Virus record (IMG/VR): IMGVR_UViG_3300035670_000028
Coordinates: 1 to 64,000 of that record
Origin: a virus
Reading direction: 5' to 3' (one strand)
Length of the DNA stretch: 64,000 nucleotides
A program made the position numbers and the translations under genes. How positions within the stretch are numbered: position 1 is the stretch's first letter; each line of letters begins with the position of its first letter. Below the pieces are notes generated by a model. The model saw only the letters and a program-made list of their open reading frames with translations. It was not told where the DNA came from and did no database searches. Of this stretch, positions 1 through 64,000 are shown in pieces.

Positions 1-675
1 ACAGAATCTCAGCTTCGCAGGATCATCCGCCAGGAGGTTGGCAGGCTCACAGAGGTGGCAGCGCCCACCGCAGGAAAGCTTGCCGTCTTTGAGTTTATCT
101 ACCCTGATGAGGTCCTGCCCGATGGGCGGACCGTCCTGGACACGCTCAAGGAGGAGGCAGCCGCCAAGGGGCTCCCTGCACCAATTGGTCCTATTGCGAC
201 ATCGATCGGTAAGTACGTAATCATGGTGGGTCCTCGAAATGCGCTGAAGTCGATTGGGAGCAAGATTGATAGAGCATTTGGTGGCTACATCGTCGACTTT
301 ACGACGAGCAATGTCGAAAAGTACTTGGATGAGCACCAGAAACCCGAGGTCAAGAGGCCTCTCAACGCCGCGCTTAAGAAGCTCGGATGGACTCCTTCCG
401 CCCCTCTCACCGGCATGGCGAAGCTCGAATTCAGCGCGCTGCTCGCGACCGAGGACACGGACATGTCTGTCGAGGAGATGCAGGAGCTCGCCGCGCGTCT
501 GGGTGTGGAGGGCAAGCTGATTCGCGGAAGGAACAAGGGCGGAACATTCTCTGTGACCGGCCCCCGCCCCGCAGTCGAGAAGTTCGCCCTTGAGATGGAG
601 AACGCCTACTACGGCGGCGCGCAGTCTATCGACCAGGAATCGGGTCTCTTCTCGATGATCAAGGACGTCCGATAG
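1..675 (+). CDS. Leader-bearing putative head-internal protein (5' truncated by the window edge)
   Basis: Frame 1 is open from position 1 and reads TESQLRRIIRQEVGRLTEVAAP, continuing into ORF 55..675. The start lies upstream of the window. Confidence 0.75.
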   Translation, partial: TESQLRRIIRQEVGRLTEVAAPTAGKLAVFEFIYPDEVLPDGRTVLDTLKEEAAAKGLPAPIGPIATSIGKYVIMVGPRNALKSIGSKIDRAFGGYIVDFTTSNVEKYLDEHQKPEVKRPLNAALKKLGWTPSAPLTGMAKLEFSALLATEDTDMSVEEMQELAARLGVEGKLIRGRNKGGTFSVTGPRPAVEKFALEMENAYYGGAQSIDQESGLFSMIKDVR

Positions 676-701
676 GTCTAAGCGCTACAGGAAGGGTGGA
701 T

Positions 702-1910
702 ATGAGAATTACTGAGGGACAGCTTCGTACAATCATCCGCCAGGTGCTGTTTCGTCTCACAGAGACGTCAGCACCTAATCCAGATCATCTGTTTGAAGAT
801 CAAGACGTCTTTGGTCAGTCATTTAATGATCCGGATAAGCGTAAGTCCTTTCGAGTAAGTGATCCACCCGAAAAGAATACGTCAGAAGAACAAAAATTCA
901 TCAACAAGCTTAAGAAATGGTTCAACGGTCACTTGGTTGCTGGTAGCTTGAATAGCTTTGCTAGTGACATAACAGAGCTAATGCCAGTTATTAGATCAGG
1001 AATATATCCAGAGCTAACTCCTCCGTCTGGCAATGTCTATAGAGGCATGAAGTTGACACCAGATCAACTTAAGAGTTTCTTAGACTTAGAAGAGTTTACT
1101 ATCAAGGCCGGTAAATACAAAGTCATTGACAAGGGCGGTGTCTTGACACCCCAGCGAATAAAGTTTTACAAGCAAGGCAAGCCAATAAGCTCTTGGTCTA
1201 CTAGTGCCTCTGTGGCCGCAAACTTTTCAGATAAGTCTACAAATCCAAGTGTTGATGAAGCATCTCTTATGAGTGTGGTGTTTGTAGCTGACACTAGCGA
1301 TTCGTCTAACATGTTTTTTCTGAATCCAGACAATCTCGCAAGATCTTATTCGAAGCAGATGTCAAACTACAGCAATGAAAAAGAGGTCATAGCAGTTGGC
1401 CCTGTTAGGTTCAACAGCGTTGTTGTATACAGTAGCAGAGATGTGGTCGAGAGTGGATCTCCTGAATCTGAAAAAATGGAATTTTTGGAGTCTGTATTCA
1501 GAGACATCGTCAGCAGAATTGATGAAGCTATACAAGACAGGAAAACTAAGCTGTCTCAGGCGGCAAGCAAGCTCGGTCTAAAAAAACCATCAGATGGGCG
1601 CAAGATCAAGTACATTGGTAAAGACCGTGCGTTTGTCTCTATAGTAACCACTGCGGCAAATGGCATATCTGATATCATAGAAAGCGTTGCAACAGAATAC
1701 GGCATAAAGAAGCTCGAAAATTCTGGAAGTATTAGGCAGGAACTATTCTTCTTGCATGACTTTAGAGCTTCCGGCGAGTACAGAGATCTGAGCAGTCCTG
1801 CCAATATTACAAAGTTTCTAGGAGAAGAAATTAGAGCTATAATAGGTTTCAAAAGAGGATATGCTCCAAATCTTCAGACACTAGCCAAGAAGGCATCTGC
1901 AAAAAGATAA
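702..1910 (+). CDS. Leader-bearing putative ADP-ribosyltransferase (R-S-E type)
   Basis: MRITEGQLRTIIRQ..RLTE leader; ART-like motifs VYRG, SSWSTS and EKEVI. The gene body is AT-rich compared with its flanks. Confidence 0.7.
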   Translation: MRITEGQLRTIIRQVLFRLTETSAPNPDHLFEDQDVFGQSFNDPDKRKSFRVSDPPEKNTSEEQKFINKLKKWFNGHLVAGSLNSFASDITELMPVIRSGIYPELTPPSGNVYRGMKLTPDQLKSFLDLEEFTIKAGKYKVIDKGGVLTPQRIKFYKQGKPISSWSTSASVAANFSDKSTNPSVDEASLMSVVFVADTSDSSNMFFLNPDNLARSYSKQMSNYSNEKEVIAVGPVRFNSVVVYSSRDVVESGSPESEKMEFLESVFRDIVSRIDEAIQDRKTKLSQAASKLGLKKPSDGRKIKYIGKDRAFVSIVTTAANGISDIIESVATEYGIKKLENSGSIRQELFFLHDFRASGEYRDLSSPANITKFLGEEIRAIIGFKRGYAPNLQTLAKKASAKR

Positions 1911-1923
1911 GAGAGTGTTTTCT

Positions 1924-3063
1924 ATGAGAATCATTGAGAGCATCGGCACTGATTGGGACACCGCCATATCGAACTGGTTCTATGACCACCCCACCGGATT
2001 CTCAGACCGCGTCCTCGCAGTGCTCGAGGACAATGCCATGCACGCCTATAATGAGCTCATGCTGCTGGGATCGTGGGGTCCGAGGAACTGCACAGAGGCC
2101 TCTGAGGTGTGGAGGAAGATCTTCGCTGAGAATGGTATTAGGGCCAAAATTGTGAACGGATTCTTTGAGCCCGCGCACTCACCCGGCCAGGCATTCAGGG
2201 GCAGCTCGGACCACGTGTGGCTGGAGGTCGAGGGCGGCGTCTTCGATCCGACTGCCGCACAGTTCTCAAGCAACATCAGCCTCGCAGACTACTGGCTCGA
2301 TGAGGTGACGCCGGCGTACGACGCTCCTGGAGCGATTGTTGAGAAGGTCGACCCGGACGCGGCATTCGAAAAGTATCTCGATAGTCACTATGGCCTGGAT
2401 CCGTCTGAGATTCGCAAGGCCAAGCGCGACCTTGAGAAGCACGCTGAAGAGCCTCCCAGCGCTCCATTGGGAAGAGTTGCATTCGGTCCTGAGCGCTACC
2501 CACCCATATACGAGCCCAACACGAAGGAGGAGAAAGCCCTCCTCAATGCGCTCTGGCACCACTTTGAGGGCTACGAAATACTCAGCGCGAAGAACGCTGA
2601 GGCGATCAGGGGAATGATGAGGAAGGGGCGATATCCCTCTGTCTTTGTGCCGCCGCGCGTCACAACTGTCTATCGTGGCATGACTGTGAATCTCACCTGG
2701 CTCGCAAAGGCGCTCGGTGTGTCAGTGCGTGACCTCAAGCGCATAGGCAAGACGACGCGTCCGCATCCGGCCGAAATGTTCACCAAGGGAAAGACTGAGG
2801 TCAACTTTAAGTTTGTCCCTAGGAAGGGCGCCGCCTCCTGGTCTAAGTCTCACCGTGTTGCGCGAGGGTTTCTGTCATCCGACTACGACACCGCCCAGAT
2901 CATCTTGCACGCTGATGTGGCCGAGAATGAGGGCAGGCTCATGGACGCAACCGGCCTGTACGGGAAGGTTTCAGGATTCGGCGGATTCAAAGCTGAGAAA
3001 GAGGTCCTCGGCCTAGGCCCCATTCGAGTGCACATGATCGAGTGGGAGATCGAGTGGGAGTAG
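1924..3063 (+). CDS. Transglutaminase/papain-like domain fused to an ADP-ribosyltransferase-like domain
   Basis: N-terminal NC..HVW..FDPT (Cys-His-Asp pattern); C-terminal VYRG, ASWSKS and EKEVL. ATG at 1924 gives MRIIE. Confidence 0.65.
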   Translation: MRIIESIGTDWDTAISNWFYDHPTGFSDRVLAVLEDNAMHAYNELMLLGSWGPRNCTEASEVWRKIFAENGIRAKIVNGFFEPAHSPGQAFRGSSDHVWLEVEGGVFDPTAAQFSSNISLADYWLDEVTPAYDAPGAIVEKVDPDAAFEKYLDSHYGLDPSEIRKAKRDLEKHAEEPPSAPLGRVAFGPERYPPIYEPNTKEEKALLNALWHHFEGYEILSAKNAEAIRGMMRKGRYPSVFVPPRVTTVYRGMTVNLTWLAKALGVSVRDLKRIGKTTRPHPAEMFTKGKTEVNFKFVPRKGAASWSKSHRVARGFLSSDYDTAQIILHADVAENEGRLMDATGLYGKVSGFGGFKAEKEVLGLGPIRVHMIEWEIEWE

Positions 3064-3118
3064 TTTCAATGAGATCAGATCCCATCGTGTTTGGCCGGTC
3101 CTGTAGGCTCACAACTTG

Positions 3119-3125
3119 ATACTTA
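3119..3125 (+). promoter_or_regulatory. ATACTTA putative late promoter
   Basis: Recurrent intergenic heptamer found upstream of structural genes. Confidence 0.55.
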
Positions 3126-3166
3126 CGTCTAGCGCGTTTAGCGCCCCATTGACGTGAGGATTTTTG

Positions 3167-3727
3167 ATGTCGAAGACGGGACGTGAGAGCCTATCCAAGC
3201 TGAGAACTTTGGTCGACGACCTCTGCGACAGGGACGAGGGGATCAAGCGCGACGTCTCCCTGTTTGAGGCTGTTTTTCACAACTTCCCAGTACCAGTTGC
3301 CATATGGCTCAGTGATGAGAAGGGGCACTGTGTGTCACGCAGGGTCTCCGGCAATGGCTCCAGGGGATGGCAGGACCCTGAGGGAACGATCGACAGCGTC
3401 TTCAGCATCTACCGGTGCCCGGAGCTGAGGAAGCAGATCGACAGGCACTTCAAGCGCGCGGTGAAGGGGAAGCAGCTGAGCTTCCTGACCGAGGTTGAGG
3501 GCACCTGCGTGTGGACCCGACTGACGCCTCGATTCACAGGAAGCGAGTGCACCGGCGTGATTGGGATCTCGTGGGACATCACCGCGAACTATAGGATGTA
3601 CCAGATCCTCCGCAGAGTGGAGGCGCTTCAAGTTCCAGGTGTCGACCTCGACAGCCTCAAGACAGAGGCCCAGGGCGCAATTGGCACCAGCATCATCAAG
3701 AAGCTTTTAGAGGAGGCAGAGAAATGA
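3167..3727 (+). CDS. Stand-alone PAS/PAC-domain protein
   Basis: FEAVFHNFPVPVAIW PAS start and GVIGISWDIT PAC end; no output domain. Confidence 0.65.
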   Translation: MSKTGRESLSKLRTLVDDLCDRDEGIKRDVSLFEAVFHNFPVPVAIWLSDEKGHCVSRRVSGNGSRGWQDPEGTIDSVFSIYRCPELRKQIDRHFKRAVKGKQLSFLTEVEGTCVWTRLTPRFTGSECTGVIGISWDITANYRMYQILRRVEALQVPGVDLDSLKTEAQGAIGTSIIKKLLEEAEK

Positions 3728-4074
3728 GCAGTGATTCTCCGTCTGGCGACCGCCGCCAAAATGGATGGAACGAGTATTCCAAGCTCGTCCTCAAGGAACT
3801 GGAGACCCTCGCCGACAGCATCGACAGCCTGCGCACCGAGATCCAGCAGGTGAAGCAGGAGATCGCCAAGATGCAGGTTCGGGAGGACAAGGTGAATGAG
3901 CTCAAGGACTGGAAGGCCAAGATGGACGAGGCCGCCACACCGACCCAGATCAAGGAGGTCGTCAAGCAGGTGGATGACCTCAAGCTCTTTAAGACCAAGG
4001 CGATCACAGTGTTCGCAGTGGTGCAGTTTCTGATGGCAGCTTTTGCGCTGCTGATCAGATTTATCGATAGGTGA
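3724..4074 (+). CDS. Coiled-coil protein with C-terminal transmembrane helix (possibly holin-like)
   Basis: Heptad-rich body, hydrophobic tail AITVFAVVQFLMAAFALLI, ATGA overlap with the PAS gene. Confidence 0.55.
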   Translation: MSSDSPSGDRRQNGWNEYSKLVLKELETLADSIDSLRTEIQQVKQEIAKMQVREDKVNELKDWKAKMDEAATPTQIKEVVKQVDDLKLFKTKAITVFAVVQFLMAAFALLIRFIDR

Positions 4075-4084
4075 GGAGAAATAA

Positions 4085-5254
4085 GTGGCCACATTCATAC
4101 AGACGACCGCGCCCACGCCGTTTGGCTTCTTCGACTCGGACACAACGTTCCAGACCGAGGCGGACGCCATGGTCGTCTTTGTGAAGAGGAAGCTGGGAGA
4201 CGACATCCTCTCCGTTGAGCTCACCAAGAAGCAGATCTGGGCGTGCTTTGAGGAGGCGGTGCTTGAGTACGGCGCGCTGATCAACCAGTACCAGGCAAAG
4301 TCCCAGCTTCTCAACCTCCTCGGTGTTGAGACAGGATCCCTCTCGGGCGCCGAGCAGAAGCTCCCCCGTGAGAACCTGGAGTACGTCCTCCGCCAGGCTG
4401 AGCCGTACGGCATGGAGGCCTCTCTCGGAGGCTCCTACACGTCAATGTCAGGTTCCATTCAGCTATCTCAAGGGCAGCAGGACTACGACATTTACACTGA
4501 CCTCAAGGATGGCAGCGGCAATCTCATCTTCTCTAGCAGCCTCAACACACCGCGCTCCAAGATGAAGATCATGGAGGTGTTCCACTACAACCCGCAGGCC
4601 GCGTATCGCTTCTTTGACACGACATCCGCCATCAACTACCTGAACAATGAGTTCGCGTTCGAGTCCTTCACACCTGAGACTGTGTTCTACATCCTTCCCA
4701 CCTTCGAGGACGTGCTCCGTGGAGGAATGCTCAACATCTCCCAGAGGGTGAGGCGGTCCAACTACTCCTACCGCATTGTGGGAACCAAGCTCAGAATATT
4801 CCCAATGCCGACCGAGGGCGCGCCTAAGAGCCTGTGGGTGAGAGTGCAGTTCGCTGCAAATCCACTCTCCTCACCGTACGGCGACGCATCAATCAACGGA
4901 ACAAGCAACCTCTCTAACGTGCCGTACGGCAACCTCCAGTATGGCAAGCTCAACTCTATCGGTCGACAGTGGATCAGGCAGTACTGCCTTGCCCTGGCGA
5001 AGGAGCTCCTGGGACTCATTCGATCAAAGTTTTCCACTGTTCCTATACCTGGTGCGGATCTCACCCTAAACGGTGCCGATCTGGTGACGCAGGGACGCGA
5101 GGAGCAGACAGAGCTAATGACCCAGCTGAAGGAGATGCTCGACTCCCTCACATACAGCAAGCTCCTCGAGCAGAAGGCAGCGGAGGTCGACAACCTCCAG
5201 AAGATCCTCAGGAATATTCCCATTCCAAACGGCAAAGCAATTCTCATGGGCTGA
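4085..5254 (+). CDS. Neck protein (T4 gp13-like)
   Basis: LSVELTKKQI and WIRQYCLALAKELLGLIRSKF..IPG..LTLNG resemble gp13-type neck proteins; position before the sheath genes fits. Confidence 0.75.
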   Translation: MATFIQTTAPTPFGFFDSDTTFQTEADAMVVFVKRKLGDDILSVELTKKQIWACFEEAVLEYGALINQYQAKSQLLNLLGVETGSLSGAEQKLPRENLEYVLRQAEPYGMEASLGGSYTSMSGSIQLSQGQQDYDIYTDLKDGSGNLIFSSSLNTPRSKMKIMEVFHYNPQAAYRFFDTTSAINYLNNEFAFESFTPETVFYILPTFEDVLRGGMLNISQRVRRSNYSYRIVGTKLRIFPMPTEGAPKSLWVRVQFAANPLSSPYGDASINGTSNLSNVPYGNLQYGKLNSIGRQWIRQYCLALAKELLGLIRSKFSTVPIPGADLTLNGADLVTQGREEQTELMTQLKEMLDSLTYSKLLEQKAAEVDNLQKILRNIPIPNGKAILMG

Positions 5255-5266
5255 TAGGAGCGTCTC

Positions 5267-5926
5267 ATGGCAAGACTTTTCATAACGCCCCGGGAGATAG
5301 ACTTCATAAGCGACATTACGAAGGAGATCACCAAGGACGTCCGCGGCCAGAAGATCTACTACTACGGAGTCCGTGAGGACCTCTCTCAGGTCCACGACGT
5401 CTACGAGGAGTCTCCGGAGAAGGTGTTCAATCCACCTATTGAGCTGGAGGCCTCTGTTGAGTGGGAGCAGCCTGTTATCACTACCAATAAGTTCGGCTCT
5501 GAGACGCTGTCAAAAGTCGTCTTCTATGCCCACACTCGAGATCTGCTCGATCGAGACATTGCGGTGAAGGTGGGAGACTATTTCTCATACGGTCAGGAGT
5601 TCTATGAGATCACATCTGTCATCATTGAGAAGCAGGTCTACGGTCAGATTGAGCACCAGGTGGGTAAGAAGGTGTCGGGTATCCAGGCGCGCCGCGGTCT
5701 TATCGATCGCCCAGCAAACGGTCCCACATCCGAGGAGGATCTCGATGCAGGATCTGTTCAGACGGTGTTCGATCAGCAGAGGGGCTATGAGCAGAATAGC
5801 TTGGGTCCCACTGAGGACAAGCGGCAGCTAGTCGAGGACGGAAAGCTCGATCCAGGATTAACAGGCCCCAAGATAGTTAAGGAGCAGGGCTCAGAGCCCA
5901 CATCCTTCTTCTACGGAGATGAGTGA
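5267..5926 (+). CDS. Neck/head-closure protein (gp14-like)
   Basis: Synteny; VYEES.EKVF and VGDYFSYG..FYEI motifs. Confidence 0.6.
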   Translation: MARLFITPREIDFISDITKEITKDVRGQKIYYYGVREDLSQVHDVYEESPEKVFNPPIELEASVEWEQPVITTNKFGSETLSKVVFYAHTRDLLDRDIAVKVGDYFSYGQEFYEITSVIIEKQVYGQIEHQVGKKVSGIQARRGLIDRPANGPTSEEDLDAGSVQTVFDQQRGYEQNSLGPTEDKRQLVEDGKLDPGLTGPKIVKEQGSEPTSFFYGDE

Positions 5927-7236
5927 TGAGCACTAGAAGAGACATTCCGCCTGGATCCAATAACGTTCCAACAGGATTCGAAGGCAATGATGTCCCTAAC
6001 GACATTGAGATCCCTTCGTGCTCTATAGAGGACGTCGACCGCGCAGTGTTCAATTTATTTGACAAACAGCTCCCTATGCAGGTGCGACAGGGAGGAAATG
6101 GATCGGGAACAGGGACCCGAAAGGTCCCTGTCATCTTTGCAACAGGAGAGAGATTTGCATTTCTCCGAAGAAAAATCCCACTAGGCGATCGCGGCGGAGA
6201 CCACAGCGCGCTCATTATTCCGCTCATATCAATTACACGCTCGGCGATATCACAGGAGCCTGACAACGGAATTAGCGGTGGGCAAACTGAGCCTATTGTG
6301 ATCAAGCGCAGGCTCTCAAAGGACAGCCCCATCTACAAGCGCCTCATCAATGAGTATGAGCTTAAGAATCAGGATGAGGTGTTTGATCAGACACACAATT
6401 TGCCTGGTTTGGGTAGCGGATCAAATCCGGGAACAGCGGGCTCAAGAAGAGCCGGCACTTCCACCCCAGACGATGCTCGACAGGGAAAGCTTCTAAGACC
6501 GCACCTCTCTAACAACATCTACGAGACACTTACAATTCCTCCTGTCAAGTACTACACAGCCACCTACAACATAACGATATGGACCCAATACACGCAGGAG
6601 ATGAACGATCTCCTGATGGTCATAATGAGCCTCTACCAGAATAATCACAAGAGGACATTTAAGCTTGAGACGAGCAAGGGATACTGGTTTGTGGGATACG
6701 TTGGAAGTGACCTAACTGCTGAAAATAACTCTGATGACTTCACTGACGCTGAACGTCTGATCAAATACAATTTTGACATGAAGGTAAATGCATATATTGT
6801 TGCTCCTAAGTACCAGGGATCTCCTGCGTACATCAGAAGATATGTCTCGGCGCCTACTGTCGAGTTCAACACATTTGCGACCCAAGGAAAAATTATTGTT
6901 GGAGGATACACTCCAAGGAGCGGTGATCCCAATAAGTTTGTTCTAGAGGATGTGTACAGTGAGACAAATGAAGACGTGGGCTCAGGTGTCGCTGCAAACA
7001 CAGCTGAGAATGTCGTTCTCTCTCTTGATTCACACACAGACAGGAGCGCAGCCACCGTGGGTGGTTACAACAACAATAACTTTAATACTTCTGCAAGAAC
7101 TGTTGTGACAAGTAGAAACATATTCACCGGTGCAGAGCAGAACAACATTCTAACTGTCAAGTCAGTAAATTCAAGAAAAGGTGAGACGGTGTTTAGAGAG
7201 CAGCAGATATTCAAGATTGATGATTTCGATGTGTAA
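5923..7236 (+). CDS. Tail sheath stabiliser/terminator (gp15-like)
   Basis: IEDVDRAV, VPVIFATGERF, PLISITR and YNITIWTQY motifs; synteny. Confidence 0.65.
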   Translation: MMSTRRDIPPGSNNVPTGFEGNDVPNDIEIPSCSIEDVDRAVFNLFDKQLPMQVRQGGNGSGTGTRKVPVIFATGERFAFLRRKIPLGDRGGDHSALIIPLISITRSAISQEPDNGISGGQTEPIVIKRRLSKDSPIYKRLINEYELKNQDEVFDQTHNLPGLGSGSNPGTAGSRRAGTSTPDDARQGKLLRPHLSNNIYETLTIPPVKYYTATYNITIWTQYTQEMNDLLMVIMSLYQNNHKRTFKLETSKGYWFVGYVGSDLTAENNSDDFTDAERLIKYNFDMKVNAYIVAPKYQGSPAYIRRYVSAPTVEFNTFATQGKIIVGGYTPRSGDPNKFVLEDVYSETNEDVGSGVAANTAENVVLSLDSHTDRSAATVGGYNNNNFNTSARTVVTSRNIFTGAEQNNILTVKSVNSRKGETVFREQQIFKIDDFDV

Positions 7237-7292
7237 TGTTGGACAGAGTTTTACATGTGGCAGTCAGTGATGGAAGTATGAGTTTCGAACTA

Positions 7293-7299
7293 ATACTTA
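7293..7299 (+). promoter_or_regulatory. ATACTTA putative late promoter
   Basis: Upstream of tail sheath 1 and its TAAGGAG RBS. Confidence 0.6.
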
Positions 7300-7329
7300 G
7301 AAGAGAAACGTTCGTAAGGAGTTAACTCG

Positions 7330-10300
7330 ATGCCTGAACAGACATTTAGATCCCCCGGATTCTTTGAGCAGGAGATTGACCTGTCCGCTCGCGCCGGCAG
7401 CACTCTTGGAATACCGGCAGGAGTAATCGGCACATCAAAGAAGGGCCCTGCGTTCGTGCCTGTGACGATTGGAACATTTACTGATTTCGAGAATCGTTTC
7501 GGCACCCTCGATCCCGATCGCTTTGGACCTTATGCAGTCAATGAGTTCCTCAAGCATCGAAATGCTGTGACATTCGTGAGGGTCCTTGGCGCAGGAGCGA
7601 ACAGCACGGAGTCTGATCTCAACAACACGGAGACGATGGGAATCGTAAAGAGCGCAGGATTCGTCCTGTCAGCTTCAGCGACCGACTACTCTCCTGGCGC
7701 AGTTCAGTTCCTCTGCGCAAGCCAGTCACTCCAGTCTGGAGAGCTTGCAGGTTACCCTGTCTTCTCTGACAATCGCTCCTTCAATGAGAGAAGCACGACT
7801 CTCAACGACGCGAACCTCGTCCGCGCTGTGATATTCACAACGACAGGCTCTAGGATTGAGGTGCTTGACTACAATCAGTCTTATTCGGCACCTGCTGCTG
7901 GAGACTCTCTTGCTGATGTAGGAAATGGATCGATTGGTGAGCCCTACTTCAAGCTCGTAATTTCGTCATCTCAGGGCGCGTCCTTCTCCTATGATGAGCT
8001 AAATGCTGGAATAAGGATCCTCACAGCTTCGCTTAATCCATCGAGCAAGCACTACATCGCAAAGATTCTCAATACAAATCCTGACAAGTTCCAGGAGATG
8101 CAGCACCTCCTGTATGTCGACCTTCCTGTTGAGAACGAGCTTGCAACAGTCAAGTCTGTCGCAATCCTCTCAGGAACGAGCGGAACCACGACATCAGGCG
8201 GTGACAAGACGACACCCTACAGAAATCTATTCGGCAAGTTCAATACGCGTTACACGACTCCCAAGACGACTGCCATCATCTCACAGCCGTTCGGAACTGT
8301 TGAGTACGATCTCTTTCACTTTGAGACGATAAGCGATGGAGAAGCGACCAACGAGGAGTACAAGGTGTCGATTGCGAATATTCGCAAGTCGCTCGATCCT
8401 GCAAACGCGTATGGAACTTTCGATGTTCAGATACGTCGCTTCACAGATGTGGACACTCTGCCAGAGATTCTCGAGGTATATCCTGCTTGCAATCTCAATC
8501 CAAAGAGCGAGAATTACATTGCTCGAAAGATTGGAGACAAGAAGGTACACTTCAACTTTGATACGACTTCTGACACAGAGCAGCGCCTCATCGTTACAGG
8601 CAAGTACCCCAATCTGTCAACGAGAATTCGCGTCGTCATGAATCAGGCAGTTGAGAATCAGACGGTTCCCACCGACGCGCTGCCATTCGGTTTCAGAGGA
8701 ATTCCTGTCCTCAAGACATCTAACTCTCTCACAGACGATAGTCTTGTTGTGCTCTCAGACAGATTCGGTGTGAGCCTAGGTGATAGTGCAACATCTCGAC
8801 TCGGAGGCATAACAGCAGCAGTGACTCCGCTCTCTGCGTCCATTCTTCCTCCCCTTCCTCTTCGATTCAAGGTGACAAGAGGCGCTGTGAATGATGGAAC
8901 GTCAACAGCTATCTCTTTCATAGGAGATCCAGGCGACAACGAGCGCGCCGACAATCGTCTATACTGGGGTGTGAAGTTTGAGAGGCTTCCCCTAGAGGCC
9001 ACAGTCACAAATGCCGTGCTGAACTCTAACGTCTCTGATGTCGCCAATCCCCTTGTGAAGGGATATGCGAAGTTCCAGGGAATTGCAAAGCTTGACACAC
9101 TAGTGACAGGCGCAGCAGCAGACGAGTTCAACAACAATAAGTTCACACTGTCTCGTGTCGCTCTCTACAATCAGCTGCAGGGCGGCCAGATAACTGACGT
9201 GACAGGAACAGCGAGAGAGCACATGCTTGAGGCGTCCTACCTCAGAAATGGCACGCCTAGCGCAACTGACTACACCATAAACGACGCAGTTCTTGGTGCG
9301 AACAGAATCACAATGGCGACACTTGTTCACTCCGCGTCCTCTGTGTTCAACAGGTTCCAGGAGTTCAATAAGTTCACCACAATGTTCTACGGTGGTTTTG
9401 ATGGCGTGAACCTCCTTGATAGAGACAATCGTCTCCTCAACGATCGCGCGAGCTCCTCCGACACAGGTGGTAAGGCAGGTGACACGTATGCTGGAGGCCT
9501 AGGCCTTGCAGGAACAGCTGTTGCTGCGATGTCAGGCAAGGGCAAGGACAACAACGTTGTTGCCGCATACCAAGTTGCCACACGACTCATGACTGATGAG
9601 ATCTCTTCCAATGTCAACGTTCTTGCAATTCCAGGCATCAGAGATGTTCTCGTCACAGACTTTGCGCTGGATGCTGTAAAGAAGTATGGCATGGCCATCT
9701 ATCTCATGGATGTCCTAAACTATGACGTGGACTCAAACCGCCTCTTCGATGACTCCTCCGCCAAGCCGGATGTGAGAGAGACATCAGAGCAGTTCGATGC
9801 GAGAGCAATCAATAACAACTACGGCGCATCGTACTTCCCAGATGTCTTCCTTCGCGATAACGTTGCAAATCGTCCTGTGAAGGTACCCGCTTCGGTCGCA
9901 GCTATGGGAGCCCTTGCATTCAATGACAAGATTGCCTACCCATGGTTCGCACCCGCAGGATTCAATCGCGGTGCCCTCGCGGAGGTCTCAAACGTCGCGA
10001 CACGTCTTAATTCTGAGGACAGAGACGTTCTCTATGACAGCAGAATTAATCCCATCGCGACATTCCCAACCGGTGGATTCGTGATCTTTGGTCAGAAGAC
10101 ACTTCAGCAGGCGAAGTCTGCTCTCGATCGAGTCAATGTCCGTCGTCTTCTTCTCGAGGTCAAGCGTCTTGTCGCTGGCGTGGCAAAGCGGTTGCTCTTT
10201 GAGCAGAATGATGCCACAACTCGCGCCAAGTTCCTAAGTCAAGTGACACCTCTTCTTGCTCTAATACAGTCTCAGTCTGGCATTGAGCAGTTCCAGGTTG

Positions 10301-10440
10301 TCTGCGACGATACAAATAACACAACTCTTGACGTAGAGGCCAATAGAATGAATGGAAGAATCGTTCTTGTGCCAACACGTGTTGTAGAGTTCATCTCCAT
10401 CGACTTCATCATCACAAATAGCGGCGTGTCGTTCGAGTGA
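7330..10440 (+). CDS. Tail sheath protein 1
   Basis: SPGFFEQEID..KGPAFVP N-terminus; PWFAPAGFNRG, INPI, FGQKT and RVNVRRLL sheath motifs. Confidence 0.93.
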   Translation: MPEQTFRSPGFFEQEIDLSARAGSTLGIPAGVIGTSKKGPAFVPVTIGTFTDFENRFGTLDPDRFGPYAVNEFLKHRNAVTFVRVLGAGANSTESDLNNTETMGIVKSAGFVLSASATDYSPGAVQFLCASQSLQSGELAGYPVFSDNRSFNERSTTLNDANLVRAVIFTTTGSRIEVLDYNQSYSAPAAGDSLADVGNGSIGEPYFKLVISSSQGASFSYDELNAGIRILTASLNPSSKHYIAKILNTNPDKFQEMQHLLYVDLPVENELATVKSVAILSGTSGTTTSGGDKTTPYRNLFGKFNTRYTTPKTTAIISQPFGTVEYDLFHFETISDGEATNEEYKVSIANIRKSLDPANAYGTFDVQIRRFTDVDTLPEILEVYPACNLNPKSENYIARKIGDKKVHFNFDTTSDTEQRLIVTGKYPNLSTRIRVVMNQAVENQTVPTDALPFGFRGIPVLKTSNSLTDDSLVVLSDRFGVSLGDSATSRLGGITAAVTPLSASILPPLPLRFKVTRGAVNDGTSTAISFIGDPGDNERADNRLYWGVKFERLPLEATVTNAVLNSNVSDVANPLVKGYAKFQGIAKLDTLVTGAAADEFNNNKFTLSRVALYNQLQGGQITDVTGTAREHMLEASYLRNGTPSATDYTINDAVLGANRITMATLVHSASSVFNRFQEFNKFTTMFYGGFDGVNLLDRDNRLLNDRASSSDTGGKAGDTYAGGLGLAGTAVAAMSGKGKDNNVVAAYQVATRLMTDEISSNVNVLAIPGIRDVLVTDFALDAVKKYGMAIYLMDVLNYDVDSNRLFDDSSAKPDVRETSEQFDARAINNNYGASYFPDVFLRDNVANRPVKVPASVAAMGALAFNDKIAYPWFAPAGFNRGALAEVSNVATRLNSEDRDVLYDSRINPIATFPTGGFVIFGQKTLQQAKSALDRVNVRRLLLEVKRLVAGVAKRLLFEQNDATTRAKFLSQVTPLLALIQSQSGIEQFQVVCDDTNNTTLDVEANRMNGRIVLVPTRVVEFISIDFIITNSGVSFE

Positions 10441-10483
10441 TGAATACCTATAGTAAGATCACAGATAATCAGGAGCAAAGATA

Positions 10484-13400
10484 ATGGCTGAGCTGACATT
10501 CAAGAGTCCAGGCGTGAGCACAAGGGAGATCGATCTCAGTGGTCCTGCGAACGTTCTGCCACAGGGAACTCCTGCTGGTGTTATTGGCACCGCGCAGAAG
10601 GGCCGCGCATTCGTTCCGATCACAGTAGCAACATATCAGGACTTCGTCGCTGAGTTCGGTGCTACTGATGGTGAGAAGTTTGGACCACTTGCAATGTATG
10701 AGTGGTTCCAAAACGCCCGGGCAGGAACATATGTGAGGACCCTGGGTGTGGGTGATGGAACAAAGCGGCTAGTTTCAGGAATCAATGCTGGCAAAGTGAA
10801 CTACGCAGGATTCGTTGTAGGCGCTCAGCAGGTTCAAGTAAACGGTCAGATTGGCAGCAATTCGTACGCCGGCATCGATAAAGCAGGTTACAAGGGAGAG
10901 CTTGGAAGGACCTACTTCCTAGGCGCTTTCATGTCAGGAACTTCTGCCTCTCCCATTCTCTCAGACACCAATGTGCAGAAGACATCAGCAGCTGTTCCGA
11001 TTGTTCGCGGCGTTCTAATGGCTGCATCTGGCGTCATTGTCTCACTATCTTCATCCTACTCAACAAATAACGATCCAAGCGACATCTATAAGTCATCTGG
11101 CTCATTCACGTCCAACACTGTGATTGGCGACGCTGGAGCTCACCTAGGCACTGTCAATATCAACAGTGGCAGGTCTGACTTCGTTCTCTTTATGAACGGC
11201 CTCGTTCCCACGGCCCAGTTCTCCAACGTTATAACAGCATCTTTCGATCCCGCCTCCGCTCAGTACTTCCCGAAGGTTCTCAACACTGATCCTTATAGAC
11301 TTGAGTCCGCGGGACACTACCTGTACACAAGCTGGGATGTACATCCATCCTACGCAGTTGTTACCTCGTCGGGCGTTCAGACAGGAACTCCTGCAGGAAC
11401 AGGTCTGGTTGAGGCAGCATTCCTTCTCACGGGAACACAGACATACAACAGCGGTGCCCTCACACTGCCCAATTACGAAGGCTTCGAGTCAAGGTACGCT
11501 ACCGCATTCTCACCCTTCGTAGTTTCTCAGAAGTTTGGTGGCAAGCCTCAGAATCTCTTTAGACTACACTCACTTGATGACGGTTCCTCCGGAAACAGCC
11601 AGTTCAAGATCACAATCGAGAACATCGCTGCCTCCAGAAATGAGAACAGCCCCTACGGTACCTTCGACCTTGTAATTCGGTCCTTTGGCGACACGGATGA
11701 GGATAAGGTCGCGCTGGAGACGTTCCGAGCCCTCTCTCTCGATCCCAACTCCGATCGTTACATCGCACGTGTGGTGGGCGACCAGCACATCTACTACGAC
11801 TTCGATCAGCGGAGAGGCGCTCAGAAGCTTCGCGTCGAGGGGTCCTACCCGAACTCCTCCAAGTACGTGAGAGTGGAAGTGGCGTCCGATGTTGAGAGGC
11901 AGATAATTGACGCGTCAGCGCTTCCAGTCGGATTCCGCGGACCACACTTCCTCCTCACATCCGGAACAAACGCGTCGGGCGCAGCAGCACTCCACGGCTA
12001 TGTGACAGGAACGCTGGATCACGGAGTCGATGTCGCAGACCTTCAGGCCGCGCAGGTCGCACCAATCCCATACCGACTCAACATCGCGAAGGGAACAGGC
12101 CTCAGCAAGAAGGTCAATGCTTCCCTCACGTGGGGCGTTCAGTTTGAGGTTCAGGACAATCTCGCTGATCCGAACGGCACTGTGGGTCCGGACGCATCCC
12201 GTGCATCCTACACCAAGTACTTCCCGATGTACCACACCAACTTCCGCAATGTGATGCTCGGAGACACTGTGGGCCTCGCTGACGACGGTGGCATGGTCCT
12301 TGACTCAGATAAGTTCCAGAACAACCTCTTCTCTCTGGAGAACGTTCAGATTGCGACGGGGTCCACTGATAAGCCCGATGAGAAGGCGTGGGATATTGCC
12401 TCCTACCGAAGGAACGGAGTGAAGCTCACAGCACTCACTGCCTCTGATGGACGCACATTCGACGCAAACAACACGCGCTTCCTCGACCCTATCAAGGACT
12501 TCGACCACGTTCCCTCGAGGAAGTACCTCAAGTTCTCCTTCTTCATGCAGGGAGGATTCGACGGTGTCAACATCTTCGATCGCCAGAAGTCCAAGCTCAC
12601 TGATATCGCGGTTCGCCGTGAGATCGACAATATCGCGCAGGGCGGAATTGAGGGACCCACAGTCAACGCCTACAGGAAGGCGATCGATGTTATGTCCGAG
12701 AAGTCCGACGTCGACATTCAGCTCCTCGCCATCCCAGGAATTCGACACTACAGCGTGATGGACTACGCGGTCGACGCTGTGGAGAGCCGCTTCGACGCCC
12801 TCCTCCTGATGGACGTCGAGGAGCGCGATCAGTTCAACGAGCCCATGACAGGCTCCTCCGTGCAGATGCCCTCCGTCTTCAACACGGTCAACCGCATGGC
12901 GGACCGCAACATGGACACCTCCTTCGCTGCGGCGTACTACCCCGACGTCGTGATGCAGGATCCAGGCACCCTCACAAACATTGTGGTTCCTCCCACGGTC
13001 CCCGTCCTCGGCGCCTTCGCGCTGAACGACACAGTCGCCTACCCCTGGTTCGCTCCCGCTGGCTTCACACGCGGCGCGATGCCACGGGTCCTAGAGACTC
13101 AGGTGAAGCTCAACAGGGCGAACCTCGATGACCTCTACGAGGTGGACATCAACCCGCTCACATCCTTCGCCGACTCCAACGGTGTCGTGGTGTTCGGACA
13201 GAAGACCCTCCTCGCTGCACAGAGCGCGCTTGATCGGGTCAACGTTCGCCGCCTCCTCATTGAGATCCGCCGGCGCGTGCGCCGCGTCGCGAACACGATC
13301 CTCTTCGAGCCTAATCGTGAGTCCACCCTCTCCCGCTTCTCCGCTGCCGTGACACCCATCATGCAGCAGATTCAGGCGCAGCGCGGCCTCGATCGGTACA

Positions 13401-13543
13401 AGGTGCAGATCGACACCACAACGACCACCGCGGCCGACGTGGAGAACAACACGATCCGCGGCAAGATCTACCTCCAGCCCACGCGGTCCCTGGAGTTCGT
13501 CTCCCTCGACTTCGTGGTCACAAATCAGGGCGCGACAGTTTGA
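10484..13543 (+). CDS. Tail sheath protein 2
   Basis: SPGVSTREID; PWFAPAGFTRG, FGQKT and RVNVRRLL motifs; preceded by ATACCTA at 10444. Confidence 0.93.
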   Translation: MAELTFKSPGVSTREIDLSGPANVLPQGTPAGVIGTAQKGRAFVPITVATYQDFVAEFGATDGEKFGPLAMYEWFQNARAGTYVRTLGVGDGTKRLVSGINAGKVNYAGFVVGAQQVQVNGQIGSNSYAGIDKAGYKGELGRTYFLGAFMSGTSASPILSDTNVQKTSAAVPIVRGVLMAASGVIVSLSSSYSTNNDPSDIYKSSGSFTSNTVIGDAGAHLGTVNINSGRSDFVLFMNGLVPTAQFSNVITASFDPASAQYFPKVLNTDPYRLESAGHYLYTSWDVHPSYAVVTSSGVQTGTPAGTGLVEAAFLLTGTQTYNSGALTLPNYEGFESRYATAFSPFVVSQKFGGKPQNLFRLHSLDDGSSGNSQFKITIENIAASRNENSPYGTFDLVIRSFGDTDEDKVALETFRALSLDPNSDRYIARVVGDQHIYYDFDQRRGAQKLRVEGSYPNSSKYVRVEVASDVERQIIDASALPVGFRGPHFLLTSGTNASGAAALHGYVTGTLDHGVDVADLQAAQVAPIPYRLNIAKGTGLSKKVNASLTWGVQFEVQDNLADPNGTVGPDASRASYTKYFPMYHTNFRNVMLGDTVGLADDGGMVLDSDKFQNNLFSLENVQIATGSTDKPDEKAWDIASYRRNGVKLTALTASDGRTFDANNTRFLDPIKDFDHVPSRKYLKFSFFMQGGFDGVNIFDRQKSKLTDIAVRREIDNIAQGGIEGPTVNAYRKAIDVMSEKSDVDIQLLAIPGIRHYSVMDYAVDAVESRFDALLLMDVEERDQFNEPMTGSSVQMPSVFNTVNRMADRNMDTSFAAAYYPDVVMQDPGTLTNIVVPPTVPVLGAFALNDTVAYPWFAPAGFTRGAMPRVLETQVKLNRANLDDLYEVDINPLTSFADSNGVVVFGQKTLLAAQSALDRVNVRRLLIEIRRRVRRVANTILFEPNRESTLSRFSAAVTPIMQQIQAQRGLDRYKVQIDTTTTTAADVENNTIRGKIYLQPTRSLEFVSLDFVVTNQGATV

Positions 13544-13572
13544 TCGCGCGCAGATAAAAGGTAATTGATCGC

Positions 13573-13606
13573 TCAAACGGGGACTTGCGTCCCCGTTTGA
13601 TTTTAT
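13573..13606 (+). terminator. Rho-independent terminator (possibly bidirectional)
   Basis: 12-bp stem TCAAACGGGGAC-TTGC-GTCCCCGTTTGA followed by TTTTAT, between convergent genes. Confidence 0.8.
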
Positions 13607-13621
13607 AGACGCTGATTATCT

Positions 13622-15274
13622 TTAGACATCTAGCGTTAGAAGAAGATTAGGGCATCCCCAGATCTTTACTACGCCGTGCAAGTCTGCGACCTGCTGCTCG
13701 GTGAGATTCTGTTCTGAGTCAGCTCGGATCTTAAACCTATCAATCCTTACGCGCCCATCCGTCCACCAGAATCGGTTTGGAGTCGTGGCCACGTGCTGCC
13801 ATCCTGACTTGATGTATCCATCACCGCTGCCCCACCGAGTGTCGACATATGTCATGAGCTTCGAGGCTCCCACCTCTTTCGCATGCTTTCTTGCAGCGGA
13901 TGTGAGTCGTCCGAGTCCACCCACAACATTGGTCGCGAGCCGTGTGCTGTACCTGGCTATCTCGAGGTGGTCAACAAACTTCTTGTGAAGAGGCCTCCGA
14001 AGGGACATGCACGCCACTAGATTACCGTCTCTATCCTGCAACCCAAAGCATGCAGAGGACTTCACGTCTCCGTCTATGTGAGTCTCGTTGAAGAACGCCC
14101 TCTTCTGCGCAGGATCGACTCTAACAACTGTGCACTCCCTAGCTCCGATTGACCGCCTGGACATACCTGTCTTGTGAGCAATAATCGACTCACATATTGC
14201 CCGCTTATCCCTCCACTCATCCTCGAACACGTGAATGAGCCGCACACCGACCTCCTGACACATCCGTGATTTATTAGAGTGGTAGTTCTTACTCTTGAAC
14301 AGCGCGCTGTGAAAGTAGAGTCCATTGTACTCTATGCCAATCCGTTTCTCAGGAATGATGACGTCTATCTCGTACGGGGAGATGATGGATCTGTCAGACA
14401 TGGAGGTCTTAAGCCCCATGAACCTGATATACCTCTCAACCTCCACCTGCGCCTGGGATCCTGCCGGAGAGCAAGTGCCGCATCGACCGGATGATGCCTC
14501 TATCAGGCTCTTCACAGAAACATTGTCACACTTTACACACCGAAACTTAAGATTCTTGACCCGGTCACGCACGTAGTCTGCTGGATCGCTCTCGAGCACT
14601 AGCGTGCCCTCTGACGCTGACAGACGCTTGAGGATCTCATCAGTAGAGAGACGCTTAAGTGCGTCCAATCGACTGCGCACCTCCTCACGTCTAAGGGTGC
14701 GAGACACTGTCTGACTCATCGACAACACCCTCTCGTCTGTCTCCTTTGTGAGCCCTTTGGCCCACGGCACGTACCGACCGGAAGTGTATCCTTCTATCAG
14801 GTTATTACGGCACTTCTCGATCGTCTCAGACGTCTCGTGCGTGCTGCCCTTATTCCACGCAGACCGCTCTCCTGACTCGAACTGCCGAGACACTGTCTTG
14901 CTCCTCGTCTGCGCTCCGCGAGCGAGAGCCTCAGAAGTCTCTTTATTGAGGCCTCGAGACCATCCCACCCGGCCTGTAAGCTTCGCTCTTCTCTCTGATG
15001 ATATTCTACCCGCCTCATCTTCTCCGTAGGCAGAGTAGATGCTCCCATTATGTCCTAGGACGAACTTTGAGTAGCCCTTGTTCCACCCATAGAATGTAGG
15101 AACCTCATCGCACGCGTTGCACCCGCACCGAGGCTTTAGTCCGTTCAGCTTGAGAGCGACATAGGCTGCCTCCACGCTCTCGAACCCGTGCGCAGACATG
15201 TGCTCCTCAAAAGGCGCCGCCCTTCCAGACGTGTACTCACACATGGGGCACGCAAAACGCTTGCTAGATTTCAT
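13622..15274 (-). CDS. Hef-like/PD-(D/E)XK homing endonuclease with Zn fingers, NUMOD-like repeats and a C-terminal GNAT-like domain
   Basis: EIDV..IGIEYNGLYFHS and IHVFEDEW; WNKG/WAKG repeats; CxxC motifs. The only credible minus-strand gene; MKSSKR start chosen. Confidence 0.7.
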   Translation of the reverse strand: MKSSKRFACPMCEYTSGRAAPFEEHMSAHGFESVEAAYVALKLNGLKPRCGCNACDEVPTFYGWNKGYSKFVLGHNGSIYSAYGEDEAGRISSERRAKLTGRVGWSRGLNKETSEALARGAQTRSKTVSRQFESGERSAWNKGSTHETSETIEKCRNNLIEGYTSGRYVPWAKGLTKETDERVLSMSQTVSRTLRREEVRSRLDALKRLSTDEILKRLSASEGTLVLESDPADYVRDRVKNLKFRCVKCDNVSVKSLIEASSGRCGTCSPAGSQAQVEVERYIRFMGLKTSMSDRSIISPYEIDVIIPEKRIGIEYNGLYFHSALFKSKNYHSNKSRMCQEVGVRLIHVFEDEWRDKRAICESIIAHKTGMSRRSIGARECTVVRVDPAQKRAFFNETHIDGDVKSSACFGLQDRDGNLVACMSLRRPLHKKFVDHLEIARYSTRLATNVVGGLGRLTSAARKHAKEVGASKLMTYVDTRWGSGDGYIKSGWQHVATTPNRFWWTDGRVRIDRFKIRADSEQNLTEQQVADLHGVVKIWGCPNLLLTLDV

Positions 15275-15281
15275 AAACCTA

Positions 15282-15308
15282 ACTATACATGCACCTACCT
15301 CGTTTACA
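15282..15308 (-). promoter_or_regulatory. Sigma70-like promoter (TGTAAA-N15-TATAGT)
   Basis: The -10 box ends 7 nt before the ATG at 15274. Confidence 0.45.
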
Positions 15309-15337
15309 TCATATGGCTGTGACAGGAGGCGCAATAG

Positions 15338-15344
15338 ATATTTA
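15338..15344 (+). promoter_or_regulatory. ATATTTA putative late promoter
   Basis: Variant of the ATACTTA motif, upstream of the tail tube gene. Confidence 0.5.
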
Positions 15345-15409
15345 GATTCACACTGCTAGCCTAGTCAATTAAAGACCGGGCAAGAGATAAACAGTAGAAG
15401 GAGAAACAA

Positions 15410-15898
15410 ATGGCAGATACACTTTCAGTCTCAGAGATGCTACCAAATAAATTCGAACCGAAGCGTAAGTTCCGGTGGGTCTTCGCAATCGAGGGAATCG
15501 ACTCATTCCTCATGAAGACGGCAGCCCGCCCCACGATCAACACCGCGGAGCAGGAGGTTCCCTTCATCAACTCAACGCGCTACCTCGCGGGAAAGACGAA
15601 GTTCGACGCGATCACAGTGACCCTGTACGATCCGATCGCACCGTCAGGCGCGCAGCAGGTGATGGAGTGGGTGCGCACTCACTTCGAGTCAGTCTCAGGC
15701 CGCGCCGGCTACGCCGACTTCTACAAGCGCGACTGCCAGCTCAAGATGCTCGACCCCGTGGGCACGGTCGTTGAGCTCTGGGACCTGAAGGGCTGCTTCC
15801 TCACGGCGGCGCAGTTCGGCGACCTCGACTACGGCGCAGAGGACCCAACCGAGATCTCGCTCACGATCCGGTTTGACAATTGCGTACTTCAGTTTTGA
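15410..15898 (+). CDS. Tail tube protein (gp19-like)
   Basis: FEPKRKFRW, TLYDPIAPSGAQQVMEW, GYADFYK and DPVGTVVELW motifs; strong RBS. Confidence 0.9.
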   Translation: MADTLSVSEMLPNKFEPKRKFRWVFAIEGIDSFLMKTAARPTINTAEQEVPFINSTRYLAGKTKFDAITVTLYDPIAPSGAQQVMEWVRTHFESVSGRAGYADFYKRDCQLKMLDPVGTVVELWDLKGCFLTAAQFGDLDYGAEDPTEISLTIRFDNCVLQF

Positions 15899-15920
15899 CC
15901 TAATACTTCGACAATCGCGT

Positions 15921-15965
15921 TTTACAATCGCTCCTTGGAGGTTACAATTCCTTCAAGGAGCGATT
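15921..15965 (+). promoter_or_regulatory. Sigma70-like promoter embedded in an RBS-sequestering hairpin
   Basis: TTTACA-N16-TACAAT; 16-bp stem AATCGCTCCTTGGAGG / CCTTCAAGGAGCGATT covers the AAGGAG RBS. Confidence 0.65.
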
Positions 15966-15969
15966 CAGT

Positions 15970-16758
15970 ATGCACTGTCCGAAATGCGACTACCATGTCG
16001 AAAGCATCAACTCACTTAGAATCCATGCTGCCAAGCAGCACTGCCTTCCGTCCGAGGAACTGTACCTAGCAGTTGTCTCCGGAGGCATCAAGCCCACGTG
16101 CAAGTGCGGCTGTGGAGAGACAACATCGTTCATCAGTCTTCAGAAGGGCTACAACGAGTTCATTCAGGGGCACGCCGCGCGTGTCAACAACAACTGGGGA
16201 CACAATGCGGCAGCGCGCGAGAAGAGCCTCAAGAAGCGCCGAGACGAGGGTCTGTGGAGCAAGGACCCTTGGAACCGAGGCAAGACAAAGGAGACAGATG
16301 CGAGACTTGCCCGTGCCGGTGAGACAATGAGTCTCAAGAACGGAGAGAGATACGCCAAGCTCATGAGTAAGAATCGAAGAGAGGGCGTCATCCCATCGCT
16401 CAGGGGAGTCAGACACCCTAAGTGGAAAGGCGGCACCTCCGCCCTCGGCGCCATGTGCCACGGCGACAGTCGCCTCTACAAGCAGTGGAAGCTGCCTAAG
16501 CTTCAGGCCGCCGGCTTCAAGTGCACCCGGTGCGGATCGGACAGGCACCTCCACGTCCACCACGACGGTGTACGAATGGCGGTCATCATCGGCTCCTACC
16601 GTGACCAGCTGCCGGAGGGTGAGCTCACTCACGAGCAGAAGTTGTGGGTGGTGGACAGGGTGGTGGAGCACCACGAGAGGGAGGCAGTGTCCGGCGTCGT
16701 CCTATGCGAGCAGTGCCACGAGGCGGAGCACGAGAGTCTCAATTTTAGCTGCGCGTGA
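15970..16758 (+). CDS. HNH homing endonuclease with C2H2 finger and NUMOD3-like repeats
   Basis: CPKC..H..H; KPTCKCGCG; PWNRGKTKE; HPKWKGG; CTRC..LHVHH..LCEQCH. Confidence 0.8.
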   Translation: MHCPKCDYHVESINSLRIHAAKQHCLPSEELYLAVVSGGIKPTCKCGCGETTSFISLQKGYNEFIQGHAARVNNNWGHNAAAREKSLKKRRDEGLWSKDPWNRGKTKETDARLARAGETMSLKNGERYAKLMSKNRREGVIPSLRGVRHPKWKGGTSALGAMCHGDSRLYKQWKLPKLQAAGFKCTRCGSDRHLHVHHDGVRMAVIIGSYRDQLPEGELTHEQKLWVVDRVVEHHEREAVSGVVLCEQCHEAEHESLNFSCA

Positions 16759-16850
16759 CTCCCGGTGACACACGGAGACACTCTCTCACTCGATCCAACC
16801 GTAAACCCATCCCCAATCCCGGTGTCACGTGCAGTCTCCTGCGGAAGCCC

Positions 16851-16857
16851 ATACTTA
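16851..16857 (+). promoter_or_regulatory. ATACTTA putative late promoter
   Basis: Upstream of leader gene 16901. Confidence 0.55.
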
Positions 16858-16900
16858 TTGGCAGCGCCGATTGAGCGTGTAGACCACAGGAGACAACGTC

Positions 16901-17251
16901 ATGAGGATCACAGAGGGACAGCTTCGCAGGATCATTCGCCAGGAGAGGGCGAGGCTTAATGAATCATACGCGTCTGAGGGAACCGGTTCAACGCTCCTCG
17001 ACTTCGCGCATGCGTACGCTTCTCTCGGGCGCGCAGTCTCCGAGCAGGTCGAGTCGGTCGTTAGCGCTCACATCAACAGCAACGGAGACGTCAACGACGT
17101 GGTGTTCCAGGATGCAGTGTACGGCGTCAACCCCAACGCGATGGCAATGGCGCTTGAGAAGCTTGGACCCATCCTCAGGCGTGGCTACCTCGGTGACGAG
17201 GGTGACTACATCCTCGAGGCGCTGGACGCTGCAGCCCACACCGGCGGGTGA
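16901..17251 (+). CDS. Leader-bearing putative head-internal protein
   Basis: MRITEGQLRRIIRQERARLNE leader; AGGAG RBS. Confidence 0.8.
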   Translation: MRITEGQLRRIIRQERARLNESYASEGTGSTLLDFAHAYASLGRAVSEQVESVVSAHINSNGDVNDVVFQDAVYGVNPNAMAMALEKLGPILRRGYLGDEGDYILEALDAAAHTGG

Positions 17252-17733
17252 GACACGTGAGGTCCACGCATCCCATAAAAAAGTATGGTGGATCCCGCGA
17301 GGGCCTCATAATTCCGCGTCGAAAGGATGAGGCGCTACTTCGTCAATTAGTCAGAGAGGTTCTTATTTCTGAGGCGCCGGAATCCAAAGATGAGAAGCCT
17401 CCTCCTCCACAGACGGGCCCTGATGTGAAGGGGAGCCCTGTTGCGCAGGCTGCTGAGAAGCGCCTGGACGCATTTCCGTCCATAAACTCTGTTCTCAAGA
17501 ACATCAGCACTGCCAAGGACCTCCGTGCGCTCGTTCAGAACATCCTCGACAAAGTGGGTGAGAGCGGCAAGATAACACAGGCCGAGATGCAGGGTGCTCT
17601 ATCCAAGACGCTTGCAGCGTCAAGGAAGGCCGCAGTCGAGAAGAAGAAGCAGGAAAAGGAGGCTGCCGACCGCGAGGCAGCTGCTGCTGAAGCCCAATCG
17701 CCATCTGAAACATCTCCTGCAAGGTCATCTTAG
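17248..17733 (+). CDS. Hypothetical protein with leader-like segment (start uncertain)
   Basis: Contains EALLRQLVREVLISE near its N-terminus. Confidence 0.55.
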   Translation: MRHVRSTHPIKKYGGSREGLIIPRRKDEALLRQLVREVLISEAPESKDEKPPPPQTGPDVKGSPVAQAAEKRLDAFPSINSVLKNISTAKDLRALVQNILDKVGESGKITQAEMQGALSKTLAASRKAAVEKKKQEKEAADREAAAAEAQSPSETSPARSS

Positions 17734-17750
17734 CTTTAGAATTCTCCTGT

Positions 17751-17778
17751 TTTACAGTCACATTTACCTCTGTAGATT
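17751..17778 (+). promoter_or_regulatory. Sigma70-like promoter (TTTACA-N16-TAGATT)
   Basis: Same spacing as the other copies; upstream of 17808. Confidence 0.5.
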
Positions 17779-17807
17779 TGTACAACCGCACATCTACAGG
17801 AGCTTAA

Positions 17808-18674
17808 ATGTCAGAAGAGGAATTTACTAGAGCAGAGAGAAACGAAGTTTTCACGGCAGCAGACGCTGCTCGAGCAGGAATTCCTGTTCGAAATGTGATG
17901 AAGGACGACTTCAACTTTGAGGTGCCAGTTGAGTCAGTTCCACTTCCATCGCTTGGTGTCGTGTACGGTACTGACTCACCCCTCTTCAGGCAGGAGACAG
18001 TCGACATCAGGGCAATGACAGCGAAGGAGGAGGACATTCTCACCTCTCGTGCCCTCATCAAGAAGGGCACAGTCATCACACACCTACTGCGGTCCTGTAT
18101 GATCAACAAGCAGGTCGATCCTGATGAGATGCTCACAGGCGATCGTAACGCGATCATGACTGCTGTCCGAATCACAGGCTACGGTTCAGACTACAACGTC
18201 GAGGTTGAGTGTCCTGCGTGCAGTGAGAGGTCCAAGCAGAAGTTTGATCTCGCCTCTCTTCCAATCAAGCGTCTCAATATTCAGCCTGTTGCTGAGGGCG
18301 CGAACCTCTTTGATTTCACACTTCCAGTTTCCAAGAAGCGTGTGCGTTTTAAGTTCCTCACAGGCGCAGATGAGGCTGAGCTCGCTGTCATGCAGGAGCG
18401 CAAGAAGAAGCAGGGATCGTCTGCCGACAATCTCGTGACACAGCGACTCATGTTTGCGATCCAGTCGATCGACAATGTCACGGATAAGTCAAAGATTGCT
18501 ACGTTCTGCCGCAACATGCCTGCACGCGACTCTCTCGAGCTTAGACGCCACATTGACAACAATGAGCCTGGCGTCGAGATGAAGTCTTGGATGGACTGCC
18601 CATCCTGCCTCGAGCACTCGGAAGTGAGGCTGCCAATCGGCGCCGCCTTCTTTTGGCCTGACTCCGACAGATAA
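17808..18674 (+). CDS. Baseplate-hub/tail assembly chaperone (gp26-like)
   Basis: VPLPSLG..Y, MTAKEEDILTS, GDRNAIM..RITGYG, CxxC pairs, ends FFWP; lies just upstream of the tape measure gene. Confidence 0.8.
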   Translation: MSEEEFTRAERNEVFTAADAARAGIPVRNVMKDDFNFEVPVESVPLPSLGVVYGTDSPLFRQETVDIRAMTAKEEDILTSRALIKKGTVITHLLRSCMINKQVDPDEMLTGDRNAIMTAVRITGYGSDYNVEVECPACSERSKQKFDLASLPIKRLNIQPVAEGANLFDFTLPVSKKRVRFKFLTGADEAELAVMQERKKKQGSSADNLVTQRLMFAIQSIDNVTDKSKIATFCRNMPARDSLELRRHIDNNEPGVEMKSWMDCPSCLEHSEVRLPIGAAFFWPDSDR

Positions 18675-18909
18675 AGAGATCTTCCTGGAGGTGATCTTCC
18701 TCCTGATGTACTACACAGGCTTCTCCTACGCCGAGGCATACAATCTGCCAATTTGGCAGAGGACGTGGTTCATCAACAGAATCAACAAGGAGATGAAGGC
18801 ATCCCAGGGCCAGAACTCTAGGGCAGCTCACGCCAACACGCCTGATGCTCGAGCGATGATGTCGCGCGCTCGGGCACAGGTGCCCTCAAAACTGAGGCGC
18901 TTCACGTAA
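18652..18909 (+). CDS. Tail chaperone extension (gp51-like), probably expressed by +1 frameshift
   Basis: The frame is open from TTT at 18652 (FGLTPTDKEIFLEVIFLLMYYTGFSYAEAYNLPIWQR). The GTG at 18691 lacks a properly spaced RBS. Confidence 0.65.
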   Translation, partial: FGLTPTDKEIFLEVIFLLMYYTGFSYAEAYNLPIWQRTWFINRINKEMKASQGQNSRAAHANTPDARAMMSRARAQVPSKLRRFT

Positions 18910-18921
18910 ACTGTGTGGGAC

Positions 18922-18928
18922 ATACTTA
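18922..18928 (+). promoter_or_regulatory. ATACTTA putative late promoter
   Basis: Intergenic, upstream of 18997. Confidence 0.5.
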
Positions 18929-18996
18929 GCTGCTGAGCTATGTCTCTCGATGAACTTTCAATGACAGGACGTTCACGACACACTGAGGAGTGATAA

Positions 18997-19248
18997 ATGA
19001 AGAATGCATCTGATAGAGGACTAATGAGAGCGTGCGCGAGATACATCCTAGGTGAGTCCACAGGCGTAAAGATAAAAGGCTCTCCTGAGAGAAGAGATGC
19101 AATTCATCGTGTCCTGACAGCAAGTAAGGCACTCTACGAGGCGCTTTCATCTAATAGGTCACTCGATGAAGTGAACGTTCTTATTGAGAGAAAGCGCGCC
19201 GCGGCTCAGGAATTTAAGAAGATTGTCGGAATCACCTGGCAGCTCTGA
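18997..19248 (+). CDS. Hypothetical protein
   Basis: GAGGAG RBS; fills the gap before the tape measure gene. Confidence 0.65.
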   Translation: MKNASDRGLMRACARYILGESTGVKIKGSPERRDAIHRVLTASKALYEALSSNRSLDEVNVLIERKRAAAQEFKKIVGITWQL

Positions 19249-19271
19249 TCACGGCACGCTCAAACGTAGAG

Positions 19272-19278
19272 ATACTTA
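19272..19278 (+). promoter_or_regulatory. ATACTTA putative late promoter
   Basis: Upstream of the tape measure gene. Confidence 0.55.
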
Positions 19279-19305
19279 CGTGTGAGGTGACGAGCGCAGG
19301 AAGTC

Positions 19306-22300
19306 ATGGCTGAGAACGAATCAAAAGCATCTAAGGCGGACACTGCTGAGACAAAGGCACAGCTTGACCTGCAAATGCAGATCAATCAGGTGCTGCAGGA
19401 CCGCATGAAGGTCTTCAAGGCCCAGGAGAAGGCACTGTCAGGCCAAGTTCAGATGGCTGTTGACCTGTGCAAGGCCCTCAAGTGCGATGAGCTCGATAAG
19501 ATTGAGGAGAGGCTCAAGACTGCTCGCGATGCGATGCAGGAGGCAGCAGATCAGGCTGCAGAGCTAGGTGACTCCCTTGAGGACGCAGCTGATAAAGGCT
19601 CGGAAGGTGCTGGCAGGACCCAGACCATGTTTGAAAAGCTTAAGGAGAAGCTTACAGCTGTCAACGGTGCCGCGGTTGGCGCCGGACTAGGACTCGCGCA
19701 GGGATTTGGAAGCGCCATTCAGACAGCAACAAACCTCACAACAGGAATCTTTGGCATTGTCGGCTCTCTAGGAAAATTGGGCATCTCAATTGCGACTCTG
19801 CCATTTAAGCTCCTGAGTGGTCTCTTCTCACTCGCTGGCAGCGGAGGAGGAGGTGGCCCCTCGCCAATTCAGCAGGAGCTTGAGAAGATTAGGGGAGAGT
19901 TTGGCTCACTCGCTGTGGGAGCTGGAAAAGTCGCCAAGTCTGCGCTTAGCCAGTTTAGAGGTGAGATGAAAAATCTCGCCGGGACAGGACTGACACTCAG
20001 AAAAGTCTTTGGCGGCGGCAGAGAGGGATTGGCAAAGGCACTCGCTGAGAACGCGGAGCTTCTAAAGGCACTGGGTCCTGCCGCAGAGAATTTCAATGAT
20101 GTGTTAAGCACCGGTGCTGTTGCCCTGTCCATGTACCGCAAGGGTCTCGGCATGACAGTTGAGCAGCAGGCCAAGTTCCTAAAGCTAGCTCAGGCTGCAG
20201 GCAAAGACCCAATGAAGGAGATGACCAAGTTCGCCTCACAGGCCATAAACATGGGTGAGGCATTTGGAATGAGCTCGAAGCTGATTGCAAAGGACATGGC
20301 AGAGATGCAGTCTGACTTTGCACACTTCGGAGGGCTCGGGCCAAAGGTGATGTCCCAGATCTCCGTCTACACGAGAAAGCTCGGAATTGAGATCAAGGAC
20401 CTTACTGGCCTTATTGATGGATTCGATGACTTTGAGAATGCAGCTCAGGGCGCTGCAAAGCTCTCACAGGCGTTCGGAATGAACGTCGATGCCATGAAGA
20501 TGATGCAGGAGCAGGACCCGGCTGCCCGCCTCTCAATGCTGCAGCAGGCTTTCAAGCAGACAGGCAAGTCAATTGAGCAGATGTCCCGTCAGGAGAAGAA
20601 GCTCCTTGCCCAGCAGTCTGGACTATCTGAGGAGGCTGCTGCTCTAGCATTCAGCCAGCGCGGCCTGTCCATGTCGTACGACCAGGTCCAGAAGGCAGGT
20701 GCGAAGTCCGAGAAGAAGCAGCTATCTCAGGCAGAGGCAATGTCCAAGCTCGCAGACTCGATTGAGCGCGTCTTTGGATCCGGCGGCGGCGGCGGCTTTA
20801 AGAGCTTCTTTGAGGCATTCTCGAAGGGATTCCAGTCAGGAATCATGCGCACGGTTGAGTTCCGCCAGGCAATGAAGGCAATTAGGGGCGCCATGCGTGC
20901 CGTCTACATGGGAGGACGTGAAGTAGGAAAAATGTTCGTCCAGATGTTCCCAGGCATCAAGCAAATGCTGGGAGGAATTAAGGACCTGTTCAACCCTGCC
21001 AGATTCAAGCAGATGATGGCGAGCGTCAAGAACATCTTCAAGGACTTCTTCAAGGACCTACAGACAGATCCCAAGGCAGGAGTTGAAAAATTCCTGGATA
21101 GGTTCAAGGATCTCTTCAAGAAGTTCTTCTCAGCGTCTGGCCCAGGCGCCTCATCTATCATGGAGGGCGGCAAGACGTTCCTAAAGACTCTGGGCGCGAT
21201 ATTCAAGGCAGTCTTTCCAATCGTGGTCAGCGGCCTAGTGACCGCAATCAACAAGATCACTGAGATCCTCAAGAATCCTCCGGGAGTTCCGGGTGCCCTC
21301 ACTCAGCTCTTCAAGGACCTCGGCAACGCGATGATGGACCTCCTATCGACGCTGTGGACACGTCTGGCTCCTGCGCTCGGCGATATGTTTAAAACGCTGT
21401 TTGAGAAAGTGGGTCCCTACCTCGCTATGGGCGGCACCGCAATACTCGCGGTCTCCTTCGGCAAGGTGATCCTCAATGCGGTCGTGAAGGGTCTGGCCGG
21501 TGGCCTCGTTGCTGTTGTTGCCAAGAAGATCGCCGACTTCTTTGGTGCTGCATTTGGGCAGGCAAACCAGGGAGCAGGCGACGTTGGAAGGGGCGTCGGC
21601 GAGGGATTCGCTGCTTCTCTCAAGGGATTTTTCCAGGGGCTAGGAGATGTTCTCAAGGAGATCGGCAAGATAACTGCTCCTGATATAGGCAAAGCAGCTC
21701 TGAGCCTATTTCTATTGACAGCAATGCTTATACCACCACTGGTTCTTCTTGCGGGGGGCATAGCAATTATTGCCATGCTGTTTAGCCCCGCCTCAGCGAT
21801 TACTGCTGCCCTAGCAATGGTCGCTCTAGCAGTTGCTGCTGTTGCGATAAAGGTCCTGATGGAGGCTATTAATCTCGTGCAGCCGTCAATGATTGGACAA
21901 GCTCTTATGGGTGCAGCAGCAGCCGCACTCTTTGTGGTGTCAGGTGTGCTGATTCTCGCGTTTTCTCTTAGGCTCATTTCTGGAGTATTTAGAGGTGTGA
22001 ACTGGGAAAATGTTGCCATGGGAATGCTCGGCATGGTTGTTTCGATTATTGCAATTGGTGTGATGGTTCTGGCAGCTGCTGCTCTTGTCGCCGACGGCGG
22101 AATGACTGCAATGCTCGCAATTGCAGGACTAGGCGCTGCAACACTATTCCTCTTTGCACTTTCCATCTTTATGATTCCCCTTATGCTAGTGTCAAATTTG
22201 CTTTCTGCTATTAATATGGATCCGATGCCATTCATTAGCATGGCAGCAATCATGGTGGCAATTGCAGTAATGGCAGGTGCTTCTGTAATACTTGCGCTTG

Positions 22301-24750
22301 TTGCTCAACCCGCTCTAACAGGACTAATTGTGTCCGGCGGTTTCATGCTTGCCCTTGTTTACCTGATAATGCCCATCATGAAGGAGTTGAGCAATCAGGC
22401 AAACGAGATGGATTTTGGAAAGCTAGCGCTAGGAATTCTTAAGATGTCGCTAGTGTTTGTGGGTCTGGCAATAATCGCAGTAGCTGCTGTAGCTGCTGGA
22501 GCTTTCGCAGTGCCTGCAATGATAGGACTCTTGCTCGTGCTCGCCTTTGCATCACTTTTGGCCAGTGATTCAGTGGGTCTCAAAGGAGTGCTAGATAAAC
22601 TAAAGGATGCAGCTAGCACACTCAATGATAAAGGCATCATTGACACAATGAAGAATCTCGTGGGAATTATTCAGGAGATTGCCAGCCTGGCATTTATTGT
22701 TGCAGAGGCAGGTTCAGCAGCATTCATGGCGTACGCTACAATGGGATCTCTTAAGGACTACCTCGAAGAGGCATCGACTGCTCTTCTTCCTGCAATGAGT
22801 TCATTCATCAGAGAGCTTGTTCCAACTCTTCAGCAGCTATCTTCCATCACAGGAAATGTTGAGGAGCTGAGCCAGAAGGTCGAGCTCATTGGCAACATCA
22901 TGGGAATGATCACGGACCTGGGTGAGATTGCAGTGTCGCTGGGTGAGATGGATGTGGGTATGTTCACAACAGGCGATGGAAGCACTCTGAGAGCGGCAAC
23001 AGACTTTGCAGACAAGATGTTTAGTGGCACCAAAGGACTCATAGACAAGATCATTGAGACGGGTGCGGGAATGACTGCGGATCAGATTGCCTCCGCCGTT
23101 GCGCTGGGGTCCGTTCTTGGATCAATAGGCGGCCTAGTGAAGTCTCTTCAGCCTGATCCGGAGATGATGAAGGCACTCAAGGACACCGAGTCGTGGGTCG
23201 GAGATGAGACACCAGAGAGAATGGCAGCGCTCTCCGATCACATGGAGAGAATGTTGAATGTACTCAAGGACAATATTGGCAAAGTCTTTACGGCTGTGAA
23301 GACTGCAGCTGAAGGCATCACAGATCCTGCTGCTCTAGAGCCAAAGATAAAGATTGTGGCAACGTCATTCCAGGTGCTGGGTAACTTCTCCAAGGTGATA
23401 GGAGAGATGATCAAAAATGTCGCAGGCGAAGAGGGAACGTCTGAGGAGCAGATGAAAAAGTTTAGTAACACAGTCACAGGCATAGTTGACGCACTGTTTA
23501 GTACAAATAGCCCTTCTGCTTTCAAGAAAGCTTTCGACGGCATCAATGAGATTGCCAGCCTAGTGTCAGACCCAGCTGCGCTCGAGCCAAAGATCAAGGT
23601 TGTTGCATCGATGTTTGAGGTCCTAGGGAAGTTCGCGGCTGTCATAGGTGACATGTCGAAGCTGATACCTGAGGCAGCTCTAGCCGGCGCCGGCGAGCTC
23701 GTCGGCGCCGGATCATTTGCAAAACGCCTTGCAACACTCACTGGCCCAGAGGGCATGATAAACAGCTTTGTGAACGCGCTCTCAGGTGACTCTGGTGCGC
23801 TCAAGAAGACATTTGACAGTCTCAACACACTTGTTGAAATGATTCCATCAACAAAAAAGGGTGCGCTCAAGGAGTTCCAGACAAAGGTGTCTGCGCTTGT
23901 TGGACTATTTGATATTGTTGGAAAGTTCTCATCTGCAGTGAAGGAAATTGTGGGCCTCACAGCCAACGCTGAGGGAAAGGTCGACGCGAGCAAGCTTCAA
24001 GGTGTTCTTACAACCGTCAATGGGGCTCTCTTCAGCATAGAGGGACAGGGCGGCGCCGGCACAATGAAGTGGATCGCGCAAGGAATCGCCAAGGTGATCA
24101 CTGAAGTGGGCACAGGCCTCGTGGGCAAGGAGAAGGAGATAAAGGCACTCTCTAACACTTTCAAGGCAATAGGTGACTTTGCCAGCGCGATAAGCGCCAT
24201 CAGAGGGCTCGCTGGAGAGAGTGGCGACATGAACGCAGTCGCAACTACTCTTAATGGTATCGCCGATGTTTTTAAGCAAGGAACACTTATACAAAGTATC
24301 ACGACGATAGTTGGAAAAATGGTAGAGCTCCAGGCATTACTTGCTAGAAACCCGCTCAGCACTCGGAACGTCACAAAGCTCACAGACTTTGCGAACGGCT
24401 TAGACACTGCAATTTCAGCGATGGAGAGGATATCGAATCCCAGCACAGACATAACGACGCGCGTCGAGTCTCTGAGCACCGCTTTCACAACACTCTCAAC
24501 AGCATTCTCTCAGCTAGAGAACGACCCCAACCTCCGCCTAGCAGTCAGGGTCGGAGAGAACCTCACAGGCAACGGAACTGTGACTGTCACCCACGAGCCA
24601 GTCAACATTACACTCAATGTCAACATAGAGATGAGCGCTGAGCAGATCGGCCGCGGTGTGATTAGGTGGAACAACACTGTCGCACGTGGCACTCCTGCAA
24701 ATCCGAAGTTTGTTGTGCACAATGGCACAAGCAATGTTCCGGGACCATAA
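19306..24750 (+). CDS. Tape measure protein
   Basis: 1814 aa, helical Ala/Gly-rich sequence with a central hydrophobic block; follows the chaperone genes. Confidence 0.88.
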   Translation: MAENESKASKADTAETKAQLDLQMQINQVLQDRMKVFKAQEKALSGQVQMAVDLCKALKCDELDKIEERLKTARDAMQEAADQAAELGDSLEDAADKGSEGAGRTQTMFEKLKEKLTAVNGAAVGAGLGLAQGFGSAIQTATNLTTGIFGIVGSLGKLGISIATLPFKLLSGLFSLAGSGGGGGPSPIQQELEKIRGEFGSLAVGAGKVAKSALSQFRGEMKNLAGTGLTLRKVFGGGREGLAKALAENAELLKALGPAAENFNDVLSTGAVALSMYRKGLGMTVEQQAKFLKLAQAAGKDPMKEMTKFASQAINMGEAFGMSSKLIAKDMAEMQSDFAHFGGLGPKVMSQISVYTRKLGIEIKDLTGLIDGFDDFENAAQGAAKLSQAFGMNVDAMKMMQEQDPAARLSMLQQAFKQTGKSIEQMSRQEKKLLAQQSGLSEEAAALAFSQRGLSMSYDQVQKAGAKSEKKQLSQAEAMSKLADSIERVFGSGGGGGFKSFFEAFSKGFQSGIMRTVEFRQAMKAIRGAMRAVYMGGREVGKMFVQMFPGIKQMLGGIKDLFNPARFKQMMASVKNIFKDFFKDLQTDPKAGVEKFLDRFKDLFKKFFSASGPGASSIMEGGKTFLKTLGAIFKAVFPIVVSGLVTAINKITEILKNPPGVPGALTQLFKDLGNAMMDLLSTLWTRLAPALGDMFKTLFEKVGPYLAMGGTAILAVSFGKVILNAVVKGLAGGLVAVVAKKIADFFGAAFGQANQGAGDVGRGVGEGFAASLKGFFQGLGDVLKEIGKITAPDIGKAALSLFLLTAMLIPPLVLLAGGIAIIAMLFSPASAITAALAMVALAVAAVAIKVLMEAINLVQPSMIGQALMGAAAAALFVVSGVLILAFSLRLISGVFRGVNWENVAMGMLGMVVSIIAIGVMVLAAAALVADGGMTAMLAIAGLGAATLFLFALSIFMIPLMLVSNLLSAINMDPMPFISMAAIMVAIAVMAGASVILALVAQPALTGLIVSGGFMLALVYLIMPIMKELSNQANEMDFGKLALGILKMSLVFVGLAIIAVAAVAAGAFAVPAMIGLLLVLAFASLLASDSVGLKGVLDKLKDAASTLNDKGIIDTMKNLVGIIQEIASLAFIVAEAGSAAFMAYATMGSLKDYLEEASTALLPAMSSFIRELVPTLQQLSSITGNVEELSQKVELIGNIMGMITDLGEIAVSLGEMDVGMFTTGDGSTLRAATDFADKMFSGTKGLIDKIIETGAGMTADQIASAVALGSVLGSIGGLVKSLQPDPEMMKALKDTESWVGDETPERMAALSDHMERMLNVLKDNIGKVFTAVKTAAEGITDPAALEPKIKIVATSFQVLGNFSKVIGEMIKNVAGEEGTSEEQMKKFSNTVTGIVDALFSTNSPSAFKKAFDGINEIASLVSDPAALEPKIKVVASMFEVLGKFAAVIGDMSKLIPEAALAGAGELVGAGSFAKRLATLTGPEGMINSFVNALSGDSGALKKTFDSLNTLVEMIPSTKKGALKEFQTKVSALVGLFDIVGKFSSAVKEIVGLTANAEGKVDASKLQGVLTTVNGALFSIEGQGGAGTMKWIAQGIAKVITEVGTGLVGKEKEIKALSNTFKAIGDFASAISAIRGLAGESGDMNAVATTLNGIADVFKQGTLIQSITTIVGKMVELQALLARNPLSTRNVTKLTDFANGLDTAISAMERISNPSTDITTRVESLSTAFTTLSTAFSQLENDPNLRLAVRVGENLTGNGTVTVTHEPVNITLNVNIEMSAEQIGRGVIRWNNTVARGTPANPKFVVHNGTSNVPGP

Positions 24751-24765
24751 CAATATTGAGGTGCC

Positions 24766-25041
24766 ATGAGAGACACAGACAGCAAGACAGGCACAAAATC
24801 ACCAGACCCAGCCAAAGCCTTTGAGCAATACAGGGATCTGCCCGGCGTCGAGATGCTCATAGGCTTGATGTCAGGAATGGCACCTGAGGCGCAGGAGGCA
24901 TTTATTGACTCCAACAAGCGTGTCTTCACAATCTTCGACGCGATGAGTCAGGGACTTCAACAGATACTTAGCACGGAAGAGGGCAGGAAGCAGTTCCTCG
25001 AGGAGCTGCAGAAGAGGACAGGTGGAGGCCTTGGGAAATAA
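24766..25041 (+). CDS. Hypothetical protein
   Basis: GAGGT RBS; contains ATACTTA at 24964, upstream of the next gene. Confidence 0.6.
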   Translation: MRDTDSKTGTKSPDPAKAFEQYRDLPGVEMLIGLMSGMAPEAQEAFIDSNKRVFTIFDAMSQGLQQILSTEEGRKQFLEELQKRTGGGLGK

Positions 25042-28000
25042 GGGAAATCAGACAGGATATGACGTAGAGGGTGATATTGATGCCCTCTACAACCCAGGCT
25101 TTGCCGACTCAGGAAATGCAGCTCCTCGTGAGCCATCTGCTGTGCCTTACAGTGGACATGATCTACGCGCCCAGTCAAAGGTGACTCTCGGAAACTACCT
25201 GAGTGCTGTGACGAAGGGAAATGCAGGCGTAGCTCGACCAAACTCCTTCTCAGTCCCTGGCGGATCCTCTGACCTCGGCGGCACAGGACAGTCAGTAGAT
25301 CCCAATGCCTCCTCAAACTTGAGTCCAGGCGAGGCCAAGGAGCAGATGAGGTCCGCCGGCACCACGCTGGGAACATTTCTAGATCTCGCAAAGTCTTATA
25401 GTGCCGAGGCAGGCAGTAGGTTTGAGAGCACAAAGGACTCACAGTACTCAAAGAACATCAATCCGTTTGTGGACACGAACATAAAGAAGGTGGGCAGCGC
25501 TGACAGGACGACCTCACTTCAGGATGGACACTCGCTCTTGACAGGAATTAGTGCGCCTGAGGGTGTTCAAGGTGCACCAACAGACCTGGGTGCACCAAGC
25601 ATAGCACCTCCCCCTGATGACGCGCCTGTTGTACAGAGAAAGATATCCGAGGTCCTCAGGAACAATCGATTTAGCGCTGTTGAGAAGGCGTTCGTCCAGA
25701 ACCACACACGCAGTGTTCCAGGAGGTTACTCCATTCAGCGCAAGATGGGCGCATATGATCCAGACGCGCCTGCTGTTGACGAGGAAAGCCTTAAGACCCT
25801 AGGAAAGCTCCTCGTTGTTCGATCCACAGGCCACGCGTCAGGTGTCGCTGATGTCCTGCAGGCGAACGCCAGCCTCACTGACATTGCAAACATTGTTCCA
25901 TTTGTCCCATCACTCTCTCAGCTCACAGGCCTACCAATTATCGACACAGTCAATCTACAGGCGGGAAATGTCCCACTGAAGGATGCTGCCGGCGCTGAAA
26001 TACCTCTTAGAACAGAGTACATAAATCAGGAGAACGCTGAGTTTAGCCCTTTCTCCGGAAAGTCCTATGGAAATTTAAACTCTCAGTTCGAGCCATTTGA
26101 TGGTGTATTTCCCATTGGAACGCTGACGACAACAGTTGGCAACATTTTTGCAATCCTCGCTTTCGCTGTGGTGATTGGGGGAATCCCGCTCATAATTGGA
26201 GCCGCCGCTCCTGACACAATGATGCGCTCAGACTCAAACCCGAAGGCACCCTGGGAAATGGTGAAGGGAAGGTATCTACTTCGAGCCAACGATAGTGCAG
26301 GTAACTTTATTTCGGAAATGTTGGGAATTCCCCTCACAACACACCCGTGGGGAGAGTGCATGTTCGTGGGATTGGCCAATTTTTTGGGATTCGCTGACAG
26401 TGTGTCCGTAGGAAGCAGCGCGTTCGCCGGTATATCTGAAGACTCACTTTTTAAGGCATGTTTCGACCTTGTCACTGCACCAGGATATTACGCTGCAGTG
26501 CTTAGAAATGCTGTTCGAGACATTCAGCAAGTAGTCCAGTCAATCTCAGATCTAGCAGGAAATTTCTCTGGAGGAGACATTCTAGGTGGCATTGTTGGCA
26601 TCTTTAAGATGATAGAGTCCATAACATCCTCCGCGACTTTTAGATTTCTGATGCAGATGGTTTCCCTGGGTGATAGGGTCTTGGAGGAGTCTAAGTCTGC
26701 GTCTGTTGACTCGAGAATCGGTCCCCGCTCAAGGGCAGTGAAGTCCAGAATCGCACAGATTGATGACATTGGAGCTGATGACATAGGCAGAAGAGACGTC
26801 TCTGCGTTAGTGTGGAAGCACTCAGCGACACCGTCTCAGTATATTTTTCCTGATTCATTTAAAACAAGTAAGTTAAGTGCGAGGTCTCTGACTTCTACAC
26901 AATTCTGGAGCCAAGCATTTAAATGGACAGAAGGCTCAAGAAGAATTAGTGCTGATCAAGTAGAAGAAATTGAGAATAGATTGGACGCCGAGTACGTGCC
27001 CTTCTACTTTCATGATATGAGAACGAACGAGGTGATATCATTCCACGCGTTCCTCTCAGATCTCTCGGATGGATTCACAGCATCCTACACTGAGACAGCG
27101 GGGTACGGAAGAGCCGACAGTGTGATGACGTACAACAGCACGAAGAGGAGCATTAGTTTCACCTTCACAGTTGCTGCCACCTCCCCAGAGGATTTGGACG
27201 TGATGTATTGGAACATTAATAAGCTTGTCTCAATGCTCTACCCACAGTACTCGCGGGGCAGAGCCATGCAGGACAACAATCTCAAGTTTATTCAGCCTTT
27301 CTCGCAGATTCCAACTGCCTCCCCAATGATCAGAATTAGAATTGGTGATGTGATTAAAGGCAACTACTCTAAGTTCGGTCTAGCTAGGCTCTTTGGGCTG
27401 GGCCAAAGTTCCAACGTGTTTAATGCCGACAGAGTAAGTCCGGAGTCGAGTTCAGGTGCGAGTTCCAGTGCGGCGCCACCTACTGTTGATGTAGTGGCTC
27501 AAGCAACTGAACAAATACGCATAGAAGAAGACATAAAGTCATATGACGTTGATCTGGGCTTCAGTGTAGGTGATATTGTCATAATTCAGAACGAGAGACA
27601 CTCGTGGCGCGACCGCGACGGCTCCCCGCCCGCGCCAGGCCGAGGAACGATTCCTCAGAATCGAAGAATTATTACGTACTCAAATCCACCGTACGGAACA
27701 ATTGTGGCTGTCTATAACAGCACACCAGGAATTGCAGGAGCTGCAACACTACAACTAGATAATGCCAGGAGTCGTCGAGCTCGTGAAGATGAATCATTCG
27801 ATCGAGCCATTTCACCGCAGTTCACTTATGTCATCAAAATTGATGAGTCGTTAATTCCTGAAAATCGTCGAAGTGTGATCTCTGATAACTATCGACATCA
27901 TGTTGTGCATCACTCTGACATAACAGGATACACAGACGCCTATAGGCAGCAGAGAATTAACGATGAAATAAGTCAGCGTACTGCTAGCACGCCCGAAGCT

Positions 28001-28438
28001 TCAGCAGCAGCTGCTGCTGAATCTAATTCTGCACCTCAAGATCTTTCGAAACTACAGAGCTTCCTAAATTCTAGCAACAATCCAGTCGTGAGAAGCTTTG
28101 AGTCGACTAGGGGACGCGGTCTAGCAGGATTTATCACTGACCTCAAGATGGACTGGGGTGAATCAACCTGGGAGGTTGATCCCGAGATCGGCAGAGCACC
28201 CACCGTCATGAAGCTGTCGGTCTCATTCTCACCGGTGCATGACATACCCATGGGATTGGACAGTGATGGAATGATGCGGTCTGTCGCTTACAATGTAGGA
28301 AGCTTGTCCAGAGAAATAGGCTCTGACCCTTACACAGAGCTTGGTCCAAATGATTCTGCTGCAGAAACTCGAACAAATTCAGCATCAGCATCAACTGCAG
28401 CAACGTCAGAAGAAAGCTCGACCGCTCCAACAAATTAG
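25022..28438 (+). CDS. Baseplate/tube-initiator-like structural protein
   Basis: PFYFHDMRTNE..FHAFLSDLSD..GYGR..Y..T.RSISFTF and LVSMLYPQY..P.IRIRIGD tube-fold-like motifs; synteny. Confidence 0.6.
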   Translation: MEALGNKGNQTGYDVEGDIDALYNPGFADSGNAAPREPSAVPYSGHDLRAQSKVTLGNYLSAVTKGNAGVARPNSFSVPGGSSDLGGTGQSVDPNASSNLSPGEAKEQMRSAGTTLGTFLDLAKSYSAEAGSRFESTKDSQYSKNINPFVDTNIKKVGSADRTTSLQDGHSLLTGISAPEGVQGAPTDLGAPSIAPPPDDAPVVQRKISEVLRNNRFSAVEKAFVQNHTRSVPGGYSIQRKMGAYDPDAPAVDEESLKTLGKLLVVRSTGHASGVADVLQANASLTDIANIVPFVPSLSQLTGLPIIDTVNLQAGNVPLKDAAGAEIPLRTEYINQENAEFSPFSGKSYGNLNSQFEPFDGVFPIGTLTTTVGNIFAILAFAVVIGGIPLIIGAAAPDTMMRSDSNPKAPWEMVKGRYLLRANDSAGNFISEMLGIPLTTHPWGECMFVGLANFLGFADSVSVGSSAFAGISEDSLFKACFDLVTAPGYYAAVLRNAVRDIQQVVQSISDLAGNFSGGDILGGIVGIFKMIESITSSATFRFLMQMVSLGDRVLEESKSASVDSRIGPRSRAVKSRIAQIDDIGADDIGRRDVSALVWKHSATPSQYIFPDSFKTSKLSARSLTSTQFWSQAFKWTEGSRRISADQVEEIENRLDAEYVPFYFHDMRTNEVISFHAFLSDLSDGFTASYTETAGYGRADSVMTYNSTKRSISFTFTVAATSPEDLDVMYWNINKLVSMLYPQYSRGRAMQDNNLKFIQPFSQIPTASPMIRIRIGDVIKGNYSKFGLARLFGLGQSSNVFNADRVSPESSSGASSSAAPPTVDVVAQATEQIRIEEDIKSYDVDLGFSVGDIVIIQNERHSWRDRDGSPPAPGRGTIPQNRRIITYSNPPYGTIVAVYNSTPGIAGAATLQLDNARSRRAREDESFDRAISPQFTYVIKIDESLIPENRRSVISDNYRHHVVHHSDITGYTDAYRQQRINDEISQRTASTPEASAAAAAESNSAPQDLSKLQSFLNSSNNPVVRSFESTRGRGLAGFITDLKMDWGESTWEVDPEIGRAPTVMKLSVSFSPVHDIPMGLDSDGMMRSVAYNVGSLSREIGSDPYTELGPNDSAAETRTNSASASTAATSEESSTAPTN

Positions 28439-28486
28439 AGCTCCCTCTTGTGTGACTAATACGAAATTATTGATTAGGATACTACT

Positions 28487-28780
28487 ATGACTTACGGTAG
28501 ATATGACAACGTCACGAGAATTGCGGGCGGCAAGGTTATAGGAACCACAACTGGTCATGTCGCTGTGAGAAACGCAGCAACATCAGGCAGGCTGTCAACA
28601 AAAGTCTACGTCCTACAGGAGGGAGAGCGCCTGGATATCCTTGCCGGCAGGGAGTACGGTAACGCTCGCTACTGGTGGGTGATCGCGGCAGCGTCAGGAG
28701 TTGGCTGGGGACTCCAGGTGCCTCCTGGCACACGGCTTATAATTCCTACAGATCTCAACCAGGTTCTAGGTATCGTATAA
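28487..28780 (+). CDS. LysM-like baseplate wedge protein (gp53/tail X-like)
   Basis: GERLDILAGREYGNARYWWVIAAASG..PPGTRLIIP. Confidence 0.8.
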   Translation: MTYGRYDNVTRIAGGKVIGTTTGHVAVRNAATSGRLSTKVYVLQEGERLDILAGREYGNARYWWVIAAASGVGWGLQVPPGTRLIIPTDLNQVLGIV

Positions 28781-31700
28781 TGCCAGGATCCAACAGAGGC
28801 ATTCAGCTCGGCGCCATCGGCAAGTACTACGGAATTGTCGATAGGCATGCTTTTGTGAGCATGTTGAACAACACAGGATCTGCGGGAGATGCGCTTAGTC
28901 CTCCTGAGACAACAGACATTTCTAATACGCTGGCTGATCTTCTTCTAAGCGTGAGTGAGGGTGTTCATAAGACACCGAATCTCATAGCAGAAATCAATAG
29001 GATGACAGAGGGTGCGACTGCCGCCTCAGCTGAAGTAAATGAAATAAAGCGCAAGGTTCGAGTGCTTTATGAGCCTACGGGACCGCACATATCTGATGAT
29101 GCAAAGTCTGTTGTAATGACTTCACAGGACAAGATGCCTATTTTTGGCACACTTGTACAAGGACTTCTGAGAGATGACTCTAACAAGTACTCATTTCGAA
29201 AGGTTGCAGGAATAGACGAGTCTGAGCGCATAAATGAGCCCGGGGTAGGATCTGCAGGCAGCTCCACAGCTTCAATAATTCAGGTGTTTGGTAATCACAT
29301 ATCTCCCTCCAACAGGGACGCAGGATCGCTCTCCTTTTTCATGAACGCGATTCCCACCATTGAGATAAGCAGGGCAGTTCCATTCATAGACATTGTTCTC
29401 ATACAGCAGGGACCGCACATAAACACGCAAAATGTTCTTTCTAGCCTCTCAATGGGCCAGTTTCTATTGGGCAATGTGAAGACAGATGGTATGTCAAGTA
29501 TTGAGAGGGCCTACTTGTCAGCGAATGACAGCGAGATAGTGAACGCTAACTCAGTTGATCCCGAATTCTCAGAGACAAGAACCGATGCCACAACCGGTGA
29601 GACGACATCCACACCGGCGCAAATATCCACTGCTGGAATGGAGCTTTTCACAGCGCCTCAGACGCTAGTCAATGCAGATGAGGTGCACCAGGAGATTGAT
29701 GCTGTTGACGCGTCAGATGAAAATGCTATTCGACGCCGTGCCGCACCGGTGATAGACAGATTTCGCCCTCTAATGACGCTCAAGTCAGTTAACTTTACTG
29801 TCGCGCCCTCGGGCGGAATGATGAGCATGAAGACGGGGAAAATAACTCTCACCGTTCACGATAAGTCTCGTCTCGCTGAGGTGGCAGCCTTTGTTCGTCC
29901 TGCTAGGTTTGGCACAACTCACCTGCAGATAGAGTACGGATGGGCACATCCGGACGCGCAGGCGCAGTCATCCAATAGAACGGAGGAGGCTCTGCTGTTT
30001 GGAAGCTTCATTGGGAGCCTCAGGACAAAAGAGAAGTATCAGATCGTCAACTCATCTTTCAACTTTGATGACACGGGTCAAGTTGAGGTCGATCTATCAA
30101 TATCCATGCTCTCGGAGAGAGCTGTTCAGAACGTCAACATTGGAATAACCGAGAACAGTAGTTCTCAGCTCAACAGCCTCCAGCAAACAATTGAGTTAAT
30201 AAGAACTATACGCTCACGCCTTCCTGAGTCAACAATTACCGCCATAACCGGAGATGAGGACGTAATAGGATCACTCACGAGCCCACAGTCAGCTCTGAGC
30301 TTAAGCGCTGAAGCGTTAACAGAGCTGAGAAGAATTATTGACACGACAAACAGATCTTCCACGTCGTCGCCTGATCTCGTGGCGCTCGGCGACGCGCTGG
30401 AGGAAATGATTGGAACCAGAGGTGGCCGCGGCAGAAACGCTACCGCCGCTTCAACGTCTGAGGTGGGTCGTTTGAGAGCGTCCCTGACAGATGAGATAAG
30501 GGATAAAATTGGAAAGCTCACGACAACGCAGGATCCCTTCTTTAGGCCTCTTCGCACCACCACTAAGTCAATAGGCGCCGAGCGCGGAGGCAGCGGAGTT
30601 AGCGCAGAAAATGTCAACAACTACTTCTCTCTAGGTAAAGCTATTGCAACTTTTGTCGCAGGCCCTATTGCCCGAGCAGGAAACTTCAAGGACACGCAGA
30701 TCATCTTCTACAACTTTAACGATAAGGCCTCCTACATGGGAGGCAGGAATATTGCATCATTTCTTATAAACAAGTCAGACTTTCAAAGTCTTCTTGAGGA
30801 AGAGCTCGAGCAGCTTGTCGATATGAACGTGGGGAGCTTCATTGGATTCATTAACACCTATTTCCTGTCTGATCCTGGGGCAATCTCATACGGATTTAAT
30901 GGCCTGTATGAGAGAAATAGAGATGATGAGGACAATTCCACAAGACAGTTAGTCTCACGATATCGAGAAAATGAGCCGGAGCTATTTAATGCGCAGCAGA
31001 CTATTCTTAGAGATGCTTACGGACCTGCGACTGGTGAGGTGGAGTTTAAGATGCCAACTCTCCAGATGGTCATGGAGACAGTTCCTGTCGCCCGCGCCGA
31101 AGGCACTGCGACAGGCGCAGTTGACGCTGGGAGCGACACAATACTCAGGATTCACATTTTTGACTCACAGTCGACGTCACACTCCACACTGCAGAGCTTT
31201 CTTGAGGCCAGGATGGACAATAGGATAGGAGAGCTCAACTCAGCATCACAGGCGCTCGTAAGGAGTCGAGAGCCCGATGCAGATGGAAACGACAGTGAAT
31301 CTTCCTCTTCAGCCGAGAGATCAAACTTTCAAAGGCAGCTTCAGCTTGCAATGAACGAGGGGCTTATTGAAATATGGCCTCCCACTTCAGCTCCTTCTTC
31401 AACAGACCCAGGTGCGGCTAGAATTTCGCCTAACACTGATGCGAGGTATAGGATGCGAGGAGGATTTGGAAATCTCAAGCGCTTCATAATGAGAAACATG
31501 CCGAGCATTAGGCACGGAGAGGCAAGCTCAGGAATACTATCCGCGAAGATCTCATCAATGAGTGACCCTGCGCTCTCTACGGTGAATATGCTCAGGCAGG
31601 CGAGGTCTCCCGACGCTCCCACAGACTCTAGGGAGAGGGGAATTCCTCTCCAGATAGCGCCTGTTGAGTGTCAGCTGGAGACAATTGGGTGCCCCCTGTG

Positions 31701-31959
31701 GAACTATGGGCAGCAGATCTTCATCGACTTTGGCACGGGCACAACGATCGACGCGATATACGCAGTGGGAGGAGTTGAGCACAGCATAGCGCAGGGAGAG
31801 TACAAGACCAGCGTGAAGCTCATGCCGATCAATTCCTACGCGAGGTACATATCAATGTTCGACCAGATTGACGCCGCTGTCAGCACGATAAGGGGAATTG
31901 AGGAGGGCAGCGCAAGGTCCGGCACTGGTGGGTCAGCAGCGGGCACAACCTCGCGCTGA
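28780..31959 (+). CDS. Baseplate hub-like protein
   Basis: TAATG overlap; IEYGWAHP and C-terminal IGCP..GQQIFIDFGTGT..Y.V..VEHSI..GEYKT hub-like motifs. Confidence 0.6.
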   Translation: MPGSNRGIQLGAIGKYYGIVDRHAFVSMLNNTGSAGDALSPPETTDISNTLADLLLSVSEGVHKTPNLIAEINRMTEGATAASAEVNEIKRKVRVLYEPTGPHISDDAKSVVMTSQDKMPIFGTLVQGLLRDDSNKYSFRKVAGIDESERINEPGVGSAGSSTASIIQVFGNHISPSNRDAGSLSFFMNAIPTIEISRAVPFIDIVLIQQGPHINTQNVLSSLSMGQFLLGNVKTDGMSSIERAYLSANDSEIVNANSVDPEFSETRTDATTGETTSTPAQISTAGMELFTAPQTLVNADEVHQEIDAVDASDENAIRRRAAPVIDRFRPLMTLKSVNFTVAPSGGMMSMKTGKITLTVHDKSRLAEVAAFVRPARFGTTHLQIEYGWAHPDAQAQSSNRTEEALLFGSFIGSLRTKEKYQIVNSSFNFDDTGQVEVDLSISMLSERAVQNVNIGITENSSSQLNSLQQTIELIRTIRSRLPESTITAITGDEDVIGSLTSPQSALSLSAEALTELRRIIDTTNRSSTSSPDLVALGDALEEMIGTRGGRGRNATAASTSEVGRLRASLTDEIRDKIGKLTTTQDPFFRPLRTTTKSIGAERGGSGVSAENVNNYFSLGKAIATFVAGPIARAGNFKDTQIIFYNFNDKASYMGGRNIASFLINKSDFQSLLEEELEQLVDMNVGSFIGFINTYFLSDPGAISYGFNGLYERNRDDEDNSTRQLVSRYRENEPELFNAQQTILRDAYGPATGEVEFKMPTLQMVMETVPVARAEGTATGAVDAGSDTILRIHIFDSQSTSHSTLQSFLEARMDNRIGELNSASQALVRSREPDADGNDSESSSSAERSNFQRQLQLAMNEGLIEIWPPTSAPSSTDPGAARISPNTDARYRMRGGFGNLKRFIMRNMPSIRHGEASSGILSAKISSMSDPALSTVNMLRQARSPDAPTDSRERGIPLQIAPVECQLETIGCPLWNYGQQIFIDFGTGTTIDAIYAVGGVEHSIAQGEYKTSVKLMPINSYARYISMFDQIDAAVSTIRGIEEGSARSGTGGSAAGTTSR

Positions 31960-31967
31960 TCAGTGCT

Positions 31968-31995
31968 TGTACACTGTGACACTCGAGTGTAAATT
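31968..31995 (+). promoter_or_regulatory. Sigma70-like promoter (TGTACA-N16-TAAATT), apparently leaderless
   Basis: ATG at 32002 lies 6 nt after the -10 box. Confidence 0.55.
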
Positions 31996-32001
31996 TAAGA
32001 C

Positions 32002-33207
32002 ATGCGTGTATGCATTGATCGGACAGCGCTCGGGACACCTGCGTCCCTGATCATCAACGACGATGGCACCTTCGAGTGGGGAAACGGTGACTCGTGCGAG
32101 GTGTGCCTCTTCGACAGGGACAGGTGCGACGCCCCGCTCGAGGATCTCGCCCGCATCGCGGGGCTAACCATACATGACCTGAGCGTCGCGCCAGCGCCCC
32201 AGACAAAGGCTTTCGCTTCACTCGGCGTCGAAGCGTCATCTGTGCCGTGGTTCATGGCGATGAGCAAGGAGCAGTTCACGGATCGAATCCGTGTGATATC
32301 CCAGACGATCCAGGATGTCTTTAGGGACACTCTCTTGGGCTCATATGTGAAAACATACGGACAGTGTCGGAAGTTCCTCAGAGGCCTCTCTAGGCCCACC
32401 GTTGATGTCGCTCTACTGCGCCAGCACGTCGCAGAGTGTGACTCAGGCCTGTCAGTCATCAAGTCAATCAAGAGCTTCACGCCAGGGCCCGACGGCCTCG
32501 CTCCGCGCGTGGTGTACGACCAGTTCAGCTCTGCCACAGGACGGCTCACAGTCGAGCAGGGTCCCTCCATTCTCACACTCCCAAAGTCGTGCAGGGACAT
32601 GATCAAGTCCACGACCGGAGGCAGCATCTATGAGGTGGACTTTGTCTCACTGGAGCCCCGCTTCGTGCTGCACGTGATGGGAAAGAAGCCGCCGCGAGAC
32701 ATCTACGAGAGAATTCGGCAGGATGTCTTTGGAGGTGATCTCACACGCAAGATTGTGAAGACTGCGACAATAAGCGCCCTCTACGGCTCCTCAGCAGGCC
32801 TCATATCAGAGCTCACAGGCGCCTCGGTCTCTGCCAGGTCTGTTGTTCGTCGCGTGAAGGAGTACTTTGGCGCCGAGGAGCTTGGAGCGAGGCTCGCGTT
32901 CGAGGTCGAACAAGGAGCTCTGCACAACCACTACGGCAGACCACTAATTGAGATGCGCCGAGGTGAGTCCGAGGCAAAGCTCATCAGCTACTTCGTTCAG
33001 TCCTCCTGTGTGGACACTGCTCTGTTGGGATTTTCCAAGCTGAGTGATTCATTCAAGTCTCTAGGCGCACGTCCTATTTACGTCATACACGATGCTGTGC
33101 TTGTTGATGTTCCTCCGGGTGCTGACAGTGAGTTTCTTGAATTATGTAGTGCAGGCTTGGACTTGAGTGTGGGTCACTTTGATCTCGGCGTCAACAAGGT
33201 CTCCTAG
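32002..33207 (+). CDS. Short family A DNA polymerase (polymerase domain only)
   Basis: TGRL; motif A DFVSLEPR; motif B RKIVKTATISALYG; motif C IHDAVL. Confidence 0.8.
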   Translation: MRVCIDRTALGTPASLIINDDGTFEWGNGDSCEVCLFDRDRCDAPLEDLARIAGLTIHDLSVAPAPQTKAFASLGVEASSVPWFMAMSKEQFTDRIRVISQTIQDVFRDTLLGSYVKTYGQCRKFLRGLSRPTVDVALLRQHVAECDSGLSVIKSIKSFTPGPDGLAPRVVYDQFSSATGRLTVEQGPSILTLPKSCRDMIKSTTGGSIYEVDFVSLEPRFVLHVMGKKPPRDIYERIRQDVFGGDLTRKIVKTATISALYGSSAGLISELTGASVSARSVVRRVKEYFGAEELGARLAFEVEQGALHNHYGRPLIEMRRGESEAKLISYFVQSSCVDTALLGFSKLSDSFKSLGARPIYVIHDAVLVDVPPGADSEFLELCSAGLDLSVGHFDLGVNKVS

Positions 33208-33215
33208 GTGAAATC

Positions 33216-33749
33216 ATGGCAAATGAAGAGTTTATAAGACAGCAGATACGAAGAATACTTCTTGAAGCTAACGCTGAAAGTGATGACAGCGAGTCTCCTC
33301 CTGCGCCTAAATCAAAGGCAGAGCCAGCGCCTCAAAGAGGCCAGGTCCAGAAGGGAAAGGTTGGACGCGGGAGAGTTTCAGGTGGTGTAAAGGAAGCTGA
33401 GGCCCTCGCAAATAGCAATCCCGGTGAGCTCATGAGAAAGCTGAAAATATCAGCGGTGACAGGATCAGACGAGGAGAAAGTCGAAAAGATTATGAAACAG
33501 GCTGTGAGCACGCTTAAGTCCACCAAGGGCCTCGAGCAGGCCTACAGCGGAGTCTCACTCGTCAGAGAGCAAGACACGGGCAGTGTCTACGTCAAAATTA
33601 GCCCAAACAAGTTGTCAGCAAGAAATGCTCTCATCTACATGAAGCATGTTCTAGTTGGCGCTTTCAATGCGGGTGTGCTCTCACTTGACAATGATGTGAT
33701 TCCCACCTATGAGGACGACAAGGCACTTATAAAATTTGCCAGTTCATGA
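33216..33749 (+). CDS. Protein with leader variant
   Basis: MANEEFIRQQIRRILLE N-terminus. Confidence 0.65.
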   Translation: MANEEFIRQQIRRILLEANAESDDSESPPAPKSKAEPAPQRGQVQKGKVGRGRVSGGVKEAEALANSNPGELMRKLKISAVTGSDEEKVEKIMKQAVSTLKSTKGLEQAYSGVSLVREQDTGSVYVKISPNKLSARNALIYMKHVLVGAFNAGVLSLDNDVIPTYEDDKALIKFASS

Positions 33750-33761
33750 TAGTATTGTTGC

Positions 33762-34319
33762 ATGGACGCAGAAACTATTGAGATCAACTGGAACAAGTAC
33801 GAGTCTCTCTGCAAGAGATTCAACGATGAAGGCATCAACTCGCTTCTTGAGGCGCTTGGTGAGAGGATGGCAGCATGCCCCTCTGCCATCAAGACAGAGT
33901 ACACTGGCTGCTACCCGGGTGGACTCATCGACACGACGCTGAAGATCACAGCCGCCATGAGGAAGATCAACGACACGCTCGATGACAAGCTGCCTACGTC
34001 CTCCGTTCTAAAAGTGGGCCTCTTGCACGACATCGGCAAGGTGGGTGATGAGAGCGCCGACCACTTCCTTGACCAGGACTCGGACTGGCACCGTGAGAAG
34101 CTGGGCCAGCTCTACAAGTATAATGACGAGCTTCCCAAGATGACGTACGCGCACAGGACGCTACACCTCCTTCAGCACTTTGGTGTGAAGCTCACCCGTG
34201 AGGAGTGGGAGGCAGTTGCCACCTCCGGAGGCTACCACCTCGAGGAGAATCGATTCTACGTGGGGACGAAGAACACCCTGGGTAAGGTTTTGTGCTCCGC
34301 CCGCCTTCTTGTGCTTTGA
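33762..34319 (+). CDS. HD-domain protein
   Basis: CPSA..YPGGL and LLHDIGKVG motifs. Confidence 0.75.
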   Translation: MDAETIEINWNKYESLCKRFNDEGINSLLEALGERMAACPSAIKTEYTGCYPGGLIDTTLKITAAMRKINDTLDDKLPTSSVLKVGLLHDIGKVGDESADHFLDQDSDWHREKLGQLYKYNDELPKMTYAHRTLHLLQHFGVKLTREEWEAVATSGGYHLEENRFYVGTKNTLGKVLCSARLLVL

Positions 34320-34338
34320 TCGCTCCATATTTACTAGC

Positions 34339-34638
34339 ATGAACGAGACGCAGCTTCGGGAAGCCATCAGAGCAATACTTGAGAGCGACGAGGACAAGAA
34401 AAAGTCAAAGAAGAAGAAAAATCTTCTTGTTGAGCCTGACAAGGTGGAGAAGTCCAAGAAGGACGCCGAGGCCAGCCATGAAGTTTCTGCAGGCGGAGTG
34501 CAAGGTGTTGCAGTTCCCCTCGGCGCAGGACCTCACTATCCCGCACCTGACTCTCCTGCTGTGAAGAGAATTAGAAAGCAGATCGACGTTGTCGGTCGTG
34601 CTTTTGGTGGCGCAAAACCCACCAAGAAGAAGAAGTAA
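34339..34638 (+). CDS. Small basic protein with leader variant
   Basis: MNETQLREAIRAILE, Lys-rich; ATATTTA (34327) ends 5 nt before the ATG. Confidence 0.65.
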   Translation: MNETQLREAIRAILESDEDKKKSKKKKNLLVEPDKVEKSKKDAEASHEVSAGGVQGVAVPLGAGPHYPAPDSPAVKRIRKQIDVVGRAFGGAKPTKKKK

Positions 34639-34662
34639 CACATTTGAAGATTTGGCGTTTCT

Positions 34663-34690
34663 TGAACATTTGACAACCGAAGGCTAGTCT
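34663..34690 (+). promoter_or_regulatory. Sigma70-like promoter (TGAACA-N16-TAGTCT)
   Basis: Upstream of the SSB gene. Confidence 0.45.
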
Positions 34691-34740
34691 TTATTGGCTA
34701 ATGTCAAGAACATTTGATCATTAGAAATTGAGGTAATAAC

Positions 34741-35562
34741 ATGGCAATTAATTTTGATGCAATTCGTAAGAAGTTGAACAAGCTCTCCGGCCAGAACTCC
34801 AAGCGCGACATCATGTGGCGCCCGCAGGAGGGCGAGGAGGCAACAGTGAGGCTCGTTGCGTTCCCCGACAACGACGGCCAGCCCTTCAAGGAGCGCTGGT
34901 TCTACTACAACATCGGCAACAACCCAGGCCTTCTCGCGCCGTACCAGTTCAATCGACCCGATCCCATCCAGGAGCTCATCAACAAGCTCCGCGATGATGA
35001 GAACAAGGAGTCGTACGAGCTCGCCAAGAAGCTCTATCCGAAGATGCGCGCGTATGCCGCAGTCGTCGTGCGCGGTGAGGAGGACAAGGGAGTCCGACTC
35101 TGGGCGTTCGGCAAGCAGGTGTATCAGTCGCTTCTGAACATCATGCTCGATGAGGACTACGGCGACATCACCGATCCGAAGACTGGACGCGACGTGAAGG
35201 TAACCTGCTCGAAGGCGAACGGCAAGACCTACGCCTCAACAGACGTCATGCCTCGTGGCAAGTCCTCTCCTCTCTCAGAGAGTCCGGACAAGGCGAAGCA
35301 GTGGCTCTCCAGCATTCCCAGTCTCGATGATCTCTTCACTGAGAAGTCCTACGAGGAGCTCGAGAAGATCGTCAATGACTGGATCAACGGCGATATGTCG
35401 ACCTCGTCATCTGAGATGGGAACGTCCCGCGGCGCCCCCGCTGCGGCAGCTCCCGCTGCAGCCTCCTCTGACGAGGACGATGATGCTCCCAAGCAGAAGG
35501 CATCCGGAAAGGGAGGCAAGTTCAAGAGCCTCGAGGACGCCTTCGCCGATCTCGAGGACTGA
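34741..35562 (+). CDS. ssDNA-binding protein (gp32-like)
   Basis: VRLWAFGK.VY..L, DYGDITDP..GRD motifs; acidic C-terminus. Confidence 0.85.
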   Translation: MAINFDAIRKKLNKLSGQNSKRDIMWRPQEGEEATVRLVAFPDNDGQPFKERWFYYNIGNNPGLLAPYQFNRPDPIQELINKLRDDENKESYELAKKLYPKMRAYAAVVVRGEEDKGVRLWAFGKQVYQSLLNIMLDEDYGDITDPKTGRDVKVTCSKANGKTYASTDVMPRGKSSPLSESPDKAKQWLSSIPSLDDLFTEKSYEELEKIVNDWINGDMSTSSSEMGTSRGAPAAAAPAAASSDEDDDAPKQKASGKGGKFKSLEDAFADLED

Positions 35563-35582
35563 ACTAACTAGAGTGTGAGCCA

Positions 35583-35612
35583 GCGAGCGCGCCCCGCCAG
35601 GGGTGCGTTTGC
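35583..35612 (+). terminator. GC-rich hairpin after the SSB gene (terminator or processing site)
   Basis: GCGAGCGCGCCCC-GCCA-GGGGTGCGTTTGC with G-U pairs; weak U tail. Confidence 0.4.
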
Positions 35613-35628
35613 ATTTAACGAGGGCACC

Positions 35629-36810
35629 ATGGCAAAGAACACAGAGCAAGACAGCTTCACAGATGATCTGATCAAGTCACTCAATAAGTCGCACGGATCC
35701 CGTGTGGCCTATAACCTCGCATTCGATGAGTCACCCACACACGTCAAGCGGTGGATCAGCACGGGCTCCAAGCAGCTCGACTACATCATCTCTAACCGCC
35801 GCAACGGTGGCCTTCCTGAGGGACGGATCGTCGAGATCTTCGGCCCACCCTCTATCGGTAAGTCACACATCGCCATTCAGATCGCGCGCTCCACTCAGAA
35901 GATGGGTGGAATTGTGGTCTACATCGACACGGAGAATGCCACCTCAGTCGAGAACCTTGGACTCCTCGGGGTCGACGTCAAGAAGCGCTTCGTCTATGTT
36001 GACACCCACTGCACAGAGGAGGTCCTCTCGATCGCGGAGGAGACGATCCTCAAGGCGAAGGCGATGGACAAGGACGTGCCTGTCACCATCATCTGGGACT
36101 CAGTGGCTGCAACATCACCCAAGGCTGAGCTCACAGGTGACTACGACAAGGACTCGATCGGCCTGCAGGCCCGTGCAATCTCCAAGGGCATGCGCAAGAT
36201 CACAGGCGTCATCGCCAACCAGAACGTGCTTCTCGTCTGCCTGAACCAGATTCGCACGAAGGTGGGTGTCATGTACGGCGATCCCACCACAACACCTGGC
36301 GGTATGGCGATCCCCTTCCACGCATCAGTCCGAATCAAGCTCGGTGCAGGTCAACACATCCTCAACAAGGACAAGGAGGTCATTGGCATCAATGTCTCCG
36401 CAAAGACTGTCAAGAACAAGGTGACAGCGCCCTTCAGGACCGCTGACTTTGAGATTCACTTTGGCGTCGGAATCAAGGAGCACGAGCAGCTGTTCGACAT
36501 CCTTCGGCGCCACGGTCCTGAGACCGTTAACGGCCGCACGATCGAGATAGGTGGAACCGGCGCATGGAAGACACTGACGGTGCACAACGCATCGACAGGT
36601 GAGATCATTGTCGACAAGAAGTTCTACAAGGCTGAGTTCGACAAGATTCTCTCGGACCCTGAGTACGCTGACTACCTCGATGACCTCCTCGAGGCGGCGA
36701 TGTCCAAGAAGAAGGCGACTGAGGCTGCCGACGTGGATCCGGAGTCGTACGAGGAAGTGCGTGCCATTGCGATGGATGTAGATGTGTCAGACGTCTCTCC
36801 TGAGGACTGA
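35629..36810 (+). CDS. recA: RecA/UvsX recombinase
   Basis: ISTGS..LD, GRIVEIFGPPSIGKS, YIDTE, WDSVAA, NQIR, TTPGG. Confidence 0.93.
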   Translation: MAKNTEQDSFTDDLIKSLNKSHGSRVAYNLAFDESPTHVKRWISTGSKQLDYIISNRRNGGLPEGRIVEIFGPPSIGKSHIAIQIARSTQKMGGIVVYIDTENATSVENLGLLGVDVKKRFVYVDTHCTEEVLSIAEETILKAKAMDKDVPVTIIWDSVAATSPKAELTGDYDKDSIGLQARAISKGMRKITGVIANQNVLLVCLNQIRTKVGVMYGDPTTTPGGMAIPFHASVRIKLGAGQHILNKDKEVIGINVSAKTVKNKVTAPFRTADFEIHFGVGIKEHEQLFDILRRHGPETVNGRTIEIGGTGAWKTLTVHNASTGEIIVDKKFYKAEFDKILSDPEYADYLDDLLEAAMSKKKATEAADVDPESYEEVRAIAMDVDVSDVSPED

Positions 36811-37769
36811 TGCGGCACCCGATCATCATAATTGACTCGCTGAACGTTTTCACTCGACATTTTATTGCAAATCCCACTATGAGCCGCCAGGGTCAGCAGA
36901 TCGGCGGATTTGTGGGTTTCCTCAAGGGCCTCAAGCTTCTAACGGAGAAGCTCAGGCCCAAGAGGGTGATAGTGGTGTGGGAGGGTGGTGGATCCGCTCG
37001 TCGAAGGGCAATCTTTCCTGACTACAAGCAGGGAAGCAGGCCACAGAAGCTTAACCGCTACTACGATGATGACATTCCCGACACGTACGAGAACAGGGAC
37101 TTTCAGATCAAGATGACGATTGAGGCACTGAAGCACGTTCCAGTGCAGCAGATCTACGTCTCGGACTGCGAGGCCGACGATGTGATAGGCTACATGTGCC
37201 GTCACCTCTTTCCAGAGGATCCGCTTGTTGTCGTGTCGTCTGACAAGGACCTGTACCAGCTCATCGATGACAGGGTCACGCAGTGGTCGCCTGGCCAGAA
37301 GAAGTTCATCACACCTGAGGAAGTGCACGAAAAGTTTGGTGTGTGGCCCGTGAACATGTGTGTCGTGCGAAGCTTCGTGGGAGATCCCTCTGACAGCATT
37401 CCAGGGGTCGCAGGAGCTGGCTTCAAGACAATGACCAAGAGATTCCCATTGTTGTCCGAGAAATCATCCCTGATGATCCAGGATGTCCTAGACGAGGCTT
37501 CCAGACTGTCAGCGACAAAGTCCGGCGCTAAAGTTCAGGTCCTTAAAAACATCCTTGAGGAGCAGGATATAGTGATGCGTAACTGGAAGCTCATGCACCT
37601 GGACATTTCGAACCTCTCAGGTGACCAGATTAAGAGAATAAACGACTCCGTGTCGAACTACTCGCCGAAGAAGAACAAGTTGGAGCTTATGCGCCTATTT
37701 GTAAGGCAGGGAATCCAGGACTTTGACGTGGACTCCTTCTTCATGTCTCTGAGCGCTTCAATAACTTGA
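36810..37769 (+). CDS. 5'-3' exonuclease (PolI N-terminal/T4 RNase H-like)
   Basis: IIDSLN, YKQGR-like, EADDVI, SSDKDL.QL, GDPSDSIPGV. Confidence 0.9.
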   Translation: MRHPIIIIDSLNVFTRHFIANPTMSRQGQQIGGFVGFLKGLKLLTEKLRPKRVIVVWEGGGSARRRAIFPDYKQGSRPQKLNRYYDDDIPDTYENRDFQIKMTIEALKHVPVQQIYVSDCEADDVIGYMCRHLFPEDPLVVVSSDKDLYQLIDDRVTQWSPGQKKFITPEEVHEKFGVWPVNMCVVRSFVGDPSDSIPGVAGAGFKTMTKRFPLLSEKSSLMIQDVLDEASRLSATKSGAKVQVLKNILEEQDIVMRNWKLMHLDISNLSGDQIKRINDSVSNYSPKKNKLELMRLFVRQGIQDFDVDSFFMSLSASIT

Positions 37770-37776
37770 GGAAATA

Positions 37777-39177
37777 ATGGAAGAAAAAGAGTCACAGATC
37801 GAGCTCGCGCTGAATGGTTCGTTCTCGAAGTACGGCAAGCAGTTTCAGGAGGGCATCTTTCACGGCCTGCTGACAGACCACCCATGGGCTGCTCAGATGA
37901 TGGAGGTCATGAAGCCCACCTTCTTCGACGTGAAGTACCTCGAGTTCCTGTGCGAGAAGTACTTCCTGTACCACAACAAGTACAAGTGCTTCCCATCCAT
38001 GGGCCTGCTCATTCCTCTCATCAAGGAGGACCTCGCCGAGTCGAACGACAAGATCCTCCTCGACCAGACGGTTGAGTACCTGCACAGGCTGAAGACCAAC
38101 CCCAACATGGGTGACCTCCAGTACATCAAGGACAAGTCCCTCGACTTCTGCAAGCGGCAGGTCTTCAGGGACGCGCTCGAGAAGGCTGTCGAGCTCATCT
38201 CCACGGACAAGTTCGAGTCTGTCGTCGGCCTCATGAAGGAGGCAGTCGGTGTCGGCCTTCCGAGCTCAGTTGGCCACGACTTCTTCGAGGACTTTGAGGC
38301 GAGATTCGTCAAGTCTCGGCGCCAGTGCTGCCCAACAGGCATTGCCCGCCTCGATGAGAAGGACATCCTGCAGGGTGGACTCGGTCGCGGCGAGATTGGA
38401 GTCATCACTGCGAACACTGGCGTAGGTAAGAGCCACTTCCTGGTTGCCCTTGGTGCCAATGCAATGCGTGTCGGCAAGAATGTCGTGCACTACACGTTCG
38501 AGCTCACAGAGACCGCTGTCGGCATTCGATACGACTCCAACCTCTGCGACGTCGCGTCAAATGAGGTGCCTGACAGCAAGGAGCTCATCAAGAAGCGCTA
38601 CAGCGACCTCGAGCTAGGCCGACTCATCATCAAGGAGTATCCAACAGGATCCGCATCCGTCATGACGATCAGGAACCACCTCGAGAAGCTGATGATGAAG
38701 AACTTCATTCCCAGCCTCGTTGTGATCGACTACGCGGACGTCATGAGGTCCACACGGCAGTATGACTCTCTCAGGCACGAGCTCAAGCTTATCTACGAGG
38801 AGCTTCGCAACCTGTCGATGGACATGAACATTCCAGTCTGGACAGCCTCACAGGCAAACAGGGCGTCCTCAACAGCAGAGGTTGTCGGCCTCGAGAACAT
38901 GTCAGAGGCCTACGGCAAGGCCATGGTCGCCGACGTCGTTTTGTCACTTTCTAGAAAGCCTTTGGAGAAGGATAAGGGCACCGGACGGATATTTATTGCA
39001 AAGAACCGAGCAGGTAGAGATGGAGTCGTTTTTCCTGTACACATTGACACAGCAAGGTCCAAGATTGACATCCTGGACCCCAATGAGCTCTCACTGAATG
39101 AGGCCGTGATGCAGGATGAGTCGACAATGAAGGACTTGCTTAAGCAAAAGTGGAAGGAAGTCAGCAACGCATCTTGA
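37777..39177 (+). CDS. DnaB-like replicative helicase (gp41-like)
   Basis: ANTGVGKS Walker A, IIKEYPT, VIDYAD, WTASQANR, KNRAG. Confidence 0.9.
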   Translation: MEEKESQIELALNGSFSKYGKQFQEGIFHGLLTDHPWAAQMMEVMKPTFFDVKYLEFLCEKYFLYHNKYKCFPSMGLLIPLIKEDLAESNDKILLDQTVEYLHRLKTNPNMGDLQYIKDKSLDFCKRQVFRDALEKAVELISTDKFESVVGLMKEAVGVGLPSSVGHDFFEDFEARFVKSRRQCCPTGIARLDEKDILQGGLGRGEIGVITANTGVGKSHFLVALGANAMRVGKNVVHYTFELTETAVGIRYDSNLCDVASNEVPDSKELIKKRYSDLELGRLIIKEYPTGSASVMTIRNHLEKLMMKNFIPSLVVIDYADVMRSTRQYDSLRHELKLIYEELRNLSMDMNIPVWTASQANRASSTAEVVGLENMSEAYGKAMVADVVLSLSRKPLEKDKGTGRIFIAKNRAGRDGVVFPVHIDTARSKIDILDPNELSLNEAVMQDESTMKDLLKQKWKEVSNAS

Positions 39178-39210
39178 TGCTGCGTCGGTGCTTTTGAAGC
39201 AGGAGAGTCT

Positions 39211-40176
39211 ATGGAGCCAATACTTCGTCCGAACCCAGAGAGATTTGTCATCTATCCAATCGTTCACTCTGACCTTTGGCAGGAATTTAAACGGCAGGAG
39301 GCCTCCTTCTGGACTGCCGAGGAGATCGACCTGACTGAGGATCGACGCGACTGGGAGAGGCTCAAGGAGGATGAGCGGCACTTCATCAAGCACGTGCTAG
39401 CATTCTTCGCCGCCTCAGACGGCATCGTCAATGAGAATCTCTGCTATCGATTCGCGAACGAGGTGCAGTACCCTGAGGCCCGGGCCGCATACACATTCCA
39501 GGCAGCCATGGAGACCATCCACAGTGAGACTTACTCGCTGCTCATCGACTCCTATGTGACCGATCCCGCTGAGAAGACACACCTCCTGCGCGCAATCGAG
39601 ACGATTCCCGCTGTCAAGAAGAAGGCTGAGTGGGCCCTCAAGTGGATGAGCAATGACTCACCTTTCGTCCAGCGGCTCCTAGCCTTCGCCTGCGTCGAGG
39701 GGATATTCTTCAGCGGCTCATTCTGCGCCATCTTCTGGCTCAAGCACCGCGGATTGGGAATGAAGGGTCTCACGTTCTCCAACGAGCTCATAAGCAGGGA
39801 CGAGAATGCACACACGGACTTCGCCTTGAAGATCCTCAAGAATCACATCGTCAACAAGCCTGACGTCAAGACTGTCCACAGCATTGTGTCAGATGCTGTC
39901 AGCATTGAGAAGGAATTTGTTTGCGACGCGCTTCCTGTTTCTCTCATTGGAATGAACGCGGATGCAATGTCTGCGTATATTGAGTTCGTGGCCGATCGAT
40001 TGCTCACAGACCTGGGATATCCGAAGCTCTACAACGCCAAGAACCCATTTCCCTGGATGGAGATGCTCGGCCTCGAGGGCAAGACCAACTTTTTTGAGCG
40101 TCGGGTGAGCGAGTACGCAAAGGCCGGCGTCAAGAGCGGTACAACACAGTCACTCACATGGGATGGAGACTTCTGA
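39211..40176 (+). CDS. nrdB: Ribonucleotide reductase class Ia beta subunit
   Basis: [45 protein letters not shown]. Confidence 0.95.
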
Positions 40177-42533
40177 TGCGTTCATTTGTAGTCAAGAGCA
40201 GCGGCAAGAGAGAAGAGATCAAGTTCGACAAGATCACACAGCGCATCAAGCGCCAGTGCAAGGGCTTAAACGAGGAGTATGTGAGTCCCATCGCTGTCAC
40301 TCGTGAGGTCGCGGAGTCCGTTGTCGACGGCATCACGACAGGTGAGATCGACGCGCTGATCGCCCAGGAGGCAGCTCGAATGGTGACGATTCACCCAGAC
40401 TACTCGCTCCTGGCCGCACGCATCCTTGTCACGAGGTGGCAGAAGTCAATCCCTGTCAACTTCTCAGAGAACGTTGGTAGGCTCTACGACAACGTCGATC
40501 CTGTCACTGGAAAGCACGCGCCCCTCGTCAGCAAGGAGCTCGTTGAGCTCATGTCCGACAAGAAGCACTCAGAGCTCGTCGACCGCGCGATCGTCCACGA
40601 GCGTGACAAGAACTTTGACTACTTTGGCCTGGCAACTCTACAGCACGGGTACCTAAAGTCCATCGACGGTCAGCCGGCTGAGACGCCCCAGTTCATGTGG
40701 ATGCGTGTGTCACTAGGCATCCACGGCGACGACATCGAGTCCTCCATCAGGTGCTACGAGGGCCTGAGCACAGGCAGGTACATCCACGCTACACCAACCC
40801 TGTTCAACGCAGGCACACCTCGCGCCCAGATGGCCAGCTGCTTCCTGCAGAGTCTCGCTGATGACTCCATCGATGGAATATTCAGCACCTATAAGCAGAC
40901 GGCTCACATCTCCAAGTGGGCAGGCGGCATCGGTCTACATGTCCACAACCTTCGGGCGAAGGGAAGCCTAATCGCTGGAACAGGTGGCCAGTCTGAGGGC
41001 ATCGTTCCGATGCTCAAGGTCCTCAATGAGATCGCACGATACGTGAACCAGGGCGGCAAGCGCAAGGGCGCTTTCGCGGTCTATCTCGAGCCCTGGCACT
41101 CCGACATTGAGGAGTTCCTTGAGATGAAGAAGAACCACGGCAAGGAGGAGCTTCGCGCTCGTGATCTCTTCTACGCACTGTGGGTGCCAGACCTCTTTAT
41201 GCGCCGCGTGAAGGAGGACGGTGTGTGGTCGCTCATGTGCCCACAGGCCTCACCGGGTCTCGCAGATGTACACGGAGATGACTTCGTCAAGCTCTATGAG
41301 AAGTATGAGGAGGCCGGAAAGTTCGTCCGCCAGGTGAAGGCACGAGACCTCTGGATCAAGGTGATCACTGCGCAGATCGAGACAGGAGTGCCGTACATCC
41401 TCTACAAGGATGCTGCCAACAATAAGTCAAACCAGAAGAACCTAGGCACAATTAAGTCATCAAATCTCTGCACAGAGATCATCGAGCACAGCACACCTGA
41501 GGAGACTGCAGTGTGCAACCTCGCGTCCATTGCACTAAGTCGATTTGTGCACGATGGAAAGTATGACTTTGAGGGCCTCCGACAGACTGCCGCAGAGGTC
41601 ACCTTTAACCTCAACCGTGTGATCGACCGAAACTACTACCCTGTGCCTGAGACTGAGGTCTCCAACATGAAGCACAGGCCCATCGGCATCGGTGTTCAGG
41701 GCCTCGCTGACACGTACGCGATGCTCAAGATGGACTTCACCTCTCCCGAGGCTGTTGAGCTGAACAAGCGGATCTTTGCGACCATATACTACGGGGCACT
41801 TGACGCGTCCTGTGAGCTCGCAAAGGAGGAGGGAACTTACTCATCCTACGAGGGTTCGCCGGCGTCGAAGGGGCAGCTGCAGTTCGACATGTGGGGTATT
41901 GAGCCACATCCCTCTCTGAACTGGAAGTCCCTGAAGGCGAGGATCGCAAAGCACGGTCTGAGGAATAGCTTGCTCCTCGCGCCCATGCCTACCGCTTCCA
42001 CGTCCCAGATCCTAGGCAACAACGAGTGTTTCGAGCCTTTCACGTCAAACATCTACGTGAGGAGAGTCCTCTCGGGTGAGTTCGTGATTGTCAACAAGCA
42101 CCTCGTCAATGACCTTATCGAGGTGGGTCTCTGGGGTGAGGATATGAAGAACGAGATCGTGCGCAATGCAGGATCCATTCAGGAGATCTCCAAGATTCCA
42201 GAGGAAATTCGCAGTAGATACAGGACAGTGTGGGAGATGTCGATGAGGCCGATCATCGATCAGGCAGCCGACAGAGGCGCCTATATCTGCCAGTCACAGT
42301 CGATGAACCTGTTTATCGCTAGCCCTAACATTGGCGCCGTCAACTCAATGCACTTCTACGCCTGGGAGAAGGGCCTGAAGACTGGCATGTACTACCTGCG
42401 CTCCAAGCCCGCGTCAACAGCGAAGGCGATCACCGTCGAGGAGAAGCAGGAGAAGCCAGACACAGAGATGGATGAGGCCGCTCTCGTGTGCTCCCTGGAG
42501 AACCCAGAGGCGTGCGAGATGTGCGGATCCTGA
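40176..42533 (+). CDS. nrdA: Ribonucleotide reductase class Ia alpha subunit with ATP cone
   Basis: TPTLFNAG, SCF, SNLCTEI, VCNL, APMPTASTSQ, KTGMYY and C-terminal CxxC; TGATG overlap with nrdB. Confidence 0.95.
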   Translation: MRSFVVKSSGKREEIKFDKITQRIKRQCKGLNEEYVSPIAVTREVAESVVDGITTGEIDALIAQEAARMVTIHPDYSLLAARILVTRWQKSIPVNFSENVGRLYDNVDPVTGKHAPLVSKELVELMSDKKHSELVDRAIVHERDKNFDYFGLATLQHGYLKSIDGQPAETPQFMWMRVSLGIHGDDIESSIRCYEGLSTGRYIHATPTLFNAGTPRAQMASCFLQSLADDSIDGIFSTYKQTAHISKWAGGIGLHVHNLRAKGSLIAGTGGQSEGIVPMLKVLNEIARYVNQGGKRKGAFAVYLEPWHSDIEEFLEMKKNHGKEELRARDLFYALWVPDLFMRRVKEDGVWSLMCPQASPGLADVHGDDFVKLYEKYEEAGKFVRQVKARDLWIKVITAQIETGVPYILYKDAANNKSNQKNLGTIKSSNLCTEIIEHSTPEETAVCNLASIALSRFVHDGKYDFEGLRQTAAEVTFNLNRVIDRNYYPVPETEVSNMKHRPIGIGVQGLADTYAMLKMDFTSPEAVELNKRIFATIYYGALDASCELAKEEGTYSSYEGSPASKGQLQFDMWGIEPHPSLNWKSLKARIAKHGLRNSLLLAPMPTASTSQILGNNECFEPFTSNIYVRRVLSGEFVIVNKHLVNDLIEVGLWGEDMKNEIVRNAGSIQEISKIPEEIRSRYRTVWEMSMRPIIDQAADRGAYICQSQSMNLFIASPNIGAVNSMHFYAWEKGLKTGMYYLRSKPASTAKAITVEEKQEKPDTEMDEAALVCSLENPEACEMCGS

Positions 42534-42548
42534 CAAAACGGAGGAAAG

Positions 42549-43151
42549 ATGAAGTGGACAACAAAGGTATCGCCGCTGATCAAGGAAATTGAGCTCAGGA
42601 AGAGCCCAGTCATCATTCGAGTCAACAAGTTCGATGAGGAGTCTGCCCTCAAGTTCGATCAAGAGGTGGCACAGGCCCACAATACCGGTCAGAAGGTGAT
42701 TCCTGTGGTCATTGATTCATACGGAGGGCAGGTGTACTCCCTCATGTCGATGATCTCAGCCATCAAGCACGCTGAGCTTCCTGTGGCCACGATCGTCGAG
42801 GGTAAGGCGATGAGCTGCGGAGCTGTCCTGCTCACCTTCGGCGCAGACGGCATGAGGTTCGCTGATCCTAATTCCACGATAATGGTGCACGATGTCTCCT
42901 CCATGGAGCTCGGCAAGGTCGAGGAAGTGAAGGCAGGCGCAGCAGAGGCCGATCGACTGAATGAGAAGATCTACACCATGATGGCCAGGAACTGCGGTAA
43001 GCCAGACGATTACTTCCTCAAGATCGTCGATGGTAAGAAGCACGCTGACTGGTTCTTCGACGCCGAGGAGGCCCTCAAGCATGGGTTCGTCAATCACCTG
43101 AGGGTGCCAAAGCTGAACGTCGAGGTCGCTGTCACAATCGATTTCGAGTGA
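42549..43151 (+). CDS. ClpP-family protease
   Basis: IDSYGG, AMSCG (Ser), MVHD (His), DWFFDAEEALKHG. Confidence 0.85.
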   Translation: MKWTTKVSPLIKEIELRKSPVIIRVNKFDEESALKFDQEVAQAHNTGQKVIPVVIDSYGGQVYSLMSMISAIKHAELPVATIVEGKAMSCGAVLLTFGADGMRFADPNSTIMVHDVSSMELGKVEEVKAGAAEADRLNEKIYTMMARNCGKPDDYFLKIVDGKKHADWFFDAEEALKHGFVNHLRVPKLNVEVAVTIDFE

Positions 43152-43187
43152 GTCACATGGGTCCTAATCCTCCGCAGGCTGCGTGTT

Positions 43188-43194
43188 ATACTTA
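43188..43194 (+). promoter_or_regulatory. ATACTTA putative late promoter
   Basis: Marks the switch from the replication block to the fibre genes. Confidence 0.55.
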
Positions 43195-43222
43195 GACCCA
43201 GAGATTTGACCCACCGTGAACT

Positions 43223-44863
43223 GTGACAGCGTATAGAGTAGTAGAGTCTTCAGGATCTAACGGCACTATTCAGTTTGCCGCTGATGGAGATTTCAGCTCC
43301 AGTGGCAATTTTGTATTCGTCACAGGCTCTGAGCGTGTAGGCATTGGCACTCCTGCACCTCTCGCAAAACTGCACGTCTCAGGAGGCACCCTCTTCGGTG
43401 CCTCAGAGACAGACCTACACCAGTTCACAGGCAGCGCGCAGTTCTACTCAGGACTATCCGGATCCCTCACGAGACTGCCCGATGGCCGCTCCTACCTCGT
43501 CGCCGGCGCGAATGTAACGATCACGTCCGAGTCCAACGGACAGGTGACAATATCGTCGACGGGAGGCGGCGGTGGGAGCGGAGACAGCTACTGGACCTCG
43601 ACCCAGCCCGGCAAGATCTTCACAACGGGCTCAGCTGAGGCGCAGGGCGGTCTCACGGGCTCTCTGCAGGAGGTCTCTGCCGGCGTCCCATATCTTGTTG
43701 CCGGTGCGAATGTCTCAATAAGCACTGGGACAAACGGGCAGATAACGATATCTTCTACAGGCGGTACACCTCCGGGGTGCGGAGTGTACTGGGAGTCTGT
43801 TGTCTCTGGCACAGTGCAGACAACTGGGTCTGTTGCCGTCGGCACGCAGGGAGATCCCTCACAGCTTTGGATCAATGACATCAACATCACACCAATTGCA
43901 AGCGGTGTGATAGTTCCAGGATCCACGCTCACAGACACAGTCCTACTAAATCTCTCGGGGGCGCTGTCTGGCAATCAGTACGGCAGCTTCAACATCGATG
44001 TGATTGGCACCACAAAAGGCATCACGTCCATAAGCAGTCTAGCCACTGCGAAGTGGAACCTCTCGGTGTCCATGCTGCAGTCAAGCGGCTCATTCCAGGT
44101 GGTGGGCGTAACCGAGGTTGACGCGCAGCGGTTCAAGGGACCCACATCTATAGACGCACCGGCGCTCTGGGACGTTAACTTCAACGCCTCAGGGTCTCTC
44201 TATGTCAACACTGCGGGCACACCCACGGACACATCCTGGGGTGCGATCGTCACGAACCAGACGATCATCGATGTTGAGTCAGGCCTCCTCTTCAGCGGCA
44301 AGACTCTCGTGTCCGGATCACTATCGTCTGCGTGCAGCTGCTGCCACGATCCCTACTGGATCTCGAACAGCCCAGACGTCATATTCACAACAGGCTCCGT
44401 CGTCATCGGCGCAGGAAGCACGGGCGACCTAATCGTCAACGGAATCAATCTCACACCGATCAGCGGATCCGCTGTCGTCCCAGGTGGAACCTCGACAAGC
44501 TACAACATCCTCAGCCTCTCTGGCACAATGAGCAACAATCAGTTTGCCACATTCAACATCGATGTGATCGGCAGCACAAAGGGCGTCACAAACATCTCGA
44601 ACGTCTCCACCGCCAAGCGGCTTCTCACTGTCTCCATGGTGAAGTCCGGAGGGCAGTTCGCTGTCGTGGGCATCACAGAGCTCGATGCACAGAACTACAC
44701 CGGACCCACGTCTTCCGACAACGCGTCCCTCTGGGACATTAACGTCGACGTCTCAGGCACCCTTTACGTCAATACAAACACCACACCGACTGATACGGCA
44801 TGGGGTGTTATCGTCACGAAACAGTCAGTGATGGATGTAAACTCAGGTGTACTAATTGGGTAA
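43223..44863 (+). CDS. Tail-fibre-like protein with internal domain duplication
   Basis: RVGIGT..P.AKLHV; GS/TGS-rich; two GLSGSL..YLVAG modules; duplicated C-terminal domain. Confidence 0.7.
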   Translation: MTAYRVVESSGSNGTIQFAADGDFSSSGNFVFVTGSERVGIGTPAPLAKLHVSGGTLFGASETDLHQFTGSAQFYSGLSGSLTRLPDGRSYLVAGANVTITSESNGQVTISSTGGGGGSGDSYWTSTQPGKIFTTGSAEAQGGLTGSLQEVSAGVPYLVAGANVSISTGTNGQITISSTGGTPPGCGVYWESVVSGTVQTTGSVAVGTQGDPSQLWINDINITPIASGVIVPGSTLTDTVLLNLSGALSGNQYGSFNIDVIGTTKGITSISSLATAKWNLSVSMLQSSGSFQVVGVTEVDAQRFKGPTSIDAPALWDVNFNASGSLYVNTAGTPTDTSWGAIVTNQTIIDVESGLLFSGKTLVSGSLSSACSCCHDPYWISNSPDVIFTTGSVVIGAGSTGDLIVNGINLTPISGSAVVPGGTSTSYNILSLSGTMSNNQFATFNIDVIGSTKGVTNISNVSTAKRLLTVSMVKSGGQFAVVGITELDAQNYTGPTSSDNASLWDINVDVSGTLYVNTNTTPTDTAWGVIVTKQSVMDVNSGVLIG

Positions 44864-44972
44864 AAAATGTTTGTGATCGAGGTGACCTAAAGCTTATTTC
44901 ATTCTTCCATCGTGATATTTAGTGTTGGACTCGAACGAAGACTTGTAGACGCTTTAACGGGAGAACACTAAG

Positions 44973-46298
44973 ATGGCGATTTTGAAGAGATATACGCAGC
45001 TGAACAGGTCAGGATCTAATCACAGCATCCTTGACGCTGAGACCGGTTATATCACCGGATCTTTCGAGGTAGACGGAATTACGCGCCTCGACGGCGCAGT
45101 AACAGCCTCTGTAGGACTCGAGCTCACAGGCTCGTCGACGTTCGCAGCGGGCAGCACATTCACCTTCAACGGCAACGGCGTGTTCACGTCCGGCCTCTCT
45201 GGATCACTTCAGAGGACATCGAACGGCGATGCTTATTTGGTCGCCGGCCCGAATGTAACAATTACAACGAATTCGCTGGGTCAGGTCGAGATAAGCGGCT
45301 CTGATCCGAACACACTAATTCCAACATTCTGGTTCTCGACTCAGAACCTCGCAGTGTACACCACAGGATCTGTGCTCCTCCGCGGTCCTGCAGGCACAGC
45401 AGACTCCCCTGCTGACCTAGGCACTGACCTCTTCTTCTTCTCATCCGGATCGATAGGAAGCAAAGACACTGCAGTCACTGGAACAGCTGCATTCGGTGGT
45501 GATCTCGTCGTCTCCGGCGGCCTATACGTTGAGACAGGGCTTCAGGTGACAGGTGCAGCTTCCTTTGCGGGAAGCGTTACACTCGGTGACTCTGCTGCTG
45601 ACCTGATCGCAGTGTCTGGTTCGATGGACTTCCTCAATCCAGCCACATTCCAGGCCGGCCTCTCCGGCTCTCTCACACACCTCGAGGACGGCACCTCCTA
45701 CCTGATCGCAGGACCAGGCATCACTATCGTGACTGGAACGAACGGTGCGGTCACAATCTCCTCCACGGGCGAGATTGAGACACCCCCTGAGCTATACTAC
45801 GACGGTGTCGACACGGCGGCCACAAGCGGCTCGCTGGCAGTCACAGGATCGATCACACTGGCAACAGCAGGCACAGGACGCGGTCTCCTGGTGTTCGGTG
45901 GTCTAGACATCGGACCAATCACAGGCTCGATGCAGACCATTGGCGCAGGACCTGGAATAATGAGCGGAAGCCTCCTCTCAGCGTCACTAGGTGTCTGGGA
46001 TGGAACTAACGCAGCAGCACTCCGCCACGAGTTCCACGTCGTTGGAATTAGCACAGACGCCTCGGCGATGTTCGCAGGCTCCTACCTGGTCTCATCTTTC
46101 GTGAACGCAGCTGGAGCTCAGACCGCGACAGGCGCAACTGAAACCTCACGCGAGGTGACAGGCGTGGCCAGTGCATGGGACGTCAACATCAACTCCAACG
46201 TGGACATCACAGTGACAGGCTCCGCAGGCCTCACGGTGAACTGGTACGCCCAGCGCACGAAGGAGATGTCGATCAGCGCTGACGGTAACAGGACCTGA
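44973..46298 (+). CDS. Tail-fibre-like protein
   Basis: Same repeat module, TGS-rich; ATATTTA at 44915. Confidence 0.7.
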   Translation: MAILKRYTQLNRSGSNHSILDAETGYITGSFEVDGITRLDGAVTASVGLELTGSSTFAAGSTFTFNGNGVFTSGLSGSLQRTSNGDAYLVAGPNVTITTNSLGQVEISGSDPNTLIPTFWFSTQNLAVYTTGSVLLRGPAGTADSPADLGTDLFFFSSGSIGSKDTAVTGTAAFGGDLVVSGGLYVETGLQVTGAASFAGSVTLGDSAADLIAVSGSMDFLNPATFQAGLSGSLTHLEDGTSYLIAGPGITIVTGTNGAVTISSTGEIETPPELYYDGVDTAATSGSLAVTGSITLATAGTGRGLLVFGGLDIGPITGSMQTIGAGPGIMSGSLLSASLGVWDGTNAAALRHEFHVVGISTDASAMFAGSYLVSSFVNAAGAQTATGATETSREVTGVASAWDVNINSNVDITVTGSAGLTVNWYAQRTKEMSISADGNRT

Positions 46299-46320
46299 TA
46301 GCTAATTCCTTAGCTTGAGT

Positions 46321-46355
46321 GAGGCGCCGGTCGAGAGGCCGGCGCTTTACTTTTT
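46321..46355 (+). terminator. Rho-independent terminator
   Basis: GGCGCCGGTC-GAGA-GGCCGGCGCT followed by TTACTTTTT. Confidence 0.75.
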
Positions 46356-46399
46356 ACCTGTCCCGACACAGCGTGATAATTACACGTGTAGGAGTGTGA

Positions 46400-47293
46400 A
46401 TGGCATTGAATGAGAAGAAGCCCCTTTTCGTGAGGATTGCGGGCGAGCGGCAGCCAAACCTGTTGCCTGTCACTGCATCGGCAGTAGGGTTCGATTTCAA
46501 TCGCGATCGCTTCGTGTTCTATCACACGGCATCAGACGATTGGGCCGACATCTCACCTGATGGAGTCGACTTCGTTGGTAGCATATACGCAGACAATTTC
46601 TTCTCCGCAGGAGTTGTGACCGCATCGCTGGGTCTCTCAGGCTCGCTCACACAGCTGGCTGACGGCACCTCATACCTGATCGCAGGAACGAACATAACGA
46701 TCACCTCTGAGTCCAACGGCGCTGTCACAATTTCATCAACAGGAGGTGGGAGTGGCACTCCAGGAGGCCTAAACACCTACGTCCAGTTTAATGATGGTGG
46801 CACATTCGGCGGTGATGCAGGACTAACTTACGATAAGAATGCTGACACTCTGCGAGGAACAGTAATAACTGCCTCTCTAGGATTTAGCGGCTCTCTCACC
46901 CGCTTGTCCGATGGCACATCATACCTGATCGCTGGAAACAACATCAACATCACATCACAGTCGAACGGTCCTGTCACGGTGACCGGCATACACGACTCTC
47001 TGAGGGATCTAATCCACTTCATCGATCAGGGTCCTGCGTGTGGATTTGGCGTAGGAGCCTACAAGGAACAAGGTCCCGCAGGCGCATTCCCCACGCAGTC
47101 TGTGTGGTATACTGATATCACGAAGGTGAATAAGATTGTTGAGCTAATCATGACGTGGTCAGGAGCCGTGCCATCATCCCAGACATGGAGATCATACGCA
47201 GCAGACGGTGTCACCGTGAACTGCACTGTGACTGACTCCTACACTTACGCCAACAGCATATTCGAGACATCTAGGAACAGAACTATTACATGA
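46400..47293 (+). CDS. Tail-fibre-like protein
   Basis: Repeat module plus PGG..VQFNDGGTFGG; ATAATTA at 46376. Confidence 0.7.
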   Translation: MALNEKKPLFVRIAGERQPNLLPVTASAVGFDFNRDRFVFYHTASDDWADISPDGVDFVGSIYADNFFSAGVVTASLGLSGSLTQLADGTSYLIAGTNITITSESNGAVTISSTGGGSGTPGGLNTYVQFNDGGTFGGDAGLTYDKNADTLRGTVITASLGFSGSLTRLSDGTSYLIAGNNINITSQSNGPVTVTGIHDSLRDLIHFIDQGPACGFGVGAYKEQGPAGAFPTQSVWYTDITKVNKIVELIMTWSGAVPSSQTWRSYAADGVTVNCTVTDSYTYANSIFETSRNRTIT

Positions 47294-47712
47294 GCATTCA
47301 GCTAGTAAAGAATGTGAACTTTGGCCGCTCGAAGAGGGGCCTGGCCACCGTGGGGTACACGCTGATCAACTCTGCCGGCGGTGTGGCGCAGGTCCGGACC
47401 ACTGCGGGTGTGTACGAGGTGGGAACCCTAACAGGCATCTACGCTGCGCTGATCACATTCGCGACGGGATTCAAGGGAAGCATCCTCTGGGATACAGGTG
47501 AGGTTGTTCCTGTGCACGCCACAGAGGACTACAGCCCGATCGATGAGCAGACGCAGTTCAACTACGACATCTCAGGCGGCCGATGGAAGATCGTGGGCAA
47601 CCAGATGATCTTCTACCAGGAAGACAACGTTACCGAGATCAGACGCTTCAACCTGTTCGACGACCTGGGCAGCCCATCGATGGACTCCGTCTTTGAGCGT
47701 GTCAAGGTCTGA
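47290..47712 (+). CDS. Hypothetical structural protein
   Basis: ATGA overlap with the upstream gene; GRWKI..NQMIFY motif. Confidence 0.65.
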   Translation: MSIQLVKNVNFGRSKRGLATVGYTLINSAGGVAQVRTTAGVYEVGTLTGIYAALITFATGFKGSILWDTGEVVPVHATEDYSPIDEQTQFNYDISGGRWKIVGNQMIFYQEDNVTEIRRFNLFDDLGSPSMDSVFERVKV

Positions 47713-48089
47713 TGCCGCCCGTCAATAAGCTCGTCACCCGTGGAATGGGACCCTCACGGGGTGTGCCAGGCCGCGCAGGAATGGTGACGCAGGGATACGG
47801 TGGAATATTCAGGGCAGTTGTTGAAGCGGTCTCTGCGGTCATCCAGGGTGGCTCCAAGGCCTTGCGGCGCCTGCCCGAGATCCTCTGGACAGTCTACGCG
47901 CGGCTTGCTGCTGTCAACGATCGGGAGCTGCTCGAGGATGTGTCAGGCGTCGACAAGAAGGTGGTCGATCCGAACCTCGAAGAGCCTGAGATTAAGGCAG
48001 ATCTTGGATCCGCAAAGATAAGTAAACGTGATACAGGCATAGTTATTAGGGCCGAGAGAGTGCGCTCGGGCAAGAAGGAAGGCGACTAA
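47712..48089 (+). CDS. Hypothetical protein
   Basis: TGATG coupling to the upstream gene. Confidence 0.6.
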   Translation: MPPVNKLVTRGMGPSRGVPGRAGMVTQGYGGIFRAVVEAVSAVIQGGSKALRRLPEILWTVYARLAAVNDRELLEDVSGVDKKVVDPNLEEPEIKADLGSAKISKRDTGIVIRAERVRSGKKEGD

Positions 48090-48090
48090 A

Positions 48091-48639
48091 GTGAGCGATT
48101 TCGACATTTTTCTAGACACAGACAATGAGCTGGCCTTCACAGTCGCGATCGAAGGCGCCAATGAGGCAGCAGTGAGAAGCCAGTTTATCCTTGAGGGGCC
48201 ACGTGGAATCAGCCTGTGCTTCGAGGGCCGGGCATCTGGCGCTGAGATCACAGTTGGAGTTCCGACGCTCAAGGGAATCATACGAGAGGGCCTGTACAAC
48301 ACGCGGCTAGAAGTGATCGTTGACGACCGCGTCTTTACACCGCTCCAGATGCAGGCAAACGTGAAGCCGGCGATCAAGGTCGAGGCTGTTGTTAGGACTG
48401 CAGCAAAGGTGGGAGGACCGGTCGTCACAGCTGCTGTTGTCAATAGGACGAAGCCGCTTGTTGAGACCGCCGTCGAGAAGCCAGCAGCTCCTCCGCCGGC
48501 TCCAATACCAAGAGCAGCCACTGTGCCAGTGACGCAGGTAAAGCCGCCTGTCGCACCTGTTCGACCAGTTGCGAAAGACCCTCCGATGAGACCCACATCT
48601 GAACTTGACAGCTTATTGGATAGTTTAGAGAGTGAATGA
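48091..48639 (+). CDS. Hypothetical protein with Pro-rich C-terminus
   Basis: AAGGAAGG RBS; ATAGTTA at 48039. Confidence 0.65.
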   Translation: MSDFDIFLDTDNELAFTVAIEGANEAAVRSQFILEGPRGISLCFEGRASGAEITVGVPTLKGIIREGLYNTRLEVIVDDRVFTPLQMQANVKPAIKVEAVVRTAAKVGGPVVTAAVVNRTKPLVETAVEKPAAPPPAPIPRAATVPVTQVKPPVAPVRPVAKDPPMRPTSELDSLLDSLESE

Positions 48640-48685
48640 CACTTTACTCGGCTAGGATCCTGCCTATATTAAGACACGAGAATAA

Positions 48686-51235
48686 ATGATCAAGTCGCCC
48701 GCATCGATACTGTTCGACATCAACGGCATTGCGACAGCAGTGTCCGCCTCGGACCAGCCAACGTCAGGCGCCCTGGGGCATGTGATGGCAGGCTTCGACG
48801 AGACGAAGTCGGTCAGGTACGCCTCATTCATCGGTGATGCCCTCAAGGTCGATGGCCTCGTGAATATCGCCTCGAGCGATTCGTTCTCGAGCGCAATCGT
48901 GGGCAGCAGGTACAACCAGCTGGAGATCGCCTACGATTCCACCGATCCTGACAGCATCGATAAGATAACTGTCACGAAATCGAACGGCGGCGATGCCATC
49001 AACTCAGGTGGCCAGGCTGTTTTCAGTACCTCAGTGGCCACGAACGGCGGGATCAAGGCAGTAACTGATGCCACCGTATCCTACCGCCCGCACGCTGAGG
49101 TGTACGCTGCCTTCACCTGCATATTCACGGCAGGGGTTGCTGATAGCTACCAGCGGATCGGCATCTACGATAGCAACAACGGATTCTTCATCGGATACGA
49201 GGGCACCTCGTTCGGAGTAACGATCCGCAAGGCAGGCTCCGATACAACCACCGCCCGCGCCTCCTTCAACCTGGATACTCTCACCGGCGCCTCGGACTCG
49301 AAGTACACCCGCGCTGGAGTTCCTGAAACCCTGGATCCCACGAAGGATAACCTCTACCGGATCAGGTACGGGTGGCTGGGCGCAGCACCGATCGTATTCG
49401 AGGTGCTATCACCGGATGGCGGCTGGGTGCCATTCCACATCATCAGGCACCCGAACACCAACGCTGCAACCACGATCAACGATCCTGACCTCCCGATCAC
49501 CCTGGATGCGCAGAAAACTGCAGGCGCCACCAACATCACAATGTCGACCGCCTGCTGGGCTGCTGGCACCACGAGCGATCTTGACCGAGTAACTGCCACG
49601 ATATCTGATGATACTCTGGCGAAGCTGACCAGATCTGTTATAGCCGGCCAAACAACCGGCGGCGGTGGCGGATACGTGAACGTGAAGGTTACGCCGAGCG
49701 GTGCCCTCACGGTAGAGATCGATGATGGCGGCGGCAGCATCACCGTGGATGGCGTGATCACTGGATCAGGTGATGTTGGCATCCTCAGGCAGGCGGCCAC
49801 CCGCGATCTCTTCATCACCGGCTCAGTGGGTATCACGGAGGCACACGGGGTATTCAGCGGCACCCTCCCATCCACCGGAATGCCGGCAGGGTTCTCCGAT
49901 GGCACCCTCATGCAGGCTGCACGGGTGTACGATCTGAACACCTCCACGGGATCGGCGAACGAGGAGCACGTGCTCGGTGTGAGCCTGCGCTCGAGCAGCG
50001 TTTCAGGATCCCAGGAGCTGGGCACGATCTCGAACCCGCTCATCACCTCACCCGGCCCATACGGGAAAACGGTTTTCGGTGAGGAGAGGGTTGCCCTCCC
50101 ATTCGCCCTCGCTGATCTTATCAACAAGTACGAGATCACTCCCACCGAGTACTCCACGCTAACGAGCTCGGTTGGCACTCCCACGATCCTGCACGTTCCG
50201 GATGAATCTGCCATCCGGCTAACTGTGGATGGCACATCCGGGAGCTTCGGCAGGCTCCGCACGAACACCTTCTACCGGTACCAATCCGGCAAGGGGCAGA
50301 ACATCAAGATGACCCTGTACCACGGTGATACAGGCGAATCTGATCAGGTGAGGCGGTGGGGCTACTTCGATGAGGGTGATGGCCTCTTCTTCCAGCTATC
50401 GGGCTCGAACCTGGGCGTAGTGGAGAGGAAATCCACCACTGGATCCCCCACCGAGCTGTTCTACTCCCAATCTGCCTGGAACGTGGATCCCCTAGATGGC
50501 ACCGGCCCGAGCGGGATCACCCTCGATATCACGAAGAGCCAGATATACGAGATCAGGTTCCAGTGGCTGGGCGTAGGATTCGTTGATTATTACATCAACG
50601 GATATCGGATCCACAATATCCAGCACGCGAACCTCGTTTCCGGCCCCTACATGAAAACAGGCCAGCTTCCACTATCCTGGGAGGTGGAGAACAACCTCTC
50701 ATCATCAGCAGGGAGCATGACAACAGTGTGCTCATCCGTTCTTTCTGAGAACGGAGAGCCACCCCCAGAGTTCAGCTTCGCCGCCTTCAACTCCACCCCT
50801 GTGAGCGTAACCACAACCGAGGTTCCGGTCCTGAGCATCCGCCCGAAGGCAACCTACAATGGGATAACGAACAGGATCATCACCCTCCCGAAGAAATCCG
50901 TGGTTTCCACTGAGGGCTCGCGCATATCCTACCGGATCCTGTACAATGCAACCCTCACCGGCGCCTCATGGGCATCCGTGGCATCCACATCCGGAACCGA
51001 GTTCGATGTATCTGCCTCTGCATTCACGGGCGGCGAAACACTGTTCTACGGGTTCCTTCCCAACAGCAATGATGCCGAGGGCGCTGAGCTGGAGAAGTAC
51101 TTCAGCATCCTGGCCAGGAAGCTGCGCCAGAACGCATTCGCCACAGGTGTTGATACCCTCACGATCGTGGCGAGGAACGAGGCTGCAGGTTCAACCTCAG
51201 TGCGCGCAGCACTGGTATTCACAGAGGTGCGGTGA
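48686..51235 (+). CDS. Large beta-rich virion protein with two related domains (fibre/receptor-binding-like)
   Basis: Duplicated R.G..D...G.F, .N.D.L.G and Y.I...WLG motifs. Confidence 0.65.
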   Translation: MIKSPASILFDINGIATAVSASDQPTSGALGHVMAGFDETKSVRYASFIGDALKVDGLVNIASSDSFSSAIVGSRYNQLEIAYDSTDPDSIDKITVTKSNGGDAINSGGQAVFSTSVATNGGIKAVTDATVSYRPHAEVYAAFTCIFTAGVADSYQRIGIYDSNNGFFIGYEGTSFGVTIRKAGSDTTTARASFNLDTLTGASDSKYTRAGVPETLDPTKDNLYRIRYGWLGAAPIVFEVLSPDGGWVPFHIIRHPNTNAATTINDPDLPITLDAQKTAGATNITMSTACWAAGTTSDLDRVTATISDDTLAKLTRSVIAGQTTGGGGGYVNVKVTPSGALTVEIDDGGGSITVDGVITGSGDVGILRQAATRDLFITGSVGITEAHGVFSGTLPSTGMPAGFSDGTLMQAARVYDLNTSTGSANEEHVLGVSLRSSSVSGSQELGTISNPLITSPGPYGKTVFGEERVALPFALADLINKYEITPTEYSTLTSSVGTPTILHVPDESAIRLTVDGTSGSFGRLRTNTFYRYQSGKGQNIKMTLYHGDTGESDQVRRWGYFDEGDGLFFQLSGSNLGVVERKSTTGSPTELFYSQSAWNVDPLDGTGPSGITLDITKSQIYEIRFQWLGVGFVDYYINGYRIHNIQHANLVSGPYMKTGQLPLSWEVENNLSSSAGSMTTVCSSVLSENGEPPPEFSFAAFNSTPVSVTTTEVPVLSIRPKATYNGITNRIITLPKKSVVSTEGSRISYRILYNATLTGASWASVASTSGTEFDVSASAFTGGETLFYGFLPNSNDAEGAELEKYFSILARKLRQNAFATGVDTLTIVARNEAAGSTSVRAALVFTEVR

Positions 51236-51648
51236 TGGCCACATTCGATACAGATAGGATAACCACAACCCGCCTCGATTCCTGGGCCGAGATCAGGAAG
51301 TACCTCGATGGCACGATCGCCTCACTCGCCTTCCAGTTCGATGATCGCGGGGATTTCTACACGATCATCACCGAGCCGTACGCAGGGATCACCCTGCAGT
51401 ACTCGATCAAGAAGGATGATGGGCCCGAGCAGAGCGATTTCGAGAACAACTACAAGGATCTGGCACCCCGCCGAACTGGAACCTTCGATGGGAACAGTAA
51501 TGCAACTCTGGTTACCAGCAATGGGCAGAGCGTGCAGATCGTTAACTCGCTCCGCCTCGAGCAGCTCCTATCCCAGGTGCTGCAGGAGCTGAAGAGGATG
51601 AATTCTCAGCTGCAGATAATTACAGATGAGGAAAACGATCTACTATAG
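51232..51648 (+). CDS. Hypothetical protein
   Basis: GTGA overlap; C-terminal coiled coil. Confidence 0.65.
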   Translation: MMATFDTDRITTTRLDSWAEIRKYLDGTIASLAFQFDDRGDFYTIITEPYAGITLQYSIKKDDGPEQSDFENNYKDLAPRRTGTFDGNSNATLVTSNGQSVQIVNSLRLEQLLSQVLQELKRMNSQLQIITDEENDLL

Positions 51649-51666
51649 AGCACTGGAGATGAACCG

Positions 51667-52242
51667 ATGAACTACATTCAGGATGGAACCGGCAAGGGCT
51701 ATCTCGCCGAGGTAACAGAGCACAATCAGCTTTCGATCGCAGGAATCGCAGATACGAGCTATGATGCTGCCTCCCAAACGGGGGAGAGCTTCAACGTGAA
51801 CACGGAGTTCGTTTCGATCACAGTTGGCACAGAAACCCCCCTGTTCTACTTCAAGAACAATGAATCGAATCCAGCAGTGATCGTGGGTTGGTTCATCGGA
51901 ATTGGGCTAGCCGGCGGCGCTGCCACCGAGAACGCGATCCTTCGAACGTATGCGAATCCCACTTCAGTTTCCGGTGGAGTTAGCCTAACAACCGTGAACA
52001 GAACGATCGGATCAGGCAGAACCTTCTCCTTCGATGCGAAGAAGCAGGATAGCGGAACTCCACTCACCGGCACACTGCCATCAACTCCGGTCCTGTACCA
52101 AACGCAAACGGCATCATCCCGCGTGTTCGGAAACGTGTACCTCACCGTTCCAAAGGGCAACTCGCTGATCGTTACGTGCCAGCTGAACGGTGCACAAACA
52201 GCGAACATTTACACAGGCTTCACCGGCTTCGTGGCAGGATGA
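51667..52242 (+). CDS. Virion-protein-like paralog 1
   Basis: N-terminal IQDGTGKGYLAEVTEHNQL. Confidence 0.65.
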   Translation: MNYIQDGTGKGYLAEVTEHNQLSIAGIADTSYDAASQTGESFNVNTEFVSITVGTETPLFYFKNNESNPAVIVGWFIGIGLAGGAATENAILRTYANPTSVSGGVSLTTVNRTIGSGRTFSFDAKKQDSGTPLTGTLPSTPVLYQTQTASSRVFGNVYLTVPKGNSLIVTCQLNGAQTANIYTGFTGFVAG

Positions 52243-52258
52243 GGAGAAGGAGCACACC

Positions 52259-52846
52259 ATGGCAAGAATAGAGGATGGCAGGGGCAAGGGATTCCAGGTA
52301 GCTGTTGATTCCACCAACCGGTTGGAGGTTCACGCTGCCACTGTTGATGAGGAGAGAGTTGCAACCATCGATGGTGAGGCATGGCAGTTTGGCAGTGCCA
52401 CGGTTGCCTTCACGGCAGCAACAGCATCCGCGATCCTGTTCGTGAAGAACACCGATACAAGAGATATGGTTATCGATCGCCTCCGCCTGCACCTAGGCAC
52501 GGTCACGGGAGGCACCGGAGATTGGACACTGGGAATCGTTAGGAATCCCACCGCGGGAACCCTAGTTTCTGCCGGCACTGTGATCACGCCCACGAACATC
52601 AACCACGGATCATCGAAGGAGCCAACCGGCACGTTCCTCCGCGGAGTGCAGGGCTCAACCCTCACTGATGGCACCACCTCATCATTCCCGATCAAGTCAT
52701 CGGGAGATGGAATCATCATCTTCCCGTTCGGCAGGATCCTGCCAACAGGTGCCTCGATCGGGATCAGCGTGACCCCACCAACAGGCACCACCGCAGCGAA
52801 CGCGGTGGCAGTTCTGAGGGGCTACTACCCAGCTGCAGATGTGTGA
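52259..52846 (+). CDS. Virion-protein-like paralog 2
   Basis: IEDGRGKGFQVAVDSTNRL; AAGGAG RBS. Confidence 0.65.
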   Translation: MARIEDGRGKGFQVAVDSTNRLEVHAATVDEERVATIDGEAWQFGSATVAFTAATASAILFVKNTDTRDMVIDRLRLHLGTVTGGTGDWTLGIVRNPTAGTLVSAGTVITPTNINHGSSKEPTGTFLRGVQGSTLTDGTTSSFPIKSSGDGIIIFPFGRILPTGASIGISVTPPTGTTAANAVAVLRGYYPAADV

Positions 52847-52860
52847 GGGCGTGAGGGCAG

Positions 52861-53490
52861 ATGATTAAGAACCTCATAGTAGATGGAGAGGGCTCCGGGA
52901 GGATCGCCGCTGTAACCCCCCAGAATGCCCTCAAGGTCCTGCCCCTGCCCACCACATCCCGCGGATTCACGGCGCGCGAGCTCGCCAGCCTGCGCATATA
53001 CCGAGAGTTCCTCAGCAACACAGCCGGCTCCACCGAGATGGCAGTGGATGGCTCGGTCACGAACGTGGAGTTCAGAATTGTTGCTGCCAGCACCCAAACG
53101 AAGTGGATCAAGCAGCTCAGGTTCACCCTCGAGGATGCGAACATGGAGCTCACCACATCAGATTTCCGTAGGTTCGGAGCAGCAACTGCAACGAACACGC
53201 CCCTCACCAATGGGATCCAGATCGAGGCAGTGCAGGGAGGAATACTCACCAATATTGCTGCCGAGCCGATCACCGTTCTCGGAGACTTCCTCAACTACGC
53301 GGATGCCTACCTCAACTTCTCGAACGCGATCTCCACGAACGAGGATTTCGTGCTCTTCGACTTCGACTTCATGACTCCAGTTGTGCTCGTGCCAGGAAGC
53401 AACGATTACATAGCAGTTCGCATAAGGGACAACCTCACCGCAGTGAACACGTTCAGGTGCCTCGGAAGGGGGATCGCGGAGATTCTATGA
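52861..53490 (+). CDS. Virion-protein-like paralog 3
   Basis: IVDGEGSGRIAAVTPQNAL. Confidence 0.65.
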   Translation: MIKNLIVDGEGSGRIAAVTPQNALKVLPLPTTSRGFTARELASLRIYREFLSNTAGSTEMAVDGSVTNVEFRIVAASTQTKWIKQLRFTLEDANMELTTSDFRRFGAATATNTPLTNGIQIEAVQGGILTNIAAEPITVLGDFLNYADAYLNFSNAISTNEDFVLFDFDFMTPVVLVPGSNDYIAVRIRDNLTAVNTFRCLGRGIAEIL

Positions 53491-53930
53491 TAACAGGAAC
53501 GATCGTAAGCGGCCCCAGGGCAGCAGATGGCTCACAGGTGGTCACCACCACACCCTACGCGTACTCCAACGAGAGGACGAAGTTCTCCGGGCACTTCTAC
53601 ACCTGCCCACCTGGAACATCACAGCACTCAACAGCCACACCGGGAGTGATCCGGCTCCAGGGAGGAACCTACTGGGCCCGGGGCGCCACAGCGGGAGACA
53701 GGGTTACATTCGAGGTGGTGGATGCCGACAATGTCCTGGGCGGAGGGGCGGGAGCTGTTGTCAGCCAGTACGTGAGCGAGCTTCCTGTTGCCCCCTGGGA
53801 CCACCACATCGAGGTGTCATCGCCGAACGCCGGCACGGTTCCCGCTGGCCTCTACCTGCGGATCACGTACGTGAACACCGGCGCGAGTGACGTCCAGTTC
53901 GGTGTGACTTATCGCTGGTATCAGCAGTGA
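53487..53930 (+). CDS. Hypothetical protein
   Basis: ATGA overlap; beta-rich. Confidence 0.6.
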   Translation: MITGTIVSGPRAADGSQVVTTTPYAYSNERTKFSGHFYTCPPGTSQHSTATPGVIRLQGGTYWARGATAGDRVTFEVVDADNVLGGGAGAVVSQYVSELPVAPWDHHIEVSSPNAGTVPAGLYLRITYVNTGASDVQFGVTYRWYQQ

Positions 53931-53938
53931 GGCCTGCT

Positions 53939-53966
53939 TGAACATTCACTGCCCCGCGTCTATACA
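53939..53966 (+). promoter_or_regulatory. Sigma70-like promoter (TGAACA-N16-TATACA), apparently leaderless
   Basis: ATG at 53973 lies 6 nt after the -10 box. Confidence 0.5.
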
Positions 53967-53972
53967 TGGGGC

Positions 53973-54434
53973 ATGGACCAACCCAGCAGTTGGACTCCGC
54001 CTCGCTCACCGCACGGCCTCCTCCAGGAGGACCTGTGGCCCAATGAGTGGCGGATCCTCGTTGCATGCCTCATGCTCAACCTCACCACCCGCAAGCAGGT
54101 CGACGGTGTGATCCACGAGTTCTTTCGGCGGTGGCCCGATCCGGGATCCCTGGCGGCCGCAGATTTGAACGAGCTCGAGGGGCTGATCAAACCCCTAGGG
54201 ATGTGGCGAAAGCGGTCACAGACGCTGCTCAGATTCAACCGGGAGTATATGGCAGGAGGCTGGTCGACCGCCCGGGACCTCCACGGCTGCGGAAAGTACG
54301 CCGATGACTGCTGGCGGATATTCTGCCGCGGTGACTGGCGCGCCGTGCAGCCCCAGGACCACATGCTCAACAAGTACCACGATCACCTCGCCAGGACCCT
54401 TGGCGAGACCAATAACAACGCAACAATGGAGTAG
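53973..54434 (+). CDS. MBD4-like HhH mismatch DNA glycosylase
   Basis: WTPPRSP..L.QE, LN.T, KPLG, LHG.GKY..D..RIFC...W..V.P.DH.LNKYHD match the MBD4 glycosylase domain; catalytic Asp retained. Confidence 0.9.
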   Translation: MDQPSSWTPPRSPHGLLQEDLWPNEWRILVACLMLNLTTRKQVDGVIHEFFRRWPDPGSLAAADLNELEGLIKPLGMWRKRSQTLLRFNREYMAGGWSTARDLHGCGKYADDCWRIFCRGDWRAVQPQDHMLNKYHDHLARTLGETNNNATME

Positions 54435-54438
54435 ACGA

Positions 54439-54909
54439 ATGATTGCATTTCTCAAGTGGCTCAACAAGTACGAGATGCCTGTTCACTTTCTTGTGATGAT
54501 CTCTGTTTTCTATGGCATCTCTCTAGGCATCACAGCTGCAACAGCTCCCTCAGCCGTGGAGGCGCTCGTTGTCTCCTTCACTGCAGGAATGCTGCTTGTC
54601 GTGATCGGCGCTCTGTCGTTTAAGGTCGCGACCCTTTTCACCGACGCGATCAAGAATGCCGTCGCCCGAGCCACGCTGGAGCAGATGAGGGAGAGCCTTC
54701 CTCCGGCGGAGCTGCTCACAAAGGAGAAGATTGTGGACTACACAAGCAGCAATGTGATGATTGTCAAGAACGTGCCCGACGAGCTGAAGGAGGCTGTGGC
54801 AAACCTCAACGCGGCAGCCTCTGCTGATGCAACCGAGGTCGCACCGATCCCGCCCGTTGAGAAGAAGAAGCGCGCGCCCCGTTCCAAGTCCATCAAGAAG
54901 GAGGGCTGA
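54439..54909 (+). CDS. Membrane protein (two TM helices, basic tail)
   Basis: Two hydrophobic stretches at the N-terminus. Confidence 0.65.
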   Translation: MIAFLKWLNKYEMPVHFLVMISVFYGISLGITAATAPSAVEALVVSFTAGMLLVVIGALSFKVATLFTDAIKNAVARATLEQMRESLPPAELLTKEKIVDYTSSNVMIVKNVPDELKEAVANLNAAASADATEVAPIPPVEKKKRAPRSKSIKKEG

Positions 54910-54910
54910 G

Positions 54911-55717
54911 GTGCCCGAAGGCAGCGAAGTCAAGCTGTTCGGAGAGTCCCTCGCGAAGGTTGTGTCTGGAAAGGACATTACTTCTGTTGATGTGATCTCC
55001 GGGCGGTACGCGAAGAGCGATGTTGAGGGTCTGGACCTGCTTAAGGCTCGACTTCCGACGAAGGTGGTGGGAATTGGAGTGCACGGCAAGTTCCTGTACT
55101 GGATTGTCACCAACGACGTCTTCATCTACAACACGCTGGGCATGACTGGCAGCTGGTCGACCCAGGAGACGAAGCACTCGCGCGTGGTGTTCCAGCTGAG
55201 TGACGGCGTGAGCGTCTACTTCAACGATCAGAGGAACTTTGGCACGCTCAAGATGGTTCCAGGACGAGACGAGCTCGTGAAGAAGCTGAAGTCGCTGGGC
55301 CCTGATATGCTCTCTGAGGCCGTTTCGGACGCGAGGTTCACAGAGAGCCTCATGAAGCGCCCAGAGTGGACGCTGGCAGAGGCAGTGATGGACCAGAGCC
55401 TGATCTCCGGCGTGGGCAACTACGTCAAGGCGGAGTCCCTCTACAGAGCACAGCTCTCTCCGCACAGGCAGGTGCAGTCGCTCTCGCCCACTGACATGTC
55501 CCGACTGCGCCAGAGCATTCAGCTCGTCCTCAACGAGGCGTACAGGAGGGGAGGTGCCTCGATTCAGACCTACCGTGACTTCGAGGGCAATGAGGGCGAA
55601 TACACCCAGAGGTTCCTCGTCTATAATAGGGACCAAGATCCAAACGGCAATAGTGTCGTGCGTGAGAAGACAGCAGACGGCAGGACCACGCACTGGGTTC
55701 CTGCAGTTCAAAAGTGA
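54911..55717 (+). CDS. Fpg/Nei-family DNA glycosylase (zincless finger type)
   Basis: N-terminal PEGSEV, HGKF, LGMTG, DQRNFG, LGPD, H2TH SGVGNY; C-terminal GRTTHWVPAVQ without Cys4. Confidence 0.9.
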   Translation: MPEGSEVKLFGESLAKVVSGKDITSVDVISGRYAKSDVEGLDLLKARLPTKVVGIGVHGKFLYWIVTNDVFIYNTLGMTGSWSTQETKHSRVVFQLSDGVSVYFNDQRNFGTLKMVPGRDELVKKLKSLGPDMLSEAVSDARFTESLMKRPEWTLAEAVMDQSLISGVGNYVKAESLYRAQLSPHRQVQSLSPTDMSRLRQSIQLVLNEAYRRGGASIQTYRDFEGNEGEYTQRFLVYNRDQDPNGNSVVREKTADGRTTHWVPAVQK

Positions 55718-55723
55718 GGCAAT

Positions 55724-55987
55724 ATGGAAAACGAGACCACATACACATTCTCCCCCGAGCTGCTCGCCACTGTGGCACAGCTCCTTCAGCTGGCGATCCT
55801 CACAGGCACTGACCTGTATGATCACCTCCAGACCCTACAGATGGTTGTCCAGGACGGAAAGCTGCACGTGAGCGCGGAGTTCAAGCAGAAGCTGGCCGAA
55901 GAGATCACTCGTCTCACGTCCCAGGCTGAGTCCTTGGCAACGCAGCAGCTCTCCTTTGGCTTCAAGCTCGACCAGAGCGGCAACTGA
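55724..55987 (+). CDS. Hypothetical protein
   Basis: GAGG RBS; located within the operon. Confidence 0.65.
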   Translation: MENETTYTFSPELLATVAQLLQLAILTGTDLYDHLQTLQMVVQDGKLHVSAEFKQKLAEEITRLTSQAESLATQQLSFGFKLDQSGN

Positions 55988-55995
55988 GGCGACAA

Positions 55996-56376
55996 ATGGA
56001 GTCGGATGATAAGCTTCGACACATGTTTGAGCTGCGTGAGCAGTTCATGCGTGCACTAAAGTCTCAGAAGTCGAGCATCTACCCAAAGTGGCCTGTCGAC
56101 CTCGCCGACAAGAAGTCACAGCAGGCCATTCGGGACACCGCGCTGAAGGGCGTCGAGGAGGTGTTCGAGGCGATGCAGCACTGCAAGAACTGGAAGCCCC
56201 ACCGGGTGACCGAGGATCGATCATTCGATCGTGAGAAGTTCCTCGAGGAGATGGTGGACGCCTTCAACTACTTCTTCTCCGTGCTCGTTCTCACTGGAGT
56301 GACCGCAGATGAGCTCCACGAGGCCTACGTCGAGAAGGATAGGATCATCCACGAGCGCCTGAAGTCGGGGTACTGA
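55996..56376 (+). CDS. All-alpha NTP pyrophosphatase (dimeric dUTPase/MazG-like)
   Basis: EEVFEA..NWKPH..FLEEMVDAFNY. Confidence 0.75.
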   Translation: MESDDKLRHMFELREQFMRALKSQKSSIYPKWPVDLADKKSQQAIRDTALKGVEEVFEAMQHCKNWKPHRVTEDRSFDREKFLEEMVDAFNYFFSVLVLTGVTADELHEAYVEKDRIIHERLKSGY

Positions 56377-57329
56377 TGTCGTTCGAGACAATCTCAGGTG
56401 CCCTCACGCGCCAGAGGGCCTACTCTGACAAATTCTTCGAGCCCGGAGGCCTCTCTGTCAAGGAGAAGGAGGAGATCACAAAGACCTTCGCCCTCTCCTT
56501 GCACACCGAGGTCTCCGAGATCGCATCCGCGGTCAATTTTAAGGACCACCGGCGCGTCCAGGAGCCTGTCGACCACAATAAACTGCTGTACAAGTCTGTG
56601 GACGCCTTCAGGTACGTGCTCGCCCTGCTCAACCTGTGGGAAATTGACTCCCAGACCTTCATTCAGGCCTGCGAGGACAAGGACCTGTACCTCAACCGAC
56701 GCCACCTTGAGTCGGAGAGGACCCGCGGCGACCGTCCTGTTGTCATTTTTGACGCCGACGACGTGATCGCTGAGTTCCGGGCAGCATTTTTCGAGTGGCT
56801 GGACCAAAAGTGGGGCATTAAGGCTGACATTAACGACAAGCAGTACTACAGCGCAGCTGAGATGCAGAAGGGCGGAGTCGACTCTGAGACCGCGTTCAGC
56901 ACTTTCATCGCAGACGGGGGCTTTAGGACGCTCGGAGTCAATGGCCACGCCTTCGAGGCGATGCGAATGTGTCAGGAGGCGGGATTTTGGGTCCAGATTC
57001 TCACCGCGAGGCCCTCTGGGAACCTGAAGTGCTTCTACGACACTCACCGATGGCTCCACGAGGCCAAAATTCCCTACGACAGCGTCGCTTTCTCACCAGA
57101 GAAGTACTTGTGGCTCGTCGGACAGGACTTTTACTCAAAAAAGCAGCTCGTCTGCGTCGTGGATGACTCCTCCAAGCACGCGTCTGAGTTCGCCAAGCAC
57201 GGAGTGCCCGTAATTGTGCCCGTTAAGTCCTACAATGAGGACACGCAGGGCATTAAGGGCATCACTCGAGTGGACTTCTCACACGTCGGTGGCCGCGGGC
57301 TGTTCGACCTGATCAGAAGTCACGCCTGA
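56376..57329 (+). CDS. Degenerate MazG-like domain fused to a HAD 5'-nucleotidase-like domain
   Basis: N-terminal EVSEI..NFKDH..VDAFRY; HAD motifs FDADDV, LTARP, K, VVDDS. Confidence 0.7.
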   Translation: MSFETISGALTRQRAYSDKFFEPGGLSVKEKEEITKTFALSLHTEVSEIASAVNFKDHRRVQEPVDHNKLLYKSVDAFRYVLALLNLWEIDSQTFIQACEDKDLYLNRRHLESERTRGDRPVVIFDADDVIAEFRAAFFEWLDQKWGIKADINDKQYYSAAEMQKGGVDSETAFSTFIADGGFRTLGVNGHAFEAMRMCQEAGFWVQILTARPSGNLKCFYDTHRWLHEAKIPYDSVAFSPEKYLWLVGQDFYSKKQLVCVVDDSSKHASEFAKHGVPVIVPVKSYNEDTQGIKGITRVDFSHVGGRGLFDLIRSHA

Positions 57330-57341
57330 GTCCCGTTTCAC

Positions 57342-57369
57342 TGTACATTGTCGCCTAGATTGTTAGATT
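57342..57369 (+). promoter_or_regulatory. Sigma70-like promoter (TGTACA-N16-TAGATT)
   Basis: Upstream of the thyX-like gene. Confidence 0.5.
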
Positions 57370-57400
57370 TGACTGCCTCTCACGAAGGAAGGAATGTAGA

Positions 57401-58381
57401 ATGCCGCTGAATAAGGATTTGGAGCCCATTGAGCTTCCGATGGAGCTCAAGTTTGGTAGACCTGTCAAGACTGAGTACCTCAATGCCCTCGACGCGCTCA
57501 AGGTCGAGCTCGTGGACCACCCCACACGTCAACAGGCGTGGAATGTCGCGTGGCACTACGTCAAGGCGACGTGGGCCGATCGCCCGGACATCGATCCGTC
57601 TCGTGCGACAGAGCACGAGCTCTCCAAGAACCTCGAGGACGTGTTCGGCGGCAGGACCCTGCCCGCTCCGATGGAGTGCCTAGGCTTCACGTTCCGCCTC
57701 AGTGGCCTCTCCTTCCAGGATGTGACCCACATCATTCGCCACCGAGCTGGAACGTTCGCCGCGCAGTGCACAGGTGATCGCGACCTCCGCGACGATGCAG
57801 CAGTCATTCCTGAGCCCGTCCAGAACTCCCCCGAGTTCCTCGAGCGCTGGAAGCAGATCGTGGACGACGCGAAGGAGCTCTACGCCGACATGACCGACTC
57901 CAAGGTCGTCTCGATGATGGACGCTCGCCTCATCCTGCCGAAGTGCATGACCTCGTTCTACTACATGCGCCTGCCCCTCAAGGACCTCGTCGGGTTCATC
58001 TATCAGCGTAAAGATGTTGCAATCCAAACCGCCAGTGACAATATTCTTGCCGTTAAAATGGCTGTTGAAGTTGCAAAGGTCATTCCTGAGTTCACTTCTA
58101 TGATTGATTTTGATAAGCCTGACATGCATTTTGTAAAGACATTTAGAGTCAAGGACGGTGATAAGTGGGTTTCTAGAGGAACAAACTTGTATTGGCCTGC
58201 ACAGAAGAACGATATTTTCGAATATCACCCGAATGACACGATTTATCAGTCGACCAGAGAAGATCTCAATGGCACTGATGGTGTGGGTCCACAGAAGAAG
58301 TTCACAGAGCATTGGAACGCAGGCCTCGCTGAGTTCAATCAGATCAAGTCTGATTATAATGCCTGGCGTTCTCAAAAGTGA
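57401..58381 (+). CDS. thyX: Divergent flavin-dependent thymidylate synthase-like protein
   Basis: PMEC.GFTF, RHR-X7-C in place of RHR-X7-S, DARLILP. Confidence 0.7.
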   Translation: MPLNKDLEPIELPMELKFGRPVKTEYLNALDALKVELVDHPTRQQAWNVAWHYVKATWADRPDIDPSRATEHELSKNLEDVFGGRTLPAPMECLGFTFRLSGLSFQDVTHIIRHRAGTFAAQCTGDRDLRDDAAVIPEPVQNSPEFLERWKQIVDDAKELYADMTDSKVVSMMDARLILPKCMTSFYYMRLPLKDLVGFIYQRKDVAIQTASDNILAVKMAVEVAKVIPEFTSMIDFDKPDMHFVKTFRVKDGDKWVSRGTNLYWPAQKNDIFEYHPNDTIYQSTREDLNGTDGVGPQKKFTEHWNAGLAEFNQIKSDYNAWRSQK

Positions 58382-58389
58382 TTAGTACT

Positions 58390-58403
58390 TTCTAGTACTA
58401 GAA
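58390..58403. promoter_or_regulatory. 14-bp palindrome TTCTAGTACTAGAA, candidate operator
   Basis: Perfect palindrome directly before ATAGTTA (58406) and the RHH gene. Confidence 0.45.
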
Positions 58404-58417
58404 GCATAGTTATCCTC

Positions 58418-58600
58418 ATGAAGCAAGAAAAGATCTCAATTGATATGGACACACATCGTCTTCTCAAAGTCTACTGTGCTGAGAGAGATTTAAAGATGGG
58501 TGCCTTTGTCGCGAGACTGATTCGAGAGAGGATTAGCGATGAACGAGAAAATTTGCGCCCAGTGCAAGACAAGATTTTTGCCAAAGAATCGATTAAGTAA
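58418..58600 (+). CDS. Ribbon-helix-helix DNA-binding protein
   Basis: KISIDMDTHRLLKVYCAERDLKMGAFVARLI strand-helix-helix pattern. Confidence 0.65.
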   Translation: MKQEKISIDMDTHRLLKVYCAERDLKMGAFVARLIRERISDERENLRPVQDKIFAKESIK

Positions 58601-59435
58601 TAAGTCTGGTTTCTTCTTCTGTTCAAAAGAGTGCATTTATCTTGCACAAAAGAAGAACGGTGTCACGTATGAGCTTCGTCGAAAGAGATCGTTAGAAAAG
58701 TACGGTAAAGACTTTCCAATCTCTTGTGATGAGATCAAAGAAAAGCGCAAGAAGAATAATATTGAAAAGTATGGTGTTGCTAATACGTTTGAGCTTGATG
58801 CTGTTAAAGAGAAGACAAAGAAGACCACACGTGAGCGATATGGTGTCGATGTCTACTCACAAACCATAGAATTCAAGTCTAAAATTGAGGAAACAAATCT
58901 AAAGAGATTTGGGTACAAGTCTCCAATAGAAAATCCTGATATTCTCGCACAGCGCCGTCAAACAATGACAGACCGATATGGTGGACCATCAACTTTAGAG
59001 TCGCCTATTCTACGTGAAAAAATGGAAGCGACTTGTCGTGATTTGTTTGGAACATCGAATATAGTCATGTCACCGCAGTTTATTTCATCATCTATGGATA
59101 AGAAATTGCTAAAGACACACGGCAAGACATGGCAGCAGTACATAGATGATCTACCAGCTCTTCAGGATTATCGTCGTAAAGTTGAACACATTACACGGCA
59201 GCAAGCAGTTGAAACTTTGCCCTACTATGATAAATGGGGTGAATATCATCTTGATCACAAATTTTCTATTGCTGAAGGATTTAGGCAAGGGTTATCACCA
59301 GAAATCATTGGAAATATTGCAAATTTGGAATTTATTCCTGCCCACGAAAATATGAGTAAGCAGGATGATTGTTCAATTGACAAGCATAGTCTACTATTAG
59401 AAATTGAGAGGATGAAAGGTCATAACAATGAGTGA
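58539..59435 (+). CDS. Putative HNH homing endonuclease with (E/K)KYG repeats
   Basis: CAQC..FCSKEC; repeated EKYG/ERYG; YHLDHKFSI..GNIANL..IPAHENMSK; AT-rich. Confidence 0.75.
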   Translation: MNEKICAQCKTRFLPKNRLSNKSGFFFCSKECIYLAQKKNGVTYELRRKRSLEKYGKDFPISCDEIKEKRKKNNIEKYGVANTFELDAVKEKTKKTTRERYGVDVYSQTIEFKSKIEETNLKRFGYKSPIENPDILAQRRQTMTDRYGGPSTLESPILREKMEATCRDLFGTSNIVMSPQFISSSMDKKLLKTHGKTWQQYIDDLPALQDYRRKVEHITRQQAVETLPYYDKWGEYHLDHKFSIAEGFRQGLSPEIIGNIANLEFIPAHENMSKQDDCSIDKHSLLLEIERMKGHNNE

Positions 59436-59901
59436 AAATAAGTTTGGACGTACTTTGAAGATGTATCTTGCCGCAGGCTGGTTCAATCCCGTTCAGGATG
59501 CTGAACTCACTAGACTTGAACAGATCATGGAGGCACGTAAGGACTGGATTGAGATGGCGTCTCCTCGTCGTATCTTCATCTGTCCGCCAAATGCTTCGCG
59601 CGAGGTTCAAGATGCGACATATCAGGGCAATCTGAAGCACATTCGAGAAGCAGATTTTCTTGTAGTCAATACGCGCGACAAGGATCTAGGGACTATTATG
59701 GAGTGTGGATATGCCACTGCTTTCGACAAGCACATCATCTACTTCTGTGCTGGACTTCCTGCCGGCGCAAAGTTCAACCTGATGTTGAGCAGGTCAGGTG
59801 CGCGTGTGTGCACGACCTTCGAGCAGCTTGAGGACTACCTGGATCGCTGCAAGGCGGCAGGCGAGATGCTGTACGAGCCCTACGACAAGGAAATTGAGTG
59901 A
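59428..59901 (+). CDS. Nucleoside 2-deoxyribosyltransferase/N-glycosidase family protein
   Basis: YLAAGWF, ADFLVV..D.GTIMECGYA, FNLML. Confidence 0.8.
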   Translation: MSENKFGRTLKMYLAAGWFNPVQDAELTRLEQIMEARKDWIEMASPRRIFICPPNASREVQDATYQGNLKHIREADFLVVNTRDKDLGTIMECGYATAFDKHIIYFCAGLPAGAKFNLMLSRSGARVCTTFEQLEDYLDRCKAAGEMLYEPYDKEIE

Positions 59902-60062
59902 GAAGGCTCCTGCTCGAGGATGTCCTCCTGATTGCTGCTCTCCAATCCTCTAGACCGAGTGACTGGCGGCACGCACTTCAGGAGGTGCCTCGGGAGGATG
60001 CCCTTTTGATTGCCAGGAAGAATGTCCTGGACTGGGTACCAAGCAAGGAGGAGGCGTCGTGA
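59898..60062 (+). CDS. Small hypothetical protein (54 aa, below the ORF-track cutoff)
   Basis: GTGA overlaps at both ends fill the gap exactly. Confidence 0.45.
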   Translation: MRRLLLEDVLLIAALQSSRPSDWRHALQEVPREDALLIARKNVLDWVPSKEEAS

Positions 60063-61036
60063 GAGTTCTAGTGACAGGCCACGCGGGTTTCATCGCCCGA
60101 AATCTGGTTGGAGCGTTCGGTCGACTGGGCCACACTGTGGTCGACGTCGCCTCCCGGACACTTGTTCGAAATAACAAGGGTGAGCCCTGCGTCCACAGGA
60201 ACAGCGAGTTCGCCTGGTGGTCGTACCTCGTCGACGAGCGGATCGACCTGGTGGTGCACAACGCTGCTGTGGTTGGCACCGATGTCGTTGCGCTCAGTCC
60301 TGAGGAGTCCACGCTGAGCAACGTGATGGGCACACACACTATTTGCCGTGCAGCGCGCAAGGCAAAGATCCCAGTGTGCTACATGGGCACGTCAGTCATC
60401 TACAACACGCCCAAGTATCAGCGTGAGCCGATCACCGAGCGCAGCGAGCAGCTTCCGGGCACCTTCTATGGCGCGCAGAAGCTCGCGTCGGAGCACATCG
60501 TCATGTCGACTGTTCCCGAGTGGCTCATCATGCGGCCGCTCTTCGCCTACGGTGGTGTCGGTGACATGAACTCCCTCGTCGCAAAGGGATTCTACGCCCT
60601 GCACAACGACCGAACAGGTGTGGACATGTTCCTCGATCCCCGCAAGAGCAAGGACTACATGCATGTGGAGGACTTCTGCGACGCCGTCGCTCTCGCCTGC
60701 GACAGGGGCCTGTGGTGCCAGGACTTCAACGTGTCCGCAGAGGAGCCGCTGGAGACAGGTCACATCGTGGACCTCATGTCGGAGGTCGCCGGCGATGACA
60801 TCGGACGGAGGCTCGTGTGGCGCCCGGAGACAGACTACCTCGGAAATCACCTCCTGTCATCCCAGAAGTTCCGAGATGCGACCGGGTGGAAACCTAGGTT
60901 GCCGTTCAGGGAGGGTCTCCGTCAGTCTTGGAGAAGCATCTGCAGTGGCTCTGGGGGCTATGATCCCCTCCAGCACCTGGACTCCGCCCGTGCTCGTGGT
61001 ACCGATCTCGTGGACTACTTCCCAAAGGCGAAGTGA
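60059..61036 (+). CDS. NAD-dependent epimerase/dehydratase (extended SDR)
   Basis: VLVTGHAGFIA, VHNAA, YGAQK, DYMHVED. Confidence 0.88.
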   Translation: MRVLVTGHAGFIARNLVGAFGRLGHTVVDVASRTLVRNNKGEPCVHRNSEFAWWSYLVDERIDLVVHNAAVVGTDVVALSPEESTLSNVMGTHTICRAARKAKIPVCYMGTSVIYNTPKYQREPITERSEQLPGTFYGAQKLASEHIVMSTVPEWLIMRPLFAYGGVGDMNSLVAKGFYALHNDRTGVDMFLDPRKSKDYMHVEDFCDAVALACDRGLWCQDFNVSAEEPLETGHIVDLMSEVAGDDIGRRLVWRPETDYLGNHLLSSQKFRDATGWKPRLPFREGLRQSWRSICSGSGGYDPLQHLDSARARGTDLVDYFPKAK

Positions 61037-61076
61037 GTTTTTTTTATGCCCAGCACGCTCTTTTGAACGAAAGCTA

Positions 61077-61083
61077 ATACTTA
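61077..61083 (+). promoter_or_regulatory. ATACTTA putative late promoter
   Basis: Upstream of leader gene 61141. Confidence 0.55.
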
Positions 61084-61140
61084 TAAGCATCTCCAGCGCG
61101 AGAAGTCAAACTAAACCGCTAATTTTGTAAGGAGCAAGCT

Positions 61141-61503
61141 ATGAGGATCACAGAGGGACAGCTTCGTAGGATTATTCGACAGGAAGTGAAACGGCTTCAC
61201 GAAATGCCAGCTCGCCGCGGCGGTTCAACGTTGCGCGGCTTTAACAAAGTTTTTCTTGACGGCGACCCAGAATTTGCTGATTTTACAATGTCAGTTGCAA
61301 AAATGCTTGGTAAGCCTGTAACAGCGGTCAAGATGGTTTCTACTGAGGACGACAGCGACTATTATGATATGTACATTGAACAAATACAGGGTGAAACGCC
61401 TATAAGCGTGCCAGGATTTCCGGGTCAAGCTTCACAAGGGACACTTCAAGGAATGCCTGTAGTATTAACAAATGACATGGGTGCTGGCTTCATTTTCATG
61501 TGA
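61141..61503 (+). CDS. Leader-bearing putative head-internal protein
   Basis: MRITEGQLRRIIRQEVKRLHE; TAAGGAG RBS; AT-rich body. Confidence 0.8.
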   Translation: MRITEGQLRRIIRQEVKRLHEMPARRGGSTLRGFNKVFLDGDPEFADFTMSVAKMLGKPVTAVKMVSTEDDSDYYDMYIEQIQGETPISVPGFPGQASQGTLQGMPVVLTNDMGAGFIFM

Positions 61504-61532
61504 TTCTCTAGTCTCCACAAGTAAAATTGCAG

Positions 61533-61561
61533 TGTAAATCTGACCGCACGCAGCCTATAAT
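61533..61561 (+). promoter_or_regulatory. Sigma70-like promoter (TGTAAA-N17-TATAAT), apparently leaderless
   Basis: ATG at 61568 lies 6 nt after the -10 box. Confidence 0.55.
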
Positions 61562-61567
61562 GGTTGT

Positions 61568-61870
61568 ATGCGGTCAGACTGTTTAACAGACTTACCGAAG
61601 ACAGGTGACCTCGTTCGCGGCACTCGAGAGTTTGGGTCCTGCATCGAGGCCCAATTGTGGAACGAGAACTTTGTGATGTCGTACCCAGACGAGCCTTGGG
61701 ACACTGCGACTATTGCAGTGTATATTGAGCCGGTCTCCCGAGAGGAGCTTGGTGAGATTAGTCCAAGGGTTCCTCACAGTGGCCTTGGTCCGTTCCACCG
61801 GATCTTCTACAAGAATCGGGTGTGGCTTGTGTACGGCGATGATTCACTGGAAGCTGTGAAAGGAGAGTGA
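61568..61870 (+). CDS. Small GDLV-motif (KOW/SH3-like) protein
   Basis: PKTGDLVRG. Confidence 0.55.
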   Translation: MRSDCLTDLPKTGDLVRGTREFGSCIEAQLWNENFVMSYPDEPWDTATIAVYIEPVSREELGEISPRVPHSGLGPFHRIFYKNRVWLVYGDDSLEAVKGE

Positions 61871-62217
61871 GCGAGATGAGCGAGATTGAGAGTGCTGAGG
61901 CACCGGTGGAGAAGAGAATTACACAGGCCCTGATCGATAATGCCTTCAGCTGCCTCGATGGCCACGGGCGGCTAACCTATGCTAGGGATGAGTGCTGCAC
62001 GATCCAGCAGGTTCTGCGGGAGGCCCACGGTGTGCACCTCTCCCTGAACGAGTGCCGGCGCTTCTGGGAGTGGAGATCGGGGCTGTGGGATGCTTCCTTC
62101 CTCACGCTGGGAGGGGCGGATGAACCGGGCACCCGGAAGGAGATCCTCGAGTTCTTCACCGAGTGGCTGGATGAGCTGGATATCTGGGAGTGGAACACTG
62201 CGGAAGAGGAGGATTGA
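61867..62217 (+). CDS. Hypothetical protein
   Basis: AAGGAG RBS; GTGA overlap. Confidence 0.6.
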   Translation: MSEMSEIESAEAPVEKRITQALIDNAFSCLDGHGRLTYARDECCTIQQVLREAHGVHLSLNECRRFWEWRSGLWDASFLTLGGADEPGTRKEILEFFTEWLDELDIWEWNTAEEED

Positions 62218-62218
62218 G

Positions 62219-62677
62219 ATGATCAAGAAGAGGAAGGGCTGGTTCAGGCACATTAAGCCGAGCTCCCCGGTGTGCCCGAGGAAGCCGGAGAGGATGCTGA
62301 AGCGCGAGAGGCTAACGATCCTGTATGAACACTGCGGGAGCAGGATGAACCTATCAGAGATTCCCCTCCCCGAGGGGAAGGGCCTGGCTGATATCCAGCT
62401 GAGCGCTAGCGGGGATGAGGATGGTGATATCACCCTCGAGTTCTACACCCGGGAGGAGTACGAGGAGGAGAACCCCCACTACGAGCGCGAGATGAAGCAC
62501 TACAAGGCAGTGTACGCCAAGTACGAGCAGCTGAGGGATGAGTTCAAGGCCGAGCTAGCTGAGTGGAAGGCGTGGAATGCCGAGCAGGATGCTGCTGATG
62601 TGAAGGAGCGCCTCGAGGCTGCAGAGAGGCTGCTCCGCCAGCACGGCCGGCTCCCTGGAGGCCCGAGTGTGGGCTGA
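62219..62677 (+). CDS. Hypothetical coiled-coil protein
   Basis: GAGGAGG RBS before MIKKRK. Confidence 0.6.
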   Translation: MIKKRKGWFRHIKPSSPVCPRKPERMLKRERLTILYEHCGSRMNLSEIPLPEGKGLADIQLSASGDEDGDITLEFYTREEYEEENPHYEREMKHYKAVYAKYEQLRDEFKAELAEWKAWNAEQDAADVKERLEAAERLLRQHGRLPGGPSVG

Positions 62678-62969
62678 TCCTGATCGGGCCATCCTAACCT
62701 ACCCACTCTTTGCGGGAGGCACCCTGGAGTTCGGGTGGGCCCGCTCCGGTGGCGGCATGAGCGTGGGCACGAATCCCCTCATGGCCCGCGTGCTAGTGCC
62801 ACCCTCTGGCGGCGAGTATCCCTCCGGCTGGTTCGTGGTGCAGGGCAAGCGCTCGCTCATCAAGGTGAAGGCCGAGTTCGATACCTACGGTGGTTTCATC
62901 CCAGATTGGCTCCGCGCAGATATGTTCGAGCACCACTACAACCTCCTCAGGATAGGCACCAGTGCGTGA
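62667..62969 (+). CDS. Hypothetical protein
   Basis: GGAGG RBS before the GTG start. Confidence 0.5.
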   Translation: MWADPDRAILTYPLFAGGTLEFGWARSGGGMSVGTNPLMARVLVPPSGGEYPSGWFVVQGKRSLIKVKAEFDTYGGFIPDWLRADMFEHHYNLLRIGTSA

Positions 62970-63051
62970 TCTGGCTCGCGAGCTGAGGAGGGGAGATCTC
63001 GTGCGGATCACGCGGTGCATGGTTAAGTTGCAGCGTGGGGATTCAACCTAA
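62962..63051 (+). pseudogene. Truncated copy of the GDLV gene start
   Basis: VRDLARELRRGDLVRITR... stops after 29 codons; matches the start of 63422..63712. Confidence 0.5.
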
Positions 63052-63057
63052 TACTTA
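63051..63057 (+). promoter_or_regulatory. ATACTTA putative late promoter, apparently leaderless
   Basis: Ends 5 nt before the ATG at 63063; no RBS. Confidence 0.55.
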
Positions 63058-63062
63058 TCACC

Positions 63063-63332
63063 ATGCGAATCACACTCAACGAGCTCCGCCTGATCATCAG
63101 GGAGGCGCTGGCTCAGCCCATGGAGTTCAAGCAGGCCGAGGAGCTCTACTCTGAACTGATCATGGGTGCCATGAGGGATAACCGCGGGAATGTTTCCGCC
63201 ATGCAGGCCGCCATGCGTGCCATCCCCGATCAGGTGCTCAAGCTCACCGGGTGGAGTGTGGAGGAGATCCAGGCAGGAACCGAGCGGGAAACCCGCGAGA
63301 GGATCGCGGCCATGAAGCAGGGCCGGCCCTGA
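63063..63332 (+). CDS. Leader-bearing small protein
   Basis: MRITLNELRLIIREAL. Confidence 0.7.
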   Translation: MRITLNELRLIIREALAQPMEFKQAEELYSELIMGAMRDNRGNVSAMQAAMRAIPDQVLKLTGWSVEEIQAGTERETRERIAAMKQGRP

Positions 63333-63357
63333 ACATTCCCGCCCACCCGGCTACAAT
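63330..63357 (+). promoter_or_regulatory. Sigma70-like promoter (TGAACA-N16-TACAAT)
   Basis: Matches the recurrent early-type motif. Confidence 0.5.
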
Positions 63358-63421
63358 TAGGCCAGGATGAGCAAGATTATAATTCCAGAGGATTACTCGG
63401 CCCCAACCCGGATGAGCACCA

Positions 63422-63712
63422 GTGCGTGATCTGCAGGCAGGAGATCTCGTGCGGATCACCCGGCAGCCAACTGATGATCCCCGCGCTGGGTGCTCCCACT
63501 TCTGGTGCGAGGAGGCTGGGCTATCCCTCCCCATCCCCTGGGGCACCGGCTGCCTGGTGGTTGATGTTGATGGCAGGAGCTCGCTGGGTAACGAGCTCAT
63601 TCACTTCATACATGAGGAGCGCGTGTTCGCGATCACCAAGTACCAGGTTGACTACTCGCACCCAGCGGGCCGAGTGGTGAGGCACCTGTGGTGCGAGCTG
63701 GTGGGAGGCTGA
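63422..63712 (+). CDS. Small GDLV-motif protein
   Basis: LQAGDLVRIT..G.GCLVV. Confidence 0.55.
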   Translation: MRDLQAGDLVRITRQPTDDPRAGCSHFWCEEAGLSLPIPWGTGCLVVDVDGRSSLGNELIHFIHEERVFAITKYQVDYSHPAGRVVRHLWCELVGG

Positions 63713-63715
63713 GAG

Positions 63716-63952
63716 GTGAAAGAATTCAGCAGCACCATCAGGCCCGGCGATCTCGTTCGCCCGAACCACTCGCGCGAGCACAATAAGAACAATGTGGGGA
63801 TCGTTCTCGAGATCTGCCAGCATCCACTTGCTGAGAGCGAGTTCATGGCACTCGTAATGTGGCCAGCGAATCCACCGGTGGAGCCAGCCTGGTTCCGGGC
63901 AGGTGGGCTGGAGAGGGTATCCCGTGCAAATGGGATGGGAGATGGGGTATAG
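63716..63952 (+). CDS. Small GDLV-motif protein
   Basis: IRPGDLVRP..VGIVLEI..VMW..LERVS. Confidence 0.6.
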   Translation: MKEFSSTIRPGDLVRPNHSREHNKNNVGIVLEICQHPLAESEFMALVMWPANPPVEPAWFRAGGLERVSRANGMGDGV

Positions 63953-63953
63953 T
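63925..63953 (+). promoter_or_regulatory. Sigma70-like promoter (TGCAAA-N17-TATAGT)
   Basis: ATG at 63960 lies 6 nt after the -10 box; that ORF runs off the window end. Confidence 0.45.
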
Positions 63954-64000
63954 GGTACCATGGAGGAAGTGATGGCTGAGCCCAAGTGGAAGAAGTGCAG

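What the first reader, a model, noticed from the sequence alone, without database searches (positions are those of the whole stretch)
1..63332. Shared N-terminal leader on unrelated cargo: candidate capsid-targeting and effector-delivery system
Seen: a leader of consensus MRITEGQLRRIIRQE-x(2-3)-L-x-E starts genes at <1, 702, 16901, 61141 and 63063. Looser variants occur at 17248 (internal), 33216 and 34339. Downstream of the leader the proteins share nothing; they include an ART enzyme, acidic and basic small proteins, and others of unknown fold. Most leaders end in (L/I)-x-E (RLTE, RLNE, RLHE, LISE, ILLE, AILE). Four of these genes (16901, 34339, 61141, 63063) have their own ATA(C/T)TTA motif, three of them amid replication or variable-region genes. 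Established: T4 internal proteins carry a short capsid-targeting sequence that is removed by prohead protease gp21, which cuts after (I/L)-x-E. Inference: this leader is a portable amphipathic packaging tag that loads a variable set of effectors into the head for injection.
Basis: partly seen in the sequence, partly recalled or inferred. Interest (0 to 1): 0.88.

Follow-up and report, generated by a model that had tools for sequence, protein, structure and literature searches.

The report
Shared head-targeting-like leader on phage proteins
A large uncultured T4-like water phage starts about 17-19 unrelated late proteins with the same short helical tag; it probably loads them into the phage head like T4's capsid-targeting sequence, which would give a way to find proteins that phages inject, but this is untested.

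Summary
The window is the first 64 kb of a 147-kb IMG/VR contig, about 44% of a T4-like jumbo phage.

**What was found**
- The tag M-R-I-T-x-x-Q-L-R-x-I-I-R-(E/Q) heads genes at <1, 702, 16901, 61141 and 63063, and four more outside the window.
- Looser L-R-x-x-I-R-x-x-L-x-E forms bring the total to 17-19 genes. Their cargo parts fall into 18 BLAST clusters.
- Codons differ between copies, so selection acts on the peptide.
- The tag starts hundreds of proteins in viral metagenomes. One complete 284-kb relative has 35.

**Support for a T4-like capsid-targeting propeptide**
- All three near-complete tag-bearing relatives encode a gp21-type prohead protease.
- ATAYTTA is the clade's late promoter. 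It precedes 9 of 17 tag genes against 19 of 159 others.
- Conserved small proteins beside the protease carry the same helix.
- 84% of 233 tags have (L/I)-x-E ending at residue 14, and the capsid protein's inferred maturation site is L-(K/R)-E.
- One cargo is an R-S-ExE ADP-ribosyltransferase, like T4 Alt in role.

Packaging, cleavage and injection are not shown. I rate it a new variant of a known kind, confidence about 0.55. Another first-stage note in this scan raised the same idea on an overlapping window of this genome.

The parts
1..675 (+). Leader gene 1 (224 aa read), cut at the contig start. The leader TESQLRRIIRQEVGRLTE lacks only its first three residues. Cargo is of unknown fold.
   Evidence: The homologue in L034 starts MRITESQLRRIIRQEVGRLTE.
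702..1910 (+). Leader (residues 1-22, ending RLTE), a low-confidence linker, an R-S-ExE ADP-ribosyltransferase domain (about residues 33-250) and a helical C-terminal domain.
   Evidence: invariant Y102, R114, W165 and E228; S164 and E226 conserved in at least 90%; pLDDT 89.6, leader helix 5-20, linker pLDDT 53; best fold matches are cholera/LT A1 and Vis toxin, probability up to 0.98 but E only 0.02.
1915..3063 (+). Paralogous ADP-ribosyltransferase (YRGM / SWSKS / EKEV) with a weak transglutaminase-like N-terminal region. It has no canonical leader; it starts MFSMRIIES.
   Evidence: same BLAST cluster as the 702 protein.
16851..16857 (+). ATACTTA late-type promoter core, 50 nt before gene 16901.
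16901..17251 (+). Leader gene (116 aa), MRITEGQLRRIIRQERARLNE. It lies between the tail tube and baseplate hub genes.
   Evidence: (E 8.8e-14).
17248..17733 (+). ORF with an internal leader-like helix (ALLRQLVREVLISE, about 17320-17361).
33216..33749 (+). Loose-leader gene (177 aa), ..FIRQQIRRILLE. It lies among replication genes.
34327..34333 (+). ATATTTA late-type promoter core just before gene 34339.
34339..34638 (+). Loose-leader gene (99 aa), MNETQLREAIRAILE, with lysine-rich cargo.
61077..61083 (+). ATACTTA late-type promoter core, 64 nt before gene 61141.
   Evidence: A GTGYAA-type promoter follows the gene at 61532.
61141..61503 (+). Leader gene (120 aa), MRITEGQLRRIIRQEVKRLHE.
   Evidence: E 5.9e-13.
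63051..63057 (+). ATACTTA late-type promoter core, 12 nt before gene 63063.
63063..63332 (+). Leader gene (89 aa), MRITLNELRLIIRE.
   Evidence: E 1.7e-11.

Best explanation
**Proposed mechanism.** The leader is a short N-terminal amphipathic helix: a T-x-x-Q capping box followed by a hydrophobic face at L8, I11 and I12. I propose that it works like the T4 capsid-targeting sequence (CTS).
- It makes late-expressed proteins co-assemble with the prohead scaffolding core. That core is built from proteins that carry the same kind of helix.
- It is then removed by the gp21-type prohead protease at I-(R/K)-E14 and/or a second L-x-E at residues 18-22.
- The cargo stays in the head with the DNA and probably enters the host at infection. 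The cargo includes ADP-ribosyltransferases and many small proteins of unknown fold.

**Shown here.** The tag exists, is conserved as a peptide, is virus-specific and modular, sits on late genes, and occurs in a lineage with a gp21 homologue and with tag-like head-module proteins.

**Inferred only.** Binding to the core, cleavage, retention in the virion, and injection.
For: 1. **Real, modular, peptide-level tag.**
2. **Widespread at the exact N-terminus.**
   - 42 IMG/VR loci with GC 34-60% carry it at residue 1.
   - 396 metagenomic proteins match, 105 of the 120 listed at residue 1.
   - Only one MAG among 185,579 prokaryote species has it.
3. **The lineage is T4-like.**
   - Peptidase_S77 is found in 10 of 31 tag-bearing contigs, including 3 of 3 that are at least 90% complete. 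The other contigs are fragments.
   - The protease is 34% identical to T4 gp21.
4. **Late expression.**
   - ATAYTTA occurs 34 times on the + strand and 3 on the - strand.
   - It precedes the tail sheath, tail tube and other structural genes here, and the portal, scaffold and family S genes in relatives.
   - It precedes 9 of 17 tag genes against 19 of 159 others (odds ratio 8.3, p = 2e-4). None of the GTGYAA-type promoters precedes a tag gene.
5. **Head-module proteins beside gp21 carry the helix.**
   - Family M starts MAKITKRMLKGIVKECLVEILSEG.
   - Family S has KITPNFLKRIVVEEARKLQAE.
   - The scaffold has ITPKIRHLIEQEL.
   - hhalign gives P = 0.0018 and 0.001 in the correct register.
   - In complete G024, a 331-aa ORF 1.7 kb from gp21 starts MKRITEQQIRKVIREE (E 4.6e-5).
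   - Cultured phage immuto has MKKSQ(L/I).. on three genes and on one head-module gene.
6. **Cleavage-type sites.**
   - (L/I)-x-E ends at residue 14 in 84% of 233 tags, with a second peak at residues 18-22.
   - Background is 15% per window. Of the tags without E14, 73% have the later site.
   - T4 gp23's cleavage Glu65 is an invariant column, with L/I/V at P3, in the clade's capsid proteins (L-K/R-E).
7. **Alt-like cargo.** One cargo is an R-S-ExE ART. T4 Alt is a packaged ART with a cleaved propeptide (PMC9026906).
8. **Arrays.** Tandem tag genes in G004 recall the diverse T-even internal proteins that share only a CTS (PMC3012670).
Against: - There is no experimental or proteomic datum for any member.
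- The window's contig lacks the head module and the protease.
- Co-occurrence with gp21 is a clade trait, not an independent association.
- Similarity of the tag to the head-module proteins is weak by profile measures: P about 1e-3, and the leader HMM scores them near 0 bits.
- I-R-E14 is part of the helix motif, so its 'cleavage site' reading is not independent of helix conservation.
- The tag is about 1.5-2 times longer than the T4 CTS and shows no significant sequence similarity to it.
- Some copies are internal.
- Thirty-five packaged species in one phage would be unprecedented for a T4-like head.
Confidence: 0.55

Rival explanations
1. The helix is a shared docking or oligomerisation module for late proteins. 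It binds some other common hub, such as phage DNA, the membrane-bound assembly site, a chaperonin or host RNA polymerase, or it drives hetero-oligomers among family members. It does not load them into the head.
For: - The helix is basic and amphipathic with heptad-like spacing.
- Internal copies and tandem double copies exist.
- A GroEL gene lies 3.4 kb from the nearest tag gene of one G004 array.
- The AF2 model shows the helix detached from the ART domain.
Against: - It does not explain why conserved head-module proteins next to gp21 carry the helix.
- It does not explain the positional (L/I)-x-E peaks.
- It does not explain the exact N-terminal placement in 105 of 120 proteins.
Confidence: 0.2
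2. This is one fast-evolving paralogous gene family. The N-terminus is simply the only part that still looks alike, kept for folding, stability or recombination-driven cassette exchange, and it has no addressing function.
For: - There are tandem arrays of small genes.
- A large single-linkage cargo cluster holds 94 of 244 sequences.
- Double leaders look like products of recombination between neighbouring genes.
Against: - The cargo includes clearly unrelated folds and sizes (66-426 aa; ART, EF-hand, PG-binding, ART-PolyVal).
- The same ART cargo occurs with different lineage-specific N-terminal helices, which indicates modularity.
- The tag is preserved across GC 34-60%.
Confidence: 0.12
3. 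The conserved element acts at the nucleic-acid level, for example as a translation-initiation region, a regulatory RNA site or a recombination site. The peptide would be incidental.
For: It always spans the start codon and is often close to the ATAYTTA promoter.
Against: - Synonymous codons differ freely between copies (Arg as AGA, AGG, CGA, CGT or CGC; Ile as ATT, ATC or ATA).
- The peptide is kept in genomes from 34 to 60% GC.
- Internal protein copies exist.
Confidence: 0.03
4. The tag is a secretion or membrane-targeting signal.
For: It is N-terminal with twin arginines in many copies (Q-L-R-R-I-I).
Against: - No hydrophobic h-region follows. The next residues are R/K-E-E and charged linkers.
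- The cargo is mostly soluble and charged.
Confidence: 0.03

Closest known systems
T4 capsid targeting sequence (CTS) of internal proteins IPI/IPII/IPIII and the Alt propeptide, removed by prohead protease gp21
   Same: - It is a short N-terminal tag shared by otherwise unrelated, fast-evolving proteins.
- The tag ends in (I/L)-x-E.
- The phage encodes a gp21 (Peptidase_S77) homologue.
- The genes are late.
- One cargo is an ADP-ribosyltransferase.
- T4 facts come from PMC9026906, PMC3012670 and PMC8442874 (CTS = MKTYQEFIAE).
   Different: - The tag is 14-23 residues, not 7-10, with no significant sequence similarity to the T4 CTS.
- It is strongly basic.
- There are up to 35 tagged genes per genome, against about 4-5 in T4.
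- A few copies are internal or tandem.
- The ART is not a detectable sequence homologue of Alt, ModA or ModB.
- Packaging and cleavage are untested.
Propeptides of inner-body and ejection proteins of phiKZ, 201phi2-1 and SPN3US, cut after Glu by gp175/gp245
   Same: These are large heads with many internal proteins. Their N-terminal propeptides carry redundant x-x-E sites and are removed by a gp21-related protease (PMC9026906, PMC10052503).
   Different: - Those propeptides are long and share no leader consensus.
- The phages are Chimalliviridae-like, not this T4-like clade.
T4 prohead core proteins gp67 and gp68
   Same: They are small, acidic, helical proteins encoded beside gp21. Families S and M hold comparable positions: next to the protease gene, though after it rather than before it, with similar size and charge.
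   Different: Homology is not demonstrable: hhalign of family S against T4 gp67 gives P = 0.043.
Encapsulin cargo-loading peptides
   Same: A short portable peptide addresses diverse cargo to the interior of an HK97-fold shell. This comparison rests on my own knowledge.
   Different: - They are usually C-terminal and are not cleaved.
- They bind the shell protein directly.
- The system is cellular, and no DNA is packaged.

Membership tests
T4-type capsid targeting sequence (CTS) system | Tag at the extreme N-terminus of the precursor | tested here: met
   The motif starts at residue 1 in 105 of the 120 listed hits, at all five window positions and in all 42 IMG/VR loci. A minority of copies are internal.
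T4-type capsid targeting sequence (CTS) system | Tag ends in a gp21 site, (L/I)-x-E | tested here: met
   84% of 233 tags have it ending at residue 14, with a second peak at residues 18-22 against a 15% background. The reading is not independent of the helix motif.
T4-type capsid targeting sequence (CTS) system | The phage encodes a gp21 / Peptidase_S77 prohead protease | tested here: met
   It is present in 3 of 3 near-complete relatives and in 10 of 31 tag-bearing contigs overall, and is 34% identical to T4 gp21. It is absent from the window's own 44%-complete contig.
T4-type capsid targeting sequence (CTS) system | Sequence similarity to the T4 CTS (MKTYQEFIAE) | tested here: not met
   No meaningful similarity was found. 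There is only a shared style: M-K/R, a T-x-x-(E/Q) cap, a hydrophobic pair and I-x-E. The leader profile against T4 gp67 gives P = 0.2.
T4-type capsid targeting sequence (CTS) system | [quoted passage not shown] | not testable with these tools
   This needs virion proteomics or a reporter fusion.
T4-type capsid targeting sequence (CTS) system | The tag is removed by the prohead protease | not testable with these tools
   This needs N-terminal mapping of virion proteins or an in vitro cleavage assay.
T4-type capsid targeting sequence (CTS) system | Late expression | tested here: met
   An ATAYTTA late-type promoter lies within 110 nt upstream of 9 of 17 tag genes against 19 of 159 others (p = 2e-4). 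No GTGYAA-type promoter precedes a tag gene. Timing is inferred from promoter type, not measured.
R-S-E (cholera-toxin-like) ADP-ribosyltransferases (cargo of gene 702) | Arg, Ser-x-Ser and Glu-x-Glu catalytic motifs on an ART fold | tested here: met
   Y102, R114, W165 and E228 are invariant, and S164 and E226 are at least 90% conserved, in 66 homologues. The AF2 model has pLDDT 89.6. The best fold matches are cholera/LT A1 and Vis toxin: probability up to 0.98, but E is only 0.02. There is no Pfam or PDB sequence match.

The most novel reading that the evidence does not exclude
A large clade of aquatic T4-like jumbo phages uses one portable leader of 15-23 residues to load dozens of fast-evolving proteins into the head for injection (up to 35 per genome). 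This would be the largest packaged-effector repertoire known. A simple sequence handle, M-(K/R)-I-T-x-x-Q-L-R-x-I-I-(K/R)-E, would then pull thousands of candidate injected host-takeover and anti-defence proteins out of metagenomes.
Probability: 0.4. Interest if true: 0.8.

Novelty: new variant of a known kind. Interest (0 to 1): 0.66.

Why it matters
Proteins injected with phage DNA act before any phage gene is expressed. They are prime candidates for counter-defence and host takeover, but they are hard to recognise from sequence.

If this tag is a head-addressing signal, it labels such proteins directly in uncultured phages: hundreds were seen here, almost all without any known domain. It would also offer a second, longer natural targeting peptide for loading foreign proteins into large phage heads. 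Finally, it would show that the T4 CTS principle is ancient and can expand from a handful of cargo proteins to dozens.

Tried and rejected
- **Complex prediction.** I folded a tag peptide with the scaffold N-terminus, family M and family S from G004. The verdict was 'no answer' (score 0.00), so it counts neither for nor against binding.
- **tblastn of the 30-aa leader against GenBank phages.** It found nothing useful, because the query is too short for that database size.
- **Pfam and PHROGs scans.** Scans of 19 tag proteins and 10 head-module proteins gave no family matches, apart from a sub-threshold CCDC47 match on the 17248 ORF.
- **PDB sequence searches for the ART.** Nothing relevant was found.
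- **Atlas look-ups of the two largest unknown cargoes.** They gave only weak leads.
- **Circular junction.** The contig end and start read through in frame (..FVD|TESQ..). I rejected this as the true start because a homologue starts MRITESQ and IMG/VR classes the contig as a linear fragment.
- **Family S as the gp67 homologue.** This was not supported (P = 0.043).
- **Literature search for the motif strings.** No papers were found.
- **Proteomics of phage immuto.** None was found.
Full report
**What the window is.** The 64-kb window is the first part of a single 147,186-bp IMG/VR virus contig. The contig has GC 54% and is classed as linear, with CheckV completeness about 44%. Nearly all genes are on the + strand. 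Recognisable genes include:
- two tail sheath paralogues of about 1,000 aa, a tail tube, a baseplate hub and a head-tail adaptor;
- ribonucleotide reductase, a single-strand DNA-binding protein and a RecA-like recombinase.

The contig is therefore a fragment of a large myovirus. It holds no prohead protease, portal, scaffold or major capsid gene. The head module lies in the missing part.

- Gene 1 is cut by the contig start. A near-identical homologue elsewhere begins MRITESQLRRIIRQEVGRLTE.
- A profile built from the five copies finds further N-terminal copies at 65362, 65670, 88829 and 121315. Looser L-R-x-x-I-R-x-x-L-x-E forms lie at 33216, 34339, 91660, 92999, 94272, 118807, 119208, 119902 and 141925. 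A few copies are truly internal: inside the 17248 ORF, and at 83177, 96783 and 120817.
- The core pattern occurs 10 times in the first 25 residues of 217 ORFs, against 0.25 in shuffles.
- Copies differ freely at synonymous positions, so the peptide is under selection, not the DNA or RNA.
- Downstream of the tag, the 19 proteins fall into 18 BLAST clusters. Only the two ADP-ribosyltransferases at 702 and 1915 are paralogues.

**The tag is widespread and virus-specific.**
- A degenerate DNA pattern for M-R-I-T-x-x-Q-L-R-x-I-I-R finds 42 loci in IMG/VR, from genomes of 34-60% GC. Each sits at the start of an ORF and each has different cargo.
- The same pattern finds three loci in 185,579 prokaryote genomes. 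Two lie on contigs of one MAG and carry three true copies. The third is a chance match.
- A profile search of 5.8 billion proteins gives 396 hits with consensus M(K/R)ITKRQLRRIIREE. The motif starts at residue 1 in 105 of the 120 listed. Almost none has a Pfam domain. The exceptions are EF-hand, ART-PolyVal, PG_binding_1 and DUF3175.
- One complete 284-kb relative (G004) has 35 profile hits. Most lie in two tandem arrays of small genes that all begin MKITKRQLRRIIKEEKAKL...
- Ordinary cyanomyoviruses (S-SRM01, MED4-213), RM378 and Mel-JY01 have none.
- Flavobacterium phage immuto has a local variant, MKKSQLR.IIKE.

**Tests of the capsid-targeting reading.**

*Protease.* Peptidase_S77 (T4 gp21) is present in 10 of 31 tag-bearing contigs, including all three that are at least 90% complete. 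The rest are 5-50% fragments. The protease is 34% identical to T4 gp21 over 143 residues and aligns over its GE.NHP and SSRG.GS blocks.

*Timing.* ATAYTTA occurs 34 times on the + strand and 3 times on the - strand. It is almost always 12-75 nt before a start codon.
- In this contig it precedes the tail sheath, tail tube and other large structural genes.
- In relatives it precedes the portal, scaffold and family S genes. I therefore read it as the clade's late promoter.
- It lies within 110 nt upstream of 9 of 17 tag genes against 19 of 159 other genes (odds ratio 8.3, p = 2e-4).
- None of the 15 GTGYAA-N-TAnnnT promoters precedes a tag gene.
- Genes 61141 and 63063 each have their own late promoter although they sit among small genes served by the other promoter class.

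*Head-module proteins.* In five relatives the gene order is portal, a 270-285-aa protein, gp21, a 134-aa protein, family M, family S, two small proteins, scaffold and capsid protein.
- Family M starts M-x-K-(I/L/M)-(T/S)-(K/R)-x-x-L-K-x-(I/L)-(I/V)-K-E-C-L-V-E-I-L.
- Family S carries (K/R)(I/L)TPxxL(K/R)(K/R)(I/L)V.EE(K/R).K(L/M).E.
- The scaffold has (I/L/V/M)TP.I(R/Q)..(I/V)E near residue 35.
- Profile-profile alignment puts the tag on both families in the correct register, with P = 0.0018 and 0.001. This is modest, and the plain leader HMM scores these proteins near zero.
- In complete G024 one of only two strong tag genes is a 331-aa ORF 1.7 kb downstream of gp21. Three neighbouring ORFs have looser versions.

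*Cleavage sites.*
- Among 233 non-redundant tags, (L/I)-x-E ends at residue 14 in 84%. A second peak sums to 48% at residues 18-22. Background is 15% per 15-residue window.
- Of the 37 tags without the first site, 73% have the later one. That group includes all the IIRQ-type leaders of this window (RLTE, RLNE, RLHE).
- The known T4 gp23 cleavage follows L-T-E65. The propeptide length of 65 comes from PMC9026906 and the sequence.
- In an alignment with the clade's capsid proteins, Glu65 is an invariant column. P3 is L, I or V, giving L-(K/R)-E in the five relatives. The protease's T4-like specificity is therefore probably conserved.

*Cargo.*
- The 702 protein has 162 homologues. Y102, R114, W165 and E228 are invariant, and S164 and E226 are conserved in at least 90%.
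- The AlphaFold model is confident (pLDDT 89.6). The tag forms a separate helix (residues 5-20) followed by a low-confidence linker.
- The best fold matches are R-S-E ADP-ribosyltransferases, with weak E-values of about 0.02.
- Many homologues carry either this tag or a different amphipathic N-terminal helix that often ends in L-x-E before a conserved PEA..G.Y.F block. The cargo is thus combined with lineage-specific leaders.
- T4 Alt is likewise a packaged, processed ADP-ribosyltransferase (PMC9026906). This ART is not a detectable sequence relative of Alt, ModA or ModB.

**What is known.** In T4, the first 10 residues of IPIII (MKTYQEFIAE, PMC8442874) suffice for incorporation into the prohead core.
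- Residues 4 and 7 matter for targeting, and residues 8 and 10 for processing by gp21.
- The T-even internal proteins are diverse defence-related proteins that share only the CTS (PMC9026906, PMC3012670).
- The present system has the same logic, but the tag is longer, basic and unrelated in sequence, and the scale is far larger.
- No paper in the library contains the motif strings.

**Limits.**
- No datum shows packaging, cleavage or injection.
- The link to gp21 is a clade trait.
- I-R-E14 is part of the helix motif itself.
- Some copies are internal.
- A complex prediction gave no answer.

I put the head-targeting reading at about 0.55. The stronger claim of an injected effector arsenal is at about 0.4. 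The main rival is a shared docking or oligomerisation helix for another hub, at about 0.2.

**Verdict.** If true, it is a new variant of the T4 CTS principle in a widespread clade of uncultured T4-like jumbo phages, and it can be tested directly in cultured phage immuto.

Noticed in passing
window 7330-10440 and 10484-13543; 13622-15334 (-): Two adjacent tail sheath paralogues of about 1,000 aa each (PHROG tail sheath, E 1e-57 to 1e-59). A 570-aa HNH homing-endonuclease gene on the opposite strand lies between them and the tail tube gene.
   Followed up: no
whole contig G000; e.g. window 61532: A second promoter class, GTG(C/T)AA-N15-19-TAnnnT, occurs 15 times on the + strand and once on the - strand. 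It precedes non-leader genes only.
   Followed up: partly
L061 (G004:268000-284429), L062 (G004:182000-192000), L063 (G004:1-6000): Arrays of about 30 tandem small genes all begin MKITKRQLRRIIKEEKAKL... One array runs to the contig end and continues at its start. A GroEL-like gene (537 aa) and a sigma-like gene (230 aa) lie 2.4-3.4 kb from the nearest tag gene.
   Followed up: partly
P0022, P0041: Some metagenomic proteins carry two leaders in tandem. In P0022 the second keeps its own Met (..GEH-MRITESQLRRIIRQE..). This looks like a deletion or recombination between neighbouring leader genes.
   Followed up: no
L066, L068 (MAG JBBAUR01, Bdellovibrionota): The only prokaryote assembly with true leader genes is one MAG, with three copies on two contigs. 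No Peptidase_S77 was found in it. These may be mis-binned phage contigs.
   Followed up: partly
window 1915-3063: The second ADP-ribosyltransferase has a weak transglutaminase/papain-like N-terminal region (Pfam E 0.0087, below cut-off). It starts MFSMRIIES, which could be a very short I-I-E propeptide.
   Followed up: no
L065 (T4 gene 67) versus family S (L043:8753-9046): T4 gp67 has ..IDLIKEEKIAIARNFLIEGEEPED.., which resembles ..LLRKIVLEERAKLMEVLETGKEHPED.. of family S. hhalign gives only P = 0.043.
   Followed up: yes
L049 (Microcystis phage Mel-JY01, 22183-22410): A ribosomal protein S21 gene is annotated inside the head module, between the prohead protease and the capsid gene.
   Followed up: no
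G000 105105-105500: This is the only head-module homologue in the window's contig. It is a 131-aa protein similar to the 134-aa protein that follows gp21 in relatives, and it has its own ATACTTA promoter. It stands apart from any other head gene.
   Followed up: partly

What the first reader, a model, noticed from the sequence alone, without database searches (positions are those of the whole stretch)
702..3063. Tandem ADP-ribosyltransferase-like cargo genes
Seen: both proteins carry VYRG, SWS(T/K)S and EKEV in the order of the R-S-E ART catalytic motifs. The first has the full leader; the second begins with a minimal MRIIE. Established: T4 Alt is a virion-packaged, injected R-S-E ART. Inference: these are Alt-analogous host-takeover or anti-defence enzymes of a different sequence family, with unknown protein or nucleic-acid targets.
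Basis: partly seen in the sequence, partly recalled or inferred. Interest (0 to 1): 0.72.

Follow-up and report, generated by a model that had tools for sequence, protein, structure and literature searches.

The report
Two phage ADP-ribosyltransferase-like genes
Two neighbouring genes of a large uncultured phage encode proteins with the fold and key residues of ADP-ribosylating toxins, from a big family that no database names; one carries the phage's shared N-terminal tag, so it is probably loaded into the head and injected, as phage T4 does with Alt.

Summary
ORF1 (702-1910) and ORF2 (1924-3063) both carry VYRG, SWS[T/K]S and EKEV in that order. They share a ~190-residue module (28% identity, E 2e-9).

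The module defines a large family: 1334 clusters at E<=0.001, with no Pfam, PHROGs, NCBIfam or PDB sequence match. Arg is kept in 182 of 182 domains, Ser in 169, and E-x-E in 173 and 181 (Q-x-E in 8).

It is not Alt/VIP2 by sequence.

- ORF2 has an N-terminal transglutaminase-like Cys-His-Asp domain.
- ORF1 has a C-terminal helical domain and 42% GC against about 57-59% in its neighbours, so the pair is not a recent tandem duplication.

Only ORF1 has the full leader, which five other ORFs share. Packaging, NAD use and targets are inferred.

The scan has noted leader-tagged ART-like phage proteins before on other DNA (e.g. e1-5410910).

Verdict: a new variant of a known kind, of moderate interest.

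The parts
702..1910 (+). ORF1, 402 aa: leader + ART-like module + helical C-terminal domain
   Evidence: Open frame. 16 database relatives including itself. GC 41.9%, GC3 39.7%, against 57-59% and 70-77% in neighbours.
702..764 (+). ORF1 leader, aa 1-21 (MRITEGQLRTIIRQVLFRLTE), followed by a low-confidence linker (aa 19-33)
   Evidence: The same N-terminal peptide is on six ORFs of the record. The model shows helix 5-19, then pLDDT below 50 for 19-33.
801..1439 (+). ORF1 ART-like module, aa 34-246, with R114 (nt 1041), S164 (1191), E226 (1377), E228 (1383)
   Evidence: Family invariants. R lies on strand 111-118. S lies on strand 162-166, followed by helix 169-175. E228 opens strand 228-232. 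ART-superfamily structural matches.
1455..1907 (+). ORF1 C-terminal all-helical domain, aa 252-402, ending in a basic tail (LAKKASAKR)
1924..3063 (+). ORF2, 379 aa from ATG 1924 (382 aa from GTG 1915): transglutaminase-like domain + linker + ART-like module
   Evidence: Open frame. GAGAG lies 8 nt before ATG 1924. The Atlas holds the protein from this ATG. Seven relatives.
1924..2274 (+). ORF2 N-terminal domain, aa 4-120 (numbering from 1915), with C59, H100 and D111
   Evidence: Pfam Transglut_core is below cut-off in 4 of 4 proteins that have the domain (E 0.0087-0.14). Cys sits at the start of helix 59-72, His at strand 101-105, Asp after strand 108-110. Only three relatives in 5.8 billion proteins.
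2275..2466 (+). ORF2 linker: low-confidence stretch (117-138), then two helices (147-176)
   Evidence: Model. In four relatives the ART half starts here as a stand-alone protein of 238-248 aa.
2467..3060 (+). ORF2 ART-like module, aa 185-382, with R254 (nt 2674), S308 (2836), E361 (2995), E363 (3001)
   Evidence: pLDDT 95-98 in most 10-residue blocks, with dips to 71-91 near 281-290, 321-330 and the C-terminus. R lies on strand 251-259, S on strand 307-310 before helix 313-317, and E363 opens strand 363-366. Structural matches.
1..675 (+). Upstream neighbour ORF0 (cut by the record's start) with the same leader; same strand, 26 nt before ORF1
   Evidence: No family match.

Best explanation
Both genes encode active mono-ADP-ribosyltransferases of the R-S-E (cholera-toxin-like, ARTC) type. 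They belong to a large sequence family, apparently phage-borne, that no curated profile library covers.

Proposed mechanism, by analogy with the R-S-EXE enzymes:
- The Arg on strand 1 and the Ser on strand 2 hold NAD+.
- The second Glu of E-K-E on strand 5 catalyses loss of nicotinamide.
- The first Glu directs ADP-ribose onto an arginine of a host protein.

ORF1 carries the phage's shared N-terminal address peptide. It is therefore probably built into the prohead, trimmed, and delivered with the DNA, as T4 does with Alt. Its helical C-terminal domain would choose the target or the place in the head.

ORF2 is a two-headed enzyme: a small papain/transglutaminase-like Cys-His-Asp domain joined by a flexible linker to the ART module. 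Whether ORF2 is packaged is open.

Shown here: the homology, the invariants, the predicted fold, the domain layout and the shared leader. Inferred: NAD use, arginine specificity, packaging, injection and host take-over.
For: Motifs and homology.

Family size and conservation:
- 1334 clusters at E<=0.001 and 819 at E<=1e-10.
- In 182 domain instances from 168 proteins: Arg 182 of 182; Ser 169 of 182; the following Trp 180; first Glu 173 (Gln in 8); second Glu 181.

Models: mean pLDDT 80.9 (ORF1) and 82.5 (ORF2); most 10-residue blocks of the ORF2 module score 95-98. Arg, Ser and E-x-E sit on successive strands, with Ser followed by a helix.

Structural matches, counted from the entry titles:
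- Second look at Foldseek's top chains: 43 of 50 rows (ORF1) and 49 of 50 rows (ORF2) are ART superfamily. The rest cover other domains.
- Foldseek's best PDB hits are Vis (prob 0.98) and cholera toxin A1 (prob 0.85).
- BFVD: five phage or virus proteins at E<=0.001. Three are named head-morphogenesis, portal or (further down the list) minor-capsid fusions. One listed row is named an ADP-ribosyltransferase.

Register: CT/LT rows start at model 248 = chain 1, or 251 = chain 4, which would put R254 on Arg7. Arg7 is an active-site residue by the title of 1ltg.

Atlas: the only two named family sets among 30 feature hits are DUF4765 and DRAT. DUF4765 is ART-like by structure (PMC7883292, passages).

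Literature:
- R-S-EXE on strands 1, 2 and 5 marks arginine-specific ARTs, and QXE variants have other targets (PMC3102197, passages).
- Head-packaged ARTs are predicted to be common in myoviruses (PMC9503650, abstract, section 3.3.1 and passages).

Packaging lead: the leader is on six ORFs. A leader-like N-terminus occurs in 34 of 168 family members. The genes lie just upstream of the neck and tail genes.
Against: Fold evidence is moderate, not strong:
- No Foldseek PDB hit reaches E 0.001.
- I had no coordinates, so the residue register is inferred from range ends.

No sequence link to a known ART:
- Pfam, NCBIfam and PDB sequence searches give no hit to any known ART family.
- hhalign against T4 Alt is null.

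An ART-like fold need not bind NAD: CNFY domain D4 does not (PMC7883292).

Against packaging:
- The head protease is ClpP-type, not gp21-type.
- In the one large related locus read (L007), the ORF1 homologue lies between an HD hydrolase and the ssDNA-binding protein, not in a head module, and lacks the full leader.
- ORF2 has only five leader-like residues.
- No virion proteome exists.
- The record is estimated 44% complete and begins inside ORF0, so the promoter of the unit is unseen.
Confidence: 0.55

Rival explanations
1. The fold is ART-like, but the chemistry or target differs. The enzymes would be NAD+ glycohydrolases, or would ADP-ribosylate nucleic acid or a small molecule rather than protein arginine.
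Against: Both window proteins and 173 of 182 family domains have the full E-x-E. In the reviewed pairs of related enzymes, E-x-E goes with arginine specificity. The Tpt1 matches cover only the shared core, and Tpt1 lacks the R-S-E triad (recalled). Vis, an enzyme solved with the arginine analogue agmatine (title of 4xzk), aligns over the longest stretch (131-145 residues).
Confidence: 0.15
2. Active ARTs that are not virion cargo. They would be made late and act inside the infected cell on host or phage proteins, and the shared leader would serve another purpose, such as translation, localisation or assembly chaperoning.
For: ORF2 lacks the leader. Most family members lack a recognisable one (134 of 168). 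The L007 homologue sits among replication genes. The protease is not of the T4 type. T4 itself also has non-packaged ARTs, ModA and ModB (PMC9503650).
Against: The same leader heads six otherwise unrelated ORFs. In ORF1 it is followed by a disordered linker. The genes sit directly upstream of the neck and tail genes on the same strand. The best viral structural matches include ART-like domains fused to head-morphogenesis, portal or minor-capsid proteins.
Confidence: 0.2
3. Catalytically inert ART-like proteins with a structural or binding role in the head or in host interaction: pseudo-enzymes.
For: ART-like domains without NAD binding exist, such as CNFY D4. All activity here is inferred.
Against: Near-total conservation of exactly the three catalytic positions across 182 divergent domains is what purifying selection on catalysis predicts. 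CNFY D4 has R, E and H at the corresponding positions instead of R-S-E.
Confidence: 0.07

Closest known systems
Phage T4 Alt (gpAlt), head-packaged RNA-polymerase ADP-ribosyltransferase; Pfam PF03496 ADPrib_exo_Tox, Alt/VIP2 family
   Same: A phage-encoded R-S-E-type ART in a contractile-tailed phage. T4 Alt sits in the scaffolding core at about 40 copies (PMC9958956) and enters the host with the DNA (NC_000866 annotation). ORF1 likewise carries an N-terminal peptide shared with other proteins of its phage.
   Different: No detectable sequence relation: PF03496 gives no hit at E<=1 where Alt gives 5.8e-36, and hhalign probability is 0.27%. The domain layouts differ: the Alt ART lies at aa 374-614 of 682, ORF1's at 34-246 of 402. 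The leader is different and the head protease is ClpP-type. Packaging is not shown here.
Cholera-toxin-group R-S-EXE mono-ARTs with solved structures (Vis of Vibrio splendidus 4xzj/4xzk, LT/CT A1, pertussis S1)
   Same: Predicted fold. The order and strand positions of Arg, Ser-x-Ser/Thr and Glu-x-Glu match. Vis aligns over 131-145 residues, including the helical lobe before strand 1. LT/CT aligns over 91-94 residues at rmsd 2.6-3.0 and 18-22% identity (ORF2 module).
Polyvalent and MuF-fused virion effectors of phages (Iyer et al. 2017, PMC5512222, seen only as a search listing with the start of the abstract; Iyer et al. 2022, PMC9503650)
   Same: ART domains combined with other enzymatic domains and predicted to be delivered from the head. 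ORF2 joins a peptidase-like domain to an ART. 13 of 168 family proteins hold two or three ART-like modules. The BFVD matches include head-morphogenesis and portal fusions.
   Different: ORF1 and ORF2 are short proteins with two or three parts and no MuF, portal or other head domain. Addressing, if any, is by a ~20-residue peptide rather than by fusion to a structural protein.

Membership tests
R-S-E (ARTC, cholera-toxin-like) ADP-ribosyltransferases | ART fold (split beta-sheet core) | tested here: met
   [not shown]
R-S-E (ARTC, cholera-toxin-like) ADP-ribosyltransferases | Arg on strand 1 | tested here: met
   R114 and R254 lie on strands 111-118 and 251-259. Arg is present in 182 of 182 family domains. 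The CT/LT range starts would place it on Arg7 (inferred from range ends).
R-S-E (ARTC, cholera-toxin-like) ADP-ribosyltransferases | Ser (S-x-S/T) on strand 2, followed by a helix | tested here: met
   S164 and S308 lie on strands 162-166 and 307-310, before helices 169-175 and 313-317. Ser is present in 169 of 182 domains.
R-S-E (ARTC, cholera-toxin-like) ADP-ribosyltransferases | Catalytic Glu at the start of strand 5, with Glu at -2 (EXE) in arginine-specific members | tested here: met
   E226-K-E228 and E361-K-E363. E228 and E363 each open a strand. Counts are 181 of 182 and 173 of 182, with Q in 8. The rule comes from PMC3102197.
R-S-E (ARTC, cholera-toxin-like) ADP-ribosyltransferases | NAD+ binding and ADP-ribosyl transfer | not testable with these tools
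   Needs biochemistry.
Alt/VIP2 family (Pfam PF03496) | Sequence match to the family profile above the gathering score | tested here: not met
   No hit at E<=1 for either protein, at E<=5 for any of the 50 family members, or at E<=1 in the six-frame record. Positive control: T4 Alt scores 5.8e-36. hhalign against Alt gives 0.27%.
T4-type capsid-targeted cargo (CTS proteins) | Short N-terminal peptide shared by otherwise unrelated proteins of the same phage | tested here: met
   ORF1's leader recurs on five other ORFs. For ORF2, only MRI-E is shared: inconclusive.
T4-type capsid-targeted cargo (CTS proteins) | Removal by a gp21-type prohead protease at L/I-x-E | tested here: inconclusive
   L-x-E follows the leader in ORF0, ORF1, 16901, 61141 and 65362. 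But the phage's head protease is ClpP-type (PF00574, 3.5e-26). The L/I-x-E rule is recalled.
T4-type capsid-targeted cargo (CTS proteins) | Presence in virions and injection | not testable with these tools
   Uncultured phage with no proteome.
Transglutaminase-like / papain-like cysteine peptidases (Pfam PF01841), ORF2 N-terminal domain | Profile match above the gathering score | tested here: not met
   16.8 bits against a cut-off of 23 (E 0.0087). All 4 proteins with the domain give the same sub-threshold hit.
Transglutaminase-like / papain-like cysteine peptidases (Pfam PF01841), ORF2 N-terminal domain | Cys at a helix start, His and Asp on following strands, all conserved | tested here: met
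   C59, H100 and D111 are conserved in 4 of 4 sequences (alignment).
Transglutaminase-like / papain-like cysteine peptidases (Pfam PF01841), ORF2 N-terminal domain | Fold | tested here: inconclusive
   [not shown]

The most novel reading that the evidence does not exclude
The module is the catalytic head of a very large, so far undescribed clade of arginine-specific ARTs, apparently confined to uncultured aquatic phages. These phages would trade it as a cassette: the same ~200-residue head appears alone, in tandem copies, behind varied N-terminal domains, or behind a portable 15-20-residue address peptide that loads it into the capsid. In this phage, one copy (ORF1) would be a recent import from a lower-GC phage that already uses the same address code. 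That would imply a cross-lineage 'postal code' for injected effectors. The second copy (ORF2) would pair the ART with a cysteine-peptidase or deamidase-like head as a two-hit injected effector.
Probability: 0.3. Interest if true: 0.75.

Novelty: new variant of a known kind. Interest (0 to 1): 0.55.

Why it matters
Phage-delivered ADP-ribosyltransferases reprogram host transcription and translation. T4's Alt, ModA and ModB are the only well-studied cases.

This work points to a family of at least 1334 sequence clusters with the full arginine-type catalytic signature. Pfam, PHROGs and NCBIfam do not name it, and I found it in none of 50,697 deposited phage genomes. If the family is active, it widens the known enzyme repertoire for host take-over in environmental phages. 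It also offers compact (~200 aa) ART modules for target discovery.

The association with a short shared leader gives a testable handle on how large non-T4 phages address cargo to the head.

Tried and rejected
Sequence routes to a known family that found nothing useful:
- Pfam on both proteins.
- Pfam on 107 of the 146 new family representatives: 106 without any hit, one with pentapeptide repeats only.
- Pfam at E<=5 on 50 members.
- PHROGs: only phrog_8171 at E 0.031 and phrog_4776 in 1 of 50 members.
- NCBIfam.
- PDB sequences by phmmer and by profile: the best hits were allophycocyanin (E 0.017) and phycobilisome linker (E 0.25), read as chance.

Other searches that found nothing:
- tblastn of ORF1 and of the ORF2 module against 50,697 phage records, and blastn of 1-8000: no match.
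- hhalign of the family alignment against T4 Alt: null.

Genomic context of relatives:
- Three alignments were too divergent for the locus finder.
- ORF2-family scans of IMG/VR found nothing.
- The ORF1 family gave 4 loci, of which only L007 was read in full.
- ORF2 searched in 3 of those 4 records (L007 not held) matched only the ORF1 homologue of one.
- One locus for P0046 (L012) gave an uninformative crude ORF map.

Signals and companion genes:
- No Macro or ADP-ribosylglycohydrolase gene in the record. The record is estimated 44% complete.
- The sigma-70 promoter and terminator scan of 1-4200 gave nothing beyond shuffles.
- The ATAYTTAT box seen upstream of three leader genes does not occur upstream of ORF1 or ORF2.
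- ORF1's C-terminal tail motif is shared with no other frame of the record.

Rejected idea: that the pair arose by recent tandem duplication (28% identity, 15-point GC gap).
Full report
**Setting.** The window is the first 64 kb of a 147,186-bp IMG/VR virus record, estimated 44% complete.
- It is a contractile-tailed phage. It has a head-tail adaptor (4085-5254), two tail-sheath paralogues (7330-10440 and 10484-13543), a tube protein, a baseplate hub, and UvsX-, DnaB- and RNR-type genes.
- Its head protease (42549-43151) is of the ClpP type (PF00574, 3.5e-26).
- The finding lies at the very start of the record, on the same strand as the neck and tail genes and just upstream of them.

**Observation.** ORF1 (ATG 702-1910, 402 aa) and ORF2 (ATG 1924-3063, 379 aa; the frame is open from GTG 1915, and I number from there) are intact.
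- No other frame of 100 aa or more in the record holds them in order: 2 of 430.
- The two proteins are homologous over about 190 residues (28% identity, E 2e-9).
- ORF1 starts with MRITEGQLRTIIRQ. The same peptide heads ORFs at 16901, 61141, 65362 and 65670 and the truncated ORF0 at 1-675.
- ORF2 shares only MRI-E with that peptide.

**No known family by sequence.**
- Pfam, PHROGs and NCBIfam give no ART hit.
- PDB sequences give only chance-level hits, by phmmer and by profile.
- Neither protein has a tblastn match in 50,697 deposited phage genomes.

**A large unnamed family.**
- Word-based searches found 16 relatives of ORF1 (itself included) and 7 of ORF2.
- A profile of both (A3) against 1.84 billion cluster representatives found 1334 proteins at E<=0.001, 819 at E<=1e-10 and 49 at E<=1e-30.
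- Of the 146 new representatives I scanned 107 with Pfam: 106 had no hit and one had only pentapeptide repeats.
- An HMM of the module, built in the script box, recovered 182 domain instances in 168 of the 169 proteins held.
- The most conserved columns are the motif residues: Arg 182 of 182, the Gly after it 165, Ser 169, Trp 180, first Glu 173 (Gln in 8) and second Glu 181. A Tyr (182 of 182) and two Glu (180 and 181) are also conserved in a helical block before the first strand.
- Architectures are modular: 50 proteins are the module alone, 79 have an N-terminal extension of 80 residues or more, 23 have a C-terminal extension, and 13 hold two or three modules.
- 34 of 168 begin with a leader-like helix such as MKIRLSELRRLIRE.

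**Fold.**
- AlphaFold2 on ORF1 (alignment A3) gave mean pLDDT 80.9.
- AlphaFold2 on ORF2 (alignment A4, 50 sequences) gave 82.5, with most blocks of the ART module at 95-98.
- In both models the Arg lies on the first core strand, the Ser on a strand followed by a helix, and the second Glu opens a later strand. This is the beta-1, beta-2, beta-5 placement described for R-S-E enzymes (PMC3102197, passages).
- Foldseek against the PDB ranks Vis toxin first for ORF1 (E 0.019, prob 0.98). For ORF2 it ranks cholera toxin A1, Vis and LT first (E 0.05-0.11, prob 0.72-0.85).
- VIA-align against 48,161 representative chains, counting from the entry titles:
  - ORF1: 29 of the 32 rows that cover the module are ART-superfamily entries. 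The exceptions are CC0527, SAIP and a cyanophage A4 ejectosome chain. The other 18 rows match the helical C-terminal domain.
  - ORF2: 33 of 36. The exceptions are BC2332, CC0527 and PflA.
- The second look at Foldseek's top chains gives 43 of 50 ART-superfamily rows for ORF1 and 49 of 50 for ORF2. I count APE0204 as the Tpt1 of the same organism.
- Representative values for the ORF2 module:

|---|---|---|---|---|
| Tpt1 | 7.6 | 3.0 | 90 | 12% |
| Vis | 7.0 | 3.8 | 134 | 16% |
| Pertussis S1 | 6.2 | 3.2 | 100 | 18% |
| LT | 5.9 | 2.8 | 94 | 21% |

- The CT/LT rows start at model 248 = chain 1 or 251 = chain 4, which would place R254 on Arg7. The pertussis rows start at 248 = 3, which would place it on residue 9. 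I recall that residue as the catalytic Arg9.
- Against BFVD, five viral proteins score E<=0.001. They include a head-morphogenesis-domain protein and a portal fusion. Further rows include a minor-capsid fusion, three Bacillus phage G proteins and an Aeromonas phage protein named an ADP-ribosyltransferase.
- The protein-language-model search lists 27 of 30 hits in unnamed, mostly viral clusters. The only named sets are DUF4765 and DRAT. DUF4765 is ART-like by crystal structure (PMC7883292).

**Limits of the fold evidence.**
- The best-scoring matches (Tpt1/KptA) share only the core.
- The case therefore rests on three things: two independent models agree, the match lists are almost purely ART, and the family's invariant residues fall on the catalytic positions.
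- CNFY D4 shows that an ART-like fold can lack NAD binding.

**Relation to Alt.** T4 Alt (fetched from NC_000866) matches PF03496 at 5.8e-36. Neither window protein, none of 50 family members, and nothing in the six-frame record matches PF03496. hhalign of the family against Alt gives 0.27%. The family works like Alt on present evidence, but it is not a member of Alt/VIP2 by sequence.

**Other domains.**
- ORF1 has a confident six-helix C-terminal domain (aa 252-402) with no specific match.
- ORF2 has an N-terminal domain with a sub-threshold Transglut_core hit (E 0.0087). The hit is repeated in all 4 proteins that have the domain.
- That domain has a conserved Cys59, His100 and Asp111, placed at a helix start and on successive strands.
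- It has only three relatives in 5.8 billion proteins. One of them (P0023) carries a different C-terminal region with weak Tpt1/PARP-like hits.
- In four ORF2 relatives the ART half stands alone as a protein of 238-248 aa, one of them 93% identical.

**Origin of the pair.** ORF1 has 41.9% GC (GC3 39.7%). ORF0, ORF2 and ORF3 have 57-59% (GC3 71-77%), and the record has 54.3%.
- I infer that ORF1 is a recent import from a lower-GC phage.
- Its leader uses A/T-ending codons where the paralogous leaders use G/C, so the leader probably came with it.
- Its homologues in other phages mostly start with a shorter leader-like helix (..NLKNLLEYLLE).
- In the one large related locus I read, the homologue lies between an HD hydrolase and the ssDNA-binding protein.

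**Mechanism proposed.** The proteins would carry out NAD+-dependent mono-ADP-ribosylation of host protein arginines.
- The E-x-E rule comes from PMC3102197.
- ORF1 would be delivered from the head through its leader.
- T4 is the precedent: gpAlt sits in the scaffolding core at about 40 copies (PMC9958956).
- The survey of Iyer et al. predicts head-packaged ARTs in many myoviruses (PMC9503650).
- Packaging remains inference. The protease is of another type, ORF2 has no real leader, and there is no proteome.

**Earlier notes of this scan.** Notes on this genome describe the shared tag (e1-5791866, e1-5791888, e1-5791846). Notes on other genomes describe leader-tagged ART-like phage proteins (e1-5410910, e1-5337519, e1-5349046). 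A sequence look-up found no look-alike of the ORF2 module among earlier windows. I treat these notes as leads, not support.

**Verdict.** This is a new, large sequence family of a known kind of enzyme, in a setting that is known for T4 and predicted elsewhere. Activity, target and delivery are untested.

Noticed in passing
window 702-1910: ORF1 is a compositional outlier: GC 41.9% and GC3 39.7%, against 57-59% and 70-77% in its neighbours. This suggests recent horizontal import together with its leader.
   Followed up: partly
window 16901-16945, 61141-61185; record 65362, 65670: The shared leader is nearly identical even at the nucleotide level between the ORFs at 16901 and 61141. An ATAYTTAT box lies about 40-60 nt upstream of three leader genes. 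The window has 4 matches where 0.56 are expected. It may be a late-type promoter.
   Followed up: partly
window 7330-15334: Two tail-sheath paralogues lie in tandem (1036 and 1019 aa). They are followed on the opposite strand by a 570-aa HNH/homing-endonuclease-like gene, which sits between them and the tube gene.
   Followed up: no
window 42549-43151: The head maturation protease is ClpP-type (PF00574, 3.5e-26), not T4 gp21-type. Yet the leaders are followed by L-x-E, as at T4 cleavage sites.
   Followed up: partly
protein P0023 (relative of the ORF2 N-terminal domain): The same transglutaminase-like N-terminal domain is joined to a different C-terminal region with weak RNA 2'-phosphotransferase/PARP-like hits (E 0.0091-0.07, below cut-offs). 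This may be a swap of one ART-superfamily head for another.
   Followed up: partly
[not shown]
   Followed up: no
family proteins such as P0116, P0026-P0029: 13 of 168 family proteins carry two or three ART-like modules in one polypeptide. The two-gene tandem seen here exists elsewhere as a fusion.
   Followed up: no
window 1-675 and 3164-4074: ORF0 carries the leader but is cut by the record's start. ORF 3164-3727 and the coiled-coil ORF 3724-4074 flank the pair. None has a family match.
   Followed up: no

What the first reader, a model, noticed from the sequence alone, without database searches (positions are those of the whole stretch)
48974..53283. Tract A: near-elimination of GWC (GAC/GTC) by synonymous change
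Seen: about 16 GAC/GTC in 4.3 kb (roughly 130 expected at uniform base use), with none in 50831-52089, although flanking DNA is rich in them. Asp is nearly always GAT and Val is rarely GTC. G-ending codons switch to A-ending ones specifically before ACN/TCN (GAA ACC 49325, AAA ACG 50066, CAA TCC 50282, CTA TCG 50396, AAA TCC 50429). Several survivors are forced Met-Thr or Trp-Thr junctions (50311, 50719, 52525). The left edge falls inside gene 48686. GWC is self-complementary, and these replacements are C->T on one strand or the other. Inference: the tract came from a lineage exposed either to cytosine methylation and deamination at GWC (CpG-like decay) or to a defence system recognising this 3-bp site. 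I know of no characterised system with so short a GWC target.
Basis: partly seen in the sequence, partly recalled or inferred. Interest (0 to 1): 0.87.

Follow-up and report, generated by a model that had tools for sequence, protein, structure and literature searches.

The report
GAC/GTC-free gene islands in phage
Part of this large phage genome has been almost completely cleared of the three-letter DNA words GAC and GTC by natural selection. The same clearing is seen in the variable gene islands of related giant phages, which points to an unknown enzyme that recognises an unusually short DNA site.

Summary
Window 48974-53283 holds 16 GAC/GTC sites against about 150 expected, and none in 50829-52089. 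Codon usage does not explain it: after synonymous shuffling inside the tract, codon-junction sites are 6 observed against about 71 expected.

The window is the first 64 kb of a 147-kb viral contig with five such tracts, which together hold 21 sites against 565 expected. Independent assemblies reproduce both edges of tract A, so it is not a chimera.

The cause is selection against the site, not C-to-T decay:
- GGA/GGT and CGA/CGT are never used before a C.
- Ser switches to AGY after G-ending codons.
- Met/Trp-Thr pairs are under-used.

Depletion is strand-symmetric and covers non-coding DNA. I found no fully depleted donor genome. Instead, related phages carry GWC-free islands of variable small genes in otherwise normal genomes. 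These include a complete 298-kb genome and an 84%-complete 278-kb one. In the lower-GC relatives GpC is purged too, and alanine falls from 6.8% to 1.9% of residues.

My best reading is that the flexible gene clusters are under continuing selection to lack the target of an unknown DNA-level activity with a 2-3 bp site. Tract A is a recombinant piece of such DNA. The agent, and why only these clusters are affected, remain unresolved. Earlier scan notes record the same pattern only in this genome.

The parts
48974..53283 (.). Tract A: GAC/GTC-poor segment, 16 sites against about 150 expected, with both edges inside genes
   Evidence: reproduced at 99.98% identity by an independent contig, L042 = window 48869-53546
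49628..52089 (.). Deepest part of tract A. Only three sites remain: two forced Met-Thr junctions (50311, 50719) and one GTC Val codon (50828)
48686..51235 (+). Gene for an 849-aa virion structural protein. Its first 288 nt are GWC-rich (21 sites); the rest is depleted
   Evidence: phrog_1645, E=1e-91; a 97%-identical protein with the same neighbouring genes in another assembly; site list
51235..51648 (+). 137-aa gene of unknown family, 0 GWC sites
   Evidence: the identical protein occurs on independent contigs
51667..52242 (+). 191-aa gene of unknown family, 1 GWC site
52259..52846 (+). 195-aa gene of unknown family, 4 GWC sites including the forced Trp-Thr junction at 52525
52861..53490 (+). 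209-aa gene that contains the right edge of tract A. Sites are sparse up to 53056 and at normal density from 53284
61789..64000 (.). Start of tract B, which runs to genome position 68944. It holds an array of small PGDLV-type genes and MRIT-leader genes, with one GWC site in the window part

Best explanation
Tract A is a recombinant piece of island-type DNA. In this group of large myoviruses, the flexible and hypervariable gene clusters are kept free of GAC/GTC by continuing purifying selection on the double-stranded DNA word itself. These clusters hold small PGDLV genes, proteins with an MRIT..IIRE leader, a cREC-domain gene and, here, a virion-protein module. In the lower-GC relatives they are also kept free of GpC.

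Shown:
- The depletion is real and specific to GWC.
- It is strand-symmetric and covers non-coding DNA.
- It is achieved by every available synonymous route and even by amino-acid choice.
- It is confined to flexible clusters in otherwise normal genomes.
- It persists across deep divergence.
- A newly inserted IS element lacks it.

Inferred: the selective agent is a DNA-level activity with a 2-3 bp palindromic target. It could be a frequent-cutting or nicking endonuclease of the restriction-modification type, or a DNA-modifying enzyme. These clusters are exposed to it and the backbone is not.

I hold two accounts of that exposure at about equal weight, roughly 0.25-0.3 each.
(i) Each cluster is a unit of horizontal exchange. 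It has to survive as an intact fragment when its carrier genome is cut, and is then rescued by recombination. This would explain intragenic edges, dispersed clusters and the un-purged IS.
(ii) The clusters are the first-exposed, leading or anti-defence DNA, as in known leading-region site avoidance.
For: Specificity and controls. GWC island/backbone ratio is 0.04, and 4-bp palindromes are not generally avoided.

Selection rather than mutation. In an orthologous gene pair, one copy holds 17 sites and the other 4, through GAC to GAT, GGA-C to GGG-C, TCG to AGC, and Met-Thr to Met-Val.

DNA level:
- Sense-strand survivors are GAC 24 against GTC 24.
- Intergenic DNA within tract B has 1 site in about 1 kb.
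- The second purged word, GpC, is also palindromic.

Not an artefact: L042, L044 and a Logan contig reproduce the junctions.

A local, conserved property:
- L052 has 0 sites in 3 kb next to a normal backbone.
- G001 has 7-8 sites in its first 12 kb.
- The complete genome G002 has one island at 56.3-69.7 kb.
- G003 has one island of about 14 kb.
- Own island genes have homologues inside the G002 island.
- Island GC follows each genome's own GC, 42-43% against 57%.

Un-purged newcomer: an IS200/IS605-like element inside the G002 island.

Exchange of island pieces: 94-96% identity against 64-88% for backbones.

Strength of selection: Ala 1.93% against 6.83%, and GGC 3% against 24% of Gly codons.

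Precedent for region-limited site avoidance: PMC12455610.
Against: - No enzyme with a GWC or GpC cutting specificity is known in bacteria or their phages (my own knowledge), and none was identified here.
- The complete relative G002 has no PF00145 or PF01555 methyltransferase. How the backbone escapes the agent is therefore unexplained.
- Against account (ii): in this genome the clusters are dispersed in at least 5 places, they include late-type genes (virion protein, leader proteins with the same ATAYTTA motif as the sheath gene), and an IS with 26 sites is tolerated inside an island.
- Against account (i): selection only through transfer events may be too weak to remove alanine from proteins. 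Close relatives G001/G003/G004 keep the purge through 13-16% divergence that looks vertical.
- No expression, methylation or genome-end data could be obtained.
Confidence: 0.55

Rival explanations
1. Whole-genome donor lineage. A related phage lineage is GWC-free throughout, and the tracts are recent recombinational imports from it.
For: - Both edges of tract A are intragenic.
- The same gene families occur in both states.
- Tract D is 96% identical to L047 while its flanks are 78-88% identical.
- The tracts share a higher GC3 than the backbone.
- Contigs from other samples break near the tract edges.
Against: - No fully depleted contig was found in any search.
- Every depleted segment recovered sits next to a normal backbone. 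This includes a complete 298-kb genome and an 84%-complete 278-kb genome with one island each.
- Island GC follows the resident genome.
- Island gene content is shared between phages whose core proteins are only 30-60% identical.
Confidence: 0.1
2. RNA-level selection. An endoribonuclease, from a host toxin or from the phage, cuts mRNA at GAC and GUC, and the transcripts of these genes must be resistant. This would resemble ACA-poor RNAs under MazF.
For: - It gives a natural gene-by-gene locality and would travel with the gene on transfer.
- It would tolerate the IS insertion.
- Trinucleotide avoidance under MazF has been reported for RNA phages (PMC12151602, listed).
- Nearly all genes are on one strand, so DNA and RNA effects are hard to separate.
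Against: - The purged set GAC+GTC is closed under reverse complement. I estimate that about 3% of singly degenerate RNA 3-mer motifs have this property.
- The second purged word, GpC, is also self-complementary.
- GAC and GUC are removed equally from the sense strand.
- Tract A starts 288 nt inside a gene whose 5' part keeps 21 sites.
- Tract D abuts a GWC-rich gene with a 15-nt gap and no promoter between them.
Confidence: 0.05
3. Mutational origin. Cytosine methylation followed by deamination, or a targeted hypermutation process at GWC in the hypervariable clusters, wears the motif away.
For: - GAC to GAT, GTC to GTT and xxG to xxA changes are all transitions at the site's C or G.
- The clusters are hypervariable.
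- A very high local mutation rate could mimic selection against the site.
Against: - xGW|Cxx sites, which cannot be removed synonymously by C-to-T or G-to-A, are removed completely. In tract A, which encodes a conserved virion protein, they stand at 1 against 13.9.
- Ser switches from TCN to AGY, and 4-fold G is replaced by C as much as by A.
- The tracts have higher, not lower, GC.
- No C5-methyltransferase gene was found.
- The IS inside an island shows no decay.
Confidence: 0.07
4. A self-inflicted switch. A phage-encoded factor, possibly packaged in the virion, blocks or damages DNA at G(W)C to shut off the host. Only site-free phage genes stay expressible until the block is lifted or repaired.
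For: - The trait follows the phage clade across genomes of 42-59% GC rather than an identifiable host.
- The backbone carries an unusually large DNA-repair set: HhH-GPD and Fpg/Nei glycosylases, a PolX-like protein, ligase, two FEN-type exonucleases, UvdE and RecA.
- Several proteins have a leader resembling a capsid-targeting signal.
Against: - No such factor was identified, and the leader-bearing proteins match no Pfam family.
- The purged genes include ones that look late or structural.
- Close relatives lack the purge (L050/L051, L078/L079).
Confidence: 0.1
5. Artefact: an assembly chimera, base-calling error at a modified motif, or ordinary codon or dinucleotide bias.
For: The contig is a metagenomic assembly that CheckV rates as 44% complete.
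Against: - Contigs from other samples reproduce both junctions at 99.98-100% identity.
- The same pattern occurs in at least six other assemblies of diverged phages.
- Protein sequences are preserved and forced sites are retained.
- The depletion survives codon-preserving shuffles.
Confidence: 0.01

Closest known systems
Restriction-site avoidance in phages and mobile elements
   Same: A palindromic DNA word is removed by synonymous change on both strands, and the unavoidable sites remain.
   Different: Known cases involve 4-8 bp sites and usually whole genomes. Here the word is 3 bp (2 bp in relatives), is removed about 25-fold, occurs only in flexible gene clusters, and alters amino-acid composition. 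No cognate enzyme is known.
Site avoidance limited to the leading, first-injected region (Murciavirus/Autographiviridae against a Type I system, PMC12455610; phage T5 first-step-transfer DNA and EcoRI, from my own knowledge)
   Same: Only part of the genome needs to lack the site. That part is hypervariable and rich in small and anti-defence genes.
   Different: In those phages the region is one defined genome end and the site is long. Here the clusters are dispersed in this genome, their position relative to the physical ends is unknown, and they include structural and late-looking genes.
CpG-type depletion by cytosine methylation and deamination
   Same: A short self-complementary word is depleted, and many replacements are transitions.
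   Different: Site classes that cannot decay synonymously are removed as well, Ser codon families are switched, GC content is not lowered, and no C5-methyltransferase was found.
ACA avoidance under the MazF endoribonuclease (RNA phages, PMC12151602)
   Same: A trinucleotide is avoided because of a sequence-specific nuclease.
   Different: That case works at the RNA level, is strand-specific and is modest. Here the avoidance is strand-symmetric, covers two palindromic words and is nearly complete.
Frequent-cutting restriction-modification enzymes of chloroviruses, with 2-4 bp sites such as GpC methylation by M.CviPI (my own knowledge)
   Same: They show that DNA enzymes with 2-4 bp specificity exist in large viruses.
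   Different: Those viruses protect themselves by methylating the whole genome. No homologous enzyme was found here and the host is unknown.
Hyperplastic regions and internal-protein loci of T4-like phages (my own knowledge)
   Same: Clusters of small, fast-evolving, horizontally exchanged genes lie between conserved modules. Some of their products carry a short N-terminal leader ending in I-x-E.
   Different: I know of no motif-free composition reported for those regions.

Membership tests
Restriction-site avoidance driven by a restriction-modification-type enzyme | The depleted word is a palindrome or quasi-palindrome in double-stranded DNA, and both strands are affected equally | tested here: met
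   GAC+GTC is closed under reverse complement. Sense-strand survivors are 24 against 24. GpC in relatives is also palindromic.
Restriction-site avoidance driven by a restriction-modification-type enzyme | The depletion exceeds what codon and oligonucleotide usage predict | tested here: met
   Synonymous shuffles give 5 against 57 and 1 against 14 in tract A, and 16 against 149 and 1 against 46 pooled.
Restriction-site avoidance driven by a restriction-modification-type enzyme | A cognate enzyme of that specificity exists in the host or a competitor | not testable with these tools
   The host is unknown. A literature search for GWC methyltransferase motifs found nothing relevant.
Restriction-site avoidance driven by a restriction-modification-type enzyme | The depletion extends over the whole exposed genome | tested here: not met
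   Only about 12% of the 147-kb contig and about 4-5% of complete or near-complete relatives are depleted.
Leading-region (first-injected DNA) site avoidance | The depleted region is hypervariable and carries small or anti-defence genes | tested here: inconclusive
   In favour: small hypervariable genes and a cREC_REC gene. Against: tract A encodes a virion structural protein.
Leading-region (first-injected DNA) site avoidance | The depleted DNA forms one contiguous region at the end of the genome that enters first | tested here: inconclusive
   G002 and G003 each have one island, but this contig has at least five dispersed tracts.
Methylation-deamination decay (CpG-like) | Loss occurs only through C-to-T or G-to-A changes, and constrained sites persist | tested here: not met
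   A or T third bases before C: 0 of 110. Ser AGY after a G-ending codon: 55 of 61. 4-fold G is replaced by C as well as A.
Methylation-deamination decay (CpG-like) | A cytosine-5 methyltransferase is present | tested here: not met
   PF00145 is absent from this contig and from five relatives, including a complete genome. A host enzyme cannot be excluded.
Endoribonuclease motif avoidance (MazF-like) | The depletion is specific to the transcribed strand and bounded by transcripts | tested here: not met
   The depletion is strand-symmetric. Tract edges lie inside genes or at a 15-nt gene junction.

The most novel reading that the evidence does not exclude
An undescribed DNA-targeting activity with only 3-bp (GWC) specificity, and 2-bp (GpC) specificity in sister phages, operates in the world of these large aquatic myoviruses. 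Their exchangeable accessory genes have evolved into site-free cassettes, to the point of becoming alanine-poor, so that they function or survive where ordinary DNA is cut or modified.
Probability: 0.4. Interest if true: 0.92.

Novelty: new variant of a known kind. Interest (0 to 1): 0.85.

Why it matters
Motif avoidance is the footprint of a nucleic-acid-targeting enzyme. A 25-fold purge of a 3-bp word, repeated in at least seven diverged phage assemblies, implies an activity with a shorter target than any bacterial or phage defence or counter-defence system described so far. In relatives the purge extends to a 2-bp word and distorts protein composition.

It also shows that selection on DNA words can act on the flexible gene pool of a virus separately from its core genome. 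That bears on how accessory and anti-defence genes move between phages. The site-free islands mark which genes belong to that pool, and the phenomenon can be searched for by a simple scan for k-mer voids.

Tried and rejected
Searches that found no GWC-depleted relative:
- Nucleotide searches of the phage collection with tract A and tract B found nothing.
- Relatives fetched through the 849-aa protein, DnaE and the C-terminal half of the 849-aa protein are not depleted.
- A viral scan with a tract B protein found nothing.

Data I could not obtain:
I did not pursue this further.
- DNA of the 97%-identical ENA contig and of the 16.9-kb Logan contig was not available.

Ideas tested and dropped:
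- The N6-adenine methyltransferase at genome 76669-77460 as the key. It belongs to the RsrI/MboIIA/CcrM class and its specificity is unknown. It has no homologue in the complete relative G002, so I set it aside.
They gave no Pfam match, so I did not use that claim.
- An extended recognition site. Survivors are often followed by C, but that matches the local base context.
- General palindrome avoidance. It was not seen.
- The purge as a property of the PGDLV gene family. Members outside the tracts hold 33-52 sites per kb.

Literature searches for GWC motifs or trinucleotide avoidance in phages found no description of this pattern.


Full report
**1. The observation**

Window 48974-53283 contains exactly 16 GAC/GTC sites. 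Counts per kb are 6, 3, 0 and 6, where base composition predicts 34-36 and the flanks hold 35-57. There is no site between 50828 and 52090.

Asp is GAT in 93% of cases, against 40% in backbone genes. Val is GTC in 6%, against 36%. This runs against the local trend, because other C-ending codons are more frequent in the tract (Phe TTC 100%, Ile ATC 76%, Asn AAC 77%).

I shuffled synonymous codons within the tract, which keeps its own codon usage and proteins. The junction class xxG|WCx is then expected 57.2 +/- 5.3 times and is seen 5 times. The class xGW|Cxx is expected 13.9 +/- 2.9 times and is seen once.

All eight 4-mers that contain GWC fall to 0.01-0.08 of their backbone frequency, while the next lowest 3-mer is at 0.59. 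The word is therefore GWC itself, not a longer site.

Three of the sixteen survivors are forced Met-Thr or Trp-Thr junctions.

**2. Setting**

The window is the first 64 kb of a 147,186-bp IMG/VR viral contig that CheckV rates as 44% complete. It is a myovirus with two tail-sheath paralogues, T4-type baseplate and tail-tube proteins, DnaE, RecA and ribonucleotide reductase. It also carries a large DNA-repair set. Nearly all genes are on the + strand.

The contig has five GWC-poor tracts:
- A: 48974-53283
- B: 61789-68944
- C: 73295-75375
- D: 138398-139927
- E: 145202 to the contig end

Pooled, they hold 21 sites against 565 expected. Over 5089 codons the counts are:
- in-frame sites: 19 against 301
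- xGW|Cxx sites: 1 against 46 +/- 5
- xxG|WCx sites: 16 against 149 +/- 8

**3. Not an artefact**

A contig from another JGI sample (L042) matches window 48869-53546 at 99.98% and spans both edges of tract A. L044, from a third sample, matches 53436-55395 at 100%. A 16.9-kb Logan contig has the same gene order from ribonucleotide reductase to the 209-aa gene. An ENA assembly encodes a 97%-identical 849-aa protein with the same neighbours. Several of these contigs end within 100-300 nt of the tract edges, which suggests that the population is heterogeneous there.

**4. Selection, not decay**

In the tracts:
- Two-fold purine-ending codons before ACN/TCN end in A in 46 of 48 cases, against 10% elsewhere.
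- At 4-fold sites before ACN/TCN, G falls from 33% to 2%, and both A and C rise.
- GGN/CGN codons before a C-starting codon never end in A or T (0 of 110, against 39% elsewhere).
- Ser after a G-ending codon is AGY in 55 of 61 cases, against 21% otherwise.

The last two changes cannot arise from C-to-T or G-to-A changes at the site.

Met/Trp-Thr dipeptides are under-used: 4 against 11.7 expected (P=0.009), while Met/Trp-Ala and Met/Trp-Val controls are as expected.

A PolX-like gene exists in both states. This contig's copy has 17 sites and its orthologue in L047 has 4. The differences include GAC to GAT, CGT/CGA-C to CGG-C, GGA-C to GGG-C, TCG to AGC, and Met-Thr to Met-Val.

**5. DNA rather than RNA**

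The purged set is closed under reverse complement. On the sense strand the surviving GAC and GTC sites are equal, 24 against 24 across three genomes. Intergenic DNA inside tract B, about 1 kb, holds one site.

Tract A begins 288 nt inside a gene whose 5' part keeps 21 sites, and it ends inside another gene. Tract D abuts a GWC-rich gene across a 15-nt gap.

In relatives a second purged word, GpC, is also palindromic. Four-base palindromes are not generally avoided, so the signal is specific.

**6. Where the depleted DNA lives**

The first relatives I fetched were not depleted. Closer and better-chosen ones were.

- L047 is 85-88% identical in the core. It is GWC-poor at the equivalents of tracts D and E. 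Its tract D part is 96% identical to this contig.
- L052 has no site at all in its first 2996 nt, an array of small MKPGDLV-type genes. After that it has about 20 sites per 500 nt.
- A protein conserved in these arrays led to two IMG/VR records.
  - G001 (73 kb) has 7-8 sites in its first 12 kb.
  - G002 is a complete 297,894-bp genome with terminal repeats. Its DnaE is only 41-42% identical to this contig's. It has a single island at 56.3-69.7 kb and normal density everywhere else.
- The normal patch inside the G002 island, at 63.2-65.0 kb, is an IS200/IS605-like element that I identified by eye from its sequence motifs. It is an un-purged newcomer.
- G003 (278 kb, 84% complete) is depleted only at its two contig ends. 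Joined, these make one island of about 14 kb.
- Among 62 loci that carry the neighbouring AAA ATPase, only those of this subclade (loci from G001-G004) show the purge. Two loci with 60% ATPase identity do not.
- L050/L051, a relative with a 79%-identical core protein, is also unpurged.

Four island genes of this contig have homologues inside the G002 island. Island GC follows each genome: 42-43% in G001/G002, 57% here.

Island pieces are exchanged between phages. G001 and G002 share island pieces at 94% identity while their backbones are 64-74% identical. In the close trio G001/G003/G004, islands and backbones are about equally diverged and the purge is kept.

PGDLV-type genes outside the tracts are GWC-rich, and the cREC gene is GWC-rich in L052. 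The state therefore belongs neither to a gene family nor to a whole lineage.

**7. The second word**

In G001-G004 the islands also lack GpC (observed/expected 0.25, against 0.97 in the backbone). CpG is partly depleted (0.60 against 0.91).

Gly GGC falls from 24% to 3%. G before a C-starting codon falls from 19% to 6%. Alanine, whose codons all start with GC, falls from 6.83% to 1.93% of residues.

This contig and L052 show no GpC depletion.

**8. What tract A is**

Tract A covers residues 97-849 of a virion structural protein (phrog_1645), three downstream genes of unknown family, and the first two-thirds of a fourth. None of these genes is conserved in G002, so the module belongs to the flexible genome.

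Three things indicate that it entered by recombination as a piece of purged DNA: both edges are intragenic, its GC3 is shifted, and assemblies break at its edges. It also has two leakier sub-stretches, 49295-49627 and 52502-53056.

**9. Mechanism**

The evidence shows continuing selection against a double-stranded G(W)C word, confined to the flexible clusters. The agent is inferred. I take it to be a DNA-level activity with a 2-3 bp palindromic target, either a frequent-cutting or nicking endonuclease of the restriction-modification type or a DNA-modifying enzyme.

Two accounts explain why only these clusters are purged.

(i) Exchange account. The clusters are the units that move between phage genomes. 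A cluster or small gene can realistically be cleared of all its sites. It then survives as an intact fragment when its carrier is cut, and is rescued by recombination. A 300-kb backbone with about 10,000 sites gains nothing from losing a few. This fits the intragenic edges, the dispersed clusters, the un-purged IS and the observed exchange. It may be too weak to explain the alanine loss and the maintenance of the purge in apparently vertical descent.

(ii) First-exposed account. The clusters are first-exposed, leading or anti-defence DNA. Site avoidance limited to the first-injected, hypervariable region is documented (PMC12455610). This fits the single island in G002 and G003 and the strength of selection. 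It does not fit the five dispersed tracts here, the structural and late-looking genes, or the tolerated IS.

I rate the RNA-level, mutational and whole-genome-donor models lower, and the artefact model as excluded.

**10. Novelty**

Motif avoidance is a known kind of signal. I found no description of a purge with these features:
- a 3-bp word, and a 2-bp word in relatives
- about 25-fold depletion
- restriction to flexible islands
- conservation across a clade of roughly 300-kb phages
- an effect on amino-acid composition

Other notes of this scan record the same pattern only for other windows of this same genome.

Noticed in passing
G002 (L063) genome 63245-64832, inside its GWC-free island: An IS200/IS605-like element, with a TnpA-like 146-aa gene and a TnpB-like 393-aa gene, sits inside the purged island. 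It has normal GWC density (26 sites in the TnpB-like gene). I identified it by eye from sequence motifs only.
   Followed up: partly
Islands of G001-G004 (L056, L062-L063, L140, L153, L154): Island proteins are alanine-poor, at 1.93% of residues against 6.83% in the backbone. This goes with the purge of the GpC dinucleotide.
   Followed up: yes
window 53973-54434, 54911-55717, 35629-36810, 36810-37769; genome 103815-105041, 126365-127312, 137854-138432: The phage has an unusually rich DNA-repair set: HhH-GPD and Fpg/Nei glycosylases, RecA, two FEN-type exonucleases, an ATP-dependent ligase, UvdE and a PolX-like protein. Most of these are conserved in G002.
   Followed up: partly
window 702, 16901, 61141, 63063; genome 65362, 121315: Unrelated proteins share an N-terminal MRIT..QLR.IIRE leader ending in I-x-E. 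It resembles the capsid-targeting and cleavage signal of T4 internal proteins. The same leader occurs in G001, G002 and L052. None of the cargo proteins matched Pfam.
   Followed up: partly
window 7237-7329, 43152-43222, 44864-44972, 62970-63062; G002 63100-63244: The promoter-like motif ATAYTTA, often written ATAYTTATCACC, lies directly upstream of start codons. It precedes the tail-sheath and other structural genes as well as the leader-protein genes inside islands. It is conserved between this phage and G002.
   Followed up: no
genome 138448-138933 (L010:8448-8933), tract D: A 161-aa protein carries a cREC_REC domain (PF20274, E=2e-20). It is a candidate counter-signalling gene, 96% identical at the DNA level in L047, and present in a GWC-rich form in L052.
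   Followed up: partly
window 7330-10440 and 10484-13543: Two adjacent genes of about 1,000 aa each both end in tail-sheath domains. They are paralogous sheath proteins and both are conserved in G002.
   Followed up: no
genome 64380-65084: Four tandem small genes of 55-64 aa each start with VK.GDLV (VKPGELA in one). Three of the four end in SE[GA][GR]. Neighbouring genes overlap by 14 nt, which suggests recent tandem duplication with rapid divergence.
   Followed up: no
L078, L079 (IMG/VR relatives, GC 52-53%): These loci have the closest AAA ATPase homologues (60% identity). They show GWC above the composition expectation (ratio about 1.6 or more) rather than depletion.
   Followed up: no
G001 8365-9207 (L056), minus strand inside the island: A gene that looks like a GIY-YIG homing endonuclease, judged by eye from motifs, is itself free of GWC. 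This contrasts with the un-purged IS element in G002.
   Followed up: no

Follow-up and report, generated by a model that had tools for sequence, protein, structure and literature searches.

The DNA considered here, from a large uncultured marine phage, is a window of 64,000 nucleotides at the start of an IMG/VR virus record of 147 kb, to which CheckV assigns a completeness of 44%. Our focus is a 153-aa open reading frame, which the initial annotation had described as an MBD4-type glycosylase domain with its own promoter, lying beside a tract of DNA depleted in the trinucleotide GWC (GAC or GTC). The genes and features around this reading frame are collected in Table 1.

Table 1. Features at and around the glycosylase locus, with coordinates counted from the first nucleotide of the window.
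Feature	Coordinates	Strand	Basis or remark
RNR small and large subunits	before ClpP		gene order
ClpP	42549..43151	+	after RNR subunits
Unassigned and virion genes, 10.8 kb	between ClpP and MBD4-like gene		gene order
GWC-depleted tract A	48971..53000		context only; starts inside the gene of an 849-aa virion protein
TTGAAC-N17-TATACA	53938..53966	+	TTGAAC 53938-53943, TATACA 53961-53966; weak consensus match only
MBD4-family HhH-GPD glycosylase, stand-alone, 153 aa	53973..54434	+	ORF, phmmer, AF2/Foldseek
156-aa protein, no family match	54439..54909	+	possible membrane-spanning hydrophobic stretches, by eye
Nei/Fpg-family glycosylase/AP lyase	54911..55717	+	phmmer 3a42, 3a45, 3vk7
87-aa ORF, no family match	55724..55987	+	similar-sized ORF (86-87 aa) at the same place in relatives
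All-alpha NTP pyrophosphohydrolase-like protein	55996..56376	+	dUTPase_2; weak PRA-PH match
317-aa NT5C 5'-nucleotidase-like protein	56376..57329	+	weak match in the C-terminal half (E 8.6e-4; 19.7 bits, cut-off 24.8 bits)
Divergent ThyX-fold protein, core gene of the phage group	57401..58381	+	profile and conservation
DUF7487 protein	after ThyX-fold gene		gene order
Nucleoside 2-deoxyribosyltransferase-family protein (Nuc_deoxyrib_tr)	59428..59901	+	family match
NAD-dependent epimerase	after Nuc_deoxyrib_tr-family gene		gene order

General family profiles say little about the 153-aa ORF: Pfam recognises only a generic HhH-GPD domain (28.8 bits), NCBIfam returns only nth, far under its cut-off, and a PHROGs scan gives no family. 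Comparison with all PDB chains by phmmer is far more specific. The only chains matched, with E-values between 6.7e-39 and 7.5e-37, are glycosylase domains of MBD4 proteins, among them mouse 1ngn and human 4e9e, 4dk9 and 6vjw, and the alignment to these domains is gap-free over query residues 6-139. All of the motifs on which the MBD4-type assignment had originally been based (SWTPPRSP, LHGCGKY, WRIFC and DHMLNKYHD) are found in the translation. An AlphaFold2 model, built with 27 homologues and with a mean pLDDT of 93, has the compact all-helical HhH-GPD fold of the MBD4 type, without an Fe-S cluster domain; Foldseek aligns it with 16 MBD4 entries at TMq 0.85-0.88, TMt 0.92-0.96 and an rmsd of 1.0-1.4 A, while other HhH-GPD families (MUTYH, MIG 1kea, EndoIII) reach only about 0.55 TM.

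The description of the domain as stand-alone also holds, given that the match spans residues 6-139 and that distinct genes lie on either side. The ORF consists of the catalytic domain alone: the stop codon of the preceding gene is at 53928-53930, the ATG of the following one is at 54439, and the methyl-CpG-binding domain (PF01429), present in the animal-type hits P0145 and P0159, is absent from the 153 residues. Compared with two orthologues the gene has dN/dS values of 0.29 and 0.19, and it is thus under purifying selection. The ORF is an intact MBD4-family glycosylase from a widespread viral stand-alone branch. With its identity backed by sequence, fold and active-site residues, its probable activity is to remove T, U or hmU lying opposite G.

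To place the active-site residues, we counted human MBD4 from its C-terminus and checked the numbering both in the 4evv D560N chain, which has Asn at the aligned position, and against the key residues named in PMC3479182. In the human enzyme Tyr540 contacts O2, Gln449 is essential (Q449A is inactive), Leu466 is a pocket residue, L506-G507 make main-chain contacts to the orphan G and Arg468 occupies the space vacated by the flipped base (PMC3479182). The phage protein has its catalytic Asp129 (in PQDHMLNKYHD, after the HhH motif) at the position of human D560, which is invariant across the 30 phage-type and 139 eukaryote-type sequences that we aligned. Its other correspondences, phage residue first, are Q18 to Q449, L35 to L466, N36 to N467, T38 to T469, L75-G76 to L506-G507, R81 to R512 and Y109 to Y540. 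Equivalents of D560, Y540, Q449, N467, T469, L506-G507 and R512 occur in all 30 phage-type sequences, bar one gap at Q449.

Overall, the resemblance to the mammalian MBD4/MED1 domain (human residues ~426-580; 1ngn, 3iho, 4dk9, 4e9e-h, 4evv, 4ew0, 6vjw) amounts to 42% (structure-based) to ~50% identity, gap-free over 134 residues of the same compact Fe-S-free HhH-GPD fold, with the catalytic Asp, Tyr540, Gln449, Asn467, Thr469, Leu506-Gly507 and the HhH glycines in common. Unlike the mammalian protein, the phage enzyme has neither the methyl-CpG-binding domain nor the linker, is paired with Nei, and differs in the intercalation loop and beside the catalytic residue. Human Arg468 is replaced by Leu37, with L, Q or C in 30 of 30 phage-type members; three residues further on, the position of Gly471 is an Arg (Arg40 here) that is invariant among the 30; and Lys562 is Met. 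Most eukaryote-type sequences carry K or R at 468 (110/139) and G or A at 471 (119/139), but position 468 is Q, C or V in 22 and position 471 is R in 11, not necessarily in the same proteins. The two loop replacements mean that the specificity of the phage enzyme could differ, a point to which we return below.

MBD4 is usually regarded as a eukaryotic enzyme linked to CpG methylation, and the ORF had been called eukaryote-like, with a phylogeny including eukaryotic MBD4 proposed as a check. A word-indexed search of metagenomes found 156 stand-alone clusters of about 138-162 aa at 52-90% identity, and no longer or fused homologues; the long eukaryotic forms surfaced in an exhaustive search of representatives, which returned 2833 relatives at E<=1e-3, 189 of them at E<=1e-30. 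At the top of its ranking are long eukaryotic proteins (Phaeocystis, Cyanophora, Diadema, Sanguina, Nepenthes, Ipomoea), 41-52% identical over the domain. Among the homologues scanned with Pfam, the animal-type ones carry an MBD and the plant and algal ones do not. The plant/algal MBD4L type (Phaeocystis, Cyanophora, Nepenthes, Ipomoea) has the same catalytic domain at 45-52% identity and likewise lacks an MBD by Pfam, but its members are eukaryotic nuclear genes with N-terminal extensions of 200-1000 aa, and they fall in clades separate from that of the phages.

A FastTree phylogeny of 182 rows groups the stand-alone proteins in a single clade (35 rows, support 81), inside which 28 rows form a clade of their own with support 97, and IQ-TREE under LG+C20 recovers the same stand-alone clade from 63 rows (SH-aLRT 93). 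The trees do not nest the phage clade within any one eukaryotic lineage; they are unrooted and the backbone is poorly resolved, hence they give no direction of transfer. The viral clade is as deep as the eukaryotic MBD4 clades. A scan of 185,579 prokaryotic species genomes (GTDB) with a single phage-type loop pattern found no cellular relative, which is weak evidence. GenBank phages yielded no match to nucleotides 53000-58000, and a tblastn search of 50,697 phage records gave distant matches only, namely eight Xp12-group phages at 36-37% identity and cyanophage S-TIM54 at 32%. The proteins are already named by the automatic annotation of IMG, and our literature search found no paper on a phage MBD4. 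This deep, purely viral stand-alone clade shows that the MBD4 catalytic domain exists in phages in its own right, as a set of compact enzymes (~140-155 aa) for mismatch-specific excision.

Now we consider the genes that accompany the glycosylase. The Nei-like protein matches 3a42, 3a45 and 3vk7 over its full length (E ~6e-47); the PDB search labels these formamidopyrimidine-DNA glycosylase, and we take them to be mimivirus Nei1, a NEIL1-like enzyme. The GTG start of the gene gives (M)PEGSEV and so exposes Pro2-Glu3, while the longest ORF (from 54827) would add a spurious Arg-rich leader overlapping the upstream gene. Pro2-Glu3 and a cysteine-free C-terminus are features in common with the mimivirus Nei1/NEIL1 type, and the missing cysteines point to a zincless protein. 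In close relatives, too, a gene of similar size stands between the MBD4-like and Nei genes, alike in size and position.

The pairing with Nei recurs widely. In all six metagenomic contigs with genes listed, Nei lies directly or closely 3' of the MBD4-like gene. An MBD4-like gene is found within 10 kb of a ThyX-fold homologue (54-86% identity) at 13 of 80 loci, and in 11 of these 13 Nei is again directly or closely downstream. When whole contigs are considered, 16 of 49 related contigs have the gene, a patchy occurrence which argues that it is dispensable. The MBD4-like gene is therefore accessory, and it moves together with Nei. The replication and nucleotide block around it, typical of large marine phages, is kept in contigs of 100-270 kb which also code for DnaE and for RecA/UvsX-like, DnaB-like and gp32-like proteins. 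The GC content of loci with the gene is 0.381 against 0.353 without it (p=0.016), a difference confounded by phylogeny. On the other side of the gene, ClpP immediately adjoins the MBD4-like gene in contig L039 and a ClpP homologue is adjacent in contig G002, whereas the spacing is 8.6 kb in contig L013 and 10.8 kb here. The junction between ClpP and the MBD4-like gene is thus a place that collects variable inserts in this phage group.

The claim that the gene has its own promoter finds no support. In the 42-bp spacer before the glycosylase, the TATACA element ends 6 nt ahead of the ATG and lacks the T at the last -10 position. A consensus scan does not list the TTGAAC-N17-TATACA site, and the 7 sites that it does list in 14.5 kb equal what is found in shuffles (7.2).

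We next turn to the GWC-depleted DNA. Scoring depletion in 1-kb windows at no more than 15% of expectation across the 147 kb, we find depleted windows at 49.3-52.9, 61.7-69.1, 74.2-75.4, 138.3-140.2 and 145.2-147.1 kb, and an observed/expected ratio (o/e) of ~1.0-1.5 elsewhere. The five tracts of the record lie at 48971-53000, 61788-68875, 73300-75400, 138300-140200 and 145200-147186. The first of these, tract A, is as real as first described: positions 49001-53000 hold 15 GWC against ~140 expected, and the distance from tract to glycosylase, given as about 700 bp, measures ~690 bp. GAC/GTC within the tracts are at 0.04 of expectation and all other trinucleotides at 0.5 or above, with GAT/ATC (1.64x) and GTT/AAC (1.29x) enriched. 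These islands contain mainly short accessory ORFs together with the C-terminal part of the virion protein.

How could the glycosylase and these tracts be connected? The model put forward initially is that GWC cytosines are methylated, that the enzyme repairs their deamination, and that the phage backbone therefore keeps GWC while enzyme-less lineages, or donors of DNA, decay to GWT. The tract-enriched trinucleotides GAT/ATC and GTT/AAC are indeed the products of C-to-T change at GWC, but their excess is equally expected from synonymous avoidance. In three phages GWC-free islands lie within 1-7 kb of the gene. In the ThyX-flank loci, GWC o/e is 1.02 where the gene is present (n=13) and 1.05 where it is absent (n=37; p=0.33), so that the supposed correlation between the gene and GWC retention is not seen; none of the 80 loci has a GWC-free island. 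Across longer contigs, islands accompany the gene in our own record (16.8 kb), G002 (5.8 kb) and G007 (2.8 kb), the gene occurs without islands in G004, G005, G006, G008 and the complete 284-kb G016, and islands are lacking, with an o/e of 0.86-1.10, where the gene is absent (G026, G033 and 100 kb of G041). Since gene-less contigs keep their GWC, loss of GWC is no trait of lineages that lack the enzyme. The genomes with GWC-free islands (our own, G002, G007 and L015) all encode it, which is the observation that the initial annotation itself had named as speaking against its proposal.

Three further results weigh against the same model. A diffusible enzyme is incapable of producing a sharp contrast between islands and GWC-rich backbone inside one genome, and here the two share one genome and one enzyme. 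The start of tract B is common to our phage and L015, whose glycosylase is 90% identical, and over 484 aligned bases with 45 substitutions there is no GWC in either; because ~11% of random substitutions would make a GWC, the probability of this is about 0.005 (0.89^45), and avoidance is thus maintained between lineages that both encode the enzyme. Finally, no C5-methyltransferase gene (PF00145) was found in the 147-kb record or in 50 related contigs, two complete genomes among them, and the sole methyltransferase in the record is of the adenine type, although a host enzyme might supply the activity. We therefore hold this model to be extremely improbable. The caveat with which it came, that the two may be neighbours by coincidence, is more convincing: positions 48442-53961 (5.5 kb, containing tract A) have no counterpart in L015, L016 or L013, which have the same gene at the same place, and tract A thus sits within an insertion missing from relatives with the enzyme. 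We conclude that the glycosylase and tract A are neighbours by shared location at the variable junction with ClpP.

The distant homologues in Xp12-group phages also bear on the function of the enzyme. In Xp12, AXL_1 and Donnerlittchen the homologue (36% identity) opens an operon that continues with a nucleotide pyrophosphohydrolase (annotated in Xp12 as a HAD hydrolase), thymidylate synthase, dCMP deaminase and dihydrofolate reductase. These proteins (Xp12 QNN97216, AXL_1 gp65 and Donnerlittchen gp32, annotated as hypothetical, ENDO3c or endonuclease III) are also stand-alone, share the catalytic Asp, the Tyr, the Gln and the NLTT loop, and are likewise encoded beside nucleotide-metabolism genes. 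They differ in that identity is only 36-37%, the phages are small siphoviruses with fully 5mC-substituted DNA, and the gene is directly upstream of a dCMP-methylase operon, not beside Nei. All cytosine of Xp12 DNA is 5mC and the synthase homologue makes 5mdCMP, in a report that leaves the glycosylase unmentioned (bioRxiv 10.1101/2024.12.05.627091). A T:G glycosylase is what a 5mC genome needs, and among the functional associations of the viral family this is the best at hand. In our phage, however, no such pathway is apparent. A ThyA-type gene is found neither in the 147-kb record nor in 46 contigs of the ThyX-fold group, and a TET/JBP search gave no match in the record but none in control genomes either, and so is uninformative. 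With no C5-methyltransferase, ThyA-type or TET gene in 147 kb, which is ~44% of the genome, the data point to no special need for T:G over U:G repair. Distant MBD4-like carriers (48-51% identity) do have partial-length ThyA-family matches (57-74 bits), at G003 181873-182382 and G004 53866-54366.

The gene that could stand in for such a synthase is the ThyX-fold gene. Canonical ThyX proteins carry the motif RHRxxSxxxQSxRY; in the phage protein the RHR motif continues AGTFAAQCTGDR, and the protein scores 30.8 bits against thyX, with a cut-off of 87.9 bits, and has no PDB match (phmmer). Its conservation is nevertheless strong, at 54-86% identity across 110 viral contigs whose GC content runs from 25 to 56%, and dUTPase_2-like, NT5C-like and Nuc_deoxyrib_tr-like genes usually accompany it. 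It may simply make dTMP, or it may have another function. In the latter case, the pyrophosphohydrolase, nucleotidase-like, ThyX-fold and N-deoxyribosyltransferase-like proteins might together make a C5-modified pyrimidine at the level of the nucleotide pool, as in Xp12, and the glycosylase would be the repair arm that mends deamination products genome-wide. The distance from canonical thyX fits this idea, as does the order glycosylase, NTP pyrophosphohydrolase, methylase-type gene, which parallels the Xp12-group operon, and the four-gene set is present in most of the 80 related loci. That set is core, yet just about a third of the relatives have the glycosylase; the nearest cultured homologue of the ThyX-fold protein carries the plain annotation FAD-dependent thymidylate synthase; and the two dCMP-deaminase-family genes of the genome fit ordinary dTMP synthesis. 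On balance we find pool-level modification unlikely. An extension of it, in which MBD4-like and Nei form the repair arm of an undescribed ThyX-fold-based pyrimidine modification (with the pyrophosphohydrolase, nucleotidase-like and N-deoxyribosyltransferase-like genes among the partners) and the GWC-free islands reflect a GWC-directed process of the same phage group, dependent on modification or on a nuclease, strikes us as quite unlikely.

The remodelled loop raises one more alternative, namely that specificity has shifted towards another lesion, towards host DNA or towards damage inflicted by a deaminase-type defence of the host. Its appeal lies in the replacements at 468 and 471, uniform as they are in the phage-type proteins and uncommon in the eukaryote-type ones. 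Against this, the phage proteins keep the base contacts Q449 and Y540, the catalytic D560 and L506 with its contact to G, individual eukaryote-type proteins have comparable residues at one or other loop position, and the pairing with Nei points to repair. We regard a shifted specificity as very doubtful.

The reading that we favour, and consider likely, is that the ORF encodes a functional monofunctional mismatch glycosylase of the MBD4 type which starts base-excision repair genome-wide together with Nei and plays no role for GWC. From pairs with G the enzyme would flip out and excise T, U or a U substituted at position 5, these substrates being the deamination products of 5mC, C or 5hmC. The abasic site left behind would then be cleaved by the Nei-type glycosylase/AP lyase encoded just downstream, so that the phage would carry the first two steps of base-excision repair, presumably for its own DNA rather than that of the host. 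Such action would extend over the whole genome, with no preference for sequence context evident from the data. The same task, T:G repair after deamination of 5mC, is performed in bacteria and archaea by MIG/Mig.MthI-type thymine-DNA glycosylases (1kea) and by the Vsr endonuclease. MIG is also an HhH-GPD protein, but it is only distantly similar to the phage model (TM ~0.57, 22% identity) and carries an Fe-S cluster, and Vsr is an unrelated nuclease.

The GWC-free tracts are then a separate feature, more unusual than the glycosylase and not explained by it. GWC is at normal levels in L017 and L018, the relatives of the tract-A virion protein, and the glycosylase is missing from the whole of G001, the record that holds L017; a GWC-free donor lineage was sought and none was found, and the tract-B protein at 62090-62674 has no relative among viral contigs. 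The islands of G002 (1-5800) and G007 (1-1600 and 2901-4100) are homologous neither to ours nor to one another, that of G002 consisting of small ORFs without homologues in our genome. In the gene of the 849-aa virion structural protein (phrog_1645, 48686-51235) GWC is normal for the first ~100 codons and near zero thereafter, and this break suggests a recombination junction near 48971. In L015, too, the gene of a 607-aa protein is GWC-poor over its C-terminal two thirds (1746-3086, including a 700-bp gap), so the phenomenon recurs in other structural-gene tails. Also in tract A, three consecutive genes of ~190-210 aa at 51667-53490, with no Pfam or PHROG match, start alike (MNYIQDGTGKGY, MARIEDGRGKGF and MIKNLIVDGEGSG) and look like a tandem paralogue family. 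The islands at 73200-75400 and 145200-147186 share a repeated gene of ~300 bp with 70-74% nucleotide identity, which is also tandemly duplicated within the former.
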